From Candidatus Omnitrophota bacterium (GTDB taxonomy: Bacteria > Ratteibacteria > UBA8468 > B48-G9 > DTJG01): DNA of 64,000 nucleotides. The position numbers and the translations under genes were made by a program. The notes beneath the pieces were generated by a model. It saw only the letters and a program-made list of their open reading frames with translations, had not been told where the DNA came from and did not search any database. The stretch covers positions 47,086 to 111,085 of the forward strand of contig JAMWCD010000008.1 of assembly GCA_023818965.1 (NCBI GenBank). The letters are read 5' to 3'. How positions within the stretch are numbered: position 1 is the first letter of the stretch; every line of letters starts with the position of its first letter. Of this stretch, positions 1 through 64,000 are shown in pieces.

Positions 1-1143
1 GATATTTACGCAAGAAAAATTGATCTTACAATATCACCAATCAAATTAACAAACAGTTCAAGTGTAGAAAAATCAGACCTCTGTTTTTCTCCTGATGGTT
101 CATCCATTGTTTATACTGGTACTACATCAAATGGAAGGCAAATTTTTTCTCTTCCAGTAAAAATTACTGCAAACAATATCGCTGTGACAGGTTTGCCAGT
201 GAATCTTACACAAACACCAGGAAGTGAAAATTTTCAACCATCTTTTTCTCTTGATGGCAAAAAAATTATTTTCATCTCAACAAGGTCAGGTAGTCCCACC
301 ATTTTTGTAATGAATTCTGATGGTTCAGGTCAATATCAACTTCTTTCAAATTTTGCCTCGTATCCACAATTTTCTCCATGGGACAGTGATAATAGAATTA
401 CTTTTAATTCACAAAGTGTAAAGATTGCAAATCTTGACACTGCCACAGTAGTAGATGTTAATCCATCTATTACACCATCACAAAAATTTTCCTGGGCTAA
501 AAGCATACCTGAAAAAGTAAAGGTAACAAGACAGTTTGTTTATAACAGGGTGGACAAAGACCTTGCATACTATTATTGTTTGAATATCAGTGTGAATAGA
601 TTAAATCCACCACAATCATTCATTCTTACTGAAGAATTGCCCGAGATAGCAAAGGGAGCAAGTGCAGACTGGAAGATTACAGATGCCTGGTTCAATGATA
701 CTCAATTGTTCCCCCTGACAAGTAGTGGCAATACTACAGGTGTAGTAAAATGGATTGTTTCAAACAATATTGGTTCAATATTTCCTCTGACTGATGGTAC
801 ATTAAAACTTAAAATTGAATTTCAGGGTACACCTGTTGAAGGAACCTGGAATTTCATCAATGGAAATATTACAGATGGAACAATACGAACAACTATTTCT
901 GGTGATTCATACATTGTTTATGGTGAACCCGATTTTCCTGCTGATACTGATGGAAATGGAAAAATTTCAGATGCTGAACTCCTTTACACAATTGAAAGGT
1001 GGGCTTCAAATTTAACAATTCATGGATTTCCTATGGATTTGTCTCAGTGGGATTTCTGGTTGCTAAAGACAATTGATTTCTGGGCTAAGGGTGGTTATAT
1101 TTTTGCACCTATTAGTGGAGAATATAACTGGAATAGCATATGA
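1..1143 (+). CDS. secreted TolB-like PD40 beta-propeller protein (5' partial), C-terminal DUF11-like domain plus dockerin-like 'DTDGNGKISDAELLYTIERWA' tail
   Basis: Frame 1 is open from base 1, so the ORF enters from upstream of the window. It shows PD40-like repeats ('FSPDGSSIVY', 'FSLDGKKIIFISTRSG', 'VMNSDGSG'), a DUF11-like block ('EELPEIAKG...KWIVSN') and a D-x-D-x-N-G-x-I-x-x-x-E-L-L-Y motif. Confidence 0.6.
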   Translation, partial: DIYARKIDLTISPIKLTNSSSVEKSDLCFSPDGSSIVYTGTTSNGRQIFSLPVKITANNIAVTGLPVNLTQTPGSENFQPSFSLDGKKIIFISTRSGSPTIFVMNSDGSGQYQLLSNFASYPQFSPWDSDNRITFNSQSVKIANLDTATVVDVNPSITPSQKFSWAKSIPEKVKVTRQFVYNRVDKDLAYYYCLNISVNRLNPPQSFILTEELPEIAKGASADWKITDAWFNDTQLFPLTSSGNTTGVVKWIVSNNIGSIFPLTDGTLKLKIEFQGTPVEGTWNFINGNITDGTIRTTISGDSYIVYGEPDFPADTDGNGKISDAELLYTIERWASNLTIHGFPMDLSQWDFWLLKTIDFWAKGGYIFAPISGEYNWNSI

Positions 1144-1175
1144 ACTTTTATTACTACTACAATGGAGGTTTTTAA

Positions 1176-2993
1176 ATGTTGAACACAGGATGGAAAAGAT
1201 TGATGTTTGCATTATTCATCTTATTTTTTCTTTCAAGTGCCTATGCTCAAATTACAGTAAATGCAGTAAGGACTTTTTCTCAATCAACATATTTGCCAGG
1301 ACAGAGTATTGATGTGACGCTGGCAATTGAAATCACAGGAATGCCAACAGCAGTAATTATTAATGAAACAATACCTGAGACATGGCAGATAACATCATCA
1401 AACCTGCCAATAAATAGTTTTATTGCTCCATCAACTTATAAATGGCTTCAATTTAATGCCACAGGAGTCTCATCAGTTGAAATAAAATATTCTGTAAGTA
1501 TTCCTGAAGATGCTACCGGTGATCAAAGTTTTACAGGACTCGTTGAATATCTTGAAAATGAAACGATGATAACTACTACCATTGGTGGGCAAACAACAAT
1601 TACACTACCACCATCAGGTTTTGGGATTTCCCCTCAATCACTTCATTTTGGAACAACTGATACATCAGCAACTGTTACACTGAGTAATCTTGGTGGTTCA
1701 TCTATTAACTGGACATCATCAATTGCTACTGATGATGGTATTACGGGCTGGTTGAAAGTTTCTCCAAATTCTGGAACGATTGCTGCTGGTTCTAATGCAA
1801 CTGCTACTGTTCAAATTACAAGGTCTCTTTTAACAACAGGTTCTCATACAGGTTCAATTACTTTTACCGCAAATACAAGTCCTGAAACTTCTATAGTTTT
1901 AAGAGTTTCCGCGATTGTTGGAAGTCCTTCTCCTGTTAGTAATTTCACTGCAAGTGCCCTTTTCAATTCAATACTTTTGTCCTGGCAGAATCCTTCAAGT
2001 TTCACTGGAACAATAATTTTCAGGAAAAATGTTCCACTTTCGTGGGATGATAAACCAGTTAATGGAACAAGTTATACGATTGGAAGTCGGCTTCCTGGCG
2101 GTGCAATATGCGTATTCAAAGATACTGTTAATCAGGACACATCATTTATTGATGATACAGCAGTAGAAACATCATATTACAGGATTTTCAGTTTTGATGA
2201 TGGAAGTGCCCCATCTTATTATCCTTTGTATTCTGAAAAATATTCTGATAGCCCCAGTACTGGAATAATACCTTTGCCGATTGAAGTGATATGGGAAGGA
2301 GATAATTTATTCACTGAAACTCAGGTTTACAATGACCCATATGGTTATAATCTTCTTGCTAAATTCAATACATCAGGAGTTAGTGAAGCAGACCCAAAAG
2401 TTTATGTTGGTTATGTGCCTCCAGATTATATCCCTCCAAAACTTACCTCTGTTACAGGGTTCAAAAACACTTATTTATTGAGTTCAAACTTTACTCTAAA
2501 TCCTGATGATACTGTTGACATAAGAATACCTGTGCGACTTGATGAACTGGCAACAGAAGAAACAAGCGTGACTCTGCATAAGACCCATGTTTATCACTGG
2601 CCTGGTGCAAATAATAAATGGGAAGACATTACATCTCAGGTGATAGAAAGAAATCTTAGCCAGATGTATATTACTGTTCGATTAAATGGAAATCAATTAA
2701 AGGGAAATGACTATTTCTCACTCGGCATACCACAGCCCTCTGTAGGTTCAGGTGGCGGTTGTTTTATTGCAACTGCTGCTTATGGAACACCATTTGCGAA
2801 GGAAATTAATGTTTTAAGGAAATTCAGAGACCAGAAACTTTTAAAAACAAAAATGGGAAGTGCCTTTGTAAGATTTTACTATAGACACAGTCCACCAATT
2901 GCAAGTTTTATCAAGGATAAGCCAGTGTTAAGAGCATTTGTGAGAGGAATTTTAAAGCCCATTGTATGGCTTTGCGGGAAATTTGTGGTTTAG
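1176..2993 (+). CDS. secreted surface protein: DUF11-like domain, FN3-like module, CFIATAA-type C-terminal anchor domain
   Basis: Signal peptide 'MLNTGWKRLMFALFILFFLSSAYAQ'. 'ETIPETWQIT...YKWLQF...IKYSVSIPEDATGDQSFTG' matches the recurrent DUF11-like family. An FN3-like 'LLSWQNPSS' follows. The C-terminus 'GSGGGCFIATAAYGTPFAKEINVLRKFRD...YYRHSPPIASFI' is shared with the next gene. Confidence 0.7.
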   Translation: MLNTGWKRLMFALFILFFLSSAYAQITVNAVRTFSQSTYLPGQSIDVTLAIEITGMPTAVIINETIPETWQITSSNLPINSFIAPSTYKWLQFNATGVSSVEIKYSVSIPEDATGDQSFTGLVEYLENETMITTTIGGQTTITLPPSGFGISPQSLHFGTTDTSATVTLSNLGGSSINWTSSIATDDGITGWLKVSPNSGTIAAGSNATATVQITRSLLTTGSHTGSITFTANTSPETSIVLRVSAIVGSPSPVSNFTASALFNSILLSWQNPSSFTGTIIFRKNVPLSWDDKPVNGTSYTIGSRLPGGAICVFKDTVNQDTSFIDDTAVETSYYRIFSFDDGSAPSYYPLYSEKYSDSPSTGIIPLPIEVIWEGDNLFTETQVYNDPYGYNLLAKFNTSGVSEADPKVYVGYVPPDYIPPKLTSVTGFKNTYLLSSNFTLNPDDTVDIRIPVRLDELATEETSVTLHKTHVYHWPGANNKWEDITSQVIERNLSQMYITVRLNGNQLKGNDYFSLGIPQPSVGSGGGCFIATAAYGTPFAKEINVLRKFRDQKLLKTKMGSAFVRFYYRHSPPIASFIKDKPVLRAFVRGILKPIVWLCGKFVV

Positions 2994-3125
2994 TTTCTTT
3001 GAAAATTTCTTAGTCTTTTCCTCCTCCATTCTCCCCCTTTTTACAAAGGGGATCTAAGGGGGATTTAAGGTAGTTTCTCCCTTTTCCAAAGGGAGATGCA
3101 AGAGGGATTTTGAATGTAGAAGGTT
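2994..3125. repeat. G-rich palindromic repeat array (families F1, F2)
   Basis: Units 'tctccccctttttacaaaggggatctaagggggattt' and 'gtagtttctcccttttccaaagggagatgcaagagggatttt'. Confidence 0.8.
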
Positions 3126-3161
3126 AACAGAAATTTTTGATTGTTAAAGGAGAAGCATAAT

Positions 3162-6100
3162 ATGAAAATCAGGAATTTAATTTTATCACTTGTTTTGACA
3201 GGCATTCTATTTACTCAGTACGCAAACTCAAAGGTAACGACTAATTCTGTAAGGTCATATGTTGTTGCCAATCAGGGAATTCTTCCGAATACAAATAGCG
3301 TTCCGCATTCGCCATACAGTCAGGTAATCGGTAGAAATGCAATTGGTGAGGGATACATTATAATTTTTGGTATGAACCTTGCCTCAGATTCTGGTGCGAC
3401 GAGTCCGCAACGTCTTGTCAGTGTAACATTAACAATGGCGCCAACACCTGGATTTGATGTTGACTCGTCTGTTATTATCGATCGTTCTGGAACAATTCTC
3501 GGTGTTACAGGTGGAGTTGGAACAATAACGATACCTGCCGGACGCAGGCCAATATTACCACCTGATGATACTGGTGGATATGCTGGAGATGATTTTTTTG
3601 TTGCGATAAGAACATCTGATAATTGTCTTGATGGCAGCAGTGCAACTTTTTCTATTCCTGCACTTGGTGTTTCTGTTACTCCTGTTCTTGAAGGTGATGT
3701 AACCTGTCCAGGTGGAACCACTGTGGCAATAACGTGTGAAATGCTTATTGGCGACTTATTGCCTGAAGAATATGATAATGCTCATTCAATAGGAATACCT
3801 CAGTATCCTTCTTATTTTCAGTGGCAGCCAGGAGAAATGATAAGACCAAGATATGACCATATTCCATTTGATTATCAATATGCAATCAGTCCATTGACAT
3901 TGCCTACTGTTCCACTGATTCACAATGTTCCACAGGTTGTTCCCTGGGAGACACCAACAGCAGTTCTCGGAATTGCATGCGCTCAAAGAAATGTTACTCC
4001 GAGTGGGGATCCTGTTCCTGCGATTCAGGACCCAGGTGAAGGATTGAATTCAATTACCTTGACTATTACAGATGTTGGAGATAGTGATTTTGATCCGAAT
4101 AATTTTTTCAGAAATAGAGATATTACTTTTGTTAACCCTGAAAATCCATATTCTATCCCGGGTATCACGCTGTGGAAGGATACCAATAATAATGGAATTT
4201 GGGACCCAGGAGATACATTATTAGATTATCAAATGAGTCCTTTTACTCCAACAGGCAATGTTAGGGAATGGACAGTTTCTCTTTCTCCAGTATTAGGAGA
4301 ACCTGATACTATTGATGACCTCTGGGATGGAACTGGGGGAAAGGGGAAATACGATTATTTTATTGTAATCACAATTGCAAGTTCAAATGATTCAGGTACA
4401 CCCAATGTTTCAATTGGTGGTGACTTCAAAATATGGATACCACGAGGTGGTGTTTTGTTTGGTCCTCTTTCTTTTCCCCAGCGATATGCGGGAATATCTC
4501 AAGGACAGGTAAAAACAACTTATCACAATCTTTATGTTGAAAATATCTGCCAGTCATTTGTTGATCCAACAGATACAGGTGATGCACCTGATTTAACATC
4601 AAATGTGATTCCTGTCTTTGGTTTGAATATTGCTTCAGGACCAGCAAATCTTTTTCCGAATGAATACATACAGAGAGTCAGAATTGACCTTATTGCTTAT
4701 GAAAACATAGACCCTGATGATATCGCTCCATTGCAGGAAAACCAGTACTCTGGAATTACATTATGGCGAGATAACAAAAATCCGCCTGCACAGGTTTCAT
4801 CTGTCATAGCACTTGGCAATTTTGATAGTACCGATACATTTATTCCCTGTAGATTTAGCAGTAATCCATTTGGTCCTTATGATTTCCACTGGGCATCAGA
4901 TGGTTATGACCCATCAGTTGGTGCTTACAGATACCATACATATATGACAACATCAGGTTCTTTAACTGACACGGGCTATGTTTATTTTGATGACATTGAT
5001 CCTGATACTTCTACAGTTCACAGGGGAGATGATTTTTTCATTTGCTTAAGAACAAATAATACCCTTGCTTATGGTTCAAAATTCAGGATTCAGATACCGT
5101 GGAATGAAATCATACTTGAGGGAAGCAAACAAGCCAGGTCAAGTCACGAGTTTTTCTCAACACTTGTCACTGGAAATGTTTTTGCAAAAATCACGGGTCT
5201 TGTCAGTCAGGGAGCAACCATTGGCCCACAGAGTAGTCCAACGCCAGTAATGAAACTACAAATAAATGATAACAATTCAGGAAAAAATCCTTCTTTAACA
5301 GGGCTTACAGTTGAATTTTATAATCGTGGTGGATTTACTCTTGATGACCTTGCTCCATTTACCACGCTTTCTCCGTGGTATGAAGCAGGTACGAACTGGT
5401 ATAATATTACCAACTTCAGTCCTGATGCATTAAAACAATGTGGTGTTGTGATTTACAGGGGAACAGATGCTGGACCTGATTTGAATGACCCTGTGATAAT
5501 CAAAAGATATAAATTTTTAACTTCATCATGGTTTGATACACCCACGGGTTATGTTTTTGAATTTCAAAATCCTGTTTCAATTCCCTGTACTCTTTATGTT
5601 GTCATACGAACCTCATCTTCAATGAGTGCAGGCGATGCATTCAGTGTTGGTATTGTCGGATGGGGAGCAACTCAGATTGATTGGGATACCTGGGCATCAA
5701 GGGCAATTCCTGTTGTTGATAAAAATGGTGTTAAGAGCAATGCCTTTGTCAGAAAGGTCACAGAGCCGTTTAATTCAACGTTAGGTGGCACTCTTGATCT
5801 TTATGCTACACCAGGATTTGATGGAATTACGATCAACTGGGTAAACAGGACAAATGTCACACAAAATGAATTCATCAGTTATGAAATCTGGAGAACAGAT
5901 AGTATCGGTGGTGAAACAGATATAACAAGAATTTCAGTTCCAGCAGGTTGGTCTGCAACTTCATATTTTGAAGCAGTTTCAAGGCAGGGTACAGGTGGAC
6001 TTCTTGAAGGAGTAACTTATAATTATAGATTGGTTATGACTTATTCAAGGGCCGGGACAACTCAGACAGTTGTATCAAACAGGGTTAGTGCGAAAGTGTA

Positions 6101-6791
6101 TGGTTTCCCGTACAATATGAGACCATCAAAACCAACAGCAGTTGCTTCAACAAATGGAATTGCAATCTGGTTCAGGGATAATACTTATGATCCATACAAA
6201 GCAAATAGCTGGAGAATTCAAAGAACAATTTATGGTAGAAATGAGTTCACAGACATTACCACAGTTGATACAATCCCAACATTTTATAATCCATATCTTG
6301 ATAATACTGTTGCTTTTAATGTGATGTACCAGTACAGAGTGATTGCTCAGAGAGATGCCAATTCACCTGGGTCTGGAACTGTTGAATCTTATCCATCAGA
6401 CCCTTCAGACAGAACTGCAATCTATGGTACTGATCCTGGAACAGGTCCTGTAAATACACCAAGCGGTGGAGGTGGTGGATGCTTCATTGCGACTGCTGCC
6501 TTTGGAAGTCCTCTTGCGAAAGAAATTGAAATCTTACGACAGTTCAGGGATAGGATACTACTTGAATTTTCAGCAGGAAGAAAATTTGTTGCATGGTATT
6601 ATAGTCATAGTCCGGTTGTTGCTGATTACATCAAAAAACACTCTGCGTTAAAAATCATTGTAAGAATAACATTGTATCCATTGATTGCATTTGCATGGAT
6701 TGTGCTTCATAAAATTTTCCTTTATTTCACTGTAATTTTGTTGAGTTTGATTTTGTTGTTATTGATGAGAAGAAATTTCCTTCATCTTTGA
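3162..6791 (+). CDS. giant cell-surface protein (about 1209 aa) with FN3-like modules and CFIATAA-type C-terminal domain plus TM helix
   Basis: Long ORF. ATG 3162 is preferred over 3141 because AGGAG lies 8 nt upstream. N-terminal signal peptide. FN3-like 'ITINWVNRTNVTQNEFISYEIWRTD'. C-terminus 'GGGGGCFIATAAFGSPLAKEIEILRQFRDRILL...WYYSHSPVVADYI' followed by a hydrophobic helix. Confidence 0.7.
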   Translation: MKIRNLILSLVLTGILFTQYANSKVTTNSVRSYVVANQGILPNTNSVPHSPYSQVIGRNAIGEGYIIIFGMNLASDSGATSPQRLVSVTLTMAPTPGFDVDSSVIIDRSGTILGVTGGVGTITIPAGRRPILPPDDTGGYAGDDFFVAIRTSDNCLDGSSATFSIPALGVSVTPVLEGDVTCPGGTTVAITCEMLIGDLLPEEYDNAHSIGIPQYPSYFQWQPGEMIRPRYDHIPFDYQYAISPLTLPTVPLIHNVPQVVPWETPTAVLGIACAQRNVTPSGDPVPAIQDPGEGLNSITLTITDVGDSDFDPNNFFRNRDITFVNPENPYSIPGITLWKDTNNNGIWDPGDTLLDYQMSPFTPTGNVREWTVSLSPVLGEPDTIDDLWDGTGGKGKYDYFIVITIASSNDSGTPNVSIGGDFKIWIPRGGVLFGPLSFPQRYAGISQGQVKTTYHNLYVENICQSFVDPTDTGDAPDLTSNVIPVFGLNIASGPANLFPNEYIQRVRIDLIAYENIDPDDIAPLQENQYSGITLWRDNKNPPAQVSSVIALGNFDSTDTFIPCRFSSNPFGPYDFHWASDGYDPSVGAYRYHTYMTTSGSLTDTGYVYFDDIDPDTSTVHRGDDFFICLRTNNTLAYGSKFRIQIPWNEIILEGSKQARSSHEFFSTLVTGNVFAKITGLVSQGATIGPQSSPTPVMKLQINDNNSGKNPSLTGLTVEFYNRGGFTLDDLAPFTTLSPWYEAGTNWYNITNFSPDALKQCGVVIYRGTDAGPDLNDPVIIKRYKFLTSSWFDTPTGYVFEFQNPVSIPCTLYVVIRTSSSMSAGDAFSVGIVGWGATQIDWDTWASRAIPVVDKNGVKSNAFVRKVTEPFNSTLGGTLDLYATPGFDGITINWVNRTNVTQNEFISYEIWRTDSIGGETDITRISVPAGWSATSYFEAVSRQGTGGLLEGVTYNYRLVMTYSRAGTTQTVVSNRVSAKVYGFPYNMRPSKPTAVASTNGIAIWFRDNTYDPYKANSWRIQRTIYGRNEFTDITTVDTIPTFYNPYLDNTVAFNVMYQYRVIAQRDANSPGSGTVESYPSDPSDRTAIYGTDPGTGPVNTPSGGGGGCFIATAAFGSPLAKEIEILRQFRDRILLEFSAGRKFVAWYYSHSPVVADYIKKHSALKIIVRITLYPLIAFAWIVLHKIFLYFTVILLSLILLLLMRRNFLHL

Positions 6792-7198
6792 AAATTTTAT
6801 TTCAATTCCCCTTTTAATTTTCAGGGGGACTACGGGGGATTTAAGTAGTTTCTCCCTTTTTTAAATTCTTCTTTCATCCTCCCCCTTTGTAAAGGGGGAC
6901 CACAGGGGGATTTTAAAAGTAGTTTCTCCCTTTTTAAAGGGAGATGCAAGAGGGATTTTAGCCCATCCTTTTGGTTATTCTTTGCCTCGTTTCCTCTCCC
7001 TTGAGGGGAGAGGACAAAAGGTGAGGGTGGCTGTGTAGGAGAATAACCTCCCCTTGCATCCCCTCCTTTCAGGAGGGGAAAGAGGGGAGGTGGCAAAGGG
7101 GGACTACGGGGGATTCAAAAGGAGGGAGAGCAGGAGGGAAAGAGGGGAGGTGATAAAGAGGGATGCAGGCGGATTGAAATAGCGCGATGCAATATTTC
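6792..7198. repeat. palindromic repeat array (F1, F2, F4) including a 140-bp composite unit duplicated at 26718-26860
   Basis: 'agcccatccttttgg[tc]tattctttgcctcgtttcctctcccttgaggggagaggacaaaaggtgagggtggctgtgtaggagaataacctccccttgcatcccctcctttcaggaggggaaagaggggaggtgg' is near-identical at both loci. Confidence 0.85.
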
Positions 7199-7347
7199 AT
7201 ACTAATTTGCCGTCAAAATTATAGGAATACCGAATTGAGTTCGCCAGAGAGCAAGGCGGCAAGGAGAAGGCAACGAGGCATACTGATGTATGTTGAGGAA
7301 GCCGACGACGCAGCCAACGATGCTATATGGATGGAATCAATTCGGTA
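7199..7347 (+). repeat. 149-bp two-copy element (copy 1) with an 11-12 bp long-range inverted repeat 'ataccgaattga...tcaattcggta'; candidate structured sRNA or MITE-like element
   Basis: About 98% identical (3 mismatches in 149) to 17993-18141. It ends 16 nt before the ATG of the 7364 gene. Confidence 0.6.
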
Positions 7348-7363
7348 TCAACAATTTTAAAAA

Positions 7364-8140
7364 ATGAAACAGAATAGTTTTAAATTCAATTTGGCTCGGA
7401 TAGAATTAGTCCCGGCTATTCTTTTGTTGATTTCTTGCTTTCCTTTATTTTCTGCTGATATAAAAAAGCCGTCTCCGAATTTGACTGCAATTTTACAGAA
7501 AAATTTATTTTTTTCTCCCCTTGAAACAAAAAAGGATACCGAGCAATTACCTGTTTTCATCACCAGCATCAAAGAACCTGAACCCCTTGATAAAACTTAC
7601 TCTCTTTCAGGTACATTTGTTTTTACTGATGAGCCCGAAAAAAATACTGCTGTTTTGATTGAAAATAGTTCTAAAAAGATAATCTTTTTGAAAAATGGCG
7701 ACATCATCAATGGTAACAGGGTTATTTCAATTGAAGACAATGGAGTTTTATTTCAATCAGGTTTTGGAGAAAAATTTTTATTGACACAATCAGGAATAAA
7801 GGCATTAGTTCCACAACCAAAAAGATTTTATTTCAGGGTAAATCTTAAATCTGCAATTCAATATTTAACAATGAAACCCGATGTTGTTTATTCAATCAAA
7901 TTCTCTCATGTTGACAGCCCCAGTGGTTTCAAGGTACAAGAAATAGAGCCACAGAGCATTTTTGAATCAGCAGGACTTGGTTTGAACGATGTTATTACAC
8001 AAATAAATGATAAGGTCTTGCAAAGCCCAGATGATGCAATGAGTGCATATATTGATATTCTCAAATCAGGGAAAAAAATTGCACTTGTTAAAGCAATTAG
8101 AGATAAAAAATTGGTTGAACTTGTCTATTTTCTTGAATAA
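7364..8140 (+). CDS. GspC-like secretion protein (N-terminal TM/signal, HR-like segment, C-terminal PDZ domain)
   Basis: N-terminal hydrophobic segment and a C-terminal PDZ-like 'GFKVQEIEPQSIFESAGLGLNDVITQINDKVLQSPDDAMSAYIDILKSGKKIALVKAIRDKKLV'. Domain order is like 28776..29627. Confidence 0.5.
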   Translation: MKQNSFKFNLARIELVPAILLLISCFPLFSADIKKPSPNLTAILQKNLFFSPLETKKDTEQLPVFITSIKEPEPLDKTYSLSGTFVFTDEPEKNTAVLIENSSKKIIFLKNGDIINGNRVISIEDNGVLFQSGFGEKFLLTQSGIKALVPQPKRFYFRVNLKSAIQYLTMKPDVVYSIKFSHVDSPSGFKVQEIEPQSIFESAGLGLNDVITQINDKVLQSPDDAMSAYIDILKSGKKIALVKAIRDKKLVELVYFLE

Positions 8141-8143
8141 AAA

Positions 8144-9046
8144 ATGAAAAAAATATTTGTTTTCGGATTGTGTGTTTTCATTATCGCAGGTTGTGGCAAA
8201 AAACAATCTCCAGTCCAGCAGATGCAGAAGCCACCTGTTTCTTCAGAAACACAGATTATTCAGACAACAAAAACTCAACCAAATATTACTTCCTCAAAGC
8301 CATTGTATCCATCAAGAAAAGAAGAACAAAAAGTAACACCTGAATGGATTAAAAAACTTGTTAGTATTCACAATCAACAATACCAGCAGTGGCAGGAAAA
8401 ATCATCAACTGAAACATCATCTGTTTTGATTGCTTCTTTAATTTCATCAAGTGTAGTTCCATCCTCTCCATCACCCACCAGTTCACCTTCAATTCCAGCG
8501 TCAGGTGGCTCTGTTTCACAGCCATATTCGCCAATTATCAGGCAACCTCAAGCAATGCCATCGGTTTCAACTGCTTCAGGAAGACCTTCTTCAGGGATAA
8601 TCTCTGCTGCGGTATCAGGTAGTTCCTCTGGCACAGCACCACAACCTGGTTCTGGAGGAACAAATCCACCGCAGGATCAGCAACCTCCATCACCAGAAAC
8701 ACCACCAGAACAGCCACAGCAATCATCAGGTGTATCTGTGACAAGGTCAATTCAATCATCATCAGGTAGTGCCTATGTAAGGTTGGATGTTAAAGTCACT
8801 GATAACAGGGTCAATGGAATTATTGTGAGTGAAAACATTCCTGATGGATACCAGTTAATGACTTCGTCTCCAGCAATTTCAAAGAGAGTTGGAAACACAG
8901 TTAAATGGCTTTTTTATGGAACAAGTTTAACTGACCAACTTATCACGTATGAAATTAAAGGGACAGGAAAAGCAACCATTTCAGGAAGTTTCAGTTCAAG
9001 CACTGGAAGCGGAACAATAACAGGTGATTCTCAAATAGGTCAGTAG
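8144..9046 (+). CDS. lipoprotein with Pro/Ser/Gln-rich linker and C-terminal DUF11-like domain
   Basis: Lipobox 'FIIAGC'. Low-complexity PS-rich middle. 'ENIPDGYQLMTSSP...VKWLFYG...ITYEIKGTGKATISGSF'. Confidence 0.7.
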   Translation: MKKIFVFGLCVFIIAGCGKKQSPVQQMQKPPVSSETQIIQTTKTQPNITSSKPLYPSRKEEQKVTPEWIKKLVSIHNQQYQQWQEKSSTETSSVLIASLISSSVVPSSPSPTSSPSIPASGGSVSQPYSPIIRQPQAMPSVSTASGRPSSGIISAAVSGSSSGTAPQPGSGGTNPPQDQQPPSPETPPEQPQQSSGVSVTRSIQSSSGSAYVRLDVKVTDNRVNGIIVSENIPDGYQLMTSSPAISKRVGNTVKWLFYGTSLTDQLITYEIKGTGKATISGSFSSSTGSGTITGDSQIGQ

Positions 9047-9176
9047 AACTTCTCCCATTTTTCAAATCCCCCTTCAAATTCTTCCATCTTCCCCCTTTTT
9101 CCATCCATTTCTTGCCTTATTTCCTCTCCCTTTTTCAAAGGGAGATGCAAGAGGGATTTGAGAGGAAATTGACCTC
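9047..9176. repeat. palindromic repeat array (F1 variant, F2)
   Basis: 'tttctcttccctttttcaaagggagatgcaagagggattt'. Confidence 0.7.
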
Positions 9177-9212
9177 TTGACACCGTCCAATATTTTGATT
9201 ATTATATTGTCA

Positions 9213-9665
9213 ATGGACGAGAATAAAATTGAATTCTATCGCGGAATTCGTTTGGCTGTCGTTATACTTTGTCTTTTCTTTTTTACTCACTCAACAGCAA
9301 TTCAGGGATTTTTGAAACTTCCTGATAATCCTGCCATAAGAAAATTACCTGAAAAATACAGGGGCGGAGAAATTATTGTTGTTACAATCAATGTCAATCC
9401 ATTTCTTCCAGCAGGCACCAAAATCATAGAAAAAGTTCCTGATGGCTGGGACCTTGTTGCAGCAAATCCTCCTCTTGCAGAGCAACCATTTAGAAATATG
9501 TATGTCTGGAAAATTCCCAGAAAGGGAGAAGTGTTGACATCAATAAAATATGCAGTTTCCATTCCACAGGGAAATATTTCAAGGAAGGAATTTACTGGTT
9601 ACATTGATATTGGAAAAAGTATCCGATTAACAATATCAGGAGACAGACACATATGGAGCGAATAA
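9213..9665 (+). CDS. small secreted DUF11-like domain protein
   Basis: The ORF track starts at TTG 9177, but that TTG is the -35 hexamer of a TTGACA-17-TATTAT promoter. ATG 9213 gives 'MDENKIEFYRGIRLAVVILCLFFFTHS'. 'EKVPDGWDLVAANP...YVWKIP...IKYAVSIPQGN...FTG'. Confidence 0.6.
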   Translation: MDENKIEFYRGIRLAVVILCLFFFTHSTAIQGFLKLPDNPAIRKLPEKYRGGEIIVVTINVNPFLPAGTKIIEKVPDGWDLVAANPPLAEQPFRNMYVWKIPRKGEVLTSIKYAVSIPQGNISRKEFTGYIDIGKSIRLTISGDRHIWSE

Positions 9666-10138
9666 AAATTTCAATGTTTGTGATGATGATATTTATTTTT
9701 CTTTCAGGTTGTGTCTCAACTCAGGAGAAAAAAGTTGGTCCAGTTGTGCAGCCAGAAAAAAGCCAATCAAAAAACTTGGAAGTTAAAACAATGATTACCA
9801 CAGCCACAAGATTTTTACCTGAGTTCTGTCAACCAGGTGAAACAATTAAAGTGAAAATTGATATTGTGCCATTAAAACAAACCAATGGTGTTATTGTAAC
9901 TGAAAAAATCCCTGAGGGCTGGAAAATTGTAAAGGCAGAACCTGTAATTTCAAAAGTGATGCCTGATGGTTCATACAAATGGCTTCAATGGGGACAGGAA
10001 GTTACTCCATTTACAATTATCTATGAAGTAAAAGTCCCTGAAACAGCAAAAGGAAAGTATAATTTTGAAGGCACAATCACGACATATCGCGAAGGAGATA
10101 TTGAAATTATTGGTGCAAACTGTATCACAGTGAAATGA
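9653..10138 (+). CDS. lipoprotein with DUF11-like domain
   Basis: Lipobox 'FLSGC'. 'EKIPEGWKIVKAEP...YKWLQWG...IIYEVKVPETAKGKYNFEGTI'. Confidence 0.75.
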   Translation: MERIKISMFVMMIFIFLSGCVSTQEKKVGPVVQPEKSQSKNLEVKTMITTATRFLPEFCQPGETIKVKIDIVPLKQTNGVIVTEKIPEGWKIVKAEPVISKVMPDGSYKWLQWGQEVTPFTIIYEVKVPETAKGKYNFEGTITTYREGDIEIIGANCITVK

Positions 10139-10239
10139 AAAAATGTTGGCAGAAATTTCAAACAATGGCTAAACGTTTTGATAAGGAAGGCGTCAAATAT
10201 TATATGAGGGCGAATTTTTTAATAATTCGTTCTTTGAAA

Positions 10240-10530
10240 ATTCTCCCCCTTTTTAACCTCCCCTTGCATCCCCTCCTTTCAGGAGGGGAAAGAAGGGAAG
10301 TGCCAAAGGGGGACTGAGGGGGATTTAAATCCACCCCAACCCTCCTTTAGAAAAGGAGGGAGAAAATTTCCCCCTTTTTCAAATCCCTCCTCCAATTTCC
10401 CCCTTTTTTAACCTCCCATTGCATCCCCCCTCCTTGCAGGAGGGGAAACAGGGGAAGTGGCGAAGGGGGACTAAAGGGGATTGAAAAGTAGGGAGAGCAG
10501 GCGAAGGAAGAGGTACAATAAGATGATACA
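10240..10530. repeat. palindromic repeat array (F4, F1, F3)
   Basis: 'cctccccttgcatcccctcctttcaggaggggaaaga' occurs twice here. 'atccaccccaaccctcctttagaaaaggagggag' is also present. Confidence 0.8.
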
Positions 10531-10556
10531 AAAAAAATACAAAACAGGAGGAACAA

Positions 10557-13500
10557 ATGAATAAGAAGTTTTTATTTCTACTGTCATTTCTTTCAGGAAT
10601 TTTCCTGACATCCGCTGCATTTGGTGCTAAGCCGAGTCAACCTGGTGTTCTTGGGCACGCAGGAAATACCACAAGTTCTATCACCTGGATTTGGACTGAT
10701 AATTCTAATAATGAACAGGGTTTCAGGTGTTATGAATGGTACTGGGATTCAAATTTGAAAAGATACGTCAGGAGTAATAACCCTGTCTGGTCGGTTAATG
10801 CCAATATTACTTCTTACACAGAAACAGGTCTTGCACCAAATACCCAGTACAGACGAGTGATTGTTGCCTGGAATACTGATGGAGAAAGCCCACAGGCATT
10901 ATATGATTCTACCAGGAATCAATATTATTTCCGTTCTGACCCACCTGATTATCCAAAACCCGACTTTCTTGTCGCTTGTTATACCAGCATTGAGCCACCA
11001 GCAGGTCTTGAATTTGGTCCAAAAGGAGTTAATGAACTGACAGTGAGATTAAAAGACCCTGTTCCATCTAATTTGATGAGTAGTGGTTCTGTTTACGGCT
11101 ATTTCAATCCAAACGATTCAGGCTTCTGGATTGAAGATATAACAATTGGCACACATAAATCCGGTTGGTGGAAGGATAACAATGACTATGACCCATTAGG
11201 ACCGATGACAGGTTTTCCCCTTGGTGCAATAAATTGGGACAAATACCTTAAAAATGGTCCTGCCAGTTATAACTCTTCAACAGGACAATATTCTTCAAAC
11301 CACGTTTGGAAATACTGGTGTGTTGAAAACCTTGACCCTAATACTCCTTATAGTTTCAGGGCAAAGGCAAGAAATGGTGATATGGATGAAACTGCATGGT
11401 GTCCGCCGAGTCAGGAAGTATGGACTTTACCAAAGAGACCCCTTATTTCTTGCGACCAGGAAATTAATAAGTGTTATGACCCTGGTACAAAATTTACTTT
11501 TACAAGTTTAATCCCATTTGGAATTGGTTCTGTTGACCACTATCATATTAAATGGACAACAGACCAAACAGCAAACCCTTCTGAAGAAGACACAAAGTGG
11601 GGGACAGGTCTCTGGATTATTACTGAAAACCGGCTTTCTGATTTTTATCTTGTTATAAAATCTCATAATTATCAGCACGAAGAAACAATAACCTATGACA
11701 TTGATGGTTCTACGGTTCTCGGTTTTACCTATGTTGTAAACAGGACAACAGGAGCCACGCGCACGGATTATAACTATCCGGTTCGCAATGAAAATATTGT
11801 TACTATAGGTCCATTCAAAATTGGTTATGAAGTAGAAGGAAAAGTAACAATCAGTGGTGGAACTGGTTCATATACTGATGTTGTTGTTCATTGTGGTGGT
11901 TACACAACAAAATGCGATTCCGAAGGCAAATATAAATTTAAGAACTTACCACCTGGTACCTATGACCTGTATCCTGAACTACCTGGTTATAGAATTGCCT
12001 GGCCTGTTGATAATGCAGGGCACTATTCAGTAAAGGTTGGACCTGCCGCCACAGGTAAGGACTTTACTCTTGCTTACAAAAACACCTATACCATTGCAGG
12101 AAAAGTAACTCTTGTTGGTGGCTCTGGTGATGTAAAAGGTGTTACAATCACCTGCGGAAGTTATACCCCTGTTCATCCTGATGCAAATGGTAATTTCTAC
12201 ATTCCTGGTGTTTTTGCAGGAACATATAAATTAAAGGCAACATTTTCAGATGCGGATTATACTTTAACTTTCCCTGCCAATGGAGAATACACTGTTTCTG
12301 TTGGTCCTGATGCCACAGGTAAGGATTTTGTTTTCACATATACTGCAGGTGTTGATGTTGCGAAAATTTCAGGAACAGTAAAACTTATTGGTGGCTCAGG
12401 AGACCCAACAAAAGCAACTGTTTACTGTAAAAATTTAACAACAAACATTACTGGTACGACTGCTCCTAAGAACACAGGTTCTTATTCCTTCAAAGACCTT
12501 CTAAAAACCAATTCTTATGAACTCTGGGTTAAAATGGATGGCTACAAAACAACATTACCTGTTTCAGGTAAATACAGGATAGATAACCTTCAAACAGATA
12601 CACAACTGGATTTTGAAATGACCCCTATTTCCTATTACAGCATTAGCGGAAAGGTTCAAGTTTCTGAAGGGGTCATCACACCACCTGATACAAAGGTTCA
12701 CTGCGATTGTCTCACAGATACAAGCATTGCCTTTGCTCTTAATCCTGACAATGATGGTACATACAATTTTAGCAGTGTCCCTGAAGGTAGTTACAGGGTC
12801 TGGCTTGAAATTCCATCCGGCTATAAAATCACAAATCCTGCTTCAATCAAATATGAGCCAATTGTTGTTGGTCCTGATGCAAGCGGCAAAGATTTTCTTG
12901 TTGAACCAATAGCGAAATATTCTCTTTCAGGAAAAGTTACCCTTTTCGGTGGTACCTGCACTCCACGTGAGGCACTTGTTGTCTGCAGTTATTACAACAG
13001 CATAAAAAAGGAATACATTACTTTTACCACTGTTCCTGATGCTAATGGCAATTACAAATTTATCAATCTTGTACCAGCCAGTTACACTGTTTCAGTAAGT
13101 TTAACAGGTTATAATCCTGTATCTCCAGCAAAAGGTTATTATACAGTCACAATTGTCAACATGGATATTACAGGAAAGGACTTTTATCTTGCGAGTTATG
13201 CCATTAAAGGAACAGTGACAATTGCAACCCCGGGTCCTGAAAAAATAACAGATGTCACAATTATTTGTTCAGCCACAAGTAATAATCCTGATATTCCGAA
13301 TGTTTATGTTGTTACACATCCTGATTCTAATGGAAACTATGCTTTCTATAATCTTGTTCCCTCAGCAAAACTTGCAAATCCTGCTGGTGGAAATCCAGTA
13401 CCTTACAGGGTTGAAGTAAAACTTGCTGGCTATGGCTGTATTTCTCCGGCAAGCGGTTATTATGATGTAACAATCACGAACAAAGATGAGATAAGAAATT

Positions 13501-16277
13501 TCATCCTTGCAACATACTCAATTTCAGGAAAAATTTCCCTTTATTCAGGTTCAGCTGATTTAACAAAGGCAACTGTTACTGCTGCAAAACTTGATAAACA
13601 GGGTGGAAATGAGATTGACTGGATTGTTGTTAATCCTGATGCCAATGGAAATTACAAGTTTGATAGAATTGTTCCAGGGAGTTATTACAGAGTCAGGGTA
13701 AAACTGGATGGATTTTATTCTATAAGACCAAATGAACAGGGTTCAAACTGGGGTTATGAACGTTACATCCCTCCATCACAAACAAATCTTGATTTTATTA
13801 TGATGCCAACAACGGCAACTGCGCCGACCTACACAATTTCAGGAAGGGTTACTGTCAATGGAGGAACAATAACACCTGACAAAGTAATGGTTCATTGCGG
13901 GGACTTAAAGACATACCCGAATTCCCTTGGTGACTATTATTTCAAAAATCTGAATTTAGGAACATATGATGTTTGGGTTGAACGACTTGGTTATAAAACA
14001 ATCAATCCAGCAACAAATGGTGGTCATTACTATGTCACAGTTGATGGTTCTGTTCCTGAAATAACAGGGAAGGATTTTACTATTATTCCTGAACCAGTTC
14101 CCACTTATAAAATCAGTGGGACTGTGACACTTGTTGGTGGAAGTGGCAAAATTACAGATGTTACTGTTCATTGCAACACTCTCACTGCAACACCTGATAA
14201 TCAGGGGAAATACGAGTTTAAAAATCTTCCAGCAGGCAGTTATGAACTCTGGGTAGAACTTGAAAAATACGAGACATCAAATCCAGGTGGTTCTGGAAGA
14301 CAAACAGTAAAACTTTATGACAGGGATATTGCAGGTGTTGATTTTACATTGAAGGCAATCCCAACATATTCAATTTCAGGCACAGTCACAATCACTGATG
14401 GCGATGTTACACAGGTCAGCATCATTTGTAGTTCAGGTGCCACAGTTCATCCTGATATTTACGGAAGATACAGAATAGATGAACTTCTTGCAGGTAATTA
14501 CACTGTGCATGCTGAAATGCCAGGATTTATTGTGATAAAACCCACAAACAATCTTTACAGTGTAAAACTTGGTCCAAATGCAGACAAATGTGATTTTACT
14601 CTTGTTAAATATTACACAATTTCAGGAAGAATAACACTTAGTGGTGGAACAGGCGATGTCAGGAATGTTGTTGTTAAATGTGGAACGAGTACCTTGAAGG
14701 CAACCCCGGTTGTTTATGTGACCGCCACTGGCGACAAATACCACAGGGGCAACTGTTCCTACTTATGGGGCAGCAAAATCGAGAAGACGCTCGAAGAGGC
14801 TATCAGTGAGGGCTATACACCGTGTTCTGTCTGCAAGCCGTTAACCATTGACGAGGGTAAGTATGAATTCACCTATCTTCTTCCTGGAATTTATGATGTC
14901 TCTGCAACCCTTGATGGCTATGCTGTTGATAATCCTGCTTCTGGTTCATACAAAATTACCCTTGGTCCTGATGCAAACCTGACAAACTTCAATTTCATTG
15001 CAACAACATTACTCTCTGTCTCAGGAAAAGTAACAATTATGAATGGACCAGGGCAGATGAGTGATGTTAGTGTTTCAATTGCAGGGCTTACAACAAAACC
15101 GGATGCAAATGGAAACTATACAATTTCAGGAATTTCACCAGGAACCTATGATTTAACAGCACAACTTACTGATTACACAGTTGTTGCTCCATCAGCAGGC
15201 AAACACAGAATTACATTCACCAGAAGCAACCTGACAAATTATAACTTTTCTCTTTATGCTTATTCTGTTTCTGGTAAAGTAAAAATCATTGGTAATGCAG
15301 ATGTAGCAAATGTTGTTATTTCCTGTGGAGGTAAAACAACACATCCTGATGCCAGTGGAAACTATCAGATAATACCTCTTGCACCTGGTAATTATGAAGT
15401 TTTAGCAACATTAACAAACTATTCCACTGTCTTACCATCAGGAGACGGAAAATATAAAGTGACCCTTGGTCCTGATGCAACAAACAAAAACTTTACCTTA
15501 GCGACTTACTCAATTTCAGGAAATGTTTCATTCTATGCGGCAACTGGAAATGTTACAAATGTTGTTATTACTTTGAATGGTCCTGTGAACAGGACAACAA
15601 CTCCTGATTCAAAGGGGAATTATCAATTTACAGAAGTTCCTGGCGGTGTATATGAATTAACTGCAAATTTATCAGGATATACTGTTATCAGTCCATCAGG
15701 TGGAAAATACAATCTTACATTAAATTCCAATCTCACAGGTAAAAACTTTGTCCTGACAACATATTCTGTATCCGGGAAAATCAATCTTGCTGGAAGTCCA
15801 GTGCCAGTGACAAATGTAACAGTAACACTGACTGGTCCCACAGGAACAATTAACACTTCTCCTGATGAAAAAGGGTATTACAATTTTTCCACTTTGCCAG
15901 CAGGCGAATATACAGTGAGTGCTTCACTTTCCAACCACACTGTTGTTTCTCCTTCCAATGGCTCATTCACATTTAAGATACCACCATCAGGCACAGGAAA
16001 AGATTTTTCCATTGTTGCCTACTCAATTTCAGGTTCAGTAAGTGTTTATGATGCCAGTGGACCAGCAGGAACAATTGTTTACTGTCAGGGACCAATCGGT
16101 ACTCAACAGATTACAGTTGATGCCACAGGCAAATTTAAATTTTATCCACTTCCACGAGGCAACTATAGATTATGGGCTGAAAAACCTGGTTATAAAGTAA
16201 CATATCCATCTGACGGAGAATATAATTTCACGCTGGATAGCTGGGCAACAAGAAACTTTGTTTTGAAATTAAAATAA
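10557..16277 (+). CDS. giant secreted protein (1906 aa): N-terminal FN3-like region followed by about 19 tandem CarboxypepD_reg/Big-like beta-sandwich repeats
   Basis: Signal peptide, and SD 'caggagg' upstream. The unit 'Y[ST]ISG[KT]VT..GG.G....V.V.C.......PD.NGNY.F.NL.PG.Y.[LV]...L.GY' recurs about every 90 aa. One unit carries a Cys/His insertion (see findings). Confidence 0.85.
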   Translation: MNKKFLFLLSFLSGIFLTSAAFGAKPSQPGVLGHAGNTTSSITWIWTDNSNNEQGFRCYEWYWDSNLKRYVRSNNPVWSVNANITSYTETGLAPNTQYRRVIVAWNTDGESPQALYDSTRNQYYFRSDPPDYPKPDFLVACYTSIEPPAGLEFGPKGVNELTVRLKDPVPSNLMSSGSVYGYFNPNDSGFWIEDITIGTHKSGWWKDNNDYDPLGPMTGFPLGAINWDKYLKNGPASYNSSTGQYSSNHVWKYWCVENLDPNTPYSFRAKARNGDMDETAWCPPSQEVWTLPKRPLISCDQEINKCYDPGTKFTFTSLIPFGIGSVDHYHIKWTTDQTANPSEEDTKWGTGLWIITENRLSDFYLVIKSHNYQHEETITYDIDGSTVLGFTYVVNRTTGATRTDYNYPVRNENIVTIGPFKIGYEVEGKVTISGGTGSYTDVVVHCGGYTTKCDSEGKYKFKNLPPGTYDLYPELPGYRIAWPVDNAGHYSVKVGPAATGKDFTLAYKNTYTIAGKVTLVGGSGDVKGVTITCGSYTPVHPDANGNFYIPGVFAGTYKLKATFSDADYTLTFPANGEYTVSVGPDATGKDFVFTYTAGVDVAKISGTVKLIGGSGDPTKATVYCKNLTTNITGTTAPKNTGSYSFKDLLKTNSYELWVKMDGYKTTLPVSGKYRIDNLQTDTQLDFEMTPISYYSISGKVQVSEGVITPPDTKVHCDCLTDTSIAFALNPDNDGTYNFSSVPEGSYRVWLEIPSGYKITNPASIKYEPIVVGPDASGKDFLVEPIAKYSLSGKVTLFGGTCTPREALVVCSYYNSIKKEYITFTTVPDANGNYKFINLVPASYTVSVSLTGYNPVSPAKGYYTVTIVNMDITGKDFYLASYAIKGTVTIATPGPEKITDVTIICSATSNNPDIPNVYVVTHPDSNGNYAFYNLVPSAKLANPAGGNPVPYRVEVKLAGYGCISPASGYYDVTITNKDEIRNFILATYSISGKISLYSGSADLTKATVTAAKLDKQGGNEIDWIVVNPDANGNYKFDRIVPGSYYRVRVKLDGFYSIRPNEQGSNWGYERYIPPSQTNLDFIMMPTTATAPTYTISGRVTVNGGTITPDKVMVHCGDLKTYPNSLGDYYFKNLNLGTYDVWVERLGYKTINPATNGGHYYVTVDGSVPEITGKDFTIIPEPVPTYKISGTVTLVGGSGKITDVTVHCNTLTATPDNQGKYEFKNLPAGSYELWVELEKYETSNPGGSGRQTVKLYDRDIAGVDFTLKAIPTYSISGTVTITDGDVTQVSIICSSGATVHPDIYGRYRIDELLAGNYTVHAEMPGFIVIKPTNNLYSVKLGPNADKCDFTLVKYYTISGRITLSGGTGDVRNVVVKCGTSTLKATPVVYVTATGDKYHRGNCSYLWGSKIEKTLEEAISEGYTPCSVCKPLTIDEGKYEFTYLLPGIYDVSATLDGYAVDNPASGSYKITLGPDANLTNFNFIATTLLSVSGKVTIMNGPGQMSDVSVSIAGLTTKPDANGNYTISGISPGTYDLTAQLTDYTVVAPSAGKHRITFTRSNLTNYNFSLYAYSVSGKVKIIGNADVANVVISCGGKTTHPDASGNYQIIPLAPGNYEVLATLTNYSTVLPSGDGKYKVTLGPDATNKNFTLATYSISGNVSFYAATGNVTNVVITLNGPVNRTTTPDSKGNYQFTEVPGGVYELTANLSGYTVISPSGGKYNLTLNSNLTGKNFVLTTYSVSGKINLAGSPVPVTNVTVTLTGPTGTINTSPDEKGYYNFSTLPAGEYTVSASLSNHTVVSPSNGSFTFKIPPSGTGKDFSIVAYSISGSVSVYDASGPAGTIVYCQGPIGTQQITVDATGKFKFYPLPRGNYRLWAEKPGYKVTYPSDGEYNFTLDSWATRNFVLKLK

Positions 16278-16670
16278 ACCGGCTCTTTGACATTTATTGA
16301 TAGTTTCCCCCTTTTTCAACCTTCGCTCGTCTCCCCCTTTTGCAAAGGGGGACTAAGGGGGATTTAAGGTAGTTTCTCCCTTTTCCAAAGGGAGATGCAA
16401 GAGGGATTTTTATTTTTATGAAGAATCCACCCCCACCCTCCTTTAAAAAAGGAGTGAGAGAAAATTTCCCCCTTTAATAAATCCCTCCTCCGTCCTCCCC
16501 CTTTTTCAAAGGGGGACGAAGGGGGATTTTAAATGAGGGGGATTTAAGGTAGTTTCTCCCTTTTTTAAAGGGAGATGAAAGAGGGATTTTTATCCCCAGG
16601 GAAAATCCACCCCAACCCTCCTTTTTCAAAGGAGGGAGACCAGGAGGAAGCGAGGGGAGGTAGTACAGGA
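16278..16670. repeat. palindromic repeat array (F1, F2, F3, repeated twice over)
   Basis: Two successive F1-F2-F3 blocks. The ORF-track start of the next gene at 16575 lies inside this array. Confidence 0.8.
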
Positions 16671-16712
16671 TATGAAGTTCAGAAATTCATGATTTTACAG
16701 GAGACACCCAAT

Positions 16713-17447
16713 ATGAATTTACCAAAACCTAAAAGTGCATTCACACTTATTGAACTTCTCGTGGTCATAGCAATTATCGCGATTCTTGCTGCCATGCTAC
16801 TGCCCGCGCTATCAAAAGCAAGAGCAAGGGCTCATCAGGCAGTTTGCATGAGCAATCTCAAGCAACTCGGAAACTGCTTTTTTATGTACGCTGATGACTG
16901 GGATGGCTTTTTTCCTAAGGATGCAACAATGTCCAATGTCTGGTTTACACAGATTGCTCTTTACATCCCGCAGACAAGAACCGGCTTTGTTGCGTACAGC
17001 AGTATGTATGACCCAACAGAAGACAACTGGGTTTCAGGAATTTTGAGATGCCCTGCAGAGCCAAAGAGTTCTGCGTTCTGGAATGTTGACTGGAGCGGTA
17101 TGGAGCCAGCAGTGAACAAGGTTGCGACATGGTATGGAATGAATGGTTATCTCTGTGGAACAAGTTCAGACCCTGATTTAAGATACTGGCCCAAACTCTC
17201 AAGAATTAGAAATCCTTCAGCCACGTTTTTACTTTGCGATATGAAACCAGGACCACAACTTGATAATTCTGATTACTACGCAAGAATCAATTTCAATCAT
17301 CCTGAAATGGGCATTGCTTACAGGCACTCTGGTTCAGCCAGTTTCCTTTTTTGTGACGGACATGTAGAAGCAAGAACAAAACAGCAGGTTCCTGTGTGGT
17401 ATTCAGGAACAACTGATCCATTCTGGTTCAGTGGCCAAACGCAATAA
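16713..17447 (+). CDS. prepilin-type N-terminal cleavage/methylation domain protein with C-terminal H-X9-DG (DUF1559-like) motif
   Basis: '[31 protein letters not shown]' is a class III signal peptide and pilin helix. The C-terminus '[24 protein letters not shown]' has the spacing of the H-X9-DG family that is expanded in Planctomycetes and Verrucomicrobia. Start set at ATG 16713; the 16575 start would read through repeats. Confidence 0.75.
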
Positions 17448-17660
17448 TCTTGTCTTCCCCCTTTCCCAAATTCCTCCCCATCCTCCCCCTTTTTCAAAGG
17501 GGGACTGAGGGGGATTCAAAGTAGTTTCTCCCTTTTCCAACCTCCCTCTCGTCTTCCCCCTTTTCCAAAGGGGGACTAAAGGGGGATTTCATCTTTTAAA
17601 TCCACCCCCACCCTCCTTTTTCAAAGGAGGGAGAGCAGGAGGGGAAAAGAGGGGAGGTAG
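17448..17660. repeat. palindromic repeat array (F1 twice, F3)
   Basis: 'tcctccccctttttcaaagggggactgagggggattcaaa' and 'ccacccccaccctcctttttcaaaggagggagagcagg'. Confidence 0.8.
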
Positions 17661-17707
17661 CAATGTAGATTTTCTCAATCCCTTGATTTTCGCGGTTTCC
17701 GGGGCTC

Positions 17708-17735
17708 TTGACAAAATTAAAAATGTGGTTATAAT
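17708..17735 (+). promoter_or_regulatory. sigma70-type promoter (TTGACA-16-TATAAT), first of a tandem pair
   Basis: 'cTTGACAaaattaaaaatgtggtTATAATaa'. Confidence 0.45.
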
Positions 17736-17766
17736 AATTTGTGAAAATGAAAAATCTGGGCAGGTC

Positions 17767-17794
17767 TTGACAAAAAAAATTTAGCAGGTATAAT
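17767..17794 (+). promoter_or_regulatory. sigma70-type promoter (TTGACA-16-TATAAT), second of the tandem pair, reading toward the 149-bp element
   Basis: 'cTTGACAaaaaaaatttagcaggTATAATaa'. There is no convincing CDS downstream before 18675. Confidence 0.45.
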
Positions 17795-17992
17795 AAAGTT
17801 GAAGTAAAAATTTTGACAACACCAAAAAGGTGAAAATATAAAGTAAATGCAGGACAAGATTTACCCAAATTCCGTTCATAATCAGTCGCACCAATACCAC
17901 TCGAGGTATCAAAAAAGGTGTCTTGCTTTTTCATTTTTCAGGAAATTCCATTTTACATTTTCAACGCAGGTTCTTTGAAAATTTGGGTTGTT

Positions 17993-18141
17993 ATACTAAT
18001 TTGCCGTCAAAATTGTAGGAATACCGAATTGAGTTCGCCAGAGAGCAAGGCGGCAAGGAGAAGGCAACGAGGCATACTGAAGTATGTTGAGGAAGCCGAC
18101 GACGCAGCCAACGATGCTATATGGATGAAATCAATTCGGTA
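17993..18141 (+). repeat. 149-bp two-copy element (copy 2), candidate sRNA or MITE-like
   Basis: About 98% identical to 7199-7347, with the same terminal 11-bp inverted repeat. It lies about 200 nt downstream of the tandem promoters. Confidence 0.6.
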
Positions 18142-18189
18142 ATAATATTTTATCCTGTGTTTTTACTCCTTTGAACCTGGAATTCTCTT

Positions 18190-18480
18190 TTCCAAATTTT
18201 TCGCCTTTCATAAAATCCACCCCAACTCTCCAAATCCCCCTTCCATTCCCCCTTTTGTAAATTCCTCCTCCAATTCCCCCTTTTCCAAAGGGGGACTAAA
18301 GGGGGATTTAAGCAGTTTCTCCCTTTTCCAAAGGGAGATGAAAGAGGGATTTTTATCCCCAGGGAAAATCCACCCCAACCCTCCTTTAGAAAAGGAGGGA
18401 GAAGAATATAATTTCCCCCTTTTCCAAAGGGGGACTAAAGGGGGATTAAAAAGGAGGGGAGCAAGGGGGATTAGAAAGGA
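18190..18480. repeat. palindromic repeat array (F1, F2, F3, F1)
   Basis: 'ttcccccttttccaaagggggactaaagggggatttaagcagtttctcccttttccaaagggagatgaaagagggattttt...ccaccccaaccctcctttagaaaaggagggag'. Confidence 0.8.
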
Positions 18481-18674
18481 GAAAAAGGGAGAAGGAAGAT
18501 GGTAGTTAAAGGAGGTGATGTCGCAGGATAAAATTTCAAACTCCAAAAAAATAATGCGAAAAGGAGGTGATGACGAAAAAATACAACATTGTAATTATGA
18601 GCAGTATCAGCAGTACAAGGCAGTAGGTAGTTTGCAGGTAAAAAGTTTTTGCTTGCAAAACGCAAGGAGGTAAA

Positions 18675-21482
18675 ATGAAAGTCAAAAGTTTGCTGTTAGC
18701 AGTTGCTCTGGCTGCAACTGCAGTGCTTTTCTTAGTCCCGCAGTTTGCAAATGCAGCCATTGGAAATCAGGGTAGAATCTGTTATGTAAAAAATGTGACA
18801 AGGAATGCTGATGGAGTTATTACTCAGACAGGAAATCTTTTTGTAAAAGACCTTGCCACAGGCATTGAACAGCAGGTAACAAACTACACCCTTGGCGCTG
18901 GTAAAGTCATCCTGAACCCAATGTTCAATGCTGATGGAACAAAAATTATCTTCACATCCAATGAGACAGTTTCAGGCGACAATACATACAAGATTTACTA
19001 TGTTTCTGCTGATTCATCAAGTAACACCGGGGTTGGGATTTTGCTTCAAGGTGGGACTGGAAATGATTATAAATATGCTGCGATTTCCCCTGATGAAAAA
19101 ACAGTTGCCTTTGTATGGAGTTCAGCGAGCGGTGATTCCCTCTGGACATACAACAGGACCAATGGTATCTACACCCAGGTCTTTGATGATTCAAAAAATG
19201 GAACAACAATCAAGGATGTTGTGTTTGTCAATGCAACGACCCTTGCCTTTGTTGGGACAAAAAGCGGAATTCAGAATATTTACACTGTTGACCTGACAGG
19301 TCCAACAGCAACTATGTTGACAAACAACACAACAGCCAATGTCCAGTATCTTGGTTTGAAAAGTGCCATCAGGTCTGCAACGGCAGGAAATATGCTGATT
19401 TATAGCAAAAGGACAAAGTCAGGTACTCTGTGGTCACCATGGGACGTTTATGTGACAACATCGCTGATACCGTTTCTTGAACAGAATGTAACAAATACAA
19501 CGATCGCAGGCCAGGATGAATATGAACCCTGTTTCTATGGTGATGATAATGCAGGAAGGGATGTGCAACTTTCTGCCGGTTCAGGAAATATGTTCTATTC
19601 TGCAAAGGTGATTGGTTCTGCAAACAAAATATGGCAGGCAAACTTTTCCACATCTGGTTCAACAAATACTGGAAAGACACAGAGAACAGTTGATGATGAT
19701 GCAGCAGGTCTTCCTGACTGGGGTCCACCAATCATAGAATTAACTCCCACAGTAACTATTGATGACACTGAAATGGCTTTTACACAGGGAGCAGCATCAG
19801 ATGTACAGATATTCAAGGCAGGCTTTTCAAATGGGGCACTTGGTTATGCAACTCGCGTGCAAATTACAACATCAGGCAGTGGCTATATGCAGAATCCATC
19901 CCTTGGTGCAGCAAGGATTGTAGCTGATGTTGGTGGTCCGACAAATCCAACCCAGATTATAAGGACAAACTCAGATGGTTCAGGCAGGGTTGACTTTGTT
20001 AATCTCACTGGCTCTGTAACAAAAGTCAAATCACCGTCCATTACTCCTGATGGGAAATGGGTTGTTTATGTTGCTAAGGATGGAACTACGTGGAAGATAA
20101 AAGCAAAACTTCTGACAAAGACCGCTGCTGATCTATCTGTAGATGTGAAGGCAGCGCCAGAACAGTCAGAGGCAGAAATTGAAGACCCTGTTGTTTCTCC
20201 TGATATGGGAAGCATTGTCTGGGTAGAAAATCTCGGAGGTCAGAGAACAATCTATAAGCAGGGTGTCACATTTGACGCAACAGCAGGCACTGTTTCACTT
20301 GTTGGTTCTGCCCAGATTATGGGTGGAAATACAAGCCAGGTCTGGAATGATAGCCAGCCGAGTTTTTCACCTGATGGTTTAAAAATCATCTTTGTTTCTA
20401 ACAGAGATGGCACAACATACATCTATACAATGGATGCCAATACAGGCCTTGGTGTAACAAGATTCCCTGTACCTGCAGGAATAACAAATCCTGCATACCC
20501 TGTTTATAATCCAATCAATGATGGTTCAATTGCTTTTGTTGCTGATAGTGGTGCAGAAAGACATATTTACACAGCAACATCAGCAGGAGCTACTACTGAC
20601 CAGTTCCCTGTTGGTGTAGGTGCAACATTGAATGGAGAGAAATTCTCCTGGGCAATTAAGAGAGCACCAGGTGAAATCACTGCTACAAGAACACTTCAAT
20701 CAAGGGTTGCCGCTGGAGAAACATTAACTTACACCATCAAGATTGATGTTGATGATGGTAAGAAACCTGTTGGTTATACCCTTGAAGAAGTCGTTCCAAA
20801 ATGGACAGTGGGTACCATCAAGGTTGACGGTACAACCACTACAAATTTCTACGAGCTTCAGGATACTCCGGTTGCTGGACTTACAACACTCAGGTTTGTA
20901 TTTATGAACATTTCTGGCGTAGCAGGGGATGTTTCAGACCATATCATTACTATAAATTTGACTGCCACTGATTCTGGAACAAAGAGTTTCTCAGGCACTA
21001 TCAATTACACCATGGATGGTGCTGATCAAACAGCAAATGTCACTGGAAACGGTAGTTTGCTTGTTTCCAAACCATACTGTCCTGTTGATATTTACAACGA
21101 TAAGGGTGAAAGAGGAAAGCCGAATGGAATCATTGAGGACAGGGATTTGCTGTATGCTATCAATGCCTGGGCAAACAGTTTGCAACTTCCTGGATATGGT
21201 CCTGCCTGGCCCGCAAACCCGGACACTCACTGGGATGGAATTATTCTCGCTGTGGTTGAAATCTGGGCAAGCCGTGCAACAACACGAGGGTACTACTGGA
21301 AGTCAAGTGGCGCAGCACCAAATCCTGCCCAGGTTGCAGCATCAGAGGCATCAGAAAAAGTCGGTCGGTACCTGTACATTGGAGACAGGGATGGTGATAC
21401 CACTGTAGATACATACTCTCGTTCTGGTGCATCATCCGGTGTTCCTGAAATGTACTGGACACAGGGTAAGTGGTCTGATTGA
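18675..21482 (+). CDS. secreted TolB-like PD40 beta-propeller giant protein (935 aa) with C-terminal DUF11-like domain and dockerin-like 'DRDLLYAINAWANS' tail
   Basis: SD 'aggagg' 5 nt upstream. Signal peptide 'MKVKSLLLAVALAATAVLFLVPQFANA'. PD40-like 'FNADGTKIIFTSNE', 'ISPDEKTVAFVWSS', 'FSPDGLKIIFVSNRDG'. The C-terminus is paralogous to 22984..26313. Confidence 0.8.
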   Translation: MKVKSLLLAVALAATAVLFLVPQFANAAIGNQGRICYVKNVTRNADGVITQTGNLFVKDLATGIEQQVTNYTLGAGKVILNPMFNADGTKIIFTSNETVSGDNTYKIYYVSADSSSNTGVGILLQGGTGNDYKYAAISPDEKTVAFVWSSASGDSLWTYNRTNGIYTQVFDDSKNGTTIKDVVFVNATTLAFVGTKSGIQNIYTVDLTGPTATMLTNNTTANVQYLGLKSAIRSATAGNMLIYSKRTKSGTLWSPWDVYVTTSLIPFLEQNVTNTTIAGQDEYEPCFYGDDNAGRDVQLSAGSGNMFYSAKVIGSANKIWQANFSTSGSTNTGKTQRTVDDDAAGLPDWGPPIIELTPTVTIDDTEMAFTQGAASDVQIFKAGFSNGALGYATRVQITTSGSGYMQNPSLGAARIVADVGGPTNPTQIIRTNSDGSGRVDFVNLTGSVTKVKSPSITPDGKWVVYVAKDGTTWKIKAKLLTKTAADLSVDVKAAPEQSEAEIEDPVVSPDMGSIVWVENLGGQRTIYKQGVTFDATAGTVSLVGSAQIMGGNTSQVWNDSQPSFSPDGLKIIFVSNRDGTTYIYTMDANTGLGVTRFPVPAGITNPAYPVYNPINDGSIAFVADSGAERHIYTATSAGATTDQFPVGVGATLNGEKFSWAIKRAPGEITATRTLQSRVAAGETLTYTIKIDVDDGKKPVGYTLEEVVPKWTVGTIKVDGTTTTNFYELQDTPVAGLTTLRFVFMNISGVAGDVSDHIITINLTATDSGTKSFSGTINYTMDGADQTANVTGNGSLLVSKPYCPVDIYNDKGERGKPNGIIEDRDLLYAINAWANSLQLPGYGPAWPANPDTHWDGIILAVVEIWASRATTRGYYWKSSGAAPNPAQVAASEASEKVGRYLYIGDRDGDTTVDTYSRSGASSGVPEMYWTQGKWSD

Positions 21483-21719
21483 TGTGTAGTTAGAAGTAAA
21501 AAGGGGAGGGATTTTTTTTCCCTCCCCTTTTTTTTAACCTCCCCTTAACCCCCTCCTGAATCCCCCTATTTTTCCCTTTCATAAATTCCACCTCCATCTT
21601 CCCCCTTTTCATAAAGCGGGATTGAGGGGGATTTCATCTTTTAAATCCACCCCAACCCTCCTTTAGAAAAGGAGGGAGACCGGTGGGGACAACGGGGGAT
21701 TGAAAGGGGAATTTTCCAC
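21483..21719. repeat. palindromic repeat array
   Basis: 'aaaaggggagggattttttttccctccccttttttt' is a perfect hairpin, probably the terminator of the upstream gene. F1 and F3 units follow. Confidence 0.75.
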
Positions 21720-21747
21720 TTGACAAAAATAAAAAATGGGGTACAAT
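21720..21747 (+). promoter_or_regulatory. sigma70-type promoter TTGACA-16-TACAAT, 6 nt before ATG 21754 (near-leaderless)
   Basis: 'cTTGACAaaaataaaaaatggggTACAATttttttATG'. Confidence 0.4.
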
Positions 21748-21753
21748 TTTTTT

Positions 21754-22656
21754 ATGGCTCGTCAATACTTTGCTGTGCGGGTGAAATTTGTTGCTACTTT
21801 TTTGTTTGTTTCCTTTTTCTCGTCCTTTGTTTTTGCTGAAAACACTGCAGTTAGAGACCTTCCTGAACAATACACGCCTGGCTCAAATATTAATGTTTCA
21901 ATTTCTGTGACTATGGACCCGCAGTATCCAACAAACGGTGTTGTTATAACAGAAAACCTGCCGCAGGGCTGGGCAATTGTTCAGTCAAATCCTTCCTGGA
22001 GCAAATACATCGCAAGCACAAACACCTATAAGTGGCTTTCATTTAGCAGTGGATCCATTGGTTCTTTTAATATCACATACACTCTTAGTGTGCCTGGCAA
22101 TGCTTCAGGTAATTATGAATTCACTGGTACAATTTATGATGGCTATTCAATAAGAGATATTACTGGTGATACAGTAATTTCTCAATTGCCACAGGTTGGT
22201 TCGCCTGTTTTTTCTCCGCAGCCCGGAAATTTTTATAATTTTTTTCCTGATGTAGAAATCGCCTGTTCCACAGAAAATGCTGTAATTCATTATACAATTG
22301 ATGGAAGTGAGCCCGATGAAAATTCTTCAGTTTATTCATTACCGCTGCATATTACACAATCAACAACAATAAAGGCGCGCGGATATAAACAGGGTATGTC
22401 GCCGAGTTCAATTGCACAGGGTGTTTACAATATTGAGATTCAAAAAGGAGATATCAACAGGGATGGAATAATTGATATTTCTGATGTGATTTTGTGTTTG
22501 AGGATGGCAGTTGAACTTGATATAACAGTTGACCAGCAGTCATACAGCAAGCCATATAATGATTGGTTGATTGCAATTGCTAATATGAATGATGACTCAG
22601 TAGTTGATATTTCAGATGTGATTAAGGTTTTGAGAAAGGCGATAGAGCTTGATTGA
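21754..22656 (+). CDS. secreted protein: DUF11-like domain, chitobiase/hexosaminidase-C-like (Fn3-associated) domain, C-terminal dockerin type I module
   Basis: 'ENLPQGWAIVQSNP...YKWLSF...ITYTLSVPGNASGNYEFTGTIY'. 'ACSTENAVIHYTIDGSEPDENSSVY...TTIKARGYKQGMSPSS'. The dockerin has two 'D-x-N-x-DG-x-x-D-x-S-D' segments: 'GDINRDGIIDISDVILCLRMAV' and 'ANMNDDSVVDISDVIKVLRKAI'. Confidence 0.75.
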   Translation: MARQYFAVRVKFVATFLFVSFFSSFVFAENTAVRDLPEQYTPGSNINVSISVTMDPQYPTNGVVITENLPQGWAIVQSNPSWSKYIASTNTYKWLSFSSGSIGSFNITYTLSVPGNASGNYEFTGTIYDGYSIRDITGDTVISQLPQVGSPVFSPQPGNFYNFFPDVEIACSTENAVIHYTIDGSEPDENSSVYSLPLHITQSTTIKARGYKQGMSPSSIAQGVYNIEIQKGDINRDGIIDISDVILCLRMAVELDITVDQQSYSKPYNDWLIAIANMNDDSVVDISDVIKVLRKAIELD

Positions 22657-22980
22657 AATCTGGTAAAGGAGTAAAATTATTGTGGCTCTTTGAAATCCCC
22701 CTCTGTCCCCCTTTAATAAAGGGGGAAGATGAGCGAAGGATGAAAAAGGGGGAAGTTATATTCTTCTCCCTCCTTTGATAAAGGAGGGTCGGGGGTGGAT
22801 TTAGAGGATTAAAATCCCCCTTTGTCCCCCTTTGAAAAAGGGGGAAGAAGGAAGAGGGGTTTGGTAAAGGGGGAGGATGAGAGTAGCTTGAAAAAGGGGG
22901 AGATGAAAGAGAAATTCGAAAAAGGGGGAATGGAAGGGGATGTTGGCAATAAAAATCAAAAAATGGATTTAATATAACAG
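22657..22980. repeat. palindromic repeat array in inverted orientation relative to most other arrays
   Basis: 'aatccccctctgtccccctttaataaagggggaag' is the reverse complement of the F1 unit. Confidence 0.75.
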
Positions 22981-22983
22981 GAG

Positions 22984-25900
22984 ATGAGTGTGAAAATAAT
23001 GAAATTTTTAACAATAGGACTTCTTACAATTTTTGGACTTGTAATTATTGCGAATGCAGCCAGTGTTTCAGGTCCAGGAACAATAAGAGTCAGGGCAGGT
23101 GGAACAGGAAGTTTTTCTTCAAACACATACACTGCGACTTATGGAACTGGAGACAGTGGTGATTTTATATGGACAGAAACAGGGACTATTCCTGGAGGGT
23201 TCATTTCAATTTCACGGAATCCTCCATCGCCTTTTTCAACAGCGACCCTTAGTGTTTCTGCGTTTTCAGGGACTACGCCTGGTTCTTATGATATCCGTGT
23301 GAATGCCTATCCTGCTACTGGTACTGCTGGAACACGTGCTGTTACAATTATTGTTGTTGAAGGTCTTGGAAGTATTTCTCCAACGTCATTGCCTGATGGA
23401 AAGGAAAATACGTCGGTCAATGTTCAATTTACTGTTTCAAGTGGCACAGGTAATTACGAGTGGAGTGTTTCAGGTGCGCCATCTGGTGTGACAATGAATA
23501 GTTCAACAGGACTTTTGTCAGGTGCACCATTACAGGGTACTGCTGGCAATTATAATTTGACTATTTTTGTGACTGATAATACTGATCCTGTTCAGAGTAC
23601 ACAGATTTCAATTCCGTGGAGAATTTTACCTGCGTATATTCCACTGTCAAATCAGGGACAGATTTGTTATGTGAAGAACATTGTCAGGGATACAAATGGC
23701 ATTATTACAAGCACTGGCGACCTTTATGTGAAGAATTTACAGACAGGAGTTGAAAGAAGAATTACAAATTACTCAACAACTGGAACAGGAGCAATTTTAA
23801 ATCCAATGCTCACTCCTGATGGTTCAAAGGTTCTTTATACATATAGCCCCAATCCATCAACAACAAATTTCAGGATTTATCTTGTCAGTACACTGTCAAC
23901 TGTTTCAGGAACAAACCAGGGTTTGATTTTGAAGAAAAATAATCAGGAAGCAATACCATCTACAATGAATACAAAGTATGCTGCAATCTCTCCTGATTAC
24001 AATGGTTCTTCTGGTCTTATTGTTTTTACTTACGAAAAAAGTGATAGGTCAGAACTATGGCTTTACAATTTTTTCACTGAAAGTTTGAGTCAGTTGAGGT
24101 CAGAAGCAAATATGTACATCAGGCATCCTGTATTTTTGAATACAGGATCCATCGCATTTGTTGGCGTGAAAAATGGAGTGCAGGATATCTATGTGATTGA
24201 TACAAATGGAACAAATTACAGGAAACTTACCACAAATGTACCCATAAGTCCTGAATACGATAGAATCCAGAGCGGGTTTAGAAATCCGAATTTGACAAAT
24301 CCACTTTTGATTTATGGCAAAAGATATTATGATAGCCAGAGGTACAAATACAGCGACTGGGATGTTTATGTTTCTGAACTGGATATGACTTCAGGAACCC
24401 TTACTGAATACAGGGTAACTGAGACACCGGATATTGATGAATTCAGCGCTGCGTTTTTTGGCGATTCAACAGAAAGGGACTTTGTTACACTTGTTAGAGA
24501 CAGTGGACAGATGTTTTATGAAGCAGCAGTTATTCCAGGAATACGCAATGTCTGGCAGACAAACTATGACACAGTTACACCAGCCAATAGCAATGCTTTG
24601 AAGCAGGAAAGGACTTCAGAAAGTAGTCATACAGGGCTTGTTAACTGGTCTCCACTTCCACCATCAGAAGTGCCTGAAGCAATTGCAATTGAAAATACAC
24701 GGCTTGTTTATATCAAACAGGCAGGTTCGTATAATGAAGTTTTCAGGTCTGACTGGACTGGTTCTGGTTTTGATACAACTGGAACACAATTAACTCCTTC
24801 TGGCTCTGACGCACATAAATCAAATCCATCAATCTCAAGAAATGGTGGACTTATTTCATTTACAATGGGCTCAATACCAAAGGATGTTTACAGAATAAAT
24901 AACGATGGTTCATCTCTTACAAGATTTGCAGGTCAATATCCCTATAATACCGATTATTCAACACTTTCACCTGATGGAAACTGGATTGTTTATGTTAGAA
25001 AAGAAACACCCAACGGCTATGCCATTTATGCAAAACCATCAACGAACGATTATTCAGGACAGGAAACAGCGATAGTAACAGGAATTTCTGCCAGTGAGAT
25101 TGATGCACCATCTTTTAATCCTGATATGACAAAAATTATTTATGCAGCGCGAGACCCTGGCGGATATTTTGATATTTACTATGTACCTGTGACAGTTGAT
25201 ACCATCAATAAAAAAATCACACCACTTTCTTCGCCTATAAACCTTACAAACACAGAATTTATTAATGAAAGAATGCCTTCATTCTCAAACACAGGCACAA
25301 AAATCATCTATTGTTCTGACAAAGAACTTACACCCGAAGAATATGAAATTTACACAATGAATGTCAGTGGTTCAGGAATTGAAAAGGTTGTTTCAGGACC
25401 AGGTCATATGTGGCCCATTTACAGTCCTGTTTCTGATACTGCAGCAGGTACTGATGTAATCGGGTATATTGAAAATGGCGAAATTATCTATGCGACACTT
25501 TCACGCACAGCACCACCTGGTTCTCCTTCAGGACAGAATCCAGTTTCAAATGTCATAAACACAGGAATTTCTGTACCAGCAGGTTATGAAAGATTTGGTT
25601 GGGGTAGGAAAAGAGGGGATGGAACAATTATTGCAACAAGAACTCTTCCAGCATCACTTGCAGCAGGCCAGCAAATAGTATACCAGATTTCTGTTGATGT
25701 TGATGAGGCAAAAATACCAAATTCATTTATCATCAATGAAACATTTTCAGACCAGTTTACTGGGGTTAGTGTCCTTGTTGATGGAACAACTGCAAACACA
25801 ACAATTTATCAATATCCGTCAGCAGGGCTTCAGACATTGAAACTTACCTTTATGAATGGGATGAATGGCGGAGTAAAAGACCATGTGATACGGATAACAA

Positions 25901-26313
25901 TGACAACACCATCTGCCACTGGTACTCAGGCATTTGTTGGCAACATCAATTATTCAATTGATGGTATTCCAAGGACAGAAACAATCAGTGGGAATGGTTC
26001 AGTAAGTGTTGATAAACCATATATGCCTGTTGATATTTATGATGCAAATGGCTTGATTTCTGCTGATGGAATTATACAGGACTTTGATTTACTCTATGCC
26101 ATAGATGCTTGGGCAAGGGATGCTCAATTGACAGGTTACGGCATTGTCTGGCCACAAAATCTTGCGAACTGGGACAAAATTCTGATTGGTTTTGCTGGCA
26201 ATCCTGGAATTATTCCAATATGGGCAAATTCAACATATCAGGGTGGTTATACTTATGATGCATCAAATCCTGGCGCTGCATATGAGATGTACTGGAAATC
26301 TGGGAATTTCTAA
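22984..26313 (+). CDS. secreted giant protein (about 1109 aa): putative Ig (He_PIG-like) domains, TolB-like PD40 propeller, C-terminal DUF11-like domain and 'DFDLLYAIDAWARD' tail
   Basis: Signal peptide 'MKFLTIGLLTIFGLVIIANA'. The start may be GTG 22990, which sits 6 nt after the SD 'caggag'. 'PSGVTMNSSTGLLSGAPLQGTAGNYNLTIFVTD' is Ig-like. Blocks such as 'QGQICYVKNIVRDTNGIITSTGDLYVKNLQTG' align with the 18675 protein. Confidence 0.8.
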   Translation: MSVKIMKFLTIGLLTIFGLVIIANAASVSGPGTIRVRAGGTGSFSSNTYTATYGTGDSGDFIWTETGTIPGGFISISRNPPSPFSTATLSVSAFSGTTPGSYDIRVNAYPATGTAGTRAVTIIVVEGLGSISPTSLPDGKENTSVNVQFTVSSGTGNYEWSVSGAPSGVTMNSSTGLLSGAPLQGTAGNYNLTIFVTDNTDPVQSTQISIPWRILPAYIPLSNQGQICYVKNIVRDTNGIITSTGDLYVKNLQTGVERRITNYSTTGTGAILNPMLTPDGSKVLYTYSPNPSTTNFRIYLVSTLSTVSGTNQGLILKKNNQEAIPSTMNTKYAAISPDYNGSSGLIVFTYEKSDRSELWLYNFFTESLSQLRSEANMYIRHPVFLNTGSIAFVGVKNGVQDIYVIDTNGTNYRKLTTNVPISPEYDRIQSGFRNPNLTNPLLIYGKRYYDSQRYKYSDWDVYVSELDMTSGTLTEYRVTETPDIDEFSAAFFGDSTERDFVTLVRDSGQMFYEAAVIPGIRNVWQTNYDTVTPANSNALKQERTSESSHTGLVNWSPLPPSEVPEAIAIENTRLVYIKQAGSYNEVFRSDWTGSGFDTTGTQLTPSGSDAHKSNPSISRNGGLISFTMGSIPKDVYRINNDGSSLTRFAGQYPYNTDYSTLSPDGNWIVYVRKETPNGYAIYAKPSTNDYSGQETAIVTGISASEIDAPSFNPDMTKIIYAARDPGGYFDIYYVPVTVDTINKKITPLSSPINLTNTEFINERMPSFSNTGTKIIYCSDKELTPEEYEIYTMNVSGSGIEKVVSGPGHMWPIYSPVSDTAAGTDVIGYIENGEIIYATLSRTAPPGSPSGQNPVSNVINTGISVPAGYERFGWGRKRGDGTIIATRTLPASLAAGQQIVYQISVDVDEAKIPNSFIINETFSDQFTGVSVLVDGTTANTTIYQYPSAGLQTLKLTFMNGMNGGVKDHVIRITMTTPSATGTQAFVGNINYSIDGIPRTETISGNGSVSVDKPYMPVDIYDANGLISADGIIQDFDLLYAIDAWARDAQLTGYGIVWPQNLANWDKILIGFAGNPGIIPIWANSTYQGGYTYDASNPGAAYEMYWKSGNF

Positions 26314-26895
26314 AAGTAGATTTATCCACAACAACATTATTAAATCCCCCTTTTATAAATCCCGCTCGTTTCTTCCCCCTTTCATAAAACCTCCTCTTTT
26401 AACTTCCCCCTTTTTCAAATTCCCCTCCAATTTCCCCCTTTTTCAAAGGGGGACAAAGGGGGATTTAAATCCACCCCAGCCCTCCTTTAGAAAAGGAGGG
26501 AGAAAAATATAATTTCCCCCTTTTGTAAAGGGGGACGCAGGGGGATTAAAAAGGAGGGAGAGGAAGGAAGGTAAAGGGGACTAAAGGGGGATTGAAAAGT
26601 AGGGAGAAGAATATAATTTTCCCCTTTTTCAAATTCCTCCTCCAATTTCCCCCTTTCATAAAGGGGGATTGAGGGGGATTTAAGGTAGTTTCTCCCTTTT
26701 TCAAAGGGAGATGCAAGAGGGATTTTTAGCCCATCCTTTTGGCTATTCTTTGCCTCGTTTCCTCTCCCTTGAGGGGAGAGGACAAAAGGTGAGGGTGGCT
26801 GTGTAGGAGAATAACCTCCCCTTGCATCCCCTCCTTTCAGGAGGGGAAAGAGGGGAGGTGGTAAAGGTGGATTAGGGGGGATTTTAAGAGGCAAA
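26314..26895. repeat. large palindromic repeat array (F1, F3, F2, 140-bp composite, F4)
   Basis: Contains the second copy of the 140-bp composite unit at about 26718-26860. Confidence 0.85.
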
Positions 26896-26903
26896 ATTGA
26901 ACA

Positions 26904-27506
26904 GTGAATAAAATGATGAAAAAACTAATTTTTTTGGTTTCTTTAATTGGTTTTTCATTTTGCTTTTCAGAAACAACTGGAACAAGAACATTGCCTGCAA
27001 CCTATACTCCAGGTGGTATAATTACTGTTAGAATTAATGTCAGTGTTGACCCTGGTGTTACTGGCGTTATTGTGAAGGAATACCTGCCATCTGACTGGAT
27101 TGTTTCAGAGACAATGTCAGTGCCTGCACCAGCGAAACTTGAATTTGAAGGCGGCAACAGAATTTACAGCTGGTTGAAATTTGATTCTGGCGGTGTTTCT
27201 TCTTTTTCCATAACATACAAAATTTATGTTCCTTCTTCTGCAAGCGGCGATTATTCCTTTTATGGAAGTGTGTTAACTCTTGGTAATCCTGACGGCAGTG
27301 AAATATCAGGTGATAATATTCTTCGCGGTAATATTGGAGATATCAATAATGATGGAGTTGTTGATATTTCAGATGTGATTTTGTGTTTGAGGATGGCAAT
27401 TGGACTCAGTGAACCCGATATTGCGAAGGCAGATTTAAATAATGATGGAATCGTTGATATTTCTGATGTGATACTGATATTGAGAATTTCAATCGGGTTA
27501 TTGTGA
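26904..27506 (+). CDS. secreted DUF11-like domain protein with C-terminal dockerin type I module
   Basis: Signal peptide. 'EYLPSDWIVSETM...YSWLKFD...ITYKIYVPSSASGDYSFYGSV'. Dockerin 'GDINNDGVVDISDVILCLRMAIGLSEPDIAKADLNNDGIVDISDVILILRISIG'. Confidence 0.8.
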   Translation: MNKMMKKLIFLVSLIGFSFCFSETTGTRTLPATYTPGGIITVRINVSVDPGVTGVIVKEYLPSDWIVSETMSVPAPAKLEFEGGNRIYSWLKFDSGGVSSFSITYKIYVPSSASGDYSFYGSVLTLGNPDGSEISGDNILRGNIGDINNDGVVDISDVILCLRMAIGLSEPDIAKADLNNDGIVDISDVILILRISIGLL

Positions 27507-27745
27507 TTGCTGAAATTTCTGTTCCTCCTTTCGGCTAATAATCCACCCCCACCCTCTAAATCTCCCTTCCTTTCCCATTTTGCAACCTCCCTCTCATCTT
27601 CCCCCTTTCATAAATTCCTCCTCTGTTCTCCCCCTTTTTCAAAGGGGGACAAAGGTGGATTGAAAAGAAGGGGAAAGAGAGGAGGTGGTAAAGGGGGACT
27701 AAGGGAGATTGAAAAGGAGGGAGACCAATAGGAACACAGGGGAGA
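27507..27745. repeat. palindromic repeat array
   Basis: 'ccacccccaccctctaaatctcccttcc', 'tctccccctttttcaaagggggacaaaggtggatt'. Confidence 0.7.
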
Positions 27746-27763
27746 TTACGGGAAAAGCGGATA

Positions 27764-28771
27764 TTATTTCTTCCACACTCCAGCGATTTCAAGACCACAT
27801 TTTTTGCAGCGGCCGCGCACAATATTATTTTGTGAAATAATGTAGCCCTCTCTTTCAATCAGCAAGAATCCGCACTTCGGACATATTGTATTTTCACCCG
27901 GGTCTCCAGGGATATTTCCTGTGTAGACATAATGGAATCCGCGCTCAAATGCCATTGTTCTGAATTGTCTCACTTTTTCAACAGGCGTTGGATAATGCTC
28001 ACTCATTTTATATGTCGGATAGAACCTCGAGAAATGCCATGGAATATCAAAAGATATTTTTGAAAGGGAACTGGCAAGAAAATTAAATGTTTCATCGCTG
28101 TCATTATATTCAGGAATTACAAGAGTTGTGACCTCAACCCAGATGCCATAATTTTTCATTGCCTCAATATTATTCAATACTGGGCCAACATGTGCTCCAC
28201 ACAGTTCCCTGTAGAATTTTTCATCACCCTTCAAATCAACATTCGCTGCATCAAGATATGGCGCAATTTTTTTTAATGCTTCAGGACTCATATATCCATT
28301 TGTTACAAAATTATTTTTTAATCCTGCCTGTTTTGCAAGTACAGCACACTCAAATGCATATTCAAAATAAACTGTTGGTTCAGTGTAAGTGTAGGAAATA
28401 CTTTCGCATCTGTATTTTTTCGCAAGTGAAACGATCTCCGCTGGACTTAAAGTGTTACCGTATCCTGAATAATTACTGCTTGCCTGCGAAATTTCAAAAT
28501 TCTGACAGAATGGACATTTGAAATTGCAACCCATGGTTGCAATTGAAAATGAAGTGCTACCTGGTAAAAAGTGGTAAAATGGTTTTTTCTCAATCGGGTC
28601 AATATTTGTTGCTATCGGGAAGCCATAAACAAGAGAAAAAAGTTCTCCGTTGCGATTTATTCTAACATTGCATTTTCCACGATTACCATCTTCGATGATG
28701 CAAAAATGGTTGCATAGTCGGCATCTAACCTTTTTACCTTCAAGTTTTTCCTGAAACAAAGCAAGATGCAT
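27764..28771 (-). CDS. amrS: AmmeMemoRadiSam-system radical SAM enzyme (AmrS-like, PFL-activase-like)
   Basis: N-terminus 'CRLCNHFCIIEDGNRGKCNVR' followed by the CxxxCxxC cluster 'CNFKCPFCQN', then 'KCGFLLIE...CKKCG' at the C-terminus. No AMMECR1 or Memo partner genes are nearby. Confidence 0.75.
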   Translation of the reverse strand: MHLALFQEKLEGKKVRCRLCNHFCIIEDGNRGKCNVRINRNGELFSLVYGFPIATNIDPIEKKPFYHFLPGSTSFSIATMGCNFKCPFCQNFEISQASSNYSGYGNTLSPAEIVSLAKKYRCESISYTYTEPTVYFEYAFECAVLAKQAGLKNNFVTNGYMSPEALKKIAPYLDAANVDLKGDEKFYRELCGAHVGPVLNNIEAMKNYGIWVEVTTLVIPEYNDSDETFNFLASSLSKISFDIPWHFSRFYPTYKMSEHYPTPVEKVRQFRTMAFERGFHYVYTGNIPGDPGENTICPKCGFLLIEREGYIISQNNIVRGRCKKCGLEIAGVWKK

Positions 28772-28775
28772 AGCA

Positions 28776-29627
28776 TTATTCCAATTTATAGTTTAACAGT
28801 ATTGGCTGACCGTTTCTTAAAATTTCAACCGTAACGAGTTTTGATGAACTATTGATCACATTATTATAAACAGCATATGCCTTTGAAAGGCTGTCTATGA
28901 CTGTGCCATTAACCCTTTTAATAACATCTCCTGGCTGTATTCCAACCTGCGAAAAAATACCTGACTCAGGAATTCTGTTTACAGTAAAACCTTCTACCCT
29001 TCCATCCTGAATATAAGGTGTTACGCTTACAGATGCAAGCAATGATGGGTCTGAGCGAATTTTTTCTGTGATTTCATTAAGATTAAGAACCTTTGGTTGT
29101 TGCGGAGCAGGAATTTCAATGTTTGGATTTCCTGCAAGTGTAGAAGAAATTTGTACTCCTGATACAGTTTGAAATGATTGAGATGGAGGAATAACTTTAA
29201 CCGAAGTATCTTTTATTGTAATACCTGCTTTATCGGTCTGGGGCTTGGGAAGGGTTAATGTAACTTCTTTTTCGTCATAAAGAAATACAACAGAAGTTTG
29301 ATCTATTTTTAGCAGTTTCGCATTTTCAACAATATCTCCCTGGTTCAAGAGTAGTTCAGTTTTCGTGGCAATTTTTTCAACAATTGCCCATGAATCACCA
29401 TCAGGATTGTAAATGATTCCCTTCAACGATAAAATAGAGTCAAGTGAAGGGACAGGAGCAGGTCTTAAAATAGAACGGACAGGTTTTTGTTGAACTGGCA
29501 CCGGGTCAGCAAAAATTTTGCTATTGATAATTTTTGAATAATCACTCTTACCCTCGCAGAGTCCTGCGGCAAAGATACTGATTGCCAGGCAGATTAAGAT
29601 GTTTATAATCTTTCTCAATTTCATCAC
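28776..29627 (-). CDS. GspC-like protein (N-terminal TM, HR-like segment, C-terminal PDZ)
   Basis: TM 'IINILICLAISIFAAGL'. 'GIIYNPDGDSWAIVEK...GDIVENAKLLKIDQTSVVFLYDEKEVTL' is HR-like. PDZ 'GFTVNRIPESGIFSQVGIQPGDVIKRVNGTVIDSLSKAYAVY'. Confidence 0.55.
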   Translation of the reverse strand: MMKLRKIINILICLAISIFAAGLCEGKSDYSKIINSKIFADPVPVQQKPVRSILRPAPVPSLDSILSLKGIIYNPDGDSWAIVEKIATKTELLLNQGDIVENAKLLKIDQTSVVFLYDEKEVTLTLPKPQTDKAGITIKDTSVKVIPPSQSFQTVSGVQISSTLAGNPNIEIPAPQQPKVLNLNEITEKIRSDPSLLASVSVTPYIQDGRVEGFTVNRIPESGIFSQVGIQPGDVIKRVNGTVIDSLSKAYAVYNNVINSSSKLVTVEILRNGQPILLNYKLE

Positions 29628-30140
29628 TTATTATTATATCACAAAAATTAGATGAAGTAATTTTTCTCAACCTCCCATTGCATCCCCTCTTGAATCCCCC
29701 TATTTTCCCCCTTTTCCAACCTCCCTCTCATCTTCCCCCTTTTCCAACCTCCCTCTCATCTTCCCCCTTTTTTTAAATCTCTCCTCCAATTTCCCCCTTT
29801 TTCAAAGGGGGACTAAAGGGGGATTTTATCTTCAAAATCCACCCCAGCCCTCCAAAATCCCCCTTCCTTTCCCATTTTGCAACCTCCCTCTCATCTTCCC
29901 CCTTTTTCAACCTCCCTCTCATCTTCCCTCTTTTTCAAAGGGGGACAAAGGGGGATTTTATCTTCAAAATCCACCCCAGCCCTCCTTTAGAAAAGGAGGG
30001 AGACCGGTGGGGACAAAGGGGGATTTTATCTTCAAAATCCACCCCAGCCCTCCTTTAGAAAAGGAGGGAGACCGGTGGGGACAAAGGGGGATTAAAAAGG
30101 AGGGAGATTAAGGGTGACACAGGGGATTGAAAAAGAAGGA
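29628..30140. repeat. palindromic repeat array including a tandem (about 2.3x) duplication of a roughly 63-bp F1+F3 unit
   Basis: 'ggggacaaagggggattttatcttcaaaatccaccccagccctcctttagaaaaggagggagaccggtg' is repeated head-to-tail from about 29938. Confidence 0.85.
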
Positions 30141-30163
30141 GAGCAGGTGGAGCCACGAAAAAA

Positions 30164-30191
30164 TTGACACATTGAAAAAAATTCATACAAT
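30164..30191 (+). promoter_or_regulatory. sigma70-type promoter TTGACA-16-TACAAT
   Basis: 'aTTGACAcattgaaaaaaattcaTACAATtt', 28 nt upstream of the SD 'gggagg' and ATG 30219. Confidence 0.4.
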
Positions 30192-30218
30192 TTATTTCAA
30201 TAACCACAGGGAGGCATA

Positions 30219-32102
30219 ATGAAAAGCACAATCACAGTTGTAAAGAAAGTAAAAAATCCGGTTGTTGATTTTGCTGCGAATGAACTTGTTCGATATTTGA
30301 ATTTGTCAGGACTAAAGCAGAAACTTGAAATTGTCCTTGATCTCTGTGAAATGAGAGACGTCAATGACTGTATACAGATTAAACCCTGTAAACATGGTTA
30401 TTTAATTTGTGGTTCAAATCCATTCAGTGTATTATTTGGCGTCTACAGATTTTTGCAGGAACTTGGTTTCAAATGGATAAGACCTGGTAAACGTGGTGAG
30501 ATAATTCCGCAACTTAAAAATGTTAAAAAAAATATTACACTGAGCGAAAAAGCGTCATATAAATACAGAACAATTTGTATTGAAGGTGCTGCATCATCTC
30601 AACATGTTATTGATATCATTGACTGGGCAGCGAAAAATGGTATGAACGGTTATTTTATTCAGTTTGATTATGGAACGCACTTTTTCAGACGATGGTATGA
30701 GCATGATGATAATCCGTATATGGAAAAGGAAAAACTTGATGAAGAAAAAGTAAAAAACATTGTCACAAAAATTATAAAAGAAATTAAAAAACGGGGTATG
30801 CGTTTTGAAAGGATGGGACATGGATGGACCTGCAGGGCACTTGGAATAAAGGGTGAAGGATGGGATCCTGCAGTTGGTGCTATGGAAAGTGTACCTGAAG
30901 ATAGAAGAAACTGGATTGCTATGATTGATGGAAAAAGGCAGTTTTATCGTAATGTGCCTTTGAACACCAATTTGTGCTATTCAAATCCTGATGTTCGAAA
31001 TGCAATTTGTGATGCAATTGTTGACTATATCCAGCAGCATCCAGAAGTTGATGCAGTTCATTTCTGGCTTGCTGATGGTTCAAACAATAACTGTGAGTGT
31101 GAACAGTGTCAGAAGAAAAGAGTTTCTGATTATTATGTGATGATCCTTAACCAGATTGATGAAAAACTGACAGAAAAAAATATTTCAACGAAAATTGTGT
31201 TTCTTATTTATGTTGACCTTCTATGGCCACCTGAGTCAGAAAAAATAAAAAACCAGGACAGATTTATCATTATGTTTGCACCCATTACCAGAAGTTATCT
31301 TCAGTCATTTGCTGACGCAAAGGTTGAACAGGGAATTAAGCCGTACATCAAAAATAAACTTGAGTTTCCGAAAAGTGCAGGTGATAATGTCTTGTATCTA
31401 AAGAAATGGCAGGAAATGTTTAAGGGTGATGGCGTTGACTTTGATTATCATCTTATATGGGCATGCTATTATGATTTAAACCATTTCACGCTTGCAAGAG
31501 TTCTTTACAGGGATATTGTATATTTGAAAAATATGAATTTGTGTGGATTTATTTCATGCCAGAATCAGAGAGCGTCGTTTCCAACAAATTTTTTAATGGA
31601 TGTTATGGCAAAAACACTCTGGAATAGAAAAATTTCATTCAAAAAAATTGTTGATGATAGTTTTTCAAATGCATTCGGGAAAAAGGACGCCGAAAAGGTG
31701 GTTTCATTTTTAAGAAAAATGTCAGATTTATCTAAGCCCTTCTATGAGCCAGTGTTTATTCCAGTACCCGATGAAAAAAGAATAAAGCAGGGACTTGAAA
31801 ACATTGAAAAAATGAAAAAAATCTGTGAGCAGTTTAGACCCATTGTAAGCAAAAAGGCAAAGAATACAGAAGGACCAATCACATGGTCATGGAAATATTT
31901 TAATTACTATATTAAAATGCTCGATGTGATGCTTCCTGCAATGCAATCATATCTTAAGCGGGAATCTGATTGCAGGGAGAAGTTTGAAAAGGTTTTTGAA
32001 TTTGTGAGAAAAAATGAAAAAATTCTTCATCCTGCTTTTGATGTTTCAACATTTATCAAGGTGATGCACTGGAGAATCAATGAGGCAGAGGGAAAATCAT
32101 GA
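30219..32102 (+). CDS. hypothetical protein (627 aa), possibly glycoside-hydrolase/DUF4838-like; CxCxxC motif
   Basis: Good SD. No recognisable catalytic motif seen by eye. 'NNCECEQCQKK'. Confidence 0.6.
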   Translation: MKSTITVVKKVKNPVVDFAANELVRYLNLSGLKQKLEIVLDLCEMRDVNDCIQIKPCKHGYLICGSNPFSVLFGVYRFLQELGFKWIRPGKRGEIIPQLKNVKKNITLSEKASYKYRTICIEGAASSQHVIDIIDWAAKNGMNGYFIQFDYGTHFFRRWYEHDDNPYMEKEKLDEEKVKNIVTKIIKEIKKRGMRFERMGHGWTCRALGIKGEGWDPAVGAMESVPEDRRNWIAMIDGKRQFYRNVPLNTNLCYSNPDVRNAICDAIVDYIQQHPEVDAVHFWLADGSNNNCECEQCQKKRVSDYYVMILNQIDEKLTEKNISTKIVFLIYVDLLWPPESEKIKNQDRFIIMFAPITRSYLQSFADAKVEQGIKPYIKNKLEFPKSAGDNVLYLKKWQEMFKGDGVDFDYHLIWACYYDLNHFTLARVLYRDIVYLKNMNLCGFISCQNQRASFPTNFLMDVMAKTLWNRKISFKKIVDDSFSNAFGKKDAEKVVSFLRKMSDLSKPFYEPVFIPVPDEKRIKQGLENIEKMKKICEQFRPIVSKKAKNTEGPITWSWKYFNYYIKMLDVMLPAMQSYLKRESDCREKFEKVFEFVRKNEKILHPAFDVSTFIKVMHWRINEAEGKS

Positions 32103-33091
32103 CACACAGACAGAGGGTTATTGCTACAATCACAGGTGAACAACCTGACAGGGTCCCTGCTGATTATTACGGAACACCAGAGGCAACAAAAAAATATCTT
32201 CAGCAGTTACAACTGAAGGATGAGTTTGAATTAATTCAATATCTTGATACAGATGTTATCAGGGCTGTTTCAGGACCAGGAAAAATAAAATTTTCAAGAG
32301 AAAAAGAATTTATGAAAAATGTTTCAAGCGTTTCTGAAGTAAGAAGACTTTCAAAAGAGATTCCTTCAGTTGATGACCTTATGGATAATAGTCCCATTGT
32401 GGCTGCAAGGGAGAAACATTCGGATTATGCAATAATGACATATGGTCCAGGTTCAATCTTTCTCGGTGCAAACAGTGCATTTGGATATGAGACATGTTTG
32501 ATGCATCATGTGTTGAGACCTGATTTAATCAGGGAATTGATAAAATGCAGTATTGACTGGGCAATTGAAGTAATTGATAAACTTCACAGGGATACTGGCG
32601 ATGCTGTTGATATTATTTCACTTGAAGATGATTTTGGCACTCAAACATCACTTTATATCAGTTATGAGATGTTTCTTGAATTCTATAAGCCTGCCTTTTC
32701 AGAGATTATCAGGCACATCAAAAATTACGGGTATTTTGTTCAGTTTCATTCTTGTGGCGCAGTATCTCAATTGATACCTGATTTTATTGAGATGGGTGTT
32801 GATATTCTTGATCCTGTTCAGGTTTCAGCAAAGGGCATGGATATAGAAACACTGGCTAAAAGATTTAAGGGAAAAATTTGCTTCCATGGTGGAATTGATA
32901 CGCAAAAACTCCTTCCATACGGTACACCTGATCAGGTCAGGAGAGAAGTTGAAAAAATTATAAAAATATTTGAAGGCAGAAAAATTTTCATTGCTCCATC
33001 ACAGAATTTTTTGCCTGACATACCAGTGGAGAATTTGATTGCAATGTTTACTGCACCAAGGACAATTTCCTGTGATGAAAAACCAGATTAA
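32099..33091 (+). CDS. uroporphyrinogen decarboxylase (URO-D/MtaA) family protein
   Basis: 'GVDILDPVQ...ICFHGGIDTQKLLPYGTPDQVRREVEKIIKIF...IFIAPSQN' matches the URO-D family C-terminal region. ATGA overlap with the upstream gene. Confidence 0.6.
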   Translation: MTHRQRVIATITGEQPDRVPADYYGTPEATKKYLQQLQLKDEFELIQYLDTDVIRAVSGPGKIKFSREKEFMKNVSSVSEVRRLSKEIPSVDDLMDNSPIVAAREKHSDYAIMTYGPGSIFLGANSAFGYETCLMHHVLRPDLIRELIKCSIDWAIEVIDKLHRDTGDAVDIISLEDDFGTQTSLYISYEMFLEFYKPAFSEIIRHIKNYGYFVQFHSCGAVSQLIPDFIEMGVDILDPVQVSAKGMDIETLAKRFKGKICFHGGIDTQKLLPYGTPDQVRREVEKIIKIFEGRKIFIAPSQNFLPDIPVENLIAMFTAPRTISCDEKPD

Positions 33092-33707
33092 ACAAATCAT
33101 TTCATTGTACAATCGTATAAAACCTGAGATTGAGAAAAAACTTAAAATTTTTTCAAAAAAGGGTGAATTACTGGATAAAAAAGAAATACTTGATGAACTG
33201 TGTTTTTGCATTTTAACACCGCAATCAAAAGCAGAAATATGCTGGGGATGCATTGAAAAAATTAGAAAAAACAAACTCATTGAGCACGGTAAATACCATG
33301 ATATTTTAAATTGTTTGAAATCAGTGAGATTTTACAGGACAAAGGCAGGAAGAATTATTGAGGCAAAAAAATATATTGATGAACTGATTGATGTTCTAAA
33401 ATCTGAAAAAGACCCTTGTGAAATAAGGCAGTGGATTGTTGAAAATATCAAAGGACTTGGAATGAAGGAAGCAACACATTTTTTAAGAAATATTGGAAAA
33501 TCAGGAAACCTTGCAATTCTTGATAGACATATTTTGAGGAAACTTCAAAAACTCAAAATTATAAAAGAAGTCCCTGCCAGTATAAATAAGAGGAAATACA
33601 TTGAAATCGAAAAGAAAATGCAGAATTTTGCAAAGAAAATCAAAATTCCTGTATCTCATCTTGATTTTGTTTTCTGGTATCAGGAAACAGGAAGAATCTT
33701 TAAATAA
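33075..33707 (+). CDS. ogg: N-glycosylase/DNA lyase, archaeal/thermophile-type 8-oxoguanine glycosylase (Ogg2 family)
   Basis: 'LCFCILTPQSKAE', 'IKGLGMKEATHFLRNIG', 'AILDRHILR', 'RKYIEIEKKM...LDFVFWYQETGRIFK' align closely with Methanocaldococcus-type Ogg. The start at ATG 33075 is chosen over 33039. Confidence 0.75.
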   Translation: MKNQIKQIISLYNRIKPEIEKKLKIFSKKGELLDKKEILDELCFCILTPQSKAEICWGCIEKIRKNKLIEHGKYHDILNCLKSVRFYRTKAGRIIEAKKYIDELIDVLKSEKDPCEIRQWIVENIKGLGMKEATHFLRNIGKSGNLAILDRHILRKLQKLKIIKEVPASINKRKYIEIEKKMQNFAKKIKIPVSHLDFVFWYQETGRIFK

Positions 33708-33830
33708 TCGCTCTTTCAGCAACCTCCCCTTTTCAAAATCCCTCTGGGGGATTAAAATCTCCCCCAGCCCCCTCTTTGGGAAAGAAAGGAGGTGGCAAAG
33801 GGGGACAAAGGGGGTTGAAAATGAGCACAG
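33708..33830. repeat. palindromic repeat array
   Basis: 'ggattaaaatctcccccagccccctctttgggaaagaaagg'. Confidence 0.6.
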
Positions 33831-33891
33831 CAGCCGGAGAAAGAGAAGATGGGTTTGACTGATGCAATCAATTTTCGTATAATTAGTTTCT

Positions 33892-34539
33892 ATGATGATA
33901 GCACCATCTCTTCTTTCTGCTGATTTTGCAAATCTTGGGAAGGAAGTTAGTGCCATAACAGAAGCTGGCGCTGACCTGATTCATTTTGATGTCATGGATG
34001 GTCATTTTGTGCCGAATATTACCTTTGGTCCGATGATTCTTGCTGCAATCAGAAAATATACAGCATTGCCTTTTGAGGCACATTTGATGATCAGTCATCC
34101 ACAAAAGTACTGGAAGCAATTTTCTGATTCAGGTGCCGACATTATTGGTTTTCATATTGAAGCAGATGTCAAACATACTGAACTTGTTGATAAAATTCAT
34201 AAGGCAGGGAGAAAGGTTTGTATTGTTGTTAATCCACCCACTGACATTAAAACGATAGAGAAATTACTTCCAGATGTTGATATTGTACTTGTGATGACTG
34301 TAAATCCTGGTTTTGGTGGACAGAAGTTTATTTCATCAAATCTTAAAAAAATTGAGTGGCTTGACCAGCAGAGGAAGACGAAAAATTTTAAATTTTTGAT
34401 TGAGGTGGATGGTGGGATTAATTATGAGACAGCACCCCTTGTAAAAAGGGCAGGAGCAGATATTATTGTTGCAGGTTCTTTTATTTTTGGAAGCAAAAAC
34501 TACGCTGAAACAATAAAAAATCTAAGATGCTGCAAATAA
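33892..34539 (+). CDS. rpe: ribulose-phosphate 3-epimerase
   Basis: 'IAPSLLSADFANLG...DLIHFDVMDGHFVPNITFGP...VNPGFGGQKFI'. Promoter TTGACT-17-TATAAT at 33855-33883. Confidence 0.9.
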   Translation: MMIAPSLLSADFANLGKEVSAITEAGADLIHFDVMDGHFVPNITFGPMILAAIRKYTALPFEAHLMISHPQKYWKQFSDSGADIIGFHIEADVKHTELVDKIHKAGRKVCIVVNPPTDIKTIEKLLPDVDIVLVMTVNPGFGGQKFISSNLKKIEWLDQQRKTKNFKFLIEVDGGINYETAPLVKRAGADIIVAGSFIFGSKNYAETIKNLRCCK

Positions 34540-35756
34540 AAACACAGGATATTCATAAGATTCTGGCGGAAAGGTCAAAGAAATCAGAGTCAGTGGAAAA
34601 AAAGGTTTCTAAAATTATTTCTGATGTTGAAAGAAACCGTGATGTTGCACTTCGCTACTGGACGAAGAAACTTGATGGTGTTGATATTGAACAGTTTTCA
34701 GTAAGTGAACAGGAAATAAAATCTGCCATTAAGAAAATTACTCCGTCTGATAGAAAAGTGATCAAACATGCAATTGAAAGGATAACCAGGTATCACAAAA
34801 AACAATTTGTCAAGCAATTTACTGTAAAAGAACGTGGTATTGAAATTTCTTTTAAAACAAAACCGATTGAAAAAGCAGGAATTTACATCCCTGGTGGGAC
34901 ATTTCCCCTTGTATCTACGGTGCTGATGACTGCAATACCTGCAAAAGTTGCAGGTGTAAAAGAAATTATTGCCTGTAGTCCGCCATCTTATAATGGTAGC
35001 ATTCATCCTTATATTATTGGTACACTTGCGATGCTTGAAATAAGAAAAATTTTTAAAGTTGGCGGAAGTCAGGCGATTGCTGCTATGGCTTATGGCACAG
35101 AAAGCATTCCAAAGGTTAATTTTATTGCTGGTCCTGGCAATATTTACGTCAATTGTGCAAAGAAAATTCTTACAGGAAAAGTGGGAATTGATTTACTGGC
35201 TGGACCAAGTGAACTTGTTGCACTTGTTGACGAGTCAGCGAATGCTGATTTTATTGTAACAGACCTGAATGCTCAGGCAGAACACAGCAACAGTATTGTT
35301 TTTCTTCTTTCCTTTGATAAAAATACTGGCGAACAGATATCTTGCAGGGTAAACCAGGGTTACTGGATGAAAATAGATTCAGTTGAGGAAGCAATAGAAA
35401 TTATAAACACCATTGCTCCTGAACATCTCCAGATCGTTTGCAAAAATCCCGAAAAAATTTCTGAATCTGTCGTTGCAGGAGCAATATTTATAGGCAACTA
35501 CAGCCCATGTGCAATTGGTGACTATATTGCCGGACCAAGTCATACCCTTCCAACTGGTTCCAGTGCATCTTTTAACTCAGGGCTCAATGTCTTTGATTTC
35601 ATCAGAAGTTATGCTGTAATCAAGGCGAACTGGCAATTTTTTAAAAAAAATGGTATCATTGCTGAAAGAATTGCAGAGATTGAAAATTTGTTTGGTCATC
35701 AGGCATCAATAAAAATAAGAAGAGAAAACATAGATCCAGAAAGGAGAGCCAAATGA
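34527..35756 (+). CDS. hisD: histidinol dehydrogenase
   Basis: 'LLAGPSELVALVDESANADFIVTDLNAQAEHSNS', 'IAPEHLQIV', 'YIAGPSHTLPTGSSA'. Confidence 0.85.
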   Translation: MLQIKTQDIHKILAERSKKSESVEKKVSKIISDVERNRDVALRYWTKKLDGVDIEQFSVSEQEIKSAIKKITPSDRKVIKHAIERITRYHKKQFVKQFTVKERGIEISFKTKPIEKAGIYIPGGTFPLVSTVLMTAIPAKVAGVKEIIACSPPSYNGSIHPYIIGTLAMLEIRKIFKVGGSQAIAAMAYGTESIPKVNFIAGPGNIYVNCAKKILTGKVGIDLLAGPSELVALVDESANADFIVTDLNAQAEHSNSIVFLLSFDKNTGEQISCRVNQGYWMKIDSVEEAIEIINTIAPEHLQIVCKNPEKISESVVAGAIFIGNYSPCAIGDYIAGPSHTLPTGSSASFNSGLNVFDFIRSYAVIKANWQFFKKNGIIAERIAEIENLFGHQASIKIRRENIDPERRAK

Positions 35757-36328
35757 GTATGGAAATGATTCCAAGATTGCTCATATTTGTAAATGCAGGG
35801 CTGGCTATTTTATGCCTTCTGGTTGGATTGGTTGTTTATCAGATTAATAAAACCAAAGGACTGGTAAGCATTCTTCTTGCACTTGTATTTTCAGCTGTTG
35901 TTGGGTATTACTGTTATCTTTCATTTTTTGAGACATCAAAGCTTTCAACAGGAATGACAGCAGGTCTGAAAACAGGACCTGTTACTGTAAGTCCGGGGCA
36001 GAGTCCGATAATGGTAAAGATTGAAACAGAAGACGGTAGTCAATTAAATGTTGAGGATGGTGACTATCTTGATGTAAAAAATAATGTTGCAATCAAGATT
36101 ACAGGAGTATTTCAGAATGGAAATCAAGTTGAAAATGTAAGGGTAAATGTGATTGGATTTGCTCCTGCTGATAATCCAGGTACAAAAAATGATACTGGAT
36201 ATCTTTTTTCATATAAGGATATGATACGAAAATTTGCGATTGATGATGAAAAGACAACTTACAAAGTTGAAATAAAGAAAAATGACGGATCGTCTCTGGG
36301 AGAAGTATACTTAAGATTTATCAAATGA
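35753..36328 (+). CDS. hypothetical membrane protein
   Basis: Two N-terminal TM helices. ATGA overlaps on both sides. Confidence 0.55.
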   Translation: MSMEMIPRLLIFVNAGLAILCLLVGLVVYQINKTKGLVSILLALVFSAVVGYYCYLSFFETSKLSTGMTAGLKTGPVTVSPGQSPIMVKIETEDGSQLNVEDGDYLDVKNNVAIKITGVFQNGNQVENVRVNVIGFAPADNPGTKNDTGYLFSYKDMIRKFAIDDEKTTYKVEIKKNDGSSLGEVYLRFIK

Positions 36329-36951
36329 AAAAAGCCATCATTGTTAGCTTTGAGGGCATAGATGGTTGTGGCAAATCTACGCAAGCAAAAAAATTTGTAA
36401 ATTACCTGAGAAAAAATAATTTTGATACGCTTTTTTTCAGGGAGCCAGGGACAACGAAAATCGGGAAAAAACTGAGGAAAATTTTACTCAGTAAAAATGA
36501 TGATATTTCCTTCTTCACTGAACTTCTTTTATATCTTGCCGCAAGAAACGAACTTGTGGAGAAAAAAATTCTTCCAGAAATTTTTAAGAAAAAAATTATT
36601 GTGCTGGATAGATTTATTGATTCCACGCTTGCCTATCAGGGATATGGAAGAAAATTGCCTCTTGAATTTATCGAAAAGGCACATCAAATTATTCTCAGAG
36701 GTATAAAGCCGGATTTAACATTTGTTATTGATAGCCCTGCACATGAGTTGAAAACTGCTATTGGTAAGAATCCTGACCGCCTTGAAAAGTCACTGAAATT
36801 TCAGGAAAGGGTAAGGAAAGGTTATAAAACAATCGCCACTGAAGAACCCGAAAGGGTAAAAATTGTAAAAAGAAAGAGTATTGAACAAACATTTAAACAA
36901 ATTCTGGACATCTGGAACGAGTTTTTAGATGAACATCAAGGAAATTACTGA
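36325..36951 (+). CDS. tmk: thymidylate kinase
   Basis: 'IVSFEGIDGCGKSTQAKKF...FREPGTTKIGKKLRKIL' (P-loop plus lid). Confidence 0.9.
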   Translation: MKKAIIVSFEGIDGCGKSTQAKKFVNYLRKNNFDTLFFREPGTTKIGKKLRKILLSKNDDISFFTELLLYLAARNELVEKKILPEIFKKKIIVLDRFIDSTLAYQGYGRKLPLEFIEKAHQIILRGIKPDLTFVIDSPAHELKTAIGKNPDRLEKSLKFQERVRKGYKTIATEEPERVKIVKRKSIEQTFKQILDIWNEFLDEHQGNY

Positions 36952-37777
36952 ATTTTTCAAAAAATCTGTTGAGAAAAACAGGGTCTGTCATGCAATCATT
37001 ATCTATGGTGGTTCATATGAAACAAGAAGCCATGCATCCCTGATTGCTGCAAAAATTCTTGAATGTCAGAACTCACCTGAAATTTGCGGAAAATGTTATT
37101 CATGTAGAACTATTGAATCAAAAAATTATCCTGACCTTCACATCATAAAACCAGAGAAAAGAAATCTATCCATTGATGAGGTCCGCTCGATTAAAGAACA
37201 GATGTATATAAAGCCATATCTTGGTAGATACAGAATTTTTGTCATTGAATCTGACTGGATGCAGGCACCTGCTGCAAACAGTTTATTGAAAATTCTTGAA
37301 GAACCACCTGCCTATGGAATTATAATAATTCTCACCCGGAATAATAAAAATTTTGTTCCTACAATCGTTTCCCGTGCAATAAATTTGAGATTGAACATTG
37401 AAATTGAAAATCTTGAGAAAGATAATTTTGATAGGATTCAAAACCTTATTAACTCAACAAATCAAAAGAAACTTGCACAGATGATTGAGATAGCAGGCGA
37501 AATCGCAAAAGATTCAACAAGGGAAGAGATTGAAGAAATCTTTGATACAATGATTTTATCAGCAAGGCACAACCTCCTTGAAAATATTGCAATTGGCGAA
37601 TCACCGTTGCACCAGAGTCAATCATCGGGTATAATTAAACTGGATGACTATAGGATACTAAGCAAAATTCTTGATAAAAGAGTTTATCTGAAGTTCAATG
37701 TAAACATCAGAATGTTTCTGGAAGTTCTGGCATTGTATATTTCTGTGCCGAAGTGGCGGAACTGGCAGACGCGCTAG
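36929..37777 (+). CDS. holB: DNA polymerase III delta-prime subunit
   Basis: 'HAIIIYGG', a zinc module 'CGKCYSCRTIESKNYPDLHII', and 'ILEEPP'. The 3' end overlaps tRNA-Leu by 31 nt. Confidence 0.8.
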   Translation: MNIKEITEFFKKSVEKNRVCHAIIIYGGSYETRSHASLIAAKILECQNSPEICGKCYSCRTIESKNYPDLHIIKPEKRNLSIDEVRSIKEQMYIKPYLGRYRIFVIESDWMQAPAANSLLKILEEPPAYGIIIILTRNNKNFVPTIVSRAINLRLNIEIENLEKDNFDRIQNLINSTNQKKLAQMIEIAGEIAKDSTREEIEEIFDTMILSARHNLLENIAIGESPLHQSQSSGIIKLDDYRILSKILDKRVYLKFNVNIRMFLEVLALYISVPKWRNWQTR

Positions 37778-37830
37778 GTTCAGGACCTAGTGGTGGCAAC
37801 GCCGTCGGGGTTCAAATCCCCGCTTCGGCA
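37747..37830 (+). tRNA. tRNA-Leu (anticodon CAG), class II with long variable arm
   Basis: Acceptor GCCGAAG/CTTCGGC. Anticodon arm CTAGG-TTCAGGA-CCTAG. T-arm GGGG-TTCAAAT-CCCC. Discriminator A. CCA is not encoded. Confidence 0.85.
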
Positions 37831-37974
37831 CAAATTTTTTTTCTCACGGGGATTTGAATTGGAGCGAAGTAAGGGATTGCGAGCTGGCGCAGCAATCCCA
37901 GCGGACGGCGACCCGAGCCGTAGTGGGAGGCGAGGGCGCCAAATCCCCGCTTCGGCACAATTTTTTTTCTTACG

Positions 37975-38135
37975 GGGATTCACCTCCTTTTATCCACCCT
38001 TATCTCCCTCCTTTTTTAAAGGAGGGTGGGGGTGGATTTAAATCCCCCTTTTGTCCCCCTTTGCGAAAGGGGGAAATTATATTTTACTTCCTCCTTTTTT
38101 AAAGGAGGGTTGGGGGTGGATTTTTCCAATCAAAA
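37975..38135. repeat. perfect long palindromes 'aaatccacccccaccctccttttttaaaggagggtgggggtggattt' (two copies) flanking an F1 unit
   Basis: Roughly 20-bp perfect stems with an A/T loop. Confidence 0.8.
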
Positions 38136-38273
38136 AAAGAATACATCGAATTAAGTTGTGAGTGATTTAGCACGTGATCTGTTTACTCTGTAATCGGTGT
38201 AAACATAGTATACTGATTTGACTTTTTTGTGTTTGTTTGCTGTATAATAATTCTGATTTCAACCGGAGGGAAT

Positions 38274-39782
38274 ATGAAAGATAAAACAGGTGTTTTTGTT
38301 GCTATTGATCTTGGAGCAGAAAGCGGTCGTGCAATATCGGGATGGCTTGATGATGGTATATTGAAGATCAAAGAAGTCCGTAGATTTACAACGCACAGGG
38401 TTCAGATTGGTCAGCATTTATTCTGGGATGCACCTGCAATTTTCAATGAAATAAAGCATTCATTAAGATTGCTCGCGGGCGAGAAAATCGCAGGTATAGG
38501 TGTAACAACATGGGGAGTTGACCATGCGTTTATTGATAAATCAGGACTTTTAATTTCTCTTCCATTTCATTACAGAGACAGGAGAACAGAAAACATAATG
38601 GAAGATGTTTTCAAAATTGTGAGCCGTGAGGAGATTTTTAATAAAACAGGAATACAGTTCATGCCATTAAACTCCCTTTTTCAGTTGTATGCCACGGCAA
38701 AACAATATCCCTGGATTCTTTCGTGTGCAAACAAAATGCTTTTTATGCCTGATCTTTTTAATTTCTGGTTGTCCGGTACAGTTGCCAGTGAATTTACAAT
38801 TGCGTCAACTTCGCAGATGTTGAATCCTCTGAAGACAAAATATAAACCACGCGGCGACTGGGCAAAGGATATTTTGCGAAAATTGCGAATTCCCACGCAC
38901 TTTCTTGCTGATATTGTGCCACCAGGTAAAAAGTTGGGGGTACTGGCAAAGTACATTCAGGAAGAAACAGGGTGCGGGAAAATTCCTGTTTACTCTGTTT
39001 GCTGTCACGATACTGCTTCTGCTGTATTTGCAGTCCCTGCCACAGGTGAAAACTATGCATATATTTCATCAGGTACATGGTCTTTGCTCGGAAAGGAAGT
39101 TGATCAGCCAATTATCAACAGTCAATCCCTTCAATACAATTTTACAAATGAAGGTGGGTATGGTGGAAAGATAAGATTTTTGAAAAATATTATGGGTTTA
39201 TGGATATGGCAGGAATGCAGGAGGGAATGGGAAACAAAATATGGTAGACAATATTCTTATGTTGAACTTGGCAGCCTTGCGGAAAAAGAAAAACCATTTA
39301 CTTCGTTGATTGATGTCAATAGTTCCATGTTTTTATTTCCAGGCAATATGGTTGAGAAAATCCAGAAGTTTTGCAGGACAACCAATCAGAAAGTTCCTTC
39401 AAGCATTGGAGAAATATCCCGGACAATTCTTGAAAGCCTTGCTCTTGAATATAAACTTCATATTGAACGGCTTGAATCCATTGCAGGTAAACTTGATGTC
39501 ATTCACATTGTTGGTGGTGGCTCTCAAAATAAGGTTCTTTCTAACTTTGCAGCGTCAGCAACAGGGAAAAAGGTTCTTTGCGGTCCTGTGGAAGCAACAT
39601 CAATTGGAAATATTGGTGTTCAGATGATTGCGGCAAAAGTTATAAAAAATCAAAGTGAATTCAGAAAACTCGTTGCTCAATCATTTCCTGTCACCATGTA
39701 TGAAGGTGAAAATCTCGATGCATGGGACGGGCCCTACAGAAAATATCTTGAATTGAAAAAAATATCAGACCAGCAAATTTAA
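38274..39782 (+). CDS. rhaB: rhamnulokinase (FGGY carbohydrate kinase)
   Basis: Block-by-block similarity to E. coli RhaB: 'TWGVDHAF', 'YRDRRT', 'GIQFMPLNSLFQL', 'FMPDLFNFWLSG', 'CHDTASAV', 'YISSGTWSLLG', 'FTNEGGYGGKIRFLKNIMGLWIWQ', 'HIVGGGSQN...GPVEATSIGNIGVQMI'. The SD 'ggaggg' supports ATG 38274. Confidence 0.8.
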   Translation: MKDKTGVFVAIDLGAESGRAISGWLDDGILKIKEVRRFTTHRVQIGQHLFWDAPAIFNEIKHSLRLLAGEKIAGIGVTTWGVDHAFIDKSGLLISLPFHYRDRRTENIMEDVFKIVSREEIFNKTGIQFMPLNSLFQLYATAKQYPWILSCANKMLFMPDLFNFWLSGTVASEFTIASTSQMLNPLKTKYKPRGDWAKDILRKLRIPTHFLADIVPPGKKLGVLAKYIQEETGCGKIPVYSVCCHDTASAVFAVPATGENYAYISSGTWSLLGKEVDQPIINSQSLQYNFTNEGGYGGKIRFLKNIMGLWIWQECRREWETKYGRQYSYVELGSLAEKEKPFTSLIDVNSSMFLFPGNMVEKIQKFCRTTNQKVPSSIGEISRTILESLALEYKLHIERLESIAGKLDVIHIVGGGSQNKVLSNFAASATGKKVLCGPVEATSIGNIGVQMIAAKVIKNQSEFRKLVAQSFPVTMYEGENLDAWDGPYRKYLELKKISDQQI

Positions 39783-40333
39783 CATTTTCTGATAATCTGG
39801 CTCTGAGTTACAATGATATCAACTGGAACATCATGCTCAGATGTTGGGACATTTTCAATAATTTGAATATCAAATGCAAGTCCCACTTTTATGGCATTTT
39901 TACACTGTGAAAGAAATCTATCATAAAATCCCTTTCCCCTGCCAAGCCGATTACAATTTCTATCAAATGCAATACCTGGTACTATAATCAGTTCAATTTC
40001 TTCTATTTTAATAACTGTATCGCTCAGTGGTTGCGGAATTTTTTGGGAAAAATCAATGTCATCCTCATTAAAAATTTGAACAGGCACCATTGATAAGTTT
40101 TTCCATTCAATTTTTGGAATACAAACTGATTTTGCTTTACTGAGAGCATCTTTGATAATGGATATTGTTTCAGGTTCCCTGTCAAATGATACATAACTCA
40201 TCAGTGTCCAGCAATTTTTATATTCTGACAGTGCCAGAAAATTTTCAAAAATTTTCTTGTTCATTTCGATAAATTCTGATTCAGTGATTGATTCAATTTT
40301 TTTCAGGATGTTTTTTCTTATTTCATTTTTCAT
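39779..40333 (-). CDS. 5-formyltetrahydrofolate cyclo-ligase
   Basis: 'IIVPGIAFDRNCNRLGRGKGFYDRFL'. Confidence 0.8.
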   Translation of the reverse strand: MKNEIRKNILKKIESITESEFIEMNKKIFENFLALSEYKNCWTLMSYVSFDREPETISIIKDALSKAKSVCIPKIEWKNLSMVPVQIFNEDDIDFSQKIPQPLSDTVIKIEEIELIIVPGIAFDRNCNRLGRGKGFYDRFLSQCKNAIKVGLAFDIQIIENVPTSEHDVPVDIIVTQSQIIRKC

Positions 40334-41654
40334 TGGTACTTCCTCGATTTTTTTTCAGTGTTTCTATTCTCTGGAGAAAAATTTTGATTCTTCTTTCATA
40401 TCCAGAATCAGTTGGTTTATAAAATGAAATTTTCTTTTCCATGTATTTTTGTGGAACAAATTTTTCAGGAAAATCATGGGGATAAAGATAACCTTTTCCA
40501 TGGCTAAGTTTTTCTGCACCTGAATATCCAGTACTTTTGAGATGTTCAGGGACTTCCTGTGTTGGATGTTTTTCTATTTCCTGCATGGCTGACTCAATTG
40601 CAAGATAGCATGCATTACTTTTTGGCGCAGTGGCGAGATAAATTGTTGCCTGTGCAAGACAGATTTTTGCTTCTGGCATACCAATGTGTTCCACTGCATC
40701 AAGTGCTGATGTAGCAACAACAATTGCCATTGGGTCTGCATTTCCAATATCTTCTGATGCCGCAATCACCAATCTTCTTGCTATGAATGCTGGGTCTTCA
40801 CCCGAGGCAAGCATTTTGGCAAGCCAGTATACCGAGGCATCAGGGTCTGAGCCCCTGATACTTTTGATAAAGGCAGAAATCGTATCATAATGCTGGTCTT
40901 CTCTGTCATATGCAATATACTTTTTTGTTATGATCTGGTTGATACAATCATTGTCAATTTCCACCCTGTTTTCCTTTTTACCAATGATACTAGCAAGTTC
41001 AAGAATATTAAGTGCTTTTCTTGCATCTCCATCTGAAAATCTCGCAATAGTTTCCAGTGCTTCATCTGTAATTGAAATGTTTAAATTTCCAAGTCCTTTT
41101 TCTTTATCAACAATGGCTCTTTGCAGAATTTTTTTTATATCCTGGGTCTTCAATGGTTTGAACTCAAAAACATTTGAGCGTGAAACAAGAGCCCTGTTTA
41201 TAGAGAAAAAAGGATTATGGGTTGTTGCTCCAATCAGGATGATTGTTCCATTTTCAACTTCGGGCATCAGAGCATCCTGCTGGAGTTTGTTGAAGTGCGA
41301 GATTTCATCAATAAAAAGAATTGTTTTTTTCCCTGTTTGTTTTTTTCTCCAGCGGGCATCTTCAATGATTTTTCTGACATCAGCAACTGTGGCTGTTATT
41401 GCATTCAAACTGACAAAGTGTTTTTTTGTCATTCCAGCAATTAGAAAGGCAAGTGCTGTTTTTCCGCAACCAGGTGGACCATAAAAAATTGCACTTGTAA
41501 TGCCATCACTTTCAATAAGTTTTCTCAGTGCTTTATCTTTTGACAGAATATGTTCCTGCCCAACAAAATCATCAAACCTTACAGGTCTCATTCTGAAAGA
41601 CAGTGGTTCTGAAGTGTCCTGATTTTCTCGTTCTTCGAAGAGTTTTTCGTCCAT
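40323..41654 (-). CDS. rarA: replication-associated recombination protein A (AAA+ ATPase)
   Basis: 'FYGPPGCGKTALA', 'ILFIDEISHFNKLQQDALMPEVENGTIILIGATTHNPFFSINRALVSRSNVF', 'IRGSDPDASVYWLAKML'. Confidence 0.9.
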   Translation of the reverse strand: MDEKLFEERENQDTSEPLSFRMRPVRFDDFVGQEHILSKDKALRKLIESDGITSAIFYGPPGCGKTALAFLIAGMTKKHFVSLNAITATVADVRKIIEDARWRKKQTGKKTILFIDEISHFNKLQQDALMPEVENGTIILIGATTHNPFFSINRALVSRSNVFEFKPLKTQDIKKILQRAIVDKEKGLGNLNISITDEALETIARFSDGDARKALNILELASIIGKKENRVEIDNDCINQIITKKYIAYDREDQHYDTISAFIKSIRGSDPDASVYWLAKMLASGEDPAFIARRLVIAASEDIGNADPMAIVVATSALDAVEHIGMPEAKICLAQATIYLATAPKSNACYLAIESAMQEIEKHPTQEVPEHLKSTGYSGAEKLSHGKGYLYPHDFPEKFVPQKYMEKKISFYKPTDSGYERRIKIFLQRIETLKKNRGSTNEK

Positions 41655-41751
41655 AGTAAAATTATATGCTATGCACTGATTATTTCAAAATCATTGCATC
41701 TTAAAATTTTTAAAAATTGACGCAATCGCTATGATGTGGTTAATTATTCCT

Positions 41752-42210
41752 ATGAAACAACAAATCAAAATTGAAAATAAAAAGGCATTTCACGATTATC
41801 ACATCCTTGAGACGATTGAGGCAGGTATTGAATTGAAAGGATCTGAAGTAAAATCAATCAGGCAGGGTAGTGTAAGTTTAAGGGATGCTTATGCAGCATT
41901 TGATGGTAACCAGTTGTACCTTTATAAGATGCATATTGCACAGTATCCGGGTTCATTTGAGAAAATTGACCCCATGAGGAAAAGAAGGCTTCTTCTTCAT
42001 AAACATCAACTTCTTAGATGGCAGAAAAGAGTTGAAGAAAAAGGATTGACAATAGTACCCCTTTCACTGTATACTAATAATAAGGGAATTATCAAGGTAA
42101 ACATAGCACTTGTTAAGGGTAAAAAGCTCTTTGATAAACGTCGAGACATAAAGGAAAAGGAGACCAGAAGACAAATTGAGAGACAAAAAAGAAATATGGG
42201 GGCGAAATAG
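41752..42210 (+). CDS. smpB: SsrA-binding protein
   Basis: 'IENKKAFHDYHILETIEAGIELKGSEVKSIR...LRDAYAAFDGNQLYL...IAQY...DPMRKRRLLLHKHQL'. The ATG at 41752 is preferred. Confidence 0.9.
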   Translation: MKQQIKIENKKAFHDYHILETIEAGIELKGSEVKSIRQGSVSLRDAYAAFDGNQLYLYKMHIAQYPGSFEKIDPMRKRRLLLHKHQLLRWQKRVEEKGLTIVPLSLYTNNKGIIKVNIALVKGKKLFDKRRDIKEKETRRQIERQKRNMGAK

Positions 42211-42545
42211 GTCTCGACAGGGGGCAGGAGTGAGAAAAGCTGCCGACCGAGTCGCCGGAGGCTCGTTAAAAACCGGCAAAAAGACAGCTGCCACAACAGC
42301 TAATTGTCTGGCTGCATAAATTTGCAGCCACCTGACAGAATGCCTGCCCTCGGCATTCTGACCCAGGTCGGATGAGGGCTCGTTTCAGTTTCCGTCGCCT
42401 CAGGAAACTGAAATTAAAAACAATGGGGCAGGTGCTCCAGTATCCTGTCTCGGGGAGACTGGAGACACTTGATAAAACCGGGACTATGTCGGTAGATGCT
42501 TTTCTACTTCCCCTCTGGACGCGGGGGCAGTACCCGCCGCCTCCA
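42198..42545 (+). ncRNA. ssrA: tmRNA (ssrA), one-piece; tag reading frame ends ...A-N-C-L-A-A-stop
   Basis: 5' 'GGGGGCGAAATAGGTCTCGACAGGGGG' is comparable to E. coli 'GGGGCUGAUUCUGGAUUCGACGGG'. 3' 'GGACGCGGG-GGCAGTA-CCCGC-CGCCTCC-A' is comparable to E. coli 'GGACGCGGG-UUCAACU-CCCGC-CAGCUCC-A'. The acceptor helix has a G3:U wobble. The internal ORF 'GCT AAT TGT CTG GCT GCA TAA' follows 'gttaaaaaccggcaaaaag'. It lies immediately downstream of smpB. Confidence 0.8.
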
Positions 42546-42699
42546 CTGTTGTAAGATATTGTTCTTTGGAAAATTTGATTTACTGGTGTACGTAGCGTCC
42601 AGAGAAGGGTTCGGGAAACTCGTTTCCCGATTAATGCATTTGGGGGATGACTTTGAGAAGGGGGAATCGCCCCCTTCTCAAGGAGCGATAGCGACGGAC

Positions 42700-42845
42700 G
42701 GGGGGGCACTTGTCGCCTCCACTGCCACCTCCTTTTTCTCCCCTCCTGAAAGGAGGGGATGCAAGGGGAGGTTGAAATCCCCCTCAGTCCCTCTTTGTGA
42801 AAGGAGGAAGGATAGAGGGAGAATATAAAAGTGGGAATGGAAAGA
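42700..42845. repeat. palindromic repeat array (F4 and F1 in reverse orientation)
   Basis: 'ctcccctcctgaaaggaggggatgcaaggggaggttgaaatccccctcagtccctctttgtgaaaggagg'. Confidence 0.7.
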
Positions 42846-42883
42846 ATTGAAAAAAGAAATTTATTTAGTCAACAGGAGATTCT

Positions 42884-44008
42884 GTGCGGTTTTTAAAACT
42901 ACTGTTTTTTTCTCTGTTGTTTCTGTCTTTTCTTAATGCCTCAGATTTTACCGACCGAATAAAAAATTATCCTAGCTACTGGATTGGGAAGCAGAAATAT
43001 GTGAGCTTGCAGACAGTTATTAAAGTTCTTGGAATTAGTAGCTGGGGAAGGATTGAGGACAGAATTTTTATTGAATATGAAGGAAAGATTTTGAAAGGCA
43101 GTATTGGCTCATCTGACTTTTTTGTAGATGAAAAAAAAGTTTCTCTGGAATACCCGATTAAGGAAATTGAAAAAGAAGTTTTTGTTCCTGTTGAGCCATT
43201 TGATAAGATTCTTTCAATGATTCCGCCTTCTCCTGTTAGTGCCCAAACTCAGAAGCCACCAGTTTCTTCTGATGCGAAAATTGATAACAAGAAAGTTTCA
43301 ATTGAGTCATCAAATCTTGATAGGGATTTTGTAATTCTTATTGATCCTGGACATGGTGGTAAAGACCATGGTGCTATTGGTAATTATGGACTTAAGGAAA
43401 AGGATGTAAATCTTGATATTTCACTGCGACTGAAAAACTATCTTGTAAATCAGTTAAAAAAAATTCCCAGAATTGTCATAAAGATGACAAGAGAAGATGA
43501 CAGGTTTTTATCTCTTGATGAAAGGGTTGAACTGGCAAAAAAGGAAAAGGCAGACCTTTTCTTCTGTGTCCATACAAACTCTTCAAGATTTAACAGGTGG
43601 AATGCAGATGGTTTTGAAACATATTATCCATCAAGGAAAAGTGAGCTTTCTTTCAATGCAAAACCAGAAACCGAGGATGTTGTTGAAACAGAAACAAGCA
43701 CAGAAGTAGTGTTTCAGATTGTATCAGAATTAAACACAACTTCAGTCATTGAAGAGAGTAAAATACTTGCTGAAATGGTTCAGGAGAAGCTTGCAGAAAG
43801 ATTAATATGTCCTGATAGGGGTGCAAAGCCAGCAAGTTTTTATGTTTTGAAATATACACCAATGATATCTGTACTTGTAGAGGTTGGTTTTATTTGTAAT
43901 CCTAATATTGAGGCAAATCTTCGTGATCCTGAAGTAAGGCAGGCAATCAGTGAAACACTTGGAAAAGCAATCATTCAGTATCTTAAAGCAAAGCAAATCA
44001 TTGGATAA
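42884..44008 (+). CDS. N-acetylmuramoyl-L-alanine amidase (Amidase_3 family)
   Basis: Signal peptide. 'ILIDPGHGGKDHGAIG...EKDVNLDISLRLKNYL...TREDDRFLSLDERVELAKKEKADLFFCVHTNSS'. Confidence 0.85.
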   Translation: MRFLKLLFFSLLFLSFLNASDFTDRIKNYPSYWIGKQKYVSLQTVIKVLGISSWGRIEDRIFIEYEGKILKGSIGSSDFFVDEKKVSLEYPIKEIEKEVFVPVEPFDKILSMIPPSPVSAQTQKPPVSSDAKIDNKKVSIESSNLDRDFVILIDPGHGGKDHGAIGNYGLKEKDVNLDISLRLKNYLVNQLKKIPRIVIKMTREDDRFLSLDERVELAKKEKADLFFCVHTNSSRFNRWNADGFETYYPSRKSELSFNAKPETEDVVETETSTEVVFQIVSELNTTSVIEESKILAEMVQEKLAERLICPDRGAKPASFYVLKYTPMISVLVEVGFICNPNIEANLRDPEVRQAISETLGKAIIQYLKAKQIIG

Positions 44009-44819
44009 AAAATCCCCGATAGGAATTTTTGATTCTGGAATAGGTGGATTGACTGTTGCGAAAAAATTGCATATGCTTCTACCAGGGGAAAAAATTATCT
44101 ATTTTGGGGATACTGCAAGGGTTCCATACGGTACAAAATCAAAGGAAACAATTGGTTTGTATGCAATTCAGATTACAGGTTTCCTTGCCAGGTTCAATCC
44201 AAAACTTATTATCATTGCCTGCCATTCTGTTTCATCGCTTGGAACTCATTTCCTTGAAAAAAAATTTAAAAATTTACATTTCATTGATGTGATTAATCCG
44301 TCAATTGAGGTTGCAGTAAGAACAACGAAAAATAAAAAAGTGGGTATTATTGGTACGCCTGCCACAATTTCAAGCAATAGATACCCGCAACTGATAAGAA
44401 AGATTGACCGGTCAATAAAAGTTTATCAACAGCCATGTCCGCTTCTTGTTCCTCTTGTTGAAGAGGGTTGGACTGATAACGATGTTACAAAAAAAATTAT
44501 TGAACATTATATTGAGCCATTGATAAGGGCAGGAATAGATACACTTATTCTTGGATGCACTCATTATCCACTGCTGAAAAGAGCAATAAGAAAAGTTACA
44601 GGTAATTCGGTTCAACTTATTGATGCGTCTGATGTAACAGGAATGAAAGTAAAAAACTTTCTTGCCCAATTTGCTTTACTTAATAATGGCGGTTTAAAAA
44701 AGCCGGTTTTATACTTTAGCGACCTTCCTGAAAACAGGAAGGATGTTATGAGACGATTCTGGAAAAGCAAAAATCTAATATTCAAGAAAGTAAATATTGA
44801 CCTGCTGTCGGTGTTCTGA
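44001..44819 (+). CDS. murI: glutamate racemase
   Basis: 'IGIFDSGIGGLTVAKKL...IYFGDTARVPYGTKS...IIACHSVSS...LILGCTHYPLL'. Start ambiguous: TTG 44001 gives an 8-nt overlap with the amidase, ATG 43950 a 59-nt overlap. Confidence 0.8.
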   Translation: MDKKSPIGIFDSGIGGLTVAKKLHMLLPGEKIIYFGDTARVPYGTKSKETIGLYAIQITGFLARFNPKLIIIACHSVSSLGTHFLEKKFKNLHFIDVINPSIEVAVRTTKNKKVGIIGTPATISSNRYPQLIRKIDRSIKVYQQPCPLLVPLVEEGWTDNDVTKKIIEHYIEPLIRAGIDTLILGCTHYPLLKRAIRKVTGNSVQLIDASDVTGMKVKNFLAQFALLNNGGLKKPVLYFSDLPENRKDVMRRFWKSKNLIFKKVNIDLLSVF

Positions 44820-44879
44820 TTTCTATATTATACACGTGGATGGGACATGTTCCACAAGGGTGTGGTACCTTATTCTGGT

Positions 44880-45240
44880 GAAACTATTTTATCCACATCT
44901 CCTTTCCCTAATTCCCATCAATTCCCCCCCAATCCCCCTTAGTCCCCCTTTGCCACTTCCCCTCTTTCCCCTCCTGAAAGGAGGGGATGCAAGGGGAGGT
45001 TAAACCTAAAGGAGGGTGGGGGTGGATTTAAATCCCCCTTAGTCCCCCTTTGGAAAAGGGGGAAGGTGGAAAGAGGATTTGAAAAAGGGGGACGAGAAGG
45101 GGGATTTTGGAAAAGGGGGAGAATGAAAAAGGGATTTATAAAAAGGGGGAATGGAAGGGGGATTTAGGAGGGCGGGGTGGATTTTTCCTGCCCAAGTTCC
45201 CCCTCTTTTCCAAAGACGGGGCCTGGGGGATTAATGGTGA
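44880..45240. repeat. palindromic repeat array (F4 reverse, F3 perfect palindrome, several F1 reverse)
   Basis: 'aaacctaaaggagggtgggggtggatttaaatcccccttagtccccctttggaaaagggggaagg'. Confidence 0.8.
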
Positions 45241-45317
45241 GGTTGAAATTATAGAAATTTTATGAAAAAATAACCAAAAGGAAAATTTTGGAAACCGATA
45301 TTAAGAGGAGAGAAAAA

Positions 45318-45683
45318 ATGTTTGAGCTAACAGTTATATCGCAATTTTCAGGTGCTCATAGATTGAGAAATTATAAAGGTAAGTGTGAGAAACTGCACGG
45401 ACATAACTGGAAGGTGGAAGTTGTTGTATCTGGAGAACCTGACAATTCAGGGATGGTTGTTGACTTTGGAATTTTGAAAAAGGCACTGGAAAATGTTCTT
45501 TCAAAACTTGACCACTCATACCTTAATGATATTGGTTATTTTAAGAAATTTAATCCAAGTTGCGAAAATACTGCTGTCTATATTTTTTCAAAAATGAAAA
45601 AGGAACTTGCCGAGTATAATGTGAAATTGAAAAAGGTTACTGTGTGGGAAAATGAGAGGCAGTCTGCATCGTATTTTGAATGA
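45318..45683 (+). CDS. queD: 6-carboxy-5,6,7,8-tetrahydropterin synthase (PTPS family)
   Basis: 'SGAHRLRNYKGKCEKLHGHNWKVEVVVSGEPDNSGMVVDFG...LDHSYLND'. SD 'agaggag' 8 nt upstream of ATG 45318. Confidence 0.85.
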   Translation: MFELTVISQFSGAHRLRNYKGKCEKLHGHNWKVEVVVSGEPDNSGMVVDFGILKKALENVLSKLDHSYLNDIGYFKKFNPSCENTAVYIFSKMKKELAEYNVKLKKVTVWENERQSASYFE

Positions 45684-45807
45684 ATGTTTTCATCTCGTTT
45701 TCTTCTTTAGTTGCGTGATGTATGGTAAAATATCTATAAGTGCATCCAGTCAAACTTCATCCGTGGCATAAAGATTTCATTAATTATTTCAAATAATGGA
45801 GGAAAAA

Positions 45808-46314
45808 ATGGAAAACAAATCAATAAGGGAGTTTGCAATTGAATTTGAGACAAAGGGCACAAATCTCTATCTTTCTCTCGCATCAAAAACAACCAGTATC
45901 CTTGGCAAGGAATTGTTTTACAATCTTGCACAGCAGGAAGTCCAGCACGCATGGTTGTTTGACAGGATGTACAGTTTAACAACACATGAGAATCTCCCTC
46001 TAAAAGACATTGGTGACATTGAATCAAATTTGAAAGAGTTCTGGGAAAACGCAGAAAAAACTGAATTAAAAAAGGAACCAGGTGATCTTTCAGGATATAT
46101 TCTCGCAATGGACATGGAAAAACAATCTATCTCTGCCTATCAGAATTTTTTAAATCAATCAAAGGAAGACAGAGAAAAGGACTTTTTAAAATGGATTATT
46201 GAAGAAGAAAAAAAGCATCTTGAGGCATTAAATAATGTCTATCATTTTCTCTCGGATACTGGTGACTGGTATCAGGCAGAGGAAAGTAAAAAATGGAACT
46301 GGATGAACCAGTGA
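45808..46314 (+). CDS. ferritin-like / rubrerythrin-family protein
   Basis: Short helical protein with repeated E-x-x-H-like ligand spacing ('QQEVQHAWLF', 'EEEKKHLEAL'). The first ATG 45796 is itself the SD, so 45808 is used. Confidence 0.5.
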   Translation: MENKSIREFAIEFETKGTNLYLSLASKTTSILGKELFYNLAQQEVQHAWLFDRMYSLTTHENLPLKDIGDIESNLKEFWENAEKTELKKEPGDLSGYILAMDMEKQSISAYQNFLNQSKEDREKDFLKWIIEEEKKHLEALNNVYHFLSDTGDWYQAEESKKWNWMNQ

Positions 46315-46322
46315 GGTAATAT

Positions 46323-47201
46323 ATGAAACCAGTATTTGATGTAGTATTGCCTGTTCAAAAAATTTATTCAGGGAAGGTCAGGGAATTGTTTGAAATTGAT
46401 TCTGAAAGAATTTTGATCGTGACCACTGACAGGATTTCTGCTTTTGACTTTGTTTTCCCGACACCGATTCCTGAAAAGGGTATCATTTTAAATAAACTTT
46501 CTCTTTTCTGGTTTGAAAAACTTAAAAATGTGTGCGAAAATCATCTTGATACAGTTGATTTTGAATCCTTCCCGAGAAATCTTCATCCATTTCGCAATGT
46601 CCTTGAAGGCAGAAGCGTAATCGCGAGAAAAACCAGAAAGATACCCATTGAATGTGTTGTGCGGGGATACCTTGCTGGAAGTGGATGGAAAGAATATATT
46701 TCTACTGGCTATATCTGTGGTGTGAAATTACCTTCTGGTTTAAAGGAGAGCGAAAAACTGCCACAGCCGATTTTTACTCCTGCAACAAAGGAAGAAAAGG
46801 GTATACACGACAGGAATATCAGTTTTGATGAAATGGTTGAAATTGTCGGGAAAAATATTGCTGAATATCTAAGGGATGCTTCAATTATGCTTTACAATCA
46901 GGCAAGCGAATTTGCAGAAAAAAAGGGAATTATCATTGCTGATACAAAATTTGAGTTTGGAATAATTGGTGGGAAAATCATTTTGATTGATGAAATTTTA
47001 ACACCTGACTCTTCAAGATTCTGGGAAAAAGAAAATTATCAGATAGGGCAACCACAGAACAGTCTTGATAAGCAATATGTAAGAGATTATCTTGAAAGGA
47101 TTGGATGGAACAAGCAACCACCTGTTCCAGAATTGCCTGATGATGTTGTTGAGAATACCAGGCAAAAATACTGGAAGATTTACGAAATTTTAACTGGATA
47201 G
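46323..47201 (+). CDS. purC: phosphoribosylaminoimidazole-succinocarboxamide synthase
   Basis: 'YSGKVRELFEIDSERILIVTTDRISAFD', 'IIADTKFEFG', 'DEILTPDSSRFW'. Confidence 0.9.
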   Translation: MKPVFDVVLPVQKIYSGKVRELFEIDSERILIVTTDRISAFDFVFPTPIPEKGIILNKLSLFWFEKLKNVCENHLDTVDFESFPRNLHPFRNVLEGRSVIARKTRKIPIECVVRGYLAGSGWKEYISTGYICGVKLPSGLKESEKLPQPIFTPATKEEKGIHDRNISFDEMVEIVGKNIAEYLRDASIMLYNQASEFAEKKGIIIADTKFEFGIIGGKIILIDEILTPDSSRFWEKENYQIGQPQNSLDKQYVRDYLERIGWNKQPPVPELPDDVVENTRQKYWKIYEILTG

Positions 47202-47250
47202 CTGGTTCTGATTATAGAAATACCTGAAATCCTTGTAAAATGCTATAAAA

Positions 47251-47733
47251 ATGGAAAACTTAGAAAAATCTTATATTATTGAAATCGGGCTGAAAGAAAA
47301 TTTGTTTGATGCTTTCGGAAACGAGATTTTAAACTCAATCAAAGAACTCGGGTTTGATAATTTTGAAAAGGTTTTTGTATACGATGTTTACAATGTATAC
47401 GGAGACGTATCCTTACAGCTTGTCAGACAAATTACAAAAAATATTCTCCTTGACCATGTTGCCCACAATGCGAAAATTTATAAATATAATAATAAGAAAG
47501 ATGAAAAAATGCCATGCGTTGAAGTGTGGTATAAAAAACAGGTTACTGACCCTGTTGCAATGACTGCTATTAAAGCAATAAAAGACCTTGGTATTAAAAA
47601 TGATGTGAAGATTAGATGCGGTAAAAAATATGTTTTTTCCGGCAATAATATCAAAAAGGATATGATCAGGCAAATCAGCGAGAAAATTCTCGCAAATACA
47701 TTAATACACGATTATATCATTAAGGGGATTTAA
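47251..47733 (+). CDS. purS: tandem-duplicated PurS-like protein (FGAM synthase PurS component, two fused domains)
   Basis: 160 aa is about twice the PurS length. Positioned between purC and purL. Both halves show the PurS-like pattern hydrophobic-x-[IV]-x-[VI]-x-[LV]-K. Confidence 0.55.
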   Translation: MENLEKSYIIEIGLKENLFDAFGNEILNSIKELGFDNFEKVFVYDVYNVYGDVSLQLVRQITKNILLDHVAHNAKIYKYNNKKDEKMPCVEVWYKKQVTDPVAMTAIKAIKDLGIKNDVKIRCGKKYVFSGNNIKKDMIRQISEKILANTLIHDYIIKGI

Positions 47734-47734
47734 T

Positions 47735-50113
47735 ATGGCACGAGCGGAAATTATTGAAATCTGTACAGGTGACGATGAAAAATTGCTTGAAATCAGTAAA
47801 AAGGGACTACTGTCTCTTACCCTTGATGAGATGAAAAGAATCCAGAAGTATTTTTTGAAAATTGGAAGGAATCCAACAGATCTTGAACTTGAAATGATTG
47901 CTCAGACATGGTCTGAACACTGCTTTCATAAACTGTTCAAAAGTAAAATTGAATTCACAGAAGTAAACGGTCAAACCGCAAAACCAGTGACTCACATAAT
48001 TCCTTCAATGTTTTCAATGATTCGACAGGTAACAGAAAACTTAAAGAAAAACTGGTGCGTTTCTGTTTTCAAGGACAATGCTGGAATTATCAATTTTGAT
48101 GATACTAATTGCGTGTGTTTCAAAGTAGAAACACATAATCATCCATCAGCCCTTGAGCCATACGGTGGAGCAGGAACAGGGATTGGTGGAGTGATTAGAG
48201 ATATTCTTGGTGCAGGACTTGGTGCAAAACCAATTCTTAATACTGATGTGTTTTGTTTTGGTCCACTTGATTTTCCGCATGAAAATCTTGATCCAGGTAT
48301 TTTTCATCCGAAACGATTGTTCAAGGGAGTTGTTTCTGGCGTAAGGGACTATGGAAACAGAATGGGAATACCCACTGCAAACGGAGCCATTCTTTTTGAC
48401 CCCGGGTACTTATACAATATCCTTGTTTATTGCGGCACTGTTGGAATTATGCCCCAATGGGCAGTTGAAAAAAAGGTTGAACCAGGACATCTTATTGTTG
48501 TCATTGGAGGAAAAACCGGAAGGGATGGAATTCATGGGGCAACATTTTCTTCTGCAAGTTTGGAAAAGGATATTCCTACCAGTGTTGTACAGATTGGAAA
48601 TCCAATCATAGAAAAGAAGGTCCTTGATGCACTGATGATTGCCAGAGACAGAAAACTGTATTCAGCAATTACTGATTGTGGAGCAGGTGGTCTTTCATCT
48701 GCTGTGGGAGAACTTGCTCAACACTGTGGAGCAGAAGTACATCTTGAAAATGTTCCATTAAAGTATCAGGATTTAAAACCATGGGAAATATGGGTTTCTG
48801 AATCACAGGAAAGAATGGTTCTTGCAGTACCATCTGAAAAATTTGATCAGCTAAAAAAAGTTCTTGAAGATGAAGATGTTGAGTATGCCTGCATTGGAAA
48901 ATTTACTTCAACAAAGAAAATAAAAATTTACCATCAAAATGATATTGTTGGTGAACTTGATTTAAGGTGGCTTTTTCAGAAAACAGAATTACCTGTTCAA
49001 AAAGCATATTATGAAGAAAGGAAAATGGCAGATATTATTCCTGAAAATATAAATGTTGAGGAAGTATTGTTACAATTACTAGCAGACCCTGTAATTGCCT
49101 CAAAGGAAATTGTTGTCAGACAGTATGACCACGAGGTTCAATCGCATACAATTGTTAAACCATTTTCAGGTATTGATGGTAAAGGACCATCTGATGCAGT
49201 TGTTATTGCTCCTGTGTATGGAAGTTATCGTGGTATTGTTGTTGCGTGTGGTATTAATCCATGGTATGGAAAGGTGGATCCGTATCTGATGGCAGGTTGT
49301 TGTATTGATGAAGCAATGAGAAATATTGTTGCATGTGGAGGAGACCCTGAAAAAACAGCAGTCCTTGATAATTTTTGCTGGGGCAAATGTGATGATCCTG
49401 TAGAGCTTGGAAAACTTGTTAAATGTGTTCAGGGATGTAGGGACTTTGCACTCGCCTATAAAGTACCGTTTATTTCTGGCAAGGATAGTTTGAACAATTT
49501 CTATACAAAAGAAGATGGTTCAATTGTATCAATTCCTGGAACTCTCCTTATATCAGCAATCAGTGTGATTGATGATGTAAGGGAAACCACAAGTTCCGAC
49601 TTAAAAGAGTCAGGCAATCACATTTATATCCTTGGAGAAACACGAAGGCATCTGGGTGGTTCACGGTTGCTTAATTTACTGAATTTTGAAGCAGGACAAT
49701 GTCCTGTACCTGAACCCGAACTGACTCTTAAAATAATGAAAAATTTACATCGTGCGATAAAGCAAGGGCTTGTGAAGTCATGTCATGATTGTTCTGAGGG
49801 TGGAATGGCTGTTGCAATTTCAGAAATGATGATAGGGAGTGGTTACGGAACTGAAATATATCTTGAAAATGTTGCTGAAAGAACAGATGAGCCAGTTGTT
49901 CTGTTATTCAGCGAAAGTCAGGGAAGATTTATTGTTGAGGTTGACCAGGCGCACATAGATAAATTTGAGAAAATTTTTAAAAACTTACCGTGCAGAAGAA
50001 TTGGTAGGGTGACACCTGATTTTCGGTTGAAAATTTTCTATAAAGGAAAAAATTTACTGGAAATTGACGGTGAATTAATGAAAAAGACATGGTGCGGAGT
50101 ACTCTCATGGTAA
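47735..50113 (+). CDS. purL: phosphoribosylformylglycinamidine synthase subunit PurL
   Basis: 'HNHPSALEPYGGAGTGIGGVIRDI', duplicated AIRS-like halves. Confidence 0.9.
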   Translation: MARAEIIEICTGDDEKLLEISKKGLLSLTLDEMKRIQKYFLKIGRNPTDLELEMIAQTWSEHCFHKLFKSKIEFTEVNGQTAKPVTHIIPSMFSMIRQVTENLKKNWCVSVFKDNAGIINFDDTNCVCFKVETHNHPSALEPYGGAGTGIGGVIRDILGAGLGAKPILNTDVFCFGPLDFPHENLDPGIFHPKRLFKGVVSGVRDYGNRMGIPTANGAILFDPGYLYNILVYCGTVGIMPQWAVEKKVEPGHLIVVIGGKTGRDGIHGATFSSASLEKDIPTSVVQIGNPIIEKKVLDALMIARDRKLYSAITDCGAGGLSSAVGELAQHCGAEVHLENVPLKYQDLKPWEIWVSESQERMVLAVPSEKFDQLKKVLEDEDVEYACIGKFTSTKKIKIYHQNDIVGELDLRWLFQKTELPVQKAYYEERKMADIIPENINVEEVLLQLLADPVIASKEIVVRQYDHEVQSHTIVKPFSGIDGKGPSDAVVIAPVYGSYRGIVVACGINPWYGKVDPYLMAGCCIDEAMRNIVACGGDPEKTAVLDNFCWGKCDDPVELGKLVKCVQGCRDFALAYKVPFISGKDSLNNFYTKEDGSIVSIPGTLLISAISVIDDVRETTSSDLKESGNHIYILGETRRHLGGSRLLNLLNFEAGQCPVPEPELTLKIMKNLHRAIKQGLVKSCHDCSEGGMAVAISEMMIGSGYGTEIYLENVAERTDEPVVLLFSESQGRFIVEVDQAHIDKFEKIFKNLPCRRIGRVTPDFRLKIFYKGKNLLEIDGELMKKTWCGVLSW

Positions 50114-50871
50114 AAGTTCTTATTCTCAGAACAGGTGGAACAAACTGTGATTTAGAGACAGAATGGGCATGTAAACTTGCAGGCGCAAAGCCATCAAGAA
50201 TTCATATTTCACGGATAACAGAGGGAAAGGTAAAATTACTTGATTTTGATGTTCTCATAATTCCAGGTGGATTTTCCTATGGAGATGACCTTGGTGCAGG
50301 TAAGGTTTTAGCCAATGAATTGATATTGAAGGCAAAGGATGAAATCACTCTTTTCAGGGAAAAGAAAAGGCCAATTATTGGTATATGCAATGGTTTTCAG
50401 GTTCTTGTGAAGGCAGGACTGCTTCCATTCAAAGATCAGTATGTTGCAAGTTTAGTATGGAATGATTCGGGAAGATTTGAAGATCGATGGGTATATCTCA
50501 GGGTTGAGCAATCAATTTCTCCATTTTTCAAAAATCTTCCTGAAATCATCAGATTTCCTGTGGCTCACGCTGAAGGAAAGTTTGTGGTGAAAAATGATAG
50601 GGTACTTAAAAAAATTGAGAACAATAGCCAAATTGTTTTAAGATATGTAAATGCAGCAGGTGAAATTGCCGATTATCCTTATAATCCCAATGGTTCAATC
50701 GCAGGAATTGCTGGTATTTGTGATGAAAAGGGGCTAATTGTTGGAATGATGCCACATCCTGAGAGAGCACTATTGAAAATTCATGAACCTGACTGGCATA
50801 GAAATGAAACTGATGATGTTTTCTCTTTTGGGTATCAATTTTTCAAAAATGTGATAGAATATTGTTCTTGA
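50107..50871 (+). CDS. purQ: phosphoribosylformylglycinamidine synthase glutamine amidotransferase subunit PurQ
   Basis: 'IIPGGFSYGDDLGAG', 'GICNGFQVLVKAGLLP', 'MMPHPER'. ATG 50107 overlaps the purL stop (ATGGTAA). Confidence 0.9.
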   Translation: MVKVLILRTGGTNCDLETEWACKLAGAKPSRIHISRITEGKVKLLDFDVLIIPGGFSYGDDLGAGKVLANELILKAKDEITLFREKKRPIIGICNGFQVLVKAGLLPFKDQYVASLVWNDSGRFEDRWVYLRVEQSISPFFKNLPEIIRFPVAHAEGKFVVKNDRVLKKIENNSQIVLRYVNAAGEIADYPYNPNGSIAGIAGICDEKGLIVGMMPHPERALLKIHEPDWHRNETDDVFSFGYQFFKNVIEYCS

Positions 50872-50896
50872 AGTTTTCAAAAAAGGAGCTGATAAG

Positions 50897-51784
50897 GTGA
50901 ACAGTAATTTTTTTCAAAAGGCAGAAGTTCTTGTTGAGGCGCTTCCATACATTCAGCAATATAAGGGCAGGGTGTTTGTTGTGAAAATTGGCGGAGCCAT
51001 ACTCAGGTTACCAGAATCAAAGAAAAATATTCTTCACGATATTGCGTTTCTCAATGCAGTAGGAATAAAAACCATTGTTGTATGCGGTGCTGGTCCAACG
51101 ATTACAGAGGAAATAGAAAAAAGAGGGAAAAAGGTAAAGTTTATTGAAGGTTTAAGGGTTACTGACGCTGACGTTTTAGAAATTGTTGTGGAACTTCTTG
51201 GAGCAAACAGGGATGAGATTGTTAAAACATTGAGAGATGAGTTTAATACTGAAGCACTTGCCATAAAAGAGGACCAGGGACATTTGATTGCAAGAAAAAT
51301 TCACTGGCAGAAAGGGGATGAAATTATTGACCTTGGATTTGTCGGGCAGGTAGAAAAAGTTAATACAGATGTGATAAATTCATTTCTTGAAAAAGGTGTT
51401 GTTGTTTTTTCTCCCATAGGAATATCTGAAGATGGACAAAAATATAATATTAACGGTGATTCAGTTTCTTCTGCTGTTGCCCGCGCAATGGGAGCAGAAA
51501 AACTTATTTTCATTACAAGTGTCAGGGGAGTTATGAGGAACATTGATAATCCTGATACCCTGTTATCAATTATTACTGCATCTCAGGCAGAAAACCTTAT
51601 TAAGGAAGGGGTTATTCAGGGTGGTATGATTCCAAAGGTTCGTGGAGCAATTGCAAGTTTGAAGGGTGGAGTAAAAAAGGTTCATATTATCAGTGGAAAC
51701 ATTCCGCATTCCCTTATTCTTGAAGTTTTCACTGAACAGGGTGCTGGAACAGAAATCATTTTGAGCGAGGAAAAAAATGGATGA
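50897..51784 (+). CDS. argB: acetylglutamate kinase
   Basis: 'EALPYIQQYKGRVFVVKIGGA', 'NINGD', 'GGMIPKV'. Confidence 0.9.
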   Translation: MNSNFFQKAEVLVEALPYIQQYKGRVFVVKIGGAILRLPESKKNILHDIAFLNAVGIKTIVVCGAGPTITEEIEKRGKKVKFIEGLRVTDADVLEIVVELLGANRDEIVKTLRDEFNTEALAIKEDQGHLIARKIHWQKGDEIIDLGFVGQVEKVNTDVINSFLEKGVVVFSPIGISEDGQKYNINGDSVSSAVARAMGAEKLIFITSVRGVMRNIDNPDTLLSIITASQAENLIKEGVIQGGMIPKVRGAIASLKGGVKKVHIISGNIPHSLILEVFTEQGAGTEIILSEEKNG

Positions 51785-52967
51785 AGCAACAATCAAACAG
51801 TATTACCGTGATTATGTAATTGGTTGCTATAGTAAAGAAGATTTTGTTTTTGTTAGAGGTAGAGGACCATGGTTGTGGGATATTAATGGGAAAAAATATC
51901 TTGATTTTTTTCCTGGGTGGGCAGTAAGCGGGCTCGGGCATTGTCCGGATGATGTTGTAAAAGCCATTATCAGGCAGGTAAAGACATTGATGCATGTCGC
52001 AAATAATTATTACATTGATGTTCAGGCAGTATGTGCGAAAAAATTGATAGAGATCTCATTTGATGGAAAAGTTTTTTTCTGCAATAGTGGTGCTGAAGCA
52101 AATGAAGCAGCGATTAAACTGTGTCGATTATATGGTTCAAAAACAGGTAGATATAAAATTATTTCAATGAAAAATTCATTTCATGGCAGGACATTAGCAA
52201 CAGTGACAATGACAGGGCAGGAAAAATATTCAGCACCATTTGTTCCACTGCCTGATGGGTTTGCTTATGCAGAATTTAACAGTATTGATTCCCTGAAATC
52301 ATGTGTAGATGAAAAGACGGTTGCAGTAATAATTGAGCCGGTTCAGGGTGAAGGCGGGATTAATGTCGCAGATAGAGAATATCTTGTTGCTCTGAGGAAG
52401 TTTTGCGATGAAAATGATTTGTTGCTTGTGTTTGACGAGGTTCAGACAGGAATGGGCAGAACAGGACACTGGTTTGCATTTCAACACTATGGTGTTACAC
52501 CTGACATTATGACGCTTGCGAAAACACTTGGTGGAGGATTCCCCATAGGTGCAATGGTGGCGAAAAGGAGCATTGCGGATTTGATGGTTCCTGGTACGCA
52601 CGCATCAACCTTTGGTGGTAATCCTCTTGCATGCAGTGCAGCACTTGCTGTGATGAATACAATAGAGAAACAGAATCTTCTTGAAAATGTAAATACTCTT
52701 TCTCAGTGGTTTATTCCTGAATTAAGAAAATTGCAAAAAAAATTTTCTGTGATCAAAGAAATCAGGGGTATTGGATTTATGTTAGGGATGGAATTGAATG
52801 TCAGCGGCAAGAGTTTTGTTGAAAGATGCAGAAAAAATGGACTCCTTCTTAATTGTACCCATGATACAGTTGTCAGGATCATGCCTCCGCTTGGCATAAA
52901 GAAATCATTATTGAAGAAAGGGCTTAAAATTATTTCCACTTCATTAAAAGAGGAATTTGCATCATAA
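51777..52967 (+). CDS. argD: acetylornithine aminotransferase (class III PLP aminotransferase)
   Basis: 'GWAVSGLGHCP', 'LLVFDEVQTGMGRTG', 'MTLAKTLGGGFPIGA'. Confidence 0.9.
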   Translation: MDEATIKQYYRDYVIGCYSKEDFVFVRGRGPWLWDINGKKYLDFFPGWAVSGLGHCPDDVVKAIIRQVKTLMHVANNYYIDVQAVCAKKLIEISFDGKVFFCNSGAEANEAAIKLCRLYGSKTGRYKIISMKNSFHGRTLATVTMTGQEKYSAPFVPLPDGFAYAEFNSIDSLKSCVDEKTVAVIIEPVQGEGGINVADREYLVALRKFCDENDLLLVFDEVQTGMGRTGHWFAFQHYGVTPDIMTLAKTLGGGFPIGAMVAKRSIADLMVPGTHASTFGGNPLACSAALAVMNTIEKQNLLENVNTLSQWFIPELRKLQKKFSVIKEIRGIGFMLGMELNVSGKSFVERCRKNGLLLNCTHDTVVRIMPPLGIKKSLLKKGLKIISTSLKEEFAS

Positions 52968-53884
52968 TGAAACAAAAACGAGACCTTCTTGATATCAGGG
53001 ATTTAAATGAAACAGAAATTTACAGGATTTTTGAAAAGGCAAAATTATTTAAGTATGAGAGAAAAAAAGGAATTATCCATCAGGATGTATTAAACAAAAA
53101 ATGCATAGGACTTTTATTCAGAAAGCCGTCAAGTAGAACAAGGGTTTCTTTTGAGGTTGCCATTATTGAACTTGGTGGGAGTCCGGTTTTTCTTGATGCT
53201 TCAAAATTGCAAATTTCAAGAGGAGAAACAATCCAGGATACAGCAAAAACACTTAATCTTTATCTGGGTGGGCTTGTGATACGAACCTATGAACAATCAG
53301 AAGTTGAGACATTTGCTCAGTATATTGATTCTCCTGTTATTAATGCTCTCACTGATTTTTCTCATCCCTGCCAGATTCTTGCTGATTTTTTTACAATATG
53401 GGAAAAGAAAAAAAATCTTAAAGATGTTGTGATTACTTACATTGGAGATGCAAATAATGTTTGTAATACCTTAATTTTTGGTGCAGACATTCTTGGTGTA
53501 AGAATAAATGTTTCCTGCCCTGCGAAGTACACTGTGAGTAAAAAAATTATTGAATCAATGAAAAACCCATCACTACTGAAAATCAGTGAAGACCCATATG
53601 CCTTTATCTCTGAATCAGATGTGATTTACACAGATACCTGGGTGAGTATGGGAGATGAATCAGAAAAGCAGGTAAGAGAAGAAATTTTTAGACCATATCA
53701 GGTTAATGAGAAACTGGTGAAAAATGCTCCGCCTGATTTCTTATTTATGCATTGTCTTCCAGCACACAGGGGTCAGGAAGTAACAGATGAGATTATTGAT
53801 GGCAAAAATTCAGTCGTCTGGCAGCAGGCAGAAAATCGTCTCCACGTGCAAAAAGCAATTTTGTATCTTCTTTACAATAGTTGA
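52967..53884 (+). CDS. argF: ornithine carbamoyltransferase
   Basis: 'PSSRTRVSFEVA', 'HPCQILAD', 'HCLPAHRGQEV'. Confidence 0.9.
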   Translation: MKQKRDLLDIRDLNETEIYRIFEKAKLFKYERKKGIIHQDVLNKKCIGLLFRKPSSRTRVSFEVAIIELGGSPVFLDASKLQISRGETIQDTAKTLNLYLGGLVIRTYEQSEVETFAQYIDSPVINALTDFSHPCQILADFFTIWEKKKNLKDVVITYIGDANNVCNTLIFGADILGVRINVSCPAKYTVSKKIIESMKNPSLLKISEDPYAFISESDVIYTDTWVSMGDESEKQVREEIFRPYQVNEKLVKNAPPDFLFMHCLPAHRGQEVTDEIIDGKNSVVWQQAENRLHVQKAILYLLYNS

Positions 53885-54400
53885 GAAACTTCATCATAAA
53901 AATTTCATTTCTTTCAATTTTTCCCCTTTTCCAAATCCTCTTTCCACCTCACCCCTTTTTCAAATCCTCTTTTGACCTTCCCCCTTTTCCCAAATCCTCT
54001 TTTCATTCTCCCCCTTTTCCAAAGGGGGACTAAGGGGGATTTAAATCCACCCCCACCCTCCTTTAAAAAAGGAGGGAGACGAACGTAATTTCCCCCTTTT
54101 CCAAAGGGGGACACAGGGGGATTTTAAAGTACTTTCTCCCTTTCTCAAAGGGAGATGCAAGGGGGATTGAAATCTCCCCCAGCCCCCTCTTTGGAAAAGA
54201 GGGGGAACTTGGGCAGGAAAAATCCACCCCCGCCCTCCAAATCCCCCTTCCATTCCCCCTTTTGTAAAGGGGGACCAAAGGGGGATTGAAAAGGAGGGAG
54301 ACCATGTGGGACAGAGGGGATTGTGGGATTGAGGGGTATTTTAAGTAAGTTTCTCCCTTTTATAAATGGAGATGCAAGGGGAGGTTATAATATTTCTCCC
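53885..54400. repeat. palindromic repeat array (F1 x4, F3 x2, F2 x2)
   Basis: 'ctcccccttttccaaagggggactaagggggatttaaatccacccccaccctcctttaaaaaaggagggag...'. Confidence 0.85.
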
Positions 54401-54455
54401 CCATAATCGGTGAACTCGGATGTGAAAAAAAATTTTAAGTTATAATATAATCAAG

Positions 54456-55520
54456 ATGAAACGTAAAAAAGTGGATTACAGTAACCATATCACGGGAACA
54501 GCAATGATTGAAAAAATACGGCAAGAAATTGAAAAGAAGAAAATTGACATTGTGGTTGTTTCTAAATCTTCAGATATTTTTTATCTTACGGGTTTATACA
54601 ATTGCGAAGGTTATCTATGTGTAGGCAGAAATCAGGTTAAACTGTTTACAGGTGGAATTTATTATCAGTATGCAGTTGACAAACTAAATTTGTCCGAAGT
54701 TTCAGTAGAAAAAATTGATGGACAAAATTTTTATAAATTCCTGCATGATTTCAAAAGACCTGCATTGTTTTCTTCTGAGTTTTCAATTGATAGATGGGAA
54801 AATCTATGTAAAAAGTCAGGAAAAAAGATAAAACGTATTGAAAATTTCATAAGCCATTTCAGATCCACAAAAACAAATGATGAAATTTTGAAAATAAAGA
54901 AGGCAGAAAAAATCGCAAAATCAATACTTGAGAAGACAAAAAATTTAATAAAGCCGGGTATTTCAGAAATAGACATTGCTGGTGAAATCTGTTATCAATT
55001 GAGAAGAAATGGTTGTATGGAAGCATTTCCAACAATTGTGGCTTCTGGAATAAATTCTGTTTATCCTCATCATTTGCCCGCGAAAAGAAAATTTAAACAT
55101 AATGATGTTATCGTTATTGATATGGGTGCGCGTTTTGATGGTTATTGCAGTGATATCACGCAGACAATTTTTATTGGTAAACCCGATGATGAGATGAAAA
55201 AAATTTTTGGAATTCTCTGTGATATTCATAAGTGTGTTAACGATCTAATCCTTAATGGCGAAAAATTATGTGAGAGAATTCATTGTACTGCAGTAAATAT
55301 TTTGAAGAAATTTAAACTTGAGCAATTTTTCACGCATGGTCTTGGTCACGGTGTTGGAATTGATGTACACGAACTTCCACGACTGGGACCAGAAAGCAAA
55401 GACAGATTGGAAAACAATATGGTTTTTACAATAGAGCCAGGCATTTATATTCCAGGAAAATTTGGAATGCGCCTTGAAAATATGTATTATTATAGTGCTA
55501 CCATGGGACTTGACAGATAA
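54456..55520 (+). CDS. pepP: M24 family Xaa-Pro aminopeptidase
   Basis: 'VIVIDMGARFDGYCSDITQT', 'FTHGLGHGVGIDVHE', 'MVFTIEPGIYIPGKFGMRLE'. Confidence 0.85.
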   Translation: MKRKKVDYSNHITGTAMIEKIRQEIEKKKIDIVVVSKSSDIFYLTGLYNCEGYLCVGRNQVKLFTGGIYYQYAVDKLNLSEVSVEKIDGQNFYKFLHDFKRPALFSSEFSIDRWENLCKKSGKKIKRIENFISHFRSTKTNDEILKIKKAEKIAKSILEKTKNLIKPGISEIDIAGEICYQLRRNGCMEAFPTIVASGINSVYPHHLPAKRKFKHNDVIVIDMGARFDGYCSDITQTIFIGKPDDEMKKIFGILCDIHKCVNDLILNGEKLCERIHCTAVNILKKFKLEQFFTHGLGHGVGIDVHELPRLGPESKDRLENNMVFTIEPGIYIPGKFGMRLENMYYYSATMGLDR

Positions 55521-55546
55521 AAAATAACGTTCAAAATATTTTGGAC

Positions 55547-55632
55547 TTGACAAAAAAAAATTAGTAGTTAAAATATAGTCGTCTTTGAGTTAAATGACGC
55601 TAACTTGACAAAATAAAAATGGTGTGTAAGAT
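55547..55632 (+). promoter_or_regulatory. tandem sigma70-type promoters (TTGACAAAA...TAAAAT and TTGACAAAA...TAAGAT) upstream of skp
   Basis: 'cTTGACAaaaaaaaattagtagtTAAAATa' and 'cTTGACAaaataaaaatggtgtgTAAGATa'. These share the TTGACAAAA context with the 17708/17767 pair. Confidence 0.4.
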
Positions 55633-55662
55633 AAATCTTGTCAAACCTAACGAAAGGAGAAT

Positions 55663-56187
55663 ATGCAGGTAAAAAAAGCATGTCTGATAGCCCTCTCAGC
55701 AGTAGCAATCCTCACAATAGCAACAACCCAAAAGGCATTCGCTCAAAAATCCCTCAAAGTGGGTGTTGTTGATGTAGAAAAAATTTATAGTTCATATGAG
55801 AAGGTGAAACAAAGTTCAAGTGATCTACAGGCAGAGAAAAAACCAAAACAAGAGCAGTACGACAAAATGGTCGCTGAAATAAAAAAGATGGAAGATGAAT
55901 ACAAGGAAAAAGCATCAAAGATGACTGCAAGTGAAAGAAAGGCATTTGAAGGCAAAATCAAGGCAAAAAAATTAGAGGCACAATCATTCCTTGAACAGAC
56001 AAATACAGAACTTCTTGAAAAAAACAGGGCAATTACACAACAACGGCTGAAAGAAATCAGTGATGCAATACAGGCATATGCAAAGGAAAATAATTTTGAC
56101 ATTATTTTAGATAAAAAGAATTTACCCTATTTTACAAGCACCATTGACATCACTGATGCGATCATTGCTAAATTAAATAAAAAATAG
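55663..56187 (+). CDS. skp: periplasmic chaperone Skp/OmpH
   Basis: Signal peptide. Highly charged coiled coil ('KVGVVDVEKIY...KKMEDEYKEKASKMTASERKAFEGKIKAKKLEAQSF'). Located upstream of an Omp85-superfamily gene. Confidence 0.8.
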   Translation: MQVKKACLIALSAVAILTIATTQKAFAQKSLKVGVVDVEKIYSSYEKVKQSSSDLQAEKKPKQEQYDKMVAEIKKMEDEYKEKASKMTASERKAFEGKIKAKKLEAQSFLEQTNTELLEKNRAITQQRLKEISDAIQAYAKENNFDIILDKKNLPYFTSTIDITDAIIAKLNKK

Positions 56188-56217
56188 TTCCCATTTAAAA
56201 ACAAAATAGGAGGAACC

Positions 56218-57906
56218 ATGGGAAACGACGGGGCTAAAACGATTGCGTGCCTGTCAATTTTTTTATTCCTTACACTTGTATGTCTCGCCCAGCCAAATGT
56301 TCCAGACAAAGCAAAAGCAGGAGCAGTAGAATCATCGGTTGAGAAAACAACACCGAAAACAATAGTAAAACCTCCAATACCTGAGATTGAAGTTCCTCCA
56401 CGACCTGAGATGGAAGTGAAAGATACCTCCCTTAAAATTAAGGTCAGCAAATTCAAAATCACAGGAAACACAAAAATATCCACATATCAGCTGAGTAAGA
56501 TTGTCAGACCCTATGAAGGCAGAGAAATGACGCTTGTTGATATAAAAAAGGTTGCTGACCTCATAACAAATGAATACAGGAACAAAGGTTATTTTCTTGC
56601 AAGGGCATATATCCCTGCTCAGCAGGTTCAAAATGGTGTTGTAGAAATTGCAATTCTTGAAGGCAAAGTTGATAAAATCATTATCAGTGGCAACAAGTAT
56701 TATACAAAGAAATTTATCAGGTCCCAGATGCAGCCAGTGATATCAGAACAGGTTATAAATAATAATGACCTTCAGAAATCACTGTTGAATCTCAATGAAA
56801 ATCCAAAATTACAGGTAAATGCTGTTTTGTCGCCTGGCTCAAAACTCGGGACTGCTGATATAAATCTGAATGTTAAAGATAGTGCACCATATAATTTAGT
56901 TGTTTATTATAATAATTTCGGCAGTGAATTTACTGGCAGGGGAAGATTGGGAGTAACGCTTGACATTGGAAATCTTACAAGGCATGGTGATATTCTTACC
57001 CTTGGTCTTGTAATGCCTCATCCTGACTGGGATGCAAAGTTTTATAGAAAAATTGGATATTCAATACCGATCACTGGCTATGGCACTAAACTTGCTTTAA
57101 ATTTCGGTGATATGGAATATGAAGTCGGGAAAGACCTTGCTGCAGCAGGTATTACTGGAAAAAGCAGAGTTTTTGACCTTTCTGTGACACATCCACTGAT
57201 AAAAACAGTTGACAGAAAATTGAATATTGGAACATCTCTTTCAATCAAAAACTACGAGAATTACATTCTTGGACAGTTATCAGCAAAGGATAGTTTGAGC
57301 ATGCTTGGGTTCGGTGTTTCAGGGGAAAGAATAAGGACTAATTGTCATGATATAGTTGCAGCCAATGCCTATTTTGGTCTTGGTTCTATGTTCGGTGGTA
57401 TGGGTGAGCATCCAAAAATGCCAAGTAAGCCAGGAGCCGACAATACATTTTTGAAATTAACGATCGATGCAGCCCACACAATGAGAATTAAAAATTGTTC
57501 ACTGATTTTGAGGGGGTCAGGACAGTGGGCAAATCAAACACTGGCTGTTGGAGAGAAATTTGCAATTGGTGGACCTGACTCAGTAAGAGGTTATCCTCAG
57601 AGTGAATATCTTGGTGATAAAGGTTATGCAATAAGCGCGGAATTGCGCACGCCATTCTGGCCTGGTGAAAATATATTGAATAAATACGCACAATGGGCAT
57701 TTTTCTTTGATTATGCAGGCGTTGAACTTGAAAATCCGCTTGTTGGGGAAAAGTCATCAACAACCCTTTCTGGTTATGGAGCAGGCATTAGAGTATTTTA
57801 TAAAAATTTTGATTTGAGATTTGACGCGGGCTTTCCTATAAAGGGTAAACAACCGTCAGATGGTGGAGATGTTCATTATTACATTCAGGGAACTTTAAGG
57901 TTTTAA
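56218..57906 (+). CDS. tpsB: two-partner secretion outer-membrane transporter TpsB (ShlB/FhaC/HecB family, POTRA plus 16-strand barrel)
   Basis: POTRA_2-like 'IKVSKFKITGNTKISTYQLSKIVRPYEGREMTLVDIKKVADLITNEYRNKGYFLARAYIPAQQVQNGVVEIAILEGKVDKIIISGN'. C-terminal barrel ending '...YIQGTLRF' with an aromatic terminus. Confidence 0.85.
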   Translation: MGNDGAKTIACLSIFLFLTLVCLAQPNVPDKAKAGAVESSVEKTTPKTIVKPPIPEIEVPPRPEMEVKDTSLKIKVSKFKITGNTKISTYQLSKIVRPYEGREMTLVDIKKVADLITNEYRNKGYFLARAYIPAQQVQNGVVEIAILEGKVDKIIISGNKYYTKKFIRSQMQPVISEQVINNNDLQKSLLNLNENPKLQVNAVLSPGSKLGTADINLNVKDSAPYNLVVYYNNFGSEFTGRGRLGVTLDIGNLTRHGDILTLGLVMPHPDWDAKFYRKIGYSIPITGYGTKLALNFGDMEYEVGKDLAAAGITGKSRVFDLSVTHPLIKTVDRKLNIGTSLSIKNYENYILGQLSAKDSLSMLGFGVSGERIRTNCHDIVAANAYFGLGSMFGGMGEHPKMPSKPGADNTFLKLTIDAAHTMRIKNCSLILRGSGQWANQTLAVGEKFAIGGPDSVRGYPQSEYLGDKGYAISAELRTPFWPGENILNKYAQWAFFFDYAGVELENPLVGEKSSTTLSGYGAGIRVFYKNFDLRFDAGFPIKGKQPSDGGDVHYYIQGTLRF

Positions 57907-57980
57907 TAAACAATGTATACAATGTTTACAATGAAAACAAAAAATTTTGAACCAGTTAACAAAAAAACAGGAGGAAGGAC

Positions 57981-60900
57981 ATGAACGGAGTCCGAAAGAA
58001 TGTTTTTATGCAGTTGGCTGCATTAATCTCTTGCGCCGTGTTAATGTGGCCCATTCAGGCATTGCCAATGCCTACTGGAGGTAATGTTGTTGCCGGGCAG
58101 GCGACGATAAGTCAGCCTGCTGCAACGACGATGCAAATTGACCAGGCATCGCAGAAGGCGATTATCAACTGGCAGGGTTTTTCCATTGATGCCAATGAAT
58201 TGGTCAGATTTGTTCAACCTGGAAGGACTGCTGTTGTCCTTAACCGTGTTGTGGGAGCAGACCCATCATTGATTTATGGGCAACTCCAGGCGAATGGCCA
58301 GGTATTTGTTGTTAATAATGCGGGAATACTTGTTGGCGCAGGAGCAAAGATTGATGTTGGGTCATTCTTTGCTTCAACATTGAATATTTCGGACTCTGAC
58401 TTCCTTGCAGGCAGATATAATTTTGTTCAGGACTCTGGAAAAAATCCTTCCTATATCGTAAATAAAGGCACGATTACTGTCTCAGACGATGGTTATGTCA
58501 TTTTGGCTGCTCCTCTGGTCTCTAATGAGGGGCTGATCATAGCAAATTTAGGAAAAGTCAATCTAATTGGCGGTGAGAAGGTCACTGTCAATTTTGATGG
58601 AACAGGGCTTATCAATTTTGCTGTTGACAAACTTCCAGGTCAACCTGGTTCTGTTCTGATGACCAAGGAAGCAGCAAGTGATATTATTAAAAATGTAGTT
58701 AATACAAAAGGACTGGTTGAGGCAGGTAGTGTTATTGAGAAAGATGGAGTTATTGAACTTGTGGGAGCAAGTGGAATTGTTATCAATTCAGGAACAATAA
58801 AGGCGCAGGGTGGCTCAGCAATCATGAAAGCGACTCAGTCAGCAGTATTGCCGGCAGGAGGAAATGTTGACGCGAAGGGTGGTAATTTTGAATTGAGTGG
58901 AAAAACGTTTTTACTTTCAGGTTCATATTCAGCGTCAAACTTTTTACTTGACCCTGCGAATGTTTTAATTGCCGAAGGTTCAGGTAGTGACCCTAATACT
59001 TATTACGAGGATAATATAGAATCTTCACTCAATAGCGGGACAAATGTGACAATCCAGGCATGGAACAGCATCACCATGCTTAATTTTACTACACCTGGAG
59101 ACCAGGGAATTGATGCTACTGGCTCCGGAAATCTTACCTTGCAGATAACAGATGAGGATGGTGACCATTCAGGCACAATTACCTTCAGCGACCAGAATGA
59201 CCATATTTCAATTGCAGGAAATATTACTCTTGATGCTCAAACATTTGCCACGACCAATGGTACTCTGCAGAATATTGGAAAACTGACAACAACAGCAGGA
59301 AATATCAATCTTCTTGCCAGCGGAAACATTGAACTACTTAATGATGCTCAAGTTGGCGGGTCAGGAGTTATCACGATAAACTCAACCAATGGGACATTAA
59401 CACAGGGAGCCAATTCTCATATTAGTTCAAATGCTACACCCATTGGCATTACTGCCTCCAACTATACAATGGTATCTGGTGCTACCATTGACTCAAATGG
59501 TGGAGCTGTAAATGTTAATGCTGGAAATGTGACCATTAACGGTACAATCACCAGCGATAATGGTAATATAAACTTTACTGGTTTAGCTACCGGCTTTACC
59601 ATTCCAACTGGTTCTGTTAATTCCGGCACAGGTAATGTTTCTATTATCCCTGTTGCTGGTACTACTGTTGATCTTGGCCATGTTGGTACAGGTACTTTAC
59701 AAATTACTGATGCAACCCTTGATAACATTACTACATCAGGCACCTTAACCATCGGTGATAGTAATACTGGCAATATTGCCATAGGCGCTGTTTCTCAACC
59801 TGCGGCTACTGTCCAGATAGTCAGTGGCGGCGATATAACTGATGATGGAGTACTCGGGACCACTATCAGTGCCAGTAACCTGACACTTATTGCAGATTCA
59901 GTGGGTACATCTGCTGCGCCACTTGGGGTTGATACAGCAGGTGGTCCTATTACTGTGAACACAACCTCGGGTGGAGCCACAGGAAATATCTATCTCGTGC
60001 AGCCCACAGGGAATCTATTAATGAGCCAGCTGACCCTTACCACTGACGCTGGTTCAGTTCAAACCATTGGATTGACCGCTGCTGGTGGAGCAATAAATGT
60101 TGATGCCAGCAAGACAATCACCGATAACCTGATTTTAATTGCGGATTCAATGGATATTGCCAATACAATTACTGGCGGTGGTTCAAACTACGTAATATTA
60201 AAACCTTATAGCACTAATACTGGGATAAACCTTGGAACAGAATCTGGCGGTCAGTTGTCTTTGACAGACGCAGAAATTGACAAGATTACCAGTGTCGCTT
60301 CAATCCAGGTTGGCGATACCAATAGCGGCACATTAACTGTTTCTGCTGCAATTACACCTGCAGGTACAAATACCCTAATTCTTGTCGCAGGTGATGCCGC
60401 AGGAGAGGACATTACTGGCGCTGGTACCATAACTGTCCAAAATCTTGGATTAAGCGCTGCTGGTGCAATCACACTGAACAACATTGATGCTGATAATCTT
60501 GCTGCGATAAGCAGGGTCAGCGGTAATATAACAATAACTGATAGCGACGATTTAACAGTAGGTCAGGTTACAGGTGCAGTAGTTGGTGGTACTCCAGCAA
60601 CAATTACTGGTGTTTCAACAACTGCTTCTGATATTGACATTCGCTCTGCTGGTACCCTGACAATCAGCAATGATGTTGTTGCTGGAAATAACGGCAACAT
60701 TATTCTTTACGGTGGAACAGGTGGCACTGGTGATGTTGCATTGGGTGCCAATGTTACCTCTGTCACCAGCGGCGATATTCATATTAAGGCAGCGAATGCT
60801 ATTACAAGTACAGCGGGAATTGTTAGTGGTGATCAGGTATTTCTTGATGCGGTTGACAATGTAGGGACAGGGTCTGCTCCGATTTATACAAATGCTGCAA

Positions 60901-63900
60901 CTCTTGGTGGACAGGTGACGGCTGCAAGTGGTGGATTTTATGTATACGAAGCGAATAATGTAACCATTGGTCAGGTTCAGGATTTGATTGGTTTAAGCAC
61001 CTTTGATGGAATTTCCACCAATGGTGGAAATGTAGTCGTTGAGGTTGGAGGGGTTTTAACAATTGTGGATAATTTAGCGCCTAACGACACTATCCGCACC
61101 AGCAATGGTACTGCTAACTTAATTGCAGATGATATAACGATAAACACCGCTGGAGCGCAACTGGCGGTGAACGCAGGAACTGGAAGCATTTTTATATCTC
61201 CAAAGACAGCAGGAAGAAGTATAGATTTAGGGACAGAGACAGTAGGTTTCCTGAGTCTTACCGATGCGGAAATAGATAAACTTTCAGCAGCCGGAGTTTT
61301 GACTATAGGAGATAGTATCAGGACAGGCGAGATCGCAATTACCAGCGATATTACGCCGGCTGGTGTCACCGCAATATTGTTGAGGAATGAAGGGCAGTCA
61401 GGCGCAGACATAGTCAGTAATGGGGGAAGGTTAATTGAGGATAATATAATTCTACAGGCAGCCGATAATATAGGGGAAGGAATTGCAGACAGATTATTGT
61501 TAGGTGCTACCACGAGTCTGGTAGCAACTGCAGGAACAGGCAGTATCTGGATTGACAATGATCAAAGTGTGGGAGCCGCGACTTTGACCGCTAACAGCGG
61601 TGTTATTGATATAGATGTTAGTGGTGCCGGAAATACACTAACTACAGGTGGTGCCTGGTCAGCCAATGCAATTACAGTATTAGCAGATGGGAACATTACT
61701 CTTGGACACGACCTTACTGCGGATGTGGGTAGCATTTCAATAACCTCAACAAGCGGGATTATTAACCAGACAGCCGGTGATGTGGAAGCCAGCGCTGCCA
61801 ATCAGTCAATCACTTATACAGCCAATGATATTTCCTTAGCAGGGACTACAACCGCTGATGCTACTACCGGCGTGGTTAATTTCATTCCAAACGCAGGCGT
61901 AGCAATTAACATTGGCGCGGGCGGCGCAAATTTTGGTGTAAGCGACGCGGAACTTGATTCTGTCCAATCAGCGTTGAGAATTGAAGTTGGTAATGCATCA
62001 TCTGGCGCGGTCACGATTGATGGCGCAGGAATTACTTTTGGTCCGGACAATGTCAGCACTCTTGTTATTAATACGGGTGCGGATATAAACGACAACGGTT
62101 CATCCAACATTATTGATGTGGTAACATTGGCATTGAATGCGGCAACAGGAATTGGTAATACAAATACAGTCAAGGTGGATACTGGCTCTTCAACTCTTGC
62201 CGCGAGGGTAACAGGTGTAGGTAACATCGTAATTAATGAGCAGACAGATGTTGTGGTCGGAGATGTTGTAGCAAATGCTGGTACAATCAGTGGATTAAGC
62301 ACATTCCAGGGTTCAATCACCCTGACAACAACCAATGGTTCAATTACTGTTAATAGCCCGATTACAGCAGGTGATAATGCAGGCACAAACAGTTTTGATG
62401 TTACTCTTACAGCGACCAATGCTGGAAATGCTGCGGATATTGTCATCGGGGCAGATATTACTGCCGATGATGATGCACTCATTACCGCAGGCGACACGAT
62501 CTCCCGACCCAGCGCCGGAACAGTTACAGCGACCGACCTGGTGGAATTAGACGCAGCAGCCGGGATTGGAGCATCCACCAATCCTATCTACACTGAGGCG
62601 GCGGTTCTGACTGCAAGAACTACCACAAGCGGCGGAATTTATATTTATGAAGCGTCGGCAGTTGATATTGGAACTGGTTCCGCGTTCAATGGAATAAATG
62701 CGGCAGCCAATGGTGATATAGTTGTAGCGAATGCCTCTGGTGATATGACTGTCTCACAAAATGTAACAACATCAGGAACAGGCACAATCACACTTACTGT
62801 GGAAGGAGACGACGATACCTTTATTCATAGTGGCGGCGCAATAGATACAGCAGACCAGGCAATCACCATAACTGCTGATAGAATGAATCTTTCTGGCGGA
62901 ACGATTGGTTCCTCCAATGAAGAAGTCACACTGAAGCCATACGATACCAATGATACCATCACCCTTGGCGTAGCAACAGATACTGATTTCAGTTTATCTG
63001 ATGCAGAACTTGATACGATAAATGTGCACGGTGGAAGCGGAATTTTAAACATTGGCCAGAGTGGTGGCGGCGTTATCACAATTGGCGGAAATATAGATGT
63101 AAGCGGTGACGCTGATATCCTGCACCTCTGGAGCGGTGGCTCTATAACCGGCGCTAACACCATTACTGGTAATGATTTAGCAGTATCCTCCACAGATGCT
63201 GGAAATATTGATATTAATACCATTGTAACAACTGTTGCTGCAGTGACAAACAATGGAGATATCACCATAGAACAGCAGGGTTCCAATAATTTGATTGTCG
63301 GGACTGTAGATGGCGTTAATGGTGTCAATGCTGGCGGGAGCAATGTGGTTATATCAACCGTAGATGGCAATATAACAATAAACGGTGATGTTTCAGCTGC
63401 TGGCACAGGGACAATAACAATTACTTCTGGAGATTCTAATTATAGTGATGGTACAGCCGCGTCAATACTTACTAATAATGCTGACATAACAACCAATAAT
63501 GGAGCGATTACTTTAGTTGCTGACCAGATGACGCTGGATGGTGCAGGAGCATCTATTGTTGCAGGTGGGACAAATACAGTAACATTGAAGCAGTATGTAA
63601 ATACTGGTAGCGGAGCAGGGACAATTTTAATTGATTTAGGTGGGTCTGATGCATTCATACCAGGACCTCCAGATTCTGTGACTCTTGGATTGACTGATGC
63701 AGAACTTGATACCATTACAGCCAGTCAAATTACGATTGGCGCAAGTAATGGAGCGAACATAGATAATACAGCGGCAGTTGGTCCGAATAATGTTTCTACG
63801 ATGCTACTGGTTACAGGTGGAACAATTGACAACCCAGGAGCAGGTGCTGGTAGTATAGAGGTAGCCAATCTTGCGCTTGATGCTGTAAATGGTATAGGTA

Positions 63901-64000
63901 CGACAAATTCTATTCACACGATAGTTACAAATGTAGCGGCATACAATAGTACCAGTGGCAATATCAGGATAACCGAGGCAGCCACAGGTGGAGATATAAA
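57981..64000 (+). CDS. tpsA: TpsA-type giant exoprotein (filamentous-hemagglutinin-like), 3' partial (more than 2006 aa within the window)
   Basis: SD 'caggagg'. Signal peptide, then the TPS (haemagglutination activity) domain 'NVVAGQATISQPAATTMQIDQASQKAIINWQGFSIDANELVRFVQPGRTAVVLNRVVGADPSLIYGQLQANGQVFVVNNAGILVGAGAKIDVGSFFASTL'. Downstream are G/T/N/A-rich beta-helix repeats. The frame stays open to the window end. Confidence 0.85.
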   Translation, partial: MNGVRKNVFMQLAALISCAVLMWPIQALPMPTGGNVVAGQATISQPAATTMQIDQASQKAIINWQGFSIDANELVRFVQPGRTAVVLNRVVGADPSLIYGQLQANGQVFVVNNAGILVGAGAKIDVGSFFASTLNISDSDFLAGRYNFVQDSGKNPSYIVNKGTITVSDDGYVILAAPLVSNEGLIIANLGKVNLIGGEKVTVNFDGTGLINFAVDKLPGQPGSVLMTKEAASDIIKNVVNTKGLVEAGSVIEKDGVIELVGASGIVINSGTIKAQGGSAIMKATQSAVLPAGGNVDAKGGNFELSGKTFLLSGSYSASNFLLDPANVLIAEGSGSDPNTYYEDNIESSLNSGTNVTIQAWNSITMLNFTTPGDQGIDATGSGNLTLQITDEDGDHSGTITFSDQNDHISIAGNITLDAQTFATTNGTLQNIGKLTTTAGNINLLASGNIELLNDAQVGGSGVITINSTNGTLTQGANSHISSNATPIGITASNYTMVSGATIDSNGGAVNVNAGNVTINGTITSDNGNINFTGLATGFTIPTGSVNSGTGNVSIIPVAGTTVDLGHVGTGTLQITDATLDNITTSGTLTIGDSNTGNIAIGAVSQPAATVQIVSGGDITDDGVLGTTISASNLTLIADSVGTSAAPLGVDTAGGPITVNTTSGGATGNIYLVQPTGNLLMSQLTLTTDAGSVQTIGLTAAGGAINVDASKTITDNLILIADSMDIANTITGGGSNYVILKPYSTNTGINLGTESGGQLSLTDAEIDKITSVASIQVGDTNSGTLTVSAAITPAGTNTLILVAGDAAGEDITGAGTITVQNLGLSAAGAITLNNIDADNLAAISRVSGNITITDSDDLTVGQVTGAVVGGTPATITGVSTTASDIDIRSAGTLTISNDVVAGNNGNIILYGGTGGTGDVALGANVTSVTSGDIHIKAANAITSTAGIVSGDQVFLDAVDNVGTGSAPIYTNAATLGGQVTAASGGFYVYEANNVTIGQVQDLIGLSTFDGISTNGGNVVVEVGGVLTIVDNLAPNDTIRTSNGTANLIADDITINTAGAQLAVNAGTGSIFISPKTAGRSIDLGTETVGFLSLTDAEIDKLSAAGVLTIGDSIRTGEIAITSDITPAGVTAILLRNEGQSGADIVSNGGRLIEDNIILQAADNIGEGIADRLLLGATTSLVATAGTGSIWIDNDQSVGAATLTANSGVIDIDVSGAGNTLTTGGAWSANAITVLADGNITLGHDLTADVGSISITSTSGIINQTAGDVEASAANQSITYTANDISLAGTTTADATTGVVNFIPNAGVAINIGAGGANFGVSDAELDSVQSALRIEVGNASSGAVTIDGAGITFGPDNVSTLVINTGADINDNGSSNIIDVVTLALNAATGIGNTNTVKVDTGSSTLAARVTGVGNIVINEQTDVVVGDVVANAGTISGLSTFQGSITLTTTNGSITVNSPITAGDNAGTNSFDVTLTATNAGNAADIVIGADITADDDALITAGDTISRPSAGTVTATDLVELDAAAGIGASTNPIYTEAAVLTARTTTSGGIYIYEASAVDIGTGSAFNGINAAANGDIVVANASGDMTVSQNVTTSGTGTITLTVEGDDDTFIHSGGAIDTADQAITITADRMNLSGGTIGSSNEEVTLKPYDTNDTITLGVATDTDFSLSDAELDTINVHGGSGILNIGQSGGGVITIGGNIDVSGDADILHLWSGGSITGANTITGNDLAVSSTDAGNIDINTIVTTVAAVTNNGDITIEQQGSNNLIVGTVDGVNGVNAGGSNVVISTVDGNITINGDVSAAGTGTITITSGDSNYSDGTAASILTNNADITTNNGAITLVADQMTLDGAGASIVAGGTNTVTLKQYVNTGSGAGTILIDLGGSDAFIPGPPDSVTLGLTDAELDTITASQITIGASNGANIDNTAAVGPNNVSTMLLVTGGTIDNPGAGAGSIEVANLALDAVNGIGTTNSIHTIVTNVAAYNSTSGNIRITEAATGGDI

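Follow-up and report, generated by a model that had tools for sequence, protein, structure and literature searches.

The locus analysed here raises the question of which domain recurs among its surface proteins, and whether its many copies reflect a recent expansion. A first-pass annotation of the window (the whole 64 kb stretch of DNA under analysis) had proposed a shared module in nine segments, and this observation is confirmed by the ORF check and alignment: all nine are real ORFs on the plus strand, with one copy of the module each, within positions 1..27506 (Table 1). The copies crowd into the first 27.5 kb, and the remaining 36.5 kb is free of them: when the complete 64 kb were translated in six frames and searched with a nine-copy HMM, a tenth copy did not turn up. 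The module is all-beta and measures approximately 105–138 aa. It had been estimated at about 90 aa, and the motif then described leaves out the last strand, 'I-x-G-[DN]-x-x-[IV]'. Several copies (A, E, J, and L) lack the 'PG' and 'GW' elements of that motif.

Pairwise identity among the nine copies is 14–45%, and the differences between paralogs concentrate in loops and insertions. Despite this divergence the alignment does not collapse, because R, E, F, and a last-strand G are invariant in all copies. Leave-one-out HMMs, searched against 669 six-frame pieces, recovered eight of the nine copies (E 1e-10 to 1e-26), and the same eight were recovered (E 1e-13 to 1e-29) by an independent profile of 288 domains taken from database proteins only, window proteins and their orthologs being left out. 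The copy in A was missed by both searches. It keeps the invariant residues of the other copies, its protein gives collinear BLASTP alignments across the module with J (E 5e-23) and L (E 1e-22), and A together with its ortholog matches the independent profile with 89% probability (hhalign, E 2.2e-6). It is a very divergent copy, placed only by collinearity and profile–profile comparison.

Table 1. Module copies and module-free neighbour genes in the window (nucleotide positions).
Feature	Position	Strand	Description
Copy A	514..927	+	ORF 1..1143 (partial), residues 172-309; most divergent, two insertions
Copy B	1251..1607	+	ORF 1176..2993, residues 26-144; leave-one-out E 2.6e-21, independent profile E 4.9e-24
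Gene C	3141..6791	+	1216 aa, CFI-box-CTERM anchor (NF041770, 97 bits); without module
Gene D	7364..8140	+	GspC-like PDZ protein, immediately upstream of E-F-G; without module
Copy E	8732..9043	+	ORF 8144..9046, residues 197-300; leave-one-out E 3.9e-10, independent profile E 6.9e-13
Copy F	9333..9662	+	ORF 9177 or 9213..9665, residues 53-162; leave-one-out E 5.4e-11, independent profile E 2.2e-14
Copy G	9797..10135	+	ORF 9653..10138, residues 49-161; copy chosen for modelling
Gene H	10557..16277	+	1906 aa, fn3 and at least 10 CarboxypepD_reg repeats (Pfam, NCBIfam); without module
Gene I	about 16689/16713..17447	+	DUF1559 pseudopilin (Pfam, NCBIfam); without module
Copy J	20673..21071	+	ORF 18675..21482, residues 667-799; insertion of about 14 aa; leave-one-out E 1.9e-11, independent profile E 1.5e-14
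Copy K	21844..22185	+	ORF 21736 or 21754..22656, residues 37-150; leave-one-out E 6.4e-26
Copy L	25624..26016	+	ORF 22984..26313, residues 881-1011; leave-one-out E 1.1e-12, independent profile E 8.1e-14
Copy M	26976..27329	+	ORF 26904..27506, residues 25-142; leave-one-out E 5.9e-21

[quoted passage not shown] A likeness of the 'ExIPxGW' core to DUF11 had been suspected from the sequence, and it was borne out by several comparisons. When the nine copies were searched against Pfam, K alone passed the PF01345 gathering score (29.6 vs 24.6 bits, E 9.1e-7); the remaining eight gave no DUF11 match at E<0.1 and no Pfam family on the module. On the other hand, the family profile aligned by hhalign with 63 canonical DUF11 repeats, drawn from proteins with 14–31 Pfam DUF11 stretches, at 96.1% probability (E 3.6e-9, 80 columns), and the window profile also matches those giant DUF11 proteins repeatedly. 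In alignment, 'ExIPxGW' lies over the 'tDtLPxG' core of DUF11, and the conserved aromatics fall on DUF11 core positions ('vtW', 'Gl'). The AlphaFold2 model of G has ten strands, against roughly nine for a CnaA-like Ig sandwich; over residues ~50–161 its block-mean pLDDT is 94 or higher, and its best PDB match by Foldseek is 9IFR (E 1.9e-5, target-normalised TM 0.71). The same structure is the top PDB match of the A model, which is of low confidence (pLDDT 53). The PDB sequence search was not significant, with 9IFR at E 0.2. We conclude that the module is an Ig-like beta-sandwich of the DUF11/CLIPPER family, with a CnaA-like fold. As a family it is of a known kind, so the finding is real and largely ordinary. 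The additional label 'CARDB-like' is only loosely supported: no window copy matches CARDB (PF07705) at E<0.1, and any relation would lie at the level of the E-set clan at most.

In the canonical CLIPPER domain, a covalent isopeptide clasp arises from a first-strand Lys, a catalytic Asp, and a penultimate-strand Asn, and some DUF11 domains occur without this bond (10.1101/2025.04.25.650565). Each of the three residues is kept in at least 80% of the copies of the canonical repeats. In the nine window copies the corresponding positions hold Arg, Glu ('xxExxP'), and Gly ('F-x-G'), with Ser replacing Gly in copy E. The hhalign comparison places E on D and, when extended, R on K and G on N, these last two pairs lying in the low-confidence ends of the alignment. 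In the HMM alignment to the 9IFR chain, too, R falls on the Lys of the first strand and E on the Asp within 'LNDTLGQGL'. Furthermore, the spacing of R40-E73-G131 in K (33/58) equals that of Lys715-Asp748-Asn806 in 9IFR, and R53, E84, and F141/G143 of the G model all lie within predicted strands. The top 150 representatives gave 601 domain hits, of which 268 are R/E/G and 29 R/D/G; none combines R with N or K with G. PF01345 is the commonest Pfam family of the R-E-G proteins (28 of 64 at E<=0.001).

With Arg/Glu/Gly instead of Lys/Asp/Asn, no isopeptide bond can form; since bond-less DUF11 domains are known, the loss of the triad sets the module outside the bonded sub-class but does not speak against membership of the Pfam family. 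Judged from the sequences, the R/E/G form is a coherent, widespread DUF11 sub-type. The Arg would fill the space left by Lys and Asn and form a buried salt bridge with the Glu, and the invariant Phe would sit beside this pair. We tentatively suggest, at slightly below even chances, that the Arg/Glu/Gly form is a distinct family, marginally modelled by Pfam, in uncultivated bacteria (Ratteibacteria, Omnitrophota) and archaea (Altiarchaeota), in which a buried Arg-Glu salt bridge capped by the invariant Phe took over strand-clasping from the Lys-Asn isopeptide bond. If so, the CLIPPER clasp would have a natural counterpart that is not covalent, in a domain used here as a tip or stand-alone module and not as a stalk.

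All carrier proteins have a signal peptide or a lipobox, except that the N-terminus of the partial ORF A lies beyond the window, and the module occupies three kinds of position in them. In B, K, and M it follows the signal peptide directly and forms the distal N-terminal tip of a C-terminally anchored protein. Next in B come a BACON_2 domain and a CFI-box-CTERM anchor (nt 2760-2966; NF041770, 97 bits); in K, CHB_HEX_C and a dockerin (nt 22447-22653) assigned by homology of the C-terminus to the Pfam dockerin of M; and in M, immediately, that type I dockerin (nt 27336-27503; Dockerin_1, 26.7 bits vs a cut-off of 22.9). In A, J, and L, all with PD40 repeats, the module sits between the PD40 propellers (preceded by He_PIG in L) and a dockerin-like tail, of two helices in A; J and L are paralogous over their full length (35% identity, E 1e-135). 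Finally, the module is the sole folded domain of the small tethered proteins E, F, and G. E and G are lipoproteins (lipoboxes IAGC and LSGC, respectively), the module of E being preceded by a Ser/Pro-rich linker of ~170 aa, and the small protein F carries a signal or anchor at its N-terminus; its gene overlaps that of G by 13 nt. Overall, five of the nine carriers end in a dockerin (K and M) or a dockerin-like tail (A, J, and L). These layouts agree with the initial description of short lipoprotein or secreted versions in tandem (8144-10138) and of larger proteins pairing the module with a dockerin, PD40 repeats, or a C-terminal anchor. Given the secretion signals and these three placements, we read the domain as a stable extracellular module, which would present or bind something at the cell surface; an adhesion or recognition role is plausible.

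Contrary to the early view of a lineage-specific module, 3077 cluster representatives (clustering at 50% identity) match the profile of the nine copies, 703 of them at E<=1e-10. The 3077 include an Altiarchaeota protein cluster with tandem copies, and database homologs elsewhere carry 2–6 copies in tandem. The orthologs of A, B, E, F, and G follow the same order in other species, in Ratteibacteria/Omnitrophota MAGs, and the gene order A-I as a whole is conserved there (loci L003 and L004). This includes the module-free neighbours: C, which matches no Pfam family, is 71% identical to its L004 ortholog and belongs to the conserved cluster; D, in which a PDZ domain was found and GspC models remain below their cut-offs, is syntenic at L003, L004, and L005; and H and I are conserved neighbours with orthologs at L003 and L004. 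Each module is 56–84% identical to its own ortholog (77% for A and its L004 ortholog, 70–84% for F) vs at most 45% to any other paralog of the window. In addition, orthologs resemble each other more closely within the module than over the entire protein, as in E (71–72% vs 52–54%). The conserved A-I order and the closer similarity of orthologs than of paralogs indicate that the duplications are old and that each copy is under conservation. On our reading the gene set is an old, conserved cell-surface cluster of a Ratteibacteria/Omnitrophota-like bacterium and not a recent expansion.

These data bear directly on the proposal that a lineage-specific adhesion or recognition unit is expanding here by ongoing duplication under positive selection, which we consider very unlikely. 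The crowding of nine copies into 27.5 kb, the gathering of paralog differences in loops and insertions, and the absence of the J-K-L-M block from the syntenic locus L004 would suit such a process. However, it does not sit well with the breadth of the matches, Altiarchaeota included, with the co-ordered orthologs, or with the lack of any DNA-level similarity found between module-coding segments; the dN/dS was 0.27 in the only close comparison, which comprises six differences and has no statistical power. For A–G, ongoing diversifying duplication is largely refuted by syntenic orthologs that are closer than the paralogs. The first interpretation of the locus is supported in part. We consider it likely that the window holds nine single copies of an isopeptide-less DUF11/CLIPPER domain, a stable extracellular module in an old conserved surface cluster.

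The modules might instead be cohesin-like receptors for the dockerins of the cluster, so that B, E, and G would dock dockerin-bearing proteins onto the surface. Significant Foldseek matches do include 2XDH (E 3.5e-5), 2JH2, 1QZN, 5K39, and 3FNK, the five carriers with dockerin or dockerin-like tails have no Pfam cohesin as a partner in the large ORFs of the island, and module-plus-dockerin architectures recur among database homologs. Yet the target-normalised TM is 0.40–0.53 for cohesins vs 0.71 for CLIPPER, homology at the sequence level favours DUF11, and most R-E-G proteins elsewhere carry no dockerin (Pfam detects one in 3 of 64, a motif search in 12 of 150); we regard the cohesin function as improbable. 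We give equally little credence to the idea that the module binds carbohydrates and so directs its carriers to glycans. The glycan-related partner domains BACON_2 (B) and CHB_HEX_C (K) and weak NPCBM_assoc matches point in this direction, but no match to a CBM family is significant, the CBM2 matches come from the low-confidence A model, and the conserved aromatics are the DUF11 core positions and not an extra surface platform. Finally, beta-rich secreted proteins might resemble each other by chance or through their composition, as pairwise identities down to 14% would allow; this is refuted by the profile recovery of eight of the nine copies at E<=1e-10 and by the columns identical in all copies.

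As to known systems, NPCBM_assoc/NEW3 (PF10633), bMG10 (PF17973), BatD 'DUF11 like' (PF13584), and CARDB give weak, overlapping matches to the first half of the module across window copies and database homologs, and reach their gathering scores on no window copy; CARDB has no match on any window copy at E<0.1. Cohesins (e.g., 2XDH of Archaeoglobus fulgidus) share a similar-sized beta-sandwich, co-occurrence with dockerins, and significant Foldseek matches, but have lower TM and no sequence-level relation to the window module, on which Pfam gave no cohesin hit. The closest relative is DUF11/CLIPPER itself, as represented by 9IFR, with the same sandwich fold, significant profile–profile homology, a common 'acidic-x-[LI]-P-x-G' core strand, and the same occurrence in bacterial and archaeal surface proteins that bear a signal peptide. 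The window module differs in carrying Arg/Glu/Gly where DUF11/CLIPPER has Lys/Asp/Asn and in being without the C-terminal disulfide beta-bulge of 9IFR. Moreover, whereas canonical DUF11 domains usually build long tandem stalks in the middle of proteins, the window module is used once per protein, at the N-terminal tip or as sole domain.

We identified 13 large ORFs (designated A to M), all on the + strand, in the region 1..27506. Nine of them had been proposed in a first-pass annotation to share a module of about 90 aa. When the nine segments were translated and aligned, they matched over their full length, with pairwise identities of 14–45% and four invariant columns, namely an Arg near the start, the Glu in 'xxExxP', the Phe in 'F-x-G' and the Gly in the final strand 'I-x-G-[DN]'. 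Because this last strand was missing from the original motif, the module is longer than first described (approximately 105–138 aa). Leave-one-out HMMs regained eight of the nine omitted copies (E 1e-10 to 1e-26), and the same eight were regained (E 1e-13 to 1e-29) with an independent profile of 288 domains from 91 database proteins, from which close relatives of the window proteins had been left out. The copy missed by both belongs to A, the 5'-truncated first ORF, which is collinear with J and L from the propeller through the module to the tail (BLASTP E 5e-23 and 1e-22), retains all four invariant residues and, aligned with its ortholog, matches the independent profile (hhalign, 89% probability, E 2.2e-6). 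A search of the six-frame translation of the full 64-kb window with the nine-copy HMM gave no further copy. These results confirm that the nine segments carry one module, with A as a divergent member, and exclude a chance resemblance. The features are collected in the table.

Features of the module cluster in the window and in contigs of other genomes (L001 to L008; L004, Ratteibacteria MAG)
Feature	Contig	Positions	Description
A	window	1..1143	Module between PD40 propellers and two-helix dockerin-like tail (928-1140)
B	window	1176..2993	Module directly after signal peptide, then BACON_2, CFI-box-CTERM NF041770
C	window	3141..6791	Module-free
D	window	7364-8140	Module-free; GspC-like PDZ
E	window	8144..9046	Module as sole folded domain
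F	window	9177/9213..9665	Module as sole folded domain
G	window	9653..10138	Module as sole folded domain
H	window	10557..16277	Module-free; His/Cys motif at 14736-14840 (residues 1394-1428)
I	window	16689/16713-17447	Module-free; DUF1559 pseudopilin
J	window	18675..21482	Arranged as A (tail 21072-21479)
K	window	21736/21754..22656	Module directly after signal peptide, then CHB_HEX_C, dockerin (first repeat 22447-22517)
L	window	22984..26313	Arranged as A (tail 26017-26310)
M	window	26904..27506	Module directly after signal peptide, then dockerin (first repeat 27336-27406)
J-K-L-M	window	17448-29627	Range also takes in the next two genes, which the block separates from I
Radical SAM	window	27764-28771	
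GspC-like PDZ	window	28776-29627	Minus strand
Second GspC-like PDZ and radical SAM, after I	L004	17202-20174	Same strand
F-G pair	window	9177-10138	
F-G pair	L001	7247-8163	
F-G pair	L002	2313-3232	
F-G pair	L003	2002-2963	
F-G pair	L004	9585-10498	
F-G pair	L008	5884-6794	
IS200-type Y1 transposase	L004	10514-11197	
IS200-type Y1 transposase	L005	2788-3157	
IS200-type Y1 transposase	L006	994-1677	
Repeat-filled gaps	window	2992-3160, 6838-7357, 9039-9160, 10244-10515, 16291-16668, 17443-17663, 17993-18505, 21525-21708, 22690-22850, 26332-26890, 27551-27753, 29657-30000	
Long repeat pair	window	6956-7115 = 26724-26883	97%; latter just upstream of M
Long repeat pair	window	7199-7357 = 17993-18151	96%; former just upstream of D

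Only K exceeds the gathering score of Pfam DUF11 (PF01345; 29.6 vs 24.6 bits), and the remaining eight copies are assigned to no Pfam family; sub-threshold matches to NPCBM_assoc and bMG10 were found in K and G, while CARDB was matched by none of the nine. Likewise, NCBIfam gave nothing significant for any module (TIGR01451 only at E 0.067 for K). A word-indexed homolog search with either the nine-copy alignment or the K module alone returned zero matches, which reflects the limited sensitivity of that method, since the nine-copy profile, run by HMMER exhaustively against 1.84 billion cluster representatives, matched 3077 proteins at E<=1e-3, of which 703 reached E<=1e-10. These fall into two groups: giant proteins with many weak matches, which are canonical DUF11 repeat proteins with 14–31 Pfam DUF11 stretches, and proteins of 300–800 aa with 1–6 strong full-length copies. 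In the latter, DUF11 is the commonest Pfam family (28/64), followed by bMG10, NPCBM_assoc and BatD 'DUF11 like'. Furthermore, the window family aligns by hhalign with 63 canonical repeats (96.1% probability, E 3.6e-9) that were gathered independently of the window profile, by jackhmmer from a Pfam-delimited repeat.

A sequence search of the PDB gave only non-significant matches (E 0.17–0.9). The structure of lipoprotein G was modeled with AlphaFold2 from an alignment of 7 orthologs and 7 window paralogs, which yielded ten strands and a block-mean pLDDT no lower than 94 across residues ~50–161. Foldseek ranked 9IFR, the crystal structure of a CLIPPER domain from an Acinetobacter silvestris fibrillar adhesin, first in the PDB (E 1.9e-5, target-normalised TM 0.71), ahead of YcnI (0.62), cohesins (0.40–0.53) and complement MG domains. 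The best PDB match of the low-confidence model of the A region (pLDDT 53) is again 9IFR, which lends weak support to A as a family member. By fold and by profile homology, the module is a member of the DUF11/CLIPPER superfamily, as the initial structural guess had anticipated.

CLIPPER is the new name of DUF11; its fold is CnaA-like and belongs to the E-set clan (bioRxiv 10.1101/2025.04.25.650565). An isopeptide bond between Lys715 and Asn806, catalysed by Asp748, confers thermal and protease stability, and this bond is missing from some DUF11 domains (bioRxiv 10.1101/2025.04.25.650565). In the HMM alignment to the 9IFR chain, the first-strand Lys is matched by the invariant Arg of the window module and the Asp of 'LNDTLGQGL' by its invariant Glu; an extended hhalign alignment, low-confidence at both ends, pairs R with K, E with D, and the Gly of 'F-x-G' with the Asn of 'L-x-N'. 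In K these residues are R40, E73 and G131, whose spacing (33 and 58) is identical to that of 715-748-806 in 9IFR; the corresponding distances in G are 31 and 59. K, D and N are kept in at least 80% of the canonical repeats. The top 150 representatives yielded 601 domain hits, of which 268 carry R/E/G and 29 R/D/G; none combines R with N or K with G, so the three positions switch together. With Arg and Gly, the isopeptide bond is chemically impossible.

In the model of G, R53, E84 and F141/G143 all lie within predicted strands. The longer Arg side chain would fill the space of Lys and Asn and pair with the buried Glu, and the invariant Phe, two residues ahead of the Gly, would sit beside this putative Arg-Glu pair. 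The concerted change from Lys/Asp/Asn to Arg/Glu/Gly may represent a natural way of replacing the isopeptide clasp without a covalent bond. A large DUF11/CLIPPER-like set that changes three positions jointly is of wider interest for protein stability; should Arg-Glu indeed replace the isopeptide bond, it would offer a natural comparison of how an Ig-like surface domain is kept stable whether or not it has a covalent clasp, and a separate family model would be warranted.

A signal peptide or a lipobox (IAGC in E, LSGC in G) is present in all eight carriers whose N-terminus lies inside the window. The module occurs in three positions: immediately behind the signal peptide in proteins with a C-terminal anchor (B, K, M), between PD40 propellers and the tail (A, J, L), or alone (E, F, G). 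The tails of A, J and L have in common a single EF-hand/dockerin-like loop, 'D-x-[DN]-G-x-I-x-D-x-[DE]-L-L-Y-[AT]-I', and, beyond it, a stretch rich in Trp; two helices are predicted in A, and no family model gave a significant match (GC-type dockerin, E 0.11). At the DNA level, K and M share 87% identity over 71 nt in their first dockerin repeats, whereas their modules are only 39–40% identical as protein; the likeness could be due to gene conversion or to a strong constraint on the dockerin. In the 1906-aa H, a His/Cys motif of ~35 aa (KYHRGNCSYL...GYTPCSVCKP) breaks one CarboxypepD_reg repeat. It has no match in NCBIfam and looks like a small, predicted metal-binding insert.

The closest homologs of G are found in MAGs named by NCBI Candidatus Ratteibacteria and Candidatus Omnitrophica. 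L004 has the window order A, B, C, D, E, F, G, H (CarboxypepD_reg repeats), I, with an IS200-type transposase inserted after G and the J-K-L-M block missing, and L003, a contig that spans the end of C to I, follows the window order over that extent and lacks the insertion. Orthologous proteins are 52–89% identical; in E and F the module is better conserved than the whole protein. Module identity reaches 56–84% between orthologs vs at most 45% between window paralogs, and no DNA-level similarity was found among the module-coding segments, so that the duplications predate the split of these species and each copy has been maintained. The paralogs are therefore old and conserved, and the earlier proposal of diversifying duplication is not supported. 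Paralogs and remoter orthologs are too diverged for synonymous-site methods; the only close comparison, between G and a 99% identical contig of 697 nt (L007), comprises six differences, and its dN/dS of 0.27 has no statistical power and indicates nothing either way. Nor is the module lineage-specific, as had been supposed: tandem copies occur in one strong database cluster that belongs to Candidatus Altiarchaeota, so the Arg/Glu/Gly sub-type is not confined to one lineage. Overall, the cluster proves to be a cell-surface locus that is conserved rather than a fast-evolving island.

In three related MAG contigs, the G ortholog is followed at once by an IS200-type Y1 transposase, which is absent from the window. 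In L004, two same-strand genes come directly after I, a second GspC-like PDZ gene and one for a radical SAM protein; in the window this pair is inverted and split from I by J-K-L-M. In L002 an L-like gene stands directly behind G. At least five other genomes also carry F and G as a conserved pair of genes whose frames overlap by ~10–15 nt. The neighbourhood is quite different in L008, where D, E and H are missing: mraY-murD-ftsW and a phosphodiesterase-family gene of divergent transcription precede the pair, and a gene for a Wzy_C/TPR protein follows it. This conservation of the pair suggests that the F and G proteins may work together.

Short palindromic repeats on G/C runs fill nearly every intergenic gap of the cluster: one unit like TCCCCCTTTTTCAAAGGGGGACTAAAGGGGGATTT has at least 21 copies, a second, AAATCCACCCCAACCCTCCTTTAGAAAAGGAGGG, has 10, and there are two long pairs. 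They resemble REP or MITE sequences, or shared leader/regulatory elements, and seem to be what is translated in several small ORFs and in the first ~40 codons of the 16575 ORF. Two GspC-like proteins (T2SS protein C with PDZ), both under family cut-offs, flank the cluster, which also contains the DUF1559 pseudopilin; the cluster may be tied to a type II secretion-like export route.

Considering the stable Ig-like DUF11-type fold, the extracellular signals, the tip or stand-alone position and the old, conserved paralogs, we infer that the module serves at the cell surface to present or bind a partner. It would act as a robust extracellular unit whose loops differ by paralog; a 'TTxREGD' loop and a Cys before 'PG' are conserved only among G orthologs. 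Alternatively, the module could be a cohesin-like receptor for the dockerins of the cluster, given the cohesins among the structural matches of G, the five dockerin-type tails among the carriers and the failure to detect a cohesin in the island's large ORFs; however, the cohesin TM-scores are below that of CLIPPER and sequence homology favours DUF11, making such a receptor very unlikely. Glycan binding by the module is given a similarly slim chance. YcnI binds copper through an N-terminal His; copper binding of this type (YcnI at Foldseek ranks 3–5) was rejected, as no His stands at the mature N-terminus of B, K or M. Through this analysis, nine hypothetical proteins of a poorly known candidate phylum gain a fold and a likely cellular location.

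Compared with known systems, the window module falls outside the isopeptide-bonded CLIPPER sub-class, and its copies lie mostly under the Pfam DUF11 threshold. Finally, unlike the DUF11 domains that build tandem stalks, the module is used in this window as a single copy in each of its nine carriers.

Follow-up and report, generated by a model that had tools for sequence, protein, structure and literature searches.

Two adjacent proteins of a Candidatus Omnitrophota bacterium end in the CFI-box C-terminal domain

A common tail on two neighbouring proteins

In the 64,000-nucleotide stretch of Candidatus Omnitrophota DNA analysed here (the window), two consecutive genes raise the question of why proteins with different bodies should end in the same tail, and whether that tail sorts or anchors them at the cell envelope. 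A sequence-only reading had placed two ORFs with unrelated bodies and homologous tails at 1176..2993 (ORF1) and 3162..6791 (ORF2), and the ORF list and BLASTP bear this out. Both ORFs, and their features described below, lie on the plus strand. The accompanying description of both products as giant proteins does not suit ORF1, which encodes only 605 aa; ORF2 encodes 1209 aa from its ATG. An alternative upstream start for ORF2, a TTG at 3141, would give 1216 aa, while the ATG is backed by a homologue of 98% identity (P0049) whose sequence opens with MKIRNLIL. Comparison of the two proteins by BLASTP revealed a single significant segment, in which residues 524-597 of ORF1 align with residues 1109-1182 of ORF2 at 40 of 74 identical positions (54%, E 8e-23). 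As all other segments had E values of 0.39 or above, the two bodies are considered unrelated. Searched as a DNA pattern, CFIATAA has exactly two occurrences in the window (2760 and 6480) against an expectation of 0, and this count together with the E value led us to reject chance or low complexity as the source of the likeness. A six-frame scan found no third tail carrier in the window.

ORF1 begins with a predicted signal peptide (MLNTGWKRLMFALFILFFLSSAYA/Q, the slash marking the predicted cleavage site; 1176..1250), recognized by reading of the sequence and by a crude signal-peptide scan. A DUF11-like N-terminal domain follows (1263..1544), which BLASTP among the window proteins also detected in five further products of the gene cluster, with the paralogue at 21736..22656 giving a DUF11 match in Pfam. 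Beyond it lies a BACON_2 or Ig-like domain (1623..1880, residues 150-235; Pfam PF19190, E 8.9e-8). The tail consists of a Gly-rich linker (SGGG, 2748..2759) directly 5' of an invariant Cys, and the domain opened by that Cys (CFIATAAYGTPFAKEINVLRKFRD..., 2760..2966); the Cys lies 77 aa from the C-terminal residue and this short form has no transmembrane (TM) helix. A TM tail lost behind the ORF1 stop codon was considered and rejected, as none is encoded downstream in any reading frame. The exact ORF1 protein is also present on a Logan contig (SRR30574052).

ORF2 carries the long form of the tail. Its N-terminal signal peptide (MKIRNLILSLVLTGILFTQYANS, 3162..3230), predicted from the sequence, is kept in orthologues, and a Pfam scan of its body gave no match. 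Sixteen ORF2 homologues were found, and those with a named source come from Omnitrophica and Ratteibacteria. At the C-terminal end, a linker of five Gly residues (6465..6479) precedes the shared domain (CFIATAAFGSPLAKEIEILRQFRD..., 6480..6686), whose Cys lies 103 aa from the C-terminal residue. Past the folded domain, and beginning 78 residues after the Cys, is a predicted TM helix (IFLYFTVILLSLILLLLM, 6714..6767), an uncharged hydrophobic run that coincides with helix 89-112 of the AlphaFold2 (AF2) model. It is followed by a basic cluster (RR, 6768..6773) that conforms to the family pattern of terminal basic residues and that, by the positive-inside rule, is predicted to be a cytoplasmic stop-transfer signal. 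The Gly runs, the Cys and the hydrophobic ORF2 tail had been pointed out before, and these (SGGG and GGGGG in the case of the Gly runs), like the RR, are readable in the sequence.

The segment after the Cys had been taken for an amphipathic stretch of roughly 60 aa. AF2 models of the two tails instead predict, with high confidence, the same compact four-helix domain of 69 aa, starting at the invariant Cys after the Gly run. In the 85-aa ORF1 fragment (pLDDT 86.5), helices are predicted at 10-16, 22-33, 39-60 and 63-84, and in the 113-aa ORF2 fragment (pLDDT 91.4) at 12-18, 24-35, 41-63 and 65-86; the extent of 69 aa also agrees with the family profile NF041770. From the N- to the C-terminus, the carriers comprise a Sec signal peptide, a variable passenger, a flexible Gly run, the Cys opening CFIATAA[YF]G[ST], and a net-basic bundle of 69 aa. 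In the long form, represented by ORF2 and by about 80% of sampled relatives, the bundle is followed by a TM helix and a short basic cluster, leaving about 60 folded residues between motif and TM helix.

The CFI-box-CTERM family and its carriers

The two tails belong to the curated NCBIfam family NF041770 (CFI_box_CTERM) and do not represent a new class, which supplies the assignment that the sequence-only reading had withheld when it set the motif outside any named class. Against a cutoff of 40 bits, residues 529-597 of ORF1 scored 97.1 and residues 1114-1182 of ORF2 scored 97.4, each covering profile positions 1-69 of 69. NF041770 was the sole NCBIfam match, as no other model in that collection matched the tails or the full proteins at E<=1. 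Of the profile scans of the tails, that of NCBIfam gave this full-length match at 97 bits and that of Pfam gave none. All 66 tested carriers from other genomes (66/66) also match NF041770, and the family comprises 30,667 clusters at 50% identity from many phyla. The family bears a '-CTERM' name, yet its NCBI product name does not contain the word 'sorting'. No paper, function, solved structure or partner enzyme for the CFI-box domain was found in the literature, and the Haft myxosortase paper does not mention it.

The position of the motif is strongly C-terminal. In all but about seven of 87 genomic carriers it lies 75-117 aa from the C-terminal end, the exceptions being five proteins with longer extensions and two ended by a contig end; the best 150 of the 30,667 clusters show the same near-terminal position, with a median distance of 103 from Cys to C-terminal end. 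GGG directly precedes the Cys in 105 of 145 top family members. Internal CFI boxes might argue against a C-terminal restriction, but those examined (P0065-P0068, P0074, P0128, P0162 and P0197) are each followed by signal-peptide-like sequence and so look like fused tandem genes, and the argument was rejected. Also discarded was the stand-alone 'MSCFIATAA' protein P0030 as a free domain, this being a frameshift split of a DUF11 carrier, as was a phage origin of the domain, which has only 8 matches in 2.9 million viral contigs.

Within a sample of 289 sequences that was partly motif-selected, the C, F, A, T and G of the motif are invariant, and I3 and A7 reach at least 99% conservation, with 1 and 3 sequences, respectively, deviating. 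The TM helix is more variable and is absent from 57 of these 289 members (about 20%). The terminal basic cluster is RRR(R) in most long forms and RR in ORF2, and is lacking in ORF1 and other short forms. The domain has a mean net charge of +3.6, and its H54 is only 70% conserved.

The proteins that carry the domain are diverse. An obvious signal peptide was detected in at least 55 of 85 carriers by a crude scan, a lower bound because some starts are truncated or mis-called. Mean column identity across 66 whole carriers is 8%, which indicates that their bodies are unrelated, and their Pfam content is diverse. Some bodies match choice-of-anchor U, D, J and Z models, others the myxosortase- and rhombosortase-dependent M36 peptidase models or an LPXTG-anchored peptidase family, and further bodies match S8 subtilases and GDSL lipases; family-wide, the passengers are proteases, lipases and adhesins. 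Small proteins without a signal peptide, with zinc-ribbon or acidic N-termini, also carry the short form and sit in apparently archaeal gene contexts. Tandem carrier genes occur in seven of 80 related loci as well as in this window. Two of the related carrier loci come from one Smithella metagenome-assembled genome, and a single contig (L097), which may be chimeric or may record a real exchange of tail cassettes, would add a third tail for a near-identical strain. Carriers were also seen in cultured strains, namely Geomonas edaphica Red53, Geomonas silvestris Red330 and Spongiibacter marinus DSM 17750.

For this window the result is mostly a gain in annotation, in that two hypothetical proteins become CFI-box-CTERM surface proteins of an Omnitrophota- or Ratteibacteria-like organism, and the cluster in which their genes lie encodes secreted proteins of beta-propeller, Ig-like and dockerin-bearing kinds. 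Beyond the window, the domain occurs on tens of thousands of clusters, including in the environmentally important anaerobes of the Desulfobacterota, Geobacterales, Nitrospirota, Chloroflexota and Omnitrophota. Settling whether its carriers are cleaved, lipidated or docked would explain surface-protein display in a large share of uncultivated bacteria and would sharpen localisation prediction in metagenomes.

Possible functions of the domain

No exosortase, rhomboid, CPBP or sortase gene was found in the 64 kb window. The regions within 10 kb on either side of the 80 related loci were also sampled, and their 1,055 ORFs clustered by BLAST. No non-carrier family was present in more than 12 of the 80 loci, and the recurrent neighbours were of generic kinds only, namely ABC transporters, sigma-54 regulators, histidine kinases and GspE. 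A Pfam scan of 80 polytopic membrane neighbours was likewise negative for known sorting-enzyme families within the 25 families met most often, of which ABC permease ranked first with 5 neighbours.

Taken as a whole, the observations are best explained, in our view and with modest confidence, by a CFI-box module through which exported proteins are retained or sorted at the cell envelope, with the motif as a putative partner-recognition site. Under this explanation, Sec export would carry passenger and CFI bundle across the cytoplasmic membrane; the TM helix of the long form would then tether both, with the RR in the cytoplasm, and in the short form of ORF1 the bundle would act alone. As the bundle of the short form must act unaided, we reason that the bundle, rather than the TM helix, is the functional core, and consistent with this, two ORF2 orthologues (P0061 and P0064) have kept the CFI box while the TM helix is gone. 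The module would thus be added to exported enzymes and adhesins, which may be kept or sorted at the envelope by it, a job that on homologous passengers elsewhere would fall to PEP-CTERM, MYXO-CTERM, GlyGly-CTERM, LPXTG or T9SS C-terminal domains. The near-invariant motif at the junction of linker and domain is probably, though less securely, recognized by a partner encoded away from the locus, and the same Gly-Cys junction might be a site of cleavage or lipidation. The earlier proposal of a sorting or anchor signal therefore stands in part, as the module is terminal, is named as a -CTERM and sits on unrelated signal-peptide passengers; against it are the lack of a partner enzyme nearby and the small carriers without signal peptides.

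A more specific version of the proposal, which we regard as tentative, is that the CFI box marks the substrates of an undescribed, very widespread sorting pathway. The four-helix domain would present the Gly-Cys junction to an enzyme encoded elsewhere, which would cleave it and/or lipidate the Cys, the passenger would become covalently anchored at its new C-terminus, and the optional TM helix would merely raise the local concentration at the membrane. The geometry of sortase-type, membrane-proximal cleavage is not directly applicable, because the tail greatly exceeds the classical tripartite signals in length and the motif lies about 75 residues from the TM helix. It is rather doubtful, by comparison, that the module is an unprocessed membrane-proximal anchor, in which the bundle would be a stalk or juxtamembrane domain tethered by the TM helix, with neither cleavage nor lipidation, and short forms would be released or loosely associated. 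Such an anchor would agree with the TM helix and terminal basic residues of about 80% of the sampled members, with the lack of a partner enzyme near related loci, and with a stable fold that is confidently predicted by itself. A passive stalk would nonetheless explain neither why the nine residues of CFIATAA[YF]G, the Y/F position excepted, are fully or almost fully conserved across phyla, nor why orthologues of one family can lack the TM helix and still keep the bundle; in diderms, moreover, an inner-membrane tether would trap very large adhesin- or protease-like passengers in the periplasm.

The occurrence of the short form on small proteins without signal peptides is easier to reconcile with a domain that binds or assembles by itself than with a Sec-coupled sorting tag. 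This, together with its presence on TM-less proteins such as ORF1, points to docking or oligomerisation, in which the basic bundle might attach to a shared receptor, to an anionic polymer of the envelope or to a second CFI bundle, the single Cys possibly forming a disulfide. Attachment would then be akin to the dockerin-cohesin or SLH type and independent of Sec topology. The mean net charge and the tandem carrier genes are in keeping with docking, as is the observation that window paralogues with a DUF11-like head end either in the CFI box (ORF1) or in dockerin-like modules instead. We nevertheless consider docking unlikely, as no candidate receptor gene is conserved near related loci and the tandem pairs show no systematic combination of TM-bearing and TM-less members; such a pairing was rejected as inconsistent among loci, since both genes encode a TM helix in L003, L027 and L054 and neither does in L037 and L073. 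Very improbable is a self-cleaving module, in which an N-to-S acyl shift at the Gly/Cys-Phe junction would form a thioester that passes the C-terminus of the passenger to an acceptor without a separate enzyme. Hedgehog/Hint domains undergo this shift at a G/CF site. The CFI-box junction resembles Hedgehog and intein sites, follows a flexible linker and has an invariant Thr four residues further on, and synteny offers no partner enzyme. However, the CFI domain is predicted to be all-helical and has 69 aa, against about 150 aa of beta structure in Hint domains; neither Pfam nor NCBIfam gave a Hint or intein match at E<=1, and no His is conserved where such chemistry would call for one, H54 being the 70% case noted above.

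Comparison with known C-terminal sorting signals

Haft (2023) lists attributes of tripartite C-terminal sorting signals, including a hydrophobic TM segment directly after the motif, two to five basic residues clustered at the end, an N-terminal signal peptide on most carriers, many carrier pairs that share the tail alone, and homologues elsewhere that are tail-less or bear a different sorting signal. The CFI tail has most of these attributes, with departures, because it is terminal and sits on signal-peptide proteins with unrelated bodies, including choice-of-anchor and sortase-dependent peptidase families. Signal peptides on most carriers, sharing of the tail alone and different signals on homologues were all found, the last in the body matches to choice-of-anchor and to myxosortase-, rhombosortase- and LPXTG-linked peptidase models and in the dockerin-like ends of window paralogues. 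The TM segment departs from the description, being absent from ORF1 and from 57 of 289 members and beginning, in ORF2, 78 residues past the Cys.

The sequence-only reading had likened the architecture to PEP-CTERM, GlyGly-CTERM and MYXO-CTERM. This did not hold, as no such model matched at E<=1, a folded domain of 69 aa intervenes and the TM helix is optional; LPXTG and the T9SS C-terminal domain (CTD) were likewise rejected as the identity of the tail, with no HMM match at E<=1. PEP-CTERM/exosortase and GlyGly-CTERM/rhombosortase tags are short, with the motif immediately before the TM helix (Haft, myxosortase paper). The CFI tails resemble them in their C-terminal place, their unrelated signal-peptide passengers and the frequent TM helix with basic cluster, and may do so in the number of carriers per genome or locus (two in the 64 kb window and two per locus in seven related loci); they differ in having no HMM match at E<=1 and no exosortase or rhomboid gene near.

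MYXO-CTERM and related Cys signals (JDVT-, Synerg- and CGP-CTERM) are processed by CPBP-family myxosortases, and the lipidation and cleavage of such Cys signals by myxosortase (Haft, myxosortase paper) set a precedent for processing of this kind. The CFI box is like these in the invariant Cys at the domain start, in its unrelated signal-peptide passengers and in the TM helix and Arg-rich end of most members, and some of its bodies match M36 models that NCBI defines as myxosortase- or rhombosortase-dependent. The differences are that the CFI tails do not match MYXO-type models, that their TM helix is optional, and that no CPBP protease occurs in the window or the flanks; motif and TM helix are adjacent in MYXO-CTERM, whereas in the CFI box, whose phyletic spread is also far wider, about 60 aa of four-helix fold are predicted to lie between them.

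The T9SS CTD is a beta-sandwich removed by PorU and confined to Bacteroidota-type systems. As with the CFI box, a folded domain of about 70-100 aa, and not a short peptide, forms the C-terminal signal on diverse secreted hydrolases and adhesins. Unlike the T9SS CTD, the CFI box is predicted to be all-helical, matches no T9SS CTD model and occurs in monoderms, diderms and probably archaea. With NF041770 itself, the tails of ORF1 and ORF2 share the C-terminal place, a preceding Gly run and the opening CFIATAA[YF]G, score more than twice the cutoff and show no structural difference; they are new members of a known family that is already catalogued.

The shared C-terminal domain of ORF1 and ORF2

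ORF1 (1176..2993, plus strand, 605 aa) and ORF2 (3162..6791, plus strand, ATG start), two adjacent genes in the ORF list, encode proteins with similar tails. A 98%-identical homologue has its first residues at the ATG (MKIRNLIL), which makes the TTG at 3141 listed for ORF2 an improbable start. Comparison of the two proteins by BLASTP gave a single significant segment, 74 residues long and C-terminal in both (54% identity, E 8e-23), with all remaining segments at E >= 0.39, confirming the sequence-only reading that like tails sit on unrelated bodies; the architecture is modular. Pfam identified a BACON_2/Ig-like domain in the ORF1 body and had no match to that of ORF2, while signal peptides are plausible on both. 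The back-translated CFIATAA pattern occurs at two sites in the window, 2760 and 6480, versus 0 expected by chance, and a six-frame regular-expression scan of the window for a third protein bearing the domain (a carrier) found none.

In that reading the motif had not been confidently assigned to a named class. The HMM scan of the tails proposed in that same reading revealed instead that both belong to the curated NCBIfam family NF041770 (CFI_box_CTERM; hereafter the CFI box), matching all 69 profile positions with 97.1 bits for ORF1 and 97.4 bits for ORF2 (cutoff 40). At E<=1 neither tail matched anything else in NCBIfam, and Pfam found nothing on them. The two tails are new members of a known, curated and experimentally uncharacterised family. 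When they were aligned with 35 homologues, C, F, I, A, T, A, A and G, then L, R, Y, S, P and R, were invariant, and R, D, L, G, F, Y, A, I, L and P were near-invariant. Across a partly motif-selected sample of 289 sequences, the consensus is CFIATAA[YF]G[ST]..x.V.xLR.FRD..L....G..FV..YY..SPP.A..I.....LR...R..L.P., with a mean net charge of +3.6.

AlphaFold2, fed with CFI-tail alignments, predicts an all-helical ORF2 tail (pLDDT 91.4, pTM 0.71) comprising a four-helix bundle (12-18, 24-35, 41-63 and 65-86) and a fifth helix, the TM segment (89-112); the ORF1 tail (pLDDT 86.5) is modelled with the same four helices and topology and no fifth. Helices 2-4 have many variable polar positions, indicating that the bundle is likely water-exposed and globular rather than membrane-embedded. 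No solved structure is meaningfully related to either tail model, and a search of PDB chains with a CFI-box sequence profile gave no match.

CFI homologues occur in a long form, including ORF2, with ~100-112 aa past the Cys, a TM helix and, as a rule, a terminal RRR(R), and a short form, including ORF1, with ~75-78 aa past the Cys, lacking the TM helix and typically showing '...YGTPFAKEINVLR.[FW]RD'. No lost TM segment was found past the ORF1 stop codon in any frame. All full-length proteins among 16 ORF2-body homologues, the source-named ones labelled Omnitrophica or Ratteibacteria, keep the CFI tail; as two of the 16 (P0061 and P0064) are short form, the TM helix is facultative inside one orthologous family, with the helical bundle as the conserved core. 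Positions 1-440 of L097, a 1.4 kb JGI contig, were compared with 2651-3010 of the window. The L097 DNA is near-identical to the end of the ORF1 body (1 mismatch in ~136 nt) through the CFIATAAYG codons, past which identity falls abruptly to ~50% and L097 runs on into a different, TM-bearing CFI tail; the downstream gene, for an enoyl-CoA hydratase, also differs. Either L097 is a chimera assembled via the conserved motif or it records a genuine exchange of tail cassettes; on both readings, a close relative is implied to have an additional CFI-box gene.

Distribution and sorting-signal attributes of CFI-box carriers

Searched with the profile, 1.84 billion representatives yielded 30,667 clusters at E<=1e-3 (24,547 at E<=1e-10), and in the best 150 of the 30,667 the CFI match stops at or near the C-terminus. 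Scanning species-representative genomes matched at least 600 stretches; 593 of the 600 listed could be confirmed, and the 80 best-scoring loci among them include Omnitrophota, Desulfobacterota, Geobacterales, Nitrospirota, Gallionella, Gammaproteobacteria, Chloroflexota/Dehalococcoidia, Firmicutes, Elusimicrobia, Spirochaetota, Myxococcota, Bdellovibrionota, Methylomirabilis and Dependentiae. Seven of these loci, like this window, hold two carriers, and only 8 CFI boxes were found in viral contigs. The box is restricted to the C-terminus: in 87 carriers, with ~7 exceptions (five with longer C-terminal extensions, two with the gene cut by a contig end), the Cys lies 75-117 aa before the C-terminus. 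Several homologues (P0065-P0068, P0074, P0128, P0162 and P0197) have an internal CFI box, TM segment and basic cluster followed by a second body, in some terminated by a second CFI box; because a signal-peptide-like sequence comes after the internal box, these look like read-through fusions of tandem carrier genes.

Eight attributes of C-terminal sorting signals were listed by Haft (2023), and the sorting-tag interpretation of the sequence-only reading is partly supported, holding for several of them: C-terminal position, an invariant motif opening the domain, signal peptides at the N-terminus (found by a crude scan on no fewer than 55 of 85 carriers), unrelated bodies (mean column identity 8%) and homologues of the bodies, or passengers, with other anchors. 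CFI boxes are associated with exported, anchor-swapping passengers: the bodies of 66 carriers match choice-of-anchor U (8), D (4), J (2) and Z (2), as well as models of M36 peptidases dependent on myxosortase and rhombosortase, a peptidase family with LPXTG anchors, S8 subtilases and GDSL lipases. Two attributes apply in part, namely several carriers per genome, looked at in the window and individual loci only, and a terminal basic cluster, confined to long forms. The interpretation fails for a TM segment immediately C-terminal to the motif: ORF1 has no TM segment, and that of ORF2 starts 78 residues past the Cys. Judged by synteny only, no cognate sorting enzyme lies near the carriers in the window, where the other genes encode surface proteins, GspC-like PDZ proteins, a pseudopilin, a radical SAM enzyme and housekeeping functions. 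When 1,055 ORFs of these 80 loci were clustered, no non-carrier neighbour family occurred in >12 loci (ABC ATPases, sigma-54 regulators, kinases and GspE were the top families), and the 25 Pfam families most often found in 80 polytopic membrane neighbours include no known sorting-enzyme family.

Other features of the window

A DUF11-like domain of ~100 aa is common to six proteins of ORF1's gene cluster (1263-1544, 8144-9046, 9177-9665, 9653-10138, 21736-22656 and 26904-27506). ORF1 ends with a CFI box and the products of 21736..22656 and 26904..27506 with related dockerin/EF-hand-like modules, a 'choice of anchor' inside a single cluster. A 1906-aa secreted protein (10557-16277) has many CarboxypepD_reg/SdrD_B-like repeats and an embedded Cys-rich insert (...GDKYHRGNCSYLWG...CSVCKP...), and no CFI box. 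Type II secretion or pilus-like components lie close to the surface-protein cluster, namely two PDZ proteins, one of them weakly matching T2SS protein C, and a prepilin-type N-methyl/DUF1559 pseudopilin (7364-8140, 28776-29627 on the minus strand, and 16575-17447). The T2SS is the export route of processed MYXO-CTERM and GlyGly-CTERM proteins. Following a ShlB/FhaC-type TpsB transporter gene (56218-57906; POTRA and ShlB), the repeat-rich 57.9-64 kb stretch, with no ORF listed on the plus strand, most likely codes for a giant TpsA-like exoprotein whose gene leaves the window end.

The dispersed intergenic repeat AARGGRGAYNYRMRRGGGATTT is present in 22 copies in the window versus 0 expected, 20 of them on the plus strand (3045-3110, 6823-7178, 9138, 10305, 16344-16589, 17568, 18288-18448, 26573-26725, 29805, 38040(-), 45030(-) and 54021-54288). 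Copies, which each contain a TCCCCCTTT/AAAGGGGGA hairpin, are often paired ~44 nt apart just 3' of genes and look like a REP-like or terminator-like element; an 88-aa ORF that crosses them, 6830..7096(-), is probably spurious. The window also encodes smpB followed directly by the tmRNA gene (41731-42548; Rfam, 149 bits) and tRNA-Leu(CAG) (37747-37831).

Possible roles of the CFI bundle

A subgroup of small proteins (~100-150 aa) joins a short acidic or zinc-ribbon N-terminus to a short-form CFI box without a signal peptide (P0002, P0003, P0010, P0023, P0045, L082 6001-6321 and L085 2361-2777). Zinc ribbons are found in P0002, P0023 and P0045; the acidic family of P0010 and its relatives has conserved synteny with Mre11/Rad50-like, ATP-dependent ligase and HEAT-repeat genes, probably an archaeal context. 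P0030, a candidate stand-alone CFI domain, was rejected as a frameshift split of a larger carrier. The small subgroup is the closest kin of the ORF1 tail (68% identity to P0002), suggesting that the bundle may bind or assemble by itself, and it complicates a pure sorting-tag reading. That the bundle is a docking or oligomerisation module seems to us rather improbable.

We propose that Sec export would leave passenger and bundle facing outward, the TM helix and RR of the long form acting as a stop-transfer anchor. The tail could then simply persist as an unprocessed stalk plus anchor, an outcome that we regard as possible, if unlikely. Self-cleavage at G|CF in the manner of Hedgehog proteins is very hard to credit, since the CFI fold is helical. 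Under the sorting-signal proposal, a partner would recognise the bundle, its invariant N-terminal motif exposed beside the flexible Gly run, and recognition might lead to cleavage or lipidation. A precedent for such putative processing is MYXO-CTERM, a signal that contains a Cys and is cleaved Cys-dependently by the CPBP protease myxosortase.

Follow-up and report, generated by a model that had tools for sequence, protein, structure and literature searches.

Intrastrand triplex motifs of the BoxC/PIT/TMECO class have been known in E. coli since 1992 (Bergler 1992 and Hoyne and Maher 2000, as cited in PMC4666352). The class is present in many taxa and, long known, is yet unexplained; the survey of Holder et al. 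(2015; PMC4666352) found no mobility gene. Its members have a three-block build, in which a pyrimidine arm, a loop and a purine arm are followed by a ~3-nt loop and a mirror purine block, and they occupy strictly intergenic, multi-copy, strain-variable loci, with inverted pairs always made of two distinct types (TMECO types A and B, PMC4666352). In REPIN-RAYT/BIME systems (Bertels and Rainey 2011, PMC3116915; PMC3337134) short intergenic palindromic units form mosaic clusters, inverted doublets fold into one long hairpin and the repeats flank a partner gene. MITEs (Delihas 2011, PMC3184786) are intergenic and foldable, and keep both ends while the internal gene is lost. Vsr-like (EDxHD) homing endonuclease genes such as I-Bth0305I (PMC3239194) encode a fold related to that of DUF559 proteins, which a PD-(D/E)XK survey groups together with Vsr. 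Finally, the mobile GC clusters of yeast mitochondrial DNA (PMC4478555) are short G/C-rich palindromes that spread through AT-rich intergenic DNA and vary between strains. Each of these systems shares features with the repeats described here, which lie in a 64-kb stretch (the window) of an Omnitrophota MAG.

The sequence AAAGGGGGA occurs 82 times in the window when both strands are counted; shuffled sequences gave 1.24 ± 1.07. Fuzzy matching to the four consensus units of a preliminary description of this DNA, two further families and a half unit recovered 67 strictly defined units (F1, 22; F2, 8; F3, 11; F4, 6; F5, 2; F6, 3; half units, 15), grouped in 17 arrays. The four families, their mosaic arrangement, their intergenic position and the false ORFs that cross them (for example 26487-26894, 22622-23014 and 18208-18546, all on the minus strand) were as that description had them. 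Of the 21 intergenic gaps that measure 40 bp or more, 16 hold arrays; no gap of 150 bp or more lacks one, and the longest that is filled measures 590 bp (26314-26903). The units had been said to recur in both orientations, which holds between arrays but not within any of them: orientation is uniform inside all 17 (13 plus, 4 minus; P = 3e-7 under independent orientation, reached in 0 of 200,000 permutations). The arrays are as follows.

Array 1: 3032..3110, plus strand; F1 (3 errors) then F2 (0 errors), both left-end-type (LE) hairpins with a third G block.
Array 2: 6806..7170, plus; F1-like, half unit, F1, F2, F5, F4 and a G-rich tail, with 6920-7115 forming one copy of a ~200-bp block.
Array 3: 9047..9160, plus; C-rich half units then F2.
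Array 4: 10240..10500, plus; F4, F1, F3, half unit, F4, F1-like.
Array 5: 16300..16640, plus; half unit, F1, F2, F3-like, half unit, F1, F2, F3. It overlaps the start that was called mechanically for ORF 16575-17447; the real one is probably later.
Array 6: 17448..17660, plus; half unit, F1, F1, F3 and a G-rich tail, with the junction GGGGGATTT-CATCTTTT-AAATCC at 17581-17603.
Array 7: 18215..18475, plus; half units, F1, F2, F3, F1.
Array 8: 21500..21745, plus; C-rich half units, degenerate F1, F3, with the same junction at 21626-21648.
Array 9 (inverted): 22690..22945, minus; F1, F3, F1 and three or four G-rich ~28-bp half units.
Array 10 (longest): 26340..26885, plus; four half units (29-bp period), F1 joined to F3 without spacer, F1, half unit, F1, F2, F5, F4, with the second copy of the ~200-bp block at 26685-26880 (plus).
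Array 11: 27545..27745, plus, between convergent genes; half units, F1 and a G-rich tail.
Array 12: 29680..30130, plus, between divergent genes; 28-bp half units x 2.4 (100% identity), F1, a 132-bp duplication and, at 29941-30093 (plus), an F1+F3 composite of 68 bp x 2.2 (100% identity).
Array 13: 33725..33815, plus; F6 (a right-end-type (RE) unit, AAATCTCCCCCAGCCCCCTCTTT...) and G blocks.
Array 14 (inverted): 37995..38125, minus, downstream of tRNA-Leu; F3 joined to F1 as a composite, and a second F3-like hairpin.
Array 15 (inverted): 42639..42830, minus, downstream of tmRNA; F4, degenerate F1.
Array 16 (inverted): 44900..45235, minus; F4, F3 remnant, F1, three or four half units, F6; the array has another length in strain L224.
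Array 17: 53920..54405, plus, in the gap between argF and an M24 peptidase gene; half units (29 bp x 3.5), F1 joined to F3, F1, F2, F6, F1, F2-like.

Two of the repeats had been noted before with other dimensions. The tandem composite of array 12 is real, at 68 bp x 2.2 rather than 63 bp x 2.3, and the near-identical pair in arrays 2 and 10, which lie 20 kb apart, spans ~200 bp rather than 140 bp, with 2-3 mismatches. It includes the fifth family, F5 (CCTCTCCCTTGAGGGGAGAGG-ACAAAA-GGTGAGGGTGG).

Each unit consists of three blocks: a pyrimidine arm, a loop and a purine arm, then a short spacer and a further G block. This extra block had been reported as a second copy of the stem half; it is present, but it mirrors the purine arm (GGGAGA/AGAGGG, GGAGGGG/GGGGAGG, GAGGGGG/GGGGGAG) rather than repeating it directly, the mirror fit prevailing by 17 to 3 in the window and by 113 to 32 in other loci. 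The units of this low-GC lineage are polar and of two types. In left-end-type units (F1, F2, F5) the hairpin is followed by the G block and ATTT, whereas right-end-type units (F3, F6) run from AAAT through a C block into the hairpin. The two alternative F1 hairpins proposed earlier were borne out on folding: the C arm pairs with either G block at close energies, and the MFE fold (-14.8 kcal/mol, ensemble frequency 0.32) takes the distal one. Supposedly perfect 20-bp palindromes proved to be 9-bp stems with a 3-nt loop (CCCTCCTTT-TTT-AAAGGAGGG). F1+F3 composites fold as one long hairpin (-37.6 and -45.3 kcal/mol on the two strands; z-scores -3.2 and -4.2), and their junction, GGGGGATTT followed by AAATCC.CCCC, is itself palindromic.

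By architecture the units belong to the BoxC/PIT/TMECO class, which the preliminary description did not recognise, and window F5 (CCTCTCCC..GGGGAGAGG..GGTGAGGGTGG) is close to the TMECO pattern. As with TMECO types A and B, inverted pairs here combine two different kinds of unit. They differ from the E. coli members in their stems (G5/C5 extended by TTT/AAA, against CCCTCNCCC), in their Omnitrophota host and in forming oriented arrays of up to ~550 bp with 28-29-bp half units, where E. coli has singles and pairs. Rfam gave no match to the units above threshold. The yeast clusters are eukaryotic organellar elements of unrelated sequence.

The repeats had been thought genome-specific. Exact matches to the F1 pattern are found, however, in at least 118 genome contigs, with ~0.04 expected, and in 104 viral contigs. 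The units are thus spread across phyla: the genome contigs, which include cultured isolates, come from Desulfobacterota, Gamma- and Betaproteobacteria, Nitrospirota, Chloroflexota, Ignavibacteria, CPR, Omnitrophota, Leptospiraceae, Bacteroidia and others, and F3 recurs near-identically beside a DUF559 gene in a deltaproteobacterial MAG and another Omnitrophica MAG. Closer to the window, gaps holding 468-571 bp of units are empty, at 11-25 bp, in the relatives L225 and L226 (25 bp for the argF-M24 peptidase gap of array 17), while another related lineage has arrays in different gaps, with an array and DUF559 after argF. Related lineages have gained arrays independently, and in different gaps. 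Strain L224 has flanking proteins that are ~99% identical; its counterpart of the 44.8-45.3 kb array is ~157 bp shorter, with part of the sequence replaced, and the differences from the window are whole units. This variability and the ~200-bp multi-unit block in two arrays fit the recombination hotspot suggested before.

Outside the window, the units are physically associated, in a fixed geometry, with genes for DUF559 proteins (Vsr-like endonucleases of ~115 aa with a conserved E-x-D-G-x-x-H motif). Upstream, an F1-type unit ends in GGGGGATTT at a distance of 7-70 nt from the ATG; downstream, an F3-type unit (AAATCCACCCC plus hairpin) begins at or near the stop codon. This bracketing held in all loci sampled, namely four motif-first loci, the eight closest viral relatives and seven metagenome loci. 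In the motif-first loci (L228, L053, L047 and L218) the gene directly adjoins the units, with Pfam PF04480 E-values of 1e-32 to 1e-39. In the protein-first direction, flanking units were seen in 8/8 viral relatives, as high-GC variants. In 7/7 metagenome/MAG loci, six of them picked with no visible unit-encoded extension, a left-end unit precedes the ATG by 7-70 nt and a right-end unit follows the stop at 0-30 nt. At distances of up to 200 nt from a DUF559 gene, units are ~27-fold denser than elsewhere in these loci. Among the 120 homologues closest to the L053 protein, 76 carry a C-terminal tail that the right-end unit encodes (e.g. ...KSTLTLL), and N-terminal extensions are translated left-end units in ~25 of 120 homologues of the L228 protein.

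Window F1 aligns with DUF559 left ends, and window F3 and F6 with right ends. The junction found identically at two separate window loci (17581 and 21626) contains CATCTT(T)TAA, which resembles the final His-Leu-stop codons of DUF559 genes (L379, L388). No DUF559 gene was found in the 64-kb window or in 10 kb of homologous upstream sequence, and only 3 of 222 motif-selected loci contain one. In E. coli, the TMECO beside ycjD/fabI has the same build as the window units; among the genomes sampled, the median number of TMECO places is 19 where the K-12-type ycjD locus is present and 12 where it is absent, and 8 of the 22 that lack it have ≤4. This comparison is uncorrected for phylogeny, and the ycjD-minus state is an eef operon replacement rather than a clean empty site.

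Together, these observations lead us to favour, at a probability of roughly 55%, a reading in which the arrays are stacked BoxC/PIT-type intrastrand triplex motifs and gene-less derivatives of a DUF559 element, spread by its nuclease. Other genomes show a single small DUF559 (Vsr-like PD-(D/E)XK) gene between one left end and one right end, and because F1- and F3-type units take these positions, the F1+F3 composites look, from their sequence, like REPIN/MITE-like gene-less derivatives of that element; the window would hold gene-less forms only, as F1/F3 composites, solo ends and half units. The nuclease may recognise or cut the units, at the hairpin, triplex or palindromic junction, and cutting could lead to copying of the element by homing-like repair from an occupied copy or by nuclease-initiated transposition. 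Since the gene is present in so few motif-selected loci, it would have to act in trans on the gene-less copies. Arrays may then grow by oriented insertion beside or into existing units, and also by local slippage and duplication and by gene conversion between arrays.

An element of this kind would resemble a MITE in its identical deletion junction at more than one window locus, but differs in that each end is a hairpin with a third block, and that no known transposase family and no target-site duplication were identified; clean occupied and empty alleles were likewise looked for and not found. It would follow homing-site logic, in that the DUF559 gene interrupts a junction (GGGGGATTT joined to AAATCCCCC) which in gene-less copies is unbroken and forms a palindrome. 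Unlike a homing endonuclease gene, however, DUF559 is free-standing in intergenic repeats rather than in an intron or intein, and its putative target is a dispersed repeat rather than a conserved gene. DUF559 proteins have no known biochemical activity, and the sole solved structure, 3HRL, is uncharacterised. The DUF559 genes could equally home into pre-existing repeats without spreading them.

Slippage alone explains part of array growth, because half-unit arrays and 100%-identical tandem copies are present. It is possible, if on balance unlikely, that no enzyme is involved at all, and that structure-prone (triplex or hairpin) DNA multiplies by replication slippage, template switching and ectopic recombination, with DUF559 genes as separate selfish genes that prefer to insert or survive there. 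The identical tandems and the 132-bp duplication fit slippage, deletion between direct repeats would account for the unit-sized changes seen against the 99% strain, and the shared ~200-bp block fits gene conversion; triplex-motif loci are, in addition, tied to instability with no mobility genes found (Holder et al. 2015, PMC4666352), and 219/222 motif-selected loci have no DUF559 gene nearby. Slippage, however, cannot seed new gaps, such as those that measure 11-25 bp in L225 and L226 but hold 468-571 bp of units in the window, or the other gaps occupied in the related lineage, and it leaves without explanation both the near-identity of left and right ends across phyla and the identical deletion junction at two loci. 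In many DUF559 genes, too, the last residues and the stop codon are supplied by the right-end unit, a sign of common history and not of accidental insertion.

Selection for host RNA or DNA signals, as transcript punctuation, mRNA-stabilising hairpins or a Shine-Dalgarno-sequestering switch, is improbable as the main account. The arrays are intergenic and lie just upstream of strong promoter-like sites (e.g. 21720 and 30164, with 11/12 consensus positions), their G blocks are Shine-Dalgarno-like and can each pair with the F1 C arm at similar energy, and the distal G block stands 7-14 nt before the start codon in several phage contigs and before DUF559 genes. In the window, however, start codons are mostly >50 nt away from the units, four arrays run opposite to flanking genes that themselves share one direction, and close relatives lack the units altogether. 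The terminator function suggested earlier fares no better: a U-tract is absent, the 24 terminator-like sites show no clear enrichment over the 15.4 ± 4.9 expected for 15 kb, and the few that involve units are on the non-coding strand. Maher's work, as cited in PMC4666352, likewise assigns E. coli members no promoter or terminator activity.

The BIME analogy drawn in the preliminary description is apt for palindromic units in mosaic clusters, and the composites do fold like REPINs, but mobilisation by a RAYT (an IS200-like tyrosine transposase) is very doubtful. The GTAG/CGTC tag is absent, successive units share one orientation where BIMEs alternate, no transposase- or RAYT-type domain was found among window ORFs scanned against Pfam and no recurrent transposase-like neighbour in 222 motif-bearing loci. 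The gene bracketed by units is instead DUF559, whose product is a PD-(D/E)XK nuclease rather than an HUH tyrosine transposase, and units and gene are common to several phyla, whereas REPIN-RAYT systems are, in the accounts cited, mostly vertically inherited. A conserved in-frame repeat peptide is effectively refuted: long spurious ORFs traverse the arrays and unit-derived peptides occur at the ends of database proteins, but these are in every case run-ons at the N or C terminus of DUF559 ORFs, and the arrays lie in both orientations, are missing from the same gaps in relatives and differ between strains by non-multiples of three.

On the reading favoured here, any role of the units for the host, in transcript punctuation or genome plasticity, would be secondary and putative. 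The link between these units and a DUF559 gene is new; no mobility gene had been linked to the class in the work cited, and a DUF559 gene bracketed elsewhere by the same units provides a candidate enzyme that may spread the repeats.

The window has a G+C content of about 38% and carries most of its genes on the plus strand; the gene content includes large surface or secreted proteins, enzymes of purine and arginine biosynthesis, SmpB, tmRNA, tRNA-Leu and, at the right end, a two-partner secretion pair. The intergenic gaps are marked by clusters of G and C runs, and the G-rich hairpin repeats reported there in the preliminary description are real, with AAAGGGGGA occurring 82 times against 1.24 expected. 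Fuzzy matching with the four consensus units of that description, two further families and a half unit located 67 units in 17 arrays. Of the 21 gaps measuring 40 bp or more, 16 hold arrays, among them every gap that reaches 150 bp. Several of the lengths first given were revised. The F1+F3 composite (F1 to F6 denote the unit families), previously described as a 63-bp tandem unit, is repeated 2.2 times at 100% identity with a length of 68 bp according to Tandem Repeats Finder, which also returned a 132-bp duplication. The F2-F5-F4 block that is near-identical in the arrays at 6.9 kb and 26.7 kb spans about 200 bp and not 140 bp, and the supposed perfect 20-bp palindromes are 9-bp stems with 3-nt loops.

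Left-type units (F1, F2 and F5) comprise, in order, a C-rich arm, a T3-n-A3 loop, a G-rich arm, 3-6 nt, a second G-rich block and ATTT. Right-type units (F3 and F6) are the inverse, namely AAAT, a C-rich block, 2-3 nt, a C-rich arm, a loop and a G-rich arm, and F4 has an extra block at both sides. A typical array begins with several C-rich half units, periodic at 28-29 bp (Tandem Repeats Finder), and continues with F1, sometimes F2, and then F3 or F6; F1 and F3 frequently adjoin, with GGGGGATTT running directly into AAATCCACCCC. Unit direction is uniform inside each of the 17 arrays (13 plus, 4 minus; P = 3e-7 if orientations are independent), an outcome reached by none of 200,000 permutations. 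When duplex pairing only is considered (ViennaRNA), the 78-nt F1-F3 composite can fold as a single long hairpin, with energies of -37.6 and -45.3 kcal/mol for the two strands (z-scores -3.2 and -4.2). The two mutually exclusive hairpins proposed earlier are thermodynamically reasonable, since the alternative pairings of the F1 C-arm are near-equal in energy, but the extra block on which that proposal relied is a mirror and not a direct copy of the purine arm (GGGAGA/AGAGGG, GGAGGGG/GGGGAGG, GAGGGGG/GGGGGAG, GGAGGG/GGGTGG). The mirror was the better fit in 17 cases against 3 in the window, and in 113 against 32 at other loci.

Other features of the window are as follows.

7196-7352 and 17997-18150: two copies, 98% identical, of a repeat some 155 nt long with inverted ends ACCGAATTGA...TCAATTCGGT, which folds as a single long irregular hairpin (-50.5 kcal/mol, z = -5.1); Rfam gave no match, none of the 394 fetched comparison loci contains the repeat, and it could represent either a small RNA gene or a MITE of another kind.
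17700-18000: two perfect sigma-70 consensus promoters (TTGACA, 16 nt, TATAAT; 17708-17735 and 17767-17794) in a 1.2-kb gene-free gap, where a small RNA or small-protein locus may be situated between two arrays.
17596-17934, minus strand: a 112-aa ORF with no Pfam match.
37832-37975: the 3' end of tRNA-Leu(CAG), CAAATCCCCGCTTCGGCACAA plus a T-run and CACGGGGATT, which recurs about 130 nt downstream with some 100 nt of GC-rich sequence between the copies; the duplication looks like the scar of an element integrated in the tRNA gene.
42549-42720: a GC-rich, hairpin-forming stretch directly 3' of the tmRNA match, GGGGGATGAC..GAGAAGGGGGAATCGCCCCCTTCTC..GACGGACGGGGGGG, kept in the 79% relative (comparison locus L228, 150-290); it may be a 3' extension or terminator of the tmRNA gene rather than part of the repeat system.
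56218-64000: the two-partner secretion pair, consisting of a ShlB/FhaC-type transporter (56218-57906) and an exoprotein with a TPS domain, over 2000 aa long, that continues past the window end, with G+C up to about 0.45.

Escherichia coli repeats built of a hairpin and a third block have been named BoxC, later PIT (potential intrastrand triplex) and later still TMECO (Holder et al., 2015; PMC4666352). Strain MG1655 holds 23 TMECO copies, all of them intergenic; five occur in inverted pairs, each of which joins a type A to a type B unit; 3610 copies are held by 262 proteobacterial genomes; and cyanobacteria are rich in G/C-rich motifs (PMC4666352). The motif DNA forms a triplex in vitro, a stable triplex in vivo has not been demonstrated, and the loci are tied to instability between strains (PMC4666352). 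The window units share the architecture of this class. F1, F2 and F5, the reverse complements of F3 and F6, and F4 on both strands all consist of a pyrimidine arm, the purine arm complementary to it and a further purine block, with short loops in between. The third block is a mirror repeat, as called for by G.G:C, A.A:T and T.A:T triads, and the units are intergenic, multi-copy and arranged in inverted pairs of two distinct types, the F1-F3 composites being recurrent. The TMECO consensus itself (CCCTCNCCC N3-6 GGGNGAGGG N3 GGGNGAGGG) is approached by F5 alone, and F1-F4 and F6 have other stems. On architecture, as read from sequence, the window units therefore belong to the class and not to the TMECO family. 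The arrays represent a genuine and striking expansion within this repeat class, and since the class is already known, the system proposed earlier as specific to this genome is not a discovery.

Nor are the units restricted to one genome. An exact-pattern scan for F1 (24 specified bases; about 0.04 matches expected in 596 Gb, by our own arithmetic) recovered it in at least 118 contigs from many phyla; the pattern is also present in 104 viral contigs. Among the matches listed are Desulfobacterota, Gamma- and Betaproteobacteria, Nitrospirota, Chloroflexota, Ignavibacteria, Parcubacteria and other CPR, Omnitrophota, Leptospiraceae, Bacteroidia and more, and the isolates include Iodobacter arcticus, Pseudoxanthomonas sp. 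z9 and Geomesophilobacter sediminis. The consensus of F1 matches elsewhere is tCCCCCTTTgaaAAAGGGGGAttgAGGGGGATtt, often followed 2-60 nt later by the inverse unit aaATCCCCCCTgaCCCCCCTTTttcAAAGGGGGGa. The class extends far beyond Proteobacteria and Cyanobacteria, with near-same units in distant phyla and in phage contigs, and this goes beyond the literature consulted. A plasmid search with a composite unit gave a single weak match, and searching the literature for the unit sequences written as text yielded nothing relevant. Unit orientation relative to flanking ORFs was without bias in the other genomes, and clustering of neighbouring ORFs at 118, then 222, listed motif-bearing loci revealed no recurrent neighbour except phage structural genes in one phage group. 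In several phage contigs (for example L148, 2467-2497; L144, L158, L177 and L190) units lie in sense orientation between structural genes, the distal G block being a few nucleotides before the next start codon, and a site after a capsid-like gene is common to ten contigs.

Synteny with metagenome relatives shows that different lineages gained arrays at different places. The argF-to-peptidase gap measures 571 bp in the window against 25 bp in L225/L226, and the racemase-to-PTPS gap 468 bp against 11 bp; in the L227-L230 lineage a 246-bp array separates two arginine genes that abut in the window. In the strain L224, whose flanking proteins are about 99% identical, the 44.8-kb array is without three half units and has different units, and the 53.9-kb array gives way to unrelated sequence after TCCCCCTTTTCCAA, at the loop/arm boundary. 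Read on the minus strand, this sequence (L224 10985-11151, window about 53.99 kb) encodes the C-terminal portion of an ORF (...KVYLVYYKDGKKRLTEIPKKVEVLTEKLKLNLFPKDLRSLG) extending into the unit, so that a different gene may be inserted exactly at the hairpin loop/arm boundary. The L224 contig ends inside the 53.9-kb array and L392 also ends in an array, which indicates that arrays break metagenome assemblies; they are also a source of false ORFs and, in protein databases, of false extensions at N- and C-termini.

A search for small genes enclosed by units returned only ordinary host or phage genes and DUF559, a family of small (about 115 aa) Vsr-like PD-(D/E)XK endonucleases (PF04480). In L227-L230, from a relative of the window organism with 79% identical argF, a DUF559 ORF (Pfam E = 3.5e-36) directly follows the post-argF array and is succeeded by more units. 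Searching from the motif, the same arrangement was found in a deltaproteobacterial MAG (L053), a Nitrospirales genome with variant stems (L047) and a viral contig (L218/L304), in each of which 15-30 nt separate the end of a left-type unit from the ATG, and the stop codon coincides with the position of a right-type unit; in L053 the right end, AAAATCCACCCTAACCCTCCTTTAGAAAAGGAGGGA, is nearly the same as window F3. The proteins of L228, L053, L218 and L047 match PF04480 at 109-132 bits against a gathering cut-off of 20.6. DUF559 keeps the E-x-D-G-x-x-H motif, and a PD-(D/E)XK survey groups it with Vsr and the homing enzyme I-Bth0305I. Searching from the protein, the eight closest viral-contig relatives were all flanked by high-GC variants of hairpin-plus-block units, and more distant relatives were without flanking units. 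The phage contig IMGVR_UViG_3300035670_001258 (L145, L218 and L304) carries many units, with three stacked left ends ahead of its own DUF559 gene.

The units are also visible in the proteins. For the L053 protein, 76 of the best 120 homologues carry a C-terminal tail that is encoded by the right-end unit (for instance ...EHLKSTLTLL, KSPLTPL). The best 120 homologues of the L228 protein are 61-69% identical and come from sources that include Omnitrophica, Schekmanbacteria, Hypogeohydataceae, Abyssobacteria, Elusimicrobiota and Thermodesulfobacteriota; about 25 of them have N-terminal run-ons that are translated left-end units. At all seven independent loci for which DNA was fetched, six of them picked for having no visible unit-derived extension, left-end units are found 7-70 nt before the gene and right-end units 0-30 nt after it. 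Unit density in the fetched DUF559 loci is about 27-fold higher within 200 nt of the gene than elsewhere, so that the adjacency is not a mere by-product of repeat-rich genomes. The bracketed segment is about 0.45-0.5 kb long with the nuclease as its sole coding content, and one such copy lies inside a macA-macB-type operon. Alignments of left and right ends group window F1 with the former and F3 and F6 with the latter, and in another Omnitrophica MAG (L391, one of the seven fetched loci) the units are virtually those of window F1, F3 and F6. Assignment of L391 to the window's own MAG was considered and rejected, the protein accessions being about 10,400 apart; it is probably a different MAG of the same submission. 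In other phyla as well, long tandem left-type arrays with a period of about 44 bp follow DUF559 genes (L382 950-1548, and downstream in L388); they differ in length by one unit (30-43 bp) between samples with an identical DUF559 protein.

No DUF559 ORF was found in the 64-kb window or in 10 kb of homologous upstream sequence, taken from a 13-kb contig that belongs to a different sample and stops within the first array, and NCBIfam and PADLOC returned a YcjD match below cut-off, weak nuclease-domain matches and no defence system. Literature searches on DUF559 and its E. coli member ycjD found no paper connecting the family with the repeats. The text of PMC4666352 has no mention of endonuclease, ycjD or DUF559, and its authors never found transposases, integrases or other mobility functions near the motifs. 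As an association, the link between DUF559 and the units is strong; the mechanism is unproven and directly testable in E. coli.

Set beside the gene-carrying copies, the window F1-F3 composites look like internal-deletion derivatives. In the manner of MITEs, the window units have terminal inverted repeats in common with the gene-carrying DUF559 copies, F1 aligning with their left ends and F3/F6 with their right ends; no target-site duplication was definable, the empty-site relatives being just 70-79% identical, and the element's protein is a putative nuclease. In the composites the left end runs through ATTT and is joined to AAATCC directly or via 8 nt, and the same junction, GGGGGATTT-CATCTTTT-AAATCC, is present at two separate loci (17581 and 21626), which is the outcome expected from copying an already deleted element. 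The last codons of DUF559 genes, His-Leu-stop (CATCTATAA in L379, CATCTGTAA in L388), are similar to the string CATCTT(T)TAA, a likeness that is suggestive only. In four arrays F2 is placed between F1 and either F3 or F6, and stacked left ends precede the DUF559 genes of L304, L382 and L391; both observations fit oriented insertion that recurred in or close to the junction. Without the gene, the junction forms an 18-bp palindrome, which is whole in the gene-less composites and interrupted in the gene-carrying copies; the logic would be that of a homing site, and it is in this logic only that the element resembles a homing endonuclease gene.

Cross-phylum spread, a fixed geometry of left end, gene and right end, independent gains, strain-level turnover and oriented arrays are all evident in the sequences compared. 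They suggest that the BoxC/PIT/triplex-motif repeats, unexplained since 1992, may be non-autonomous partners of a pan-bacterial selfish element whose sole gene is a DUF559 (Vsr-like) endonuclease, a reading that we put at a probability of about 0.45. The nuclease would recognise the units and drive their copying, for which homing-like repair, nuclease-initiated transposition, or a mere preference of the gene for pre-existing repeats are candidate routes, and the element would have expanded in the Omnitrophota genome of the window, filling nearly all intergenic gaps. Local slippage is clearly one contributor to the growth of arrays, which probably also undergo gene conversion with one another. 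The distal G block plausibly doubles as a ribosome-binding site for DUF559 and some phage genes, and translation could be gated by which of the two G blocks the C arm pairs with.

The main rival is structural instability of the repeats acting with no enzyme, which accounts for local array growth and fails on the seeding of new gaps and on the common ends across phyla. The REP/BIME-like reading of the preliminary description, with its associated RAYT transposase, has a parallel in that a RAYT gene is flanked by REPs much as the DUF559 gene is bracketed by units. It fails in that the GTAG/CGTC tag is absent from the unit consensus sequences, no RAYT (Y1 transposase) gene is present among the scanned window ORFs and no recurrent transposase-like neighbour among the 222 listed loci, and successive BIME units alternate whereas the 17 window arrays are internally uniform. 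Transcript punctuation, also suggested at first, is not supported: terminator sites are not clearly enriched (24 against 15.4 +/- 4.9 expected), unit matches fall on the opposite strand, and the stem is followed by a spacer and a G block without a U-tract. Earlier work, as cited in PMC4666352, detected neither promoter nor terminator activity in the E. coli motifs. At gathering score Rfam returned just the tmRNA and tRNA, the arrays matching microRNA hairpin models only, below threshold. A coding origin is excluded by the position, orientation and indels of the units. KOPS, Chi, DNA uptake sequences, a CsrA sponge and G-quadruplexes were dropped on reasoning only, as misfits with cross-phylum conservation and hairpin symmetry.

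In E. coli K-12 the DUF559 gene ycjD adjoins fabI (envM), the region where BoxC was first noted. The ycjD stop codon overlaps a degenerate right-type unit, a duplicate of the gene's own 3' fragment comes next, and a perfect type A TMECO/BoxC lies about 200 nt downstream (L393, NC_000913.3 1351040-1351830). A long hairpin (CACCTCATTCTGACA...TGTCAGAATGAGGTG) overlaps the ycjD start. The TMECO query matches 5426 of 5426 complete E. coli genomes, at a median of 16 places, and ycjD is present in 3378 of the 5426, the eefRABCD region replacing it in the remainder (PMC12817139). This is the case for strain S88, which leaves no clean empty site and is uninformative on insertion. In a spread sample, genomes with the K-12-type locus have 12-28 TMECO places (median 19) and those without it 1-20 (median 12; four or fewer in 8 of 22); the difference (Mann-Whitney p = 2e-8, Fisher p = 1.4e-4) is confounded by phylogroup, and with that qualification the counts fit a link between ycjD and the repeats.

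If the selfish DUF559 element is real, it would be a nuclease-driven counterpart to REPIN-RAYT that crosses phylum boundaries and occurs also in phages. Were the nuclease to act on the units, K-12, with its one DUF559 gene, ycjD, and about 20 units, would make it possible to test how BoxC/PIT elements arose and spread, and the very large DUF559 protein family, annotated without a function, would gain a role.
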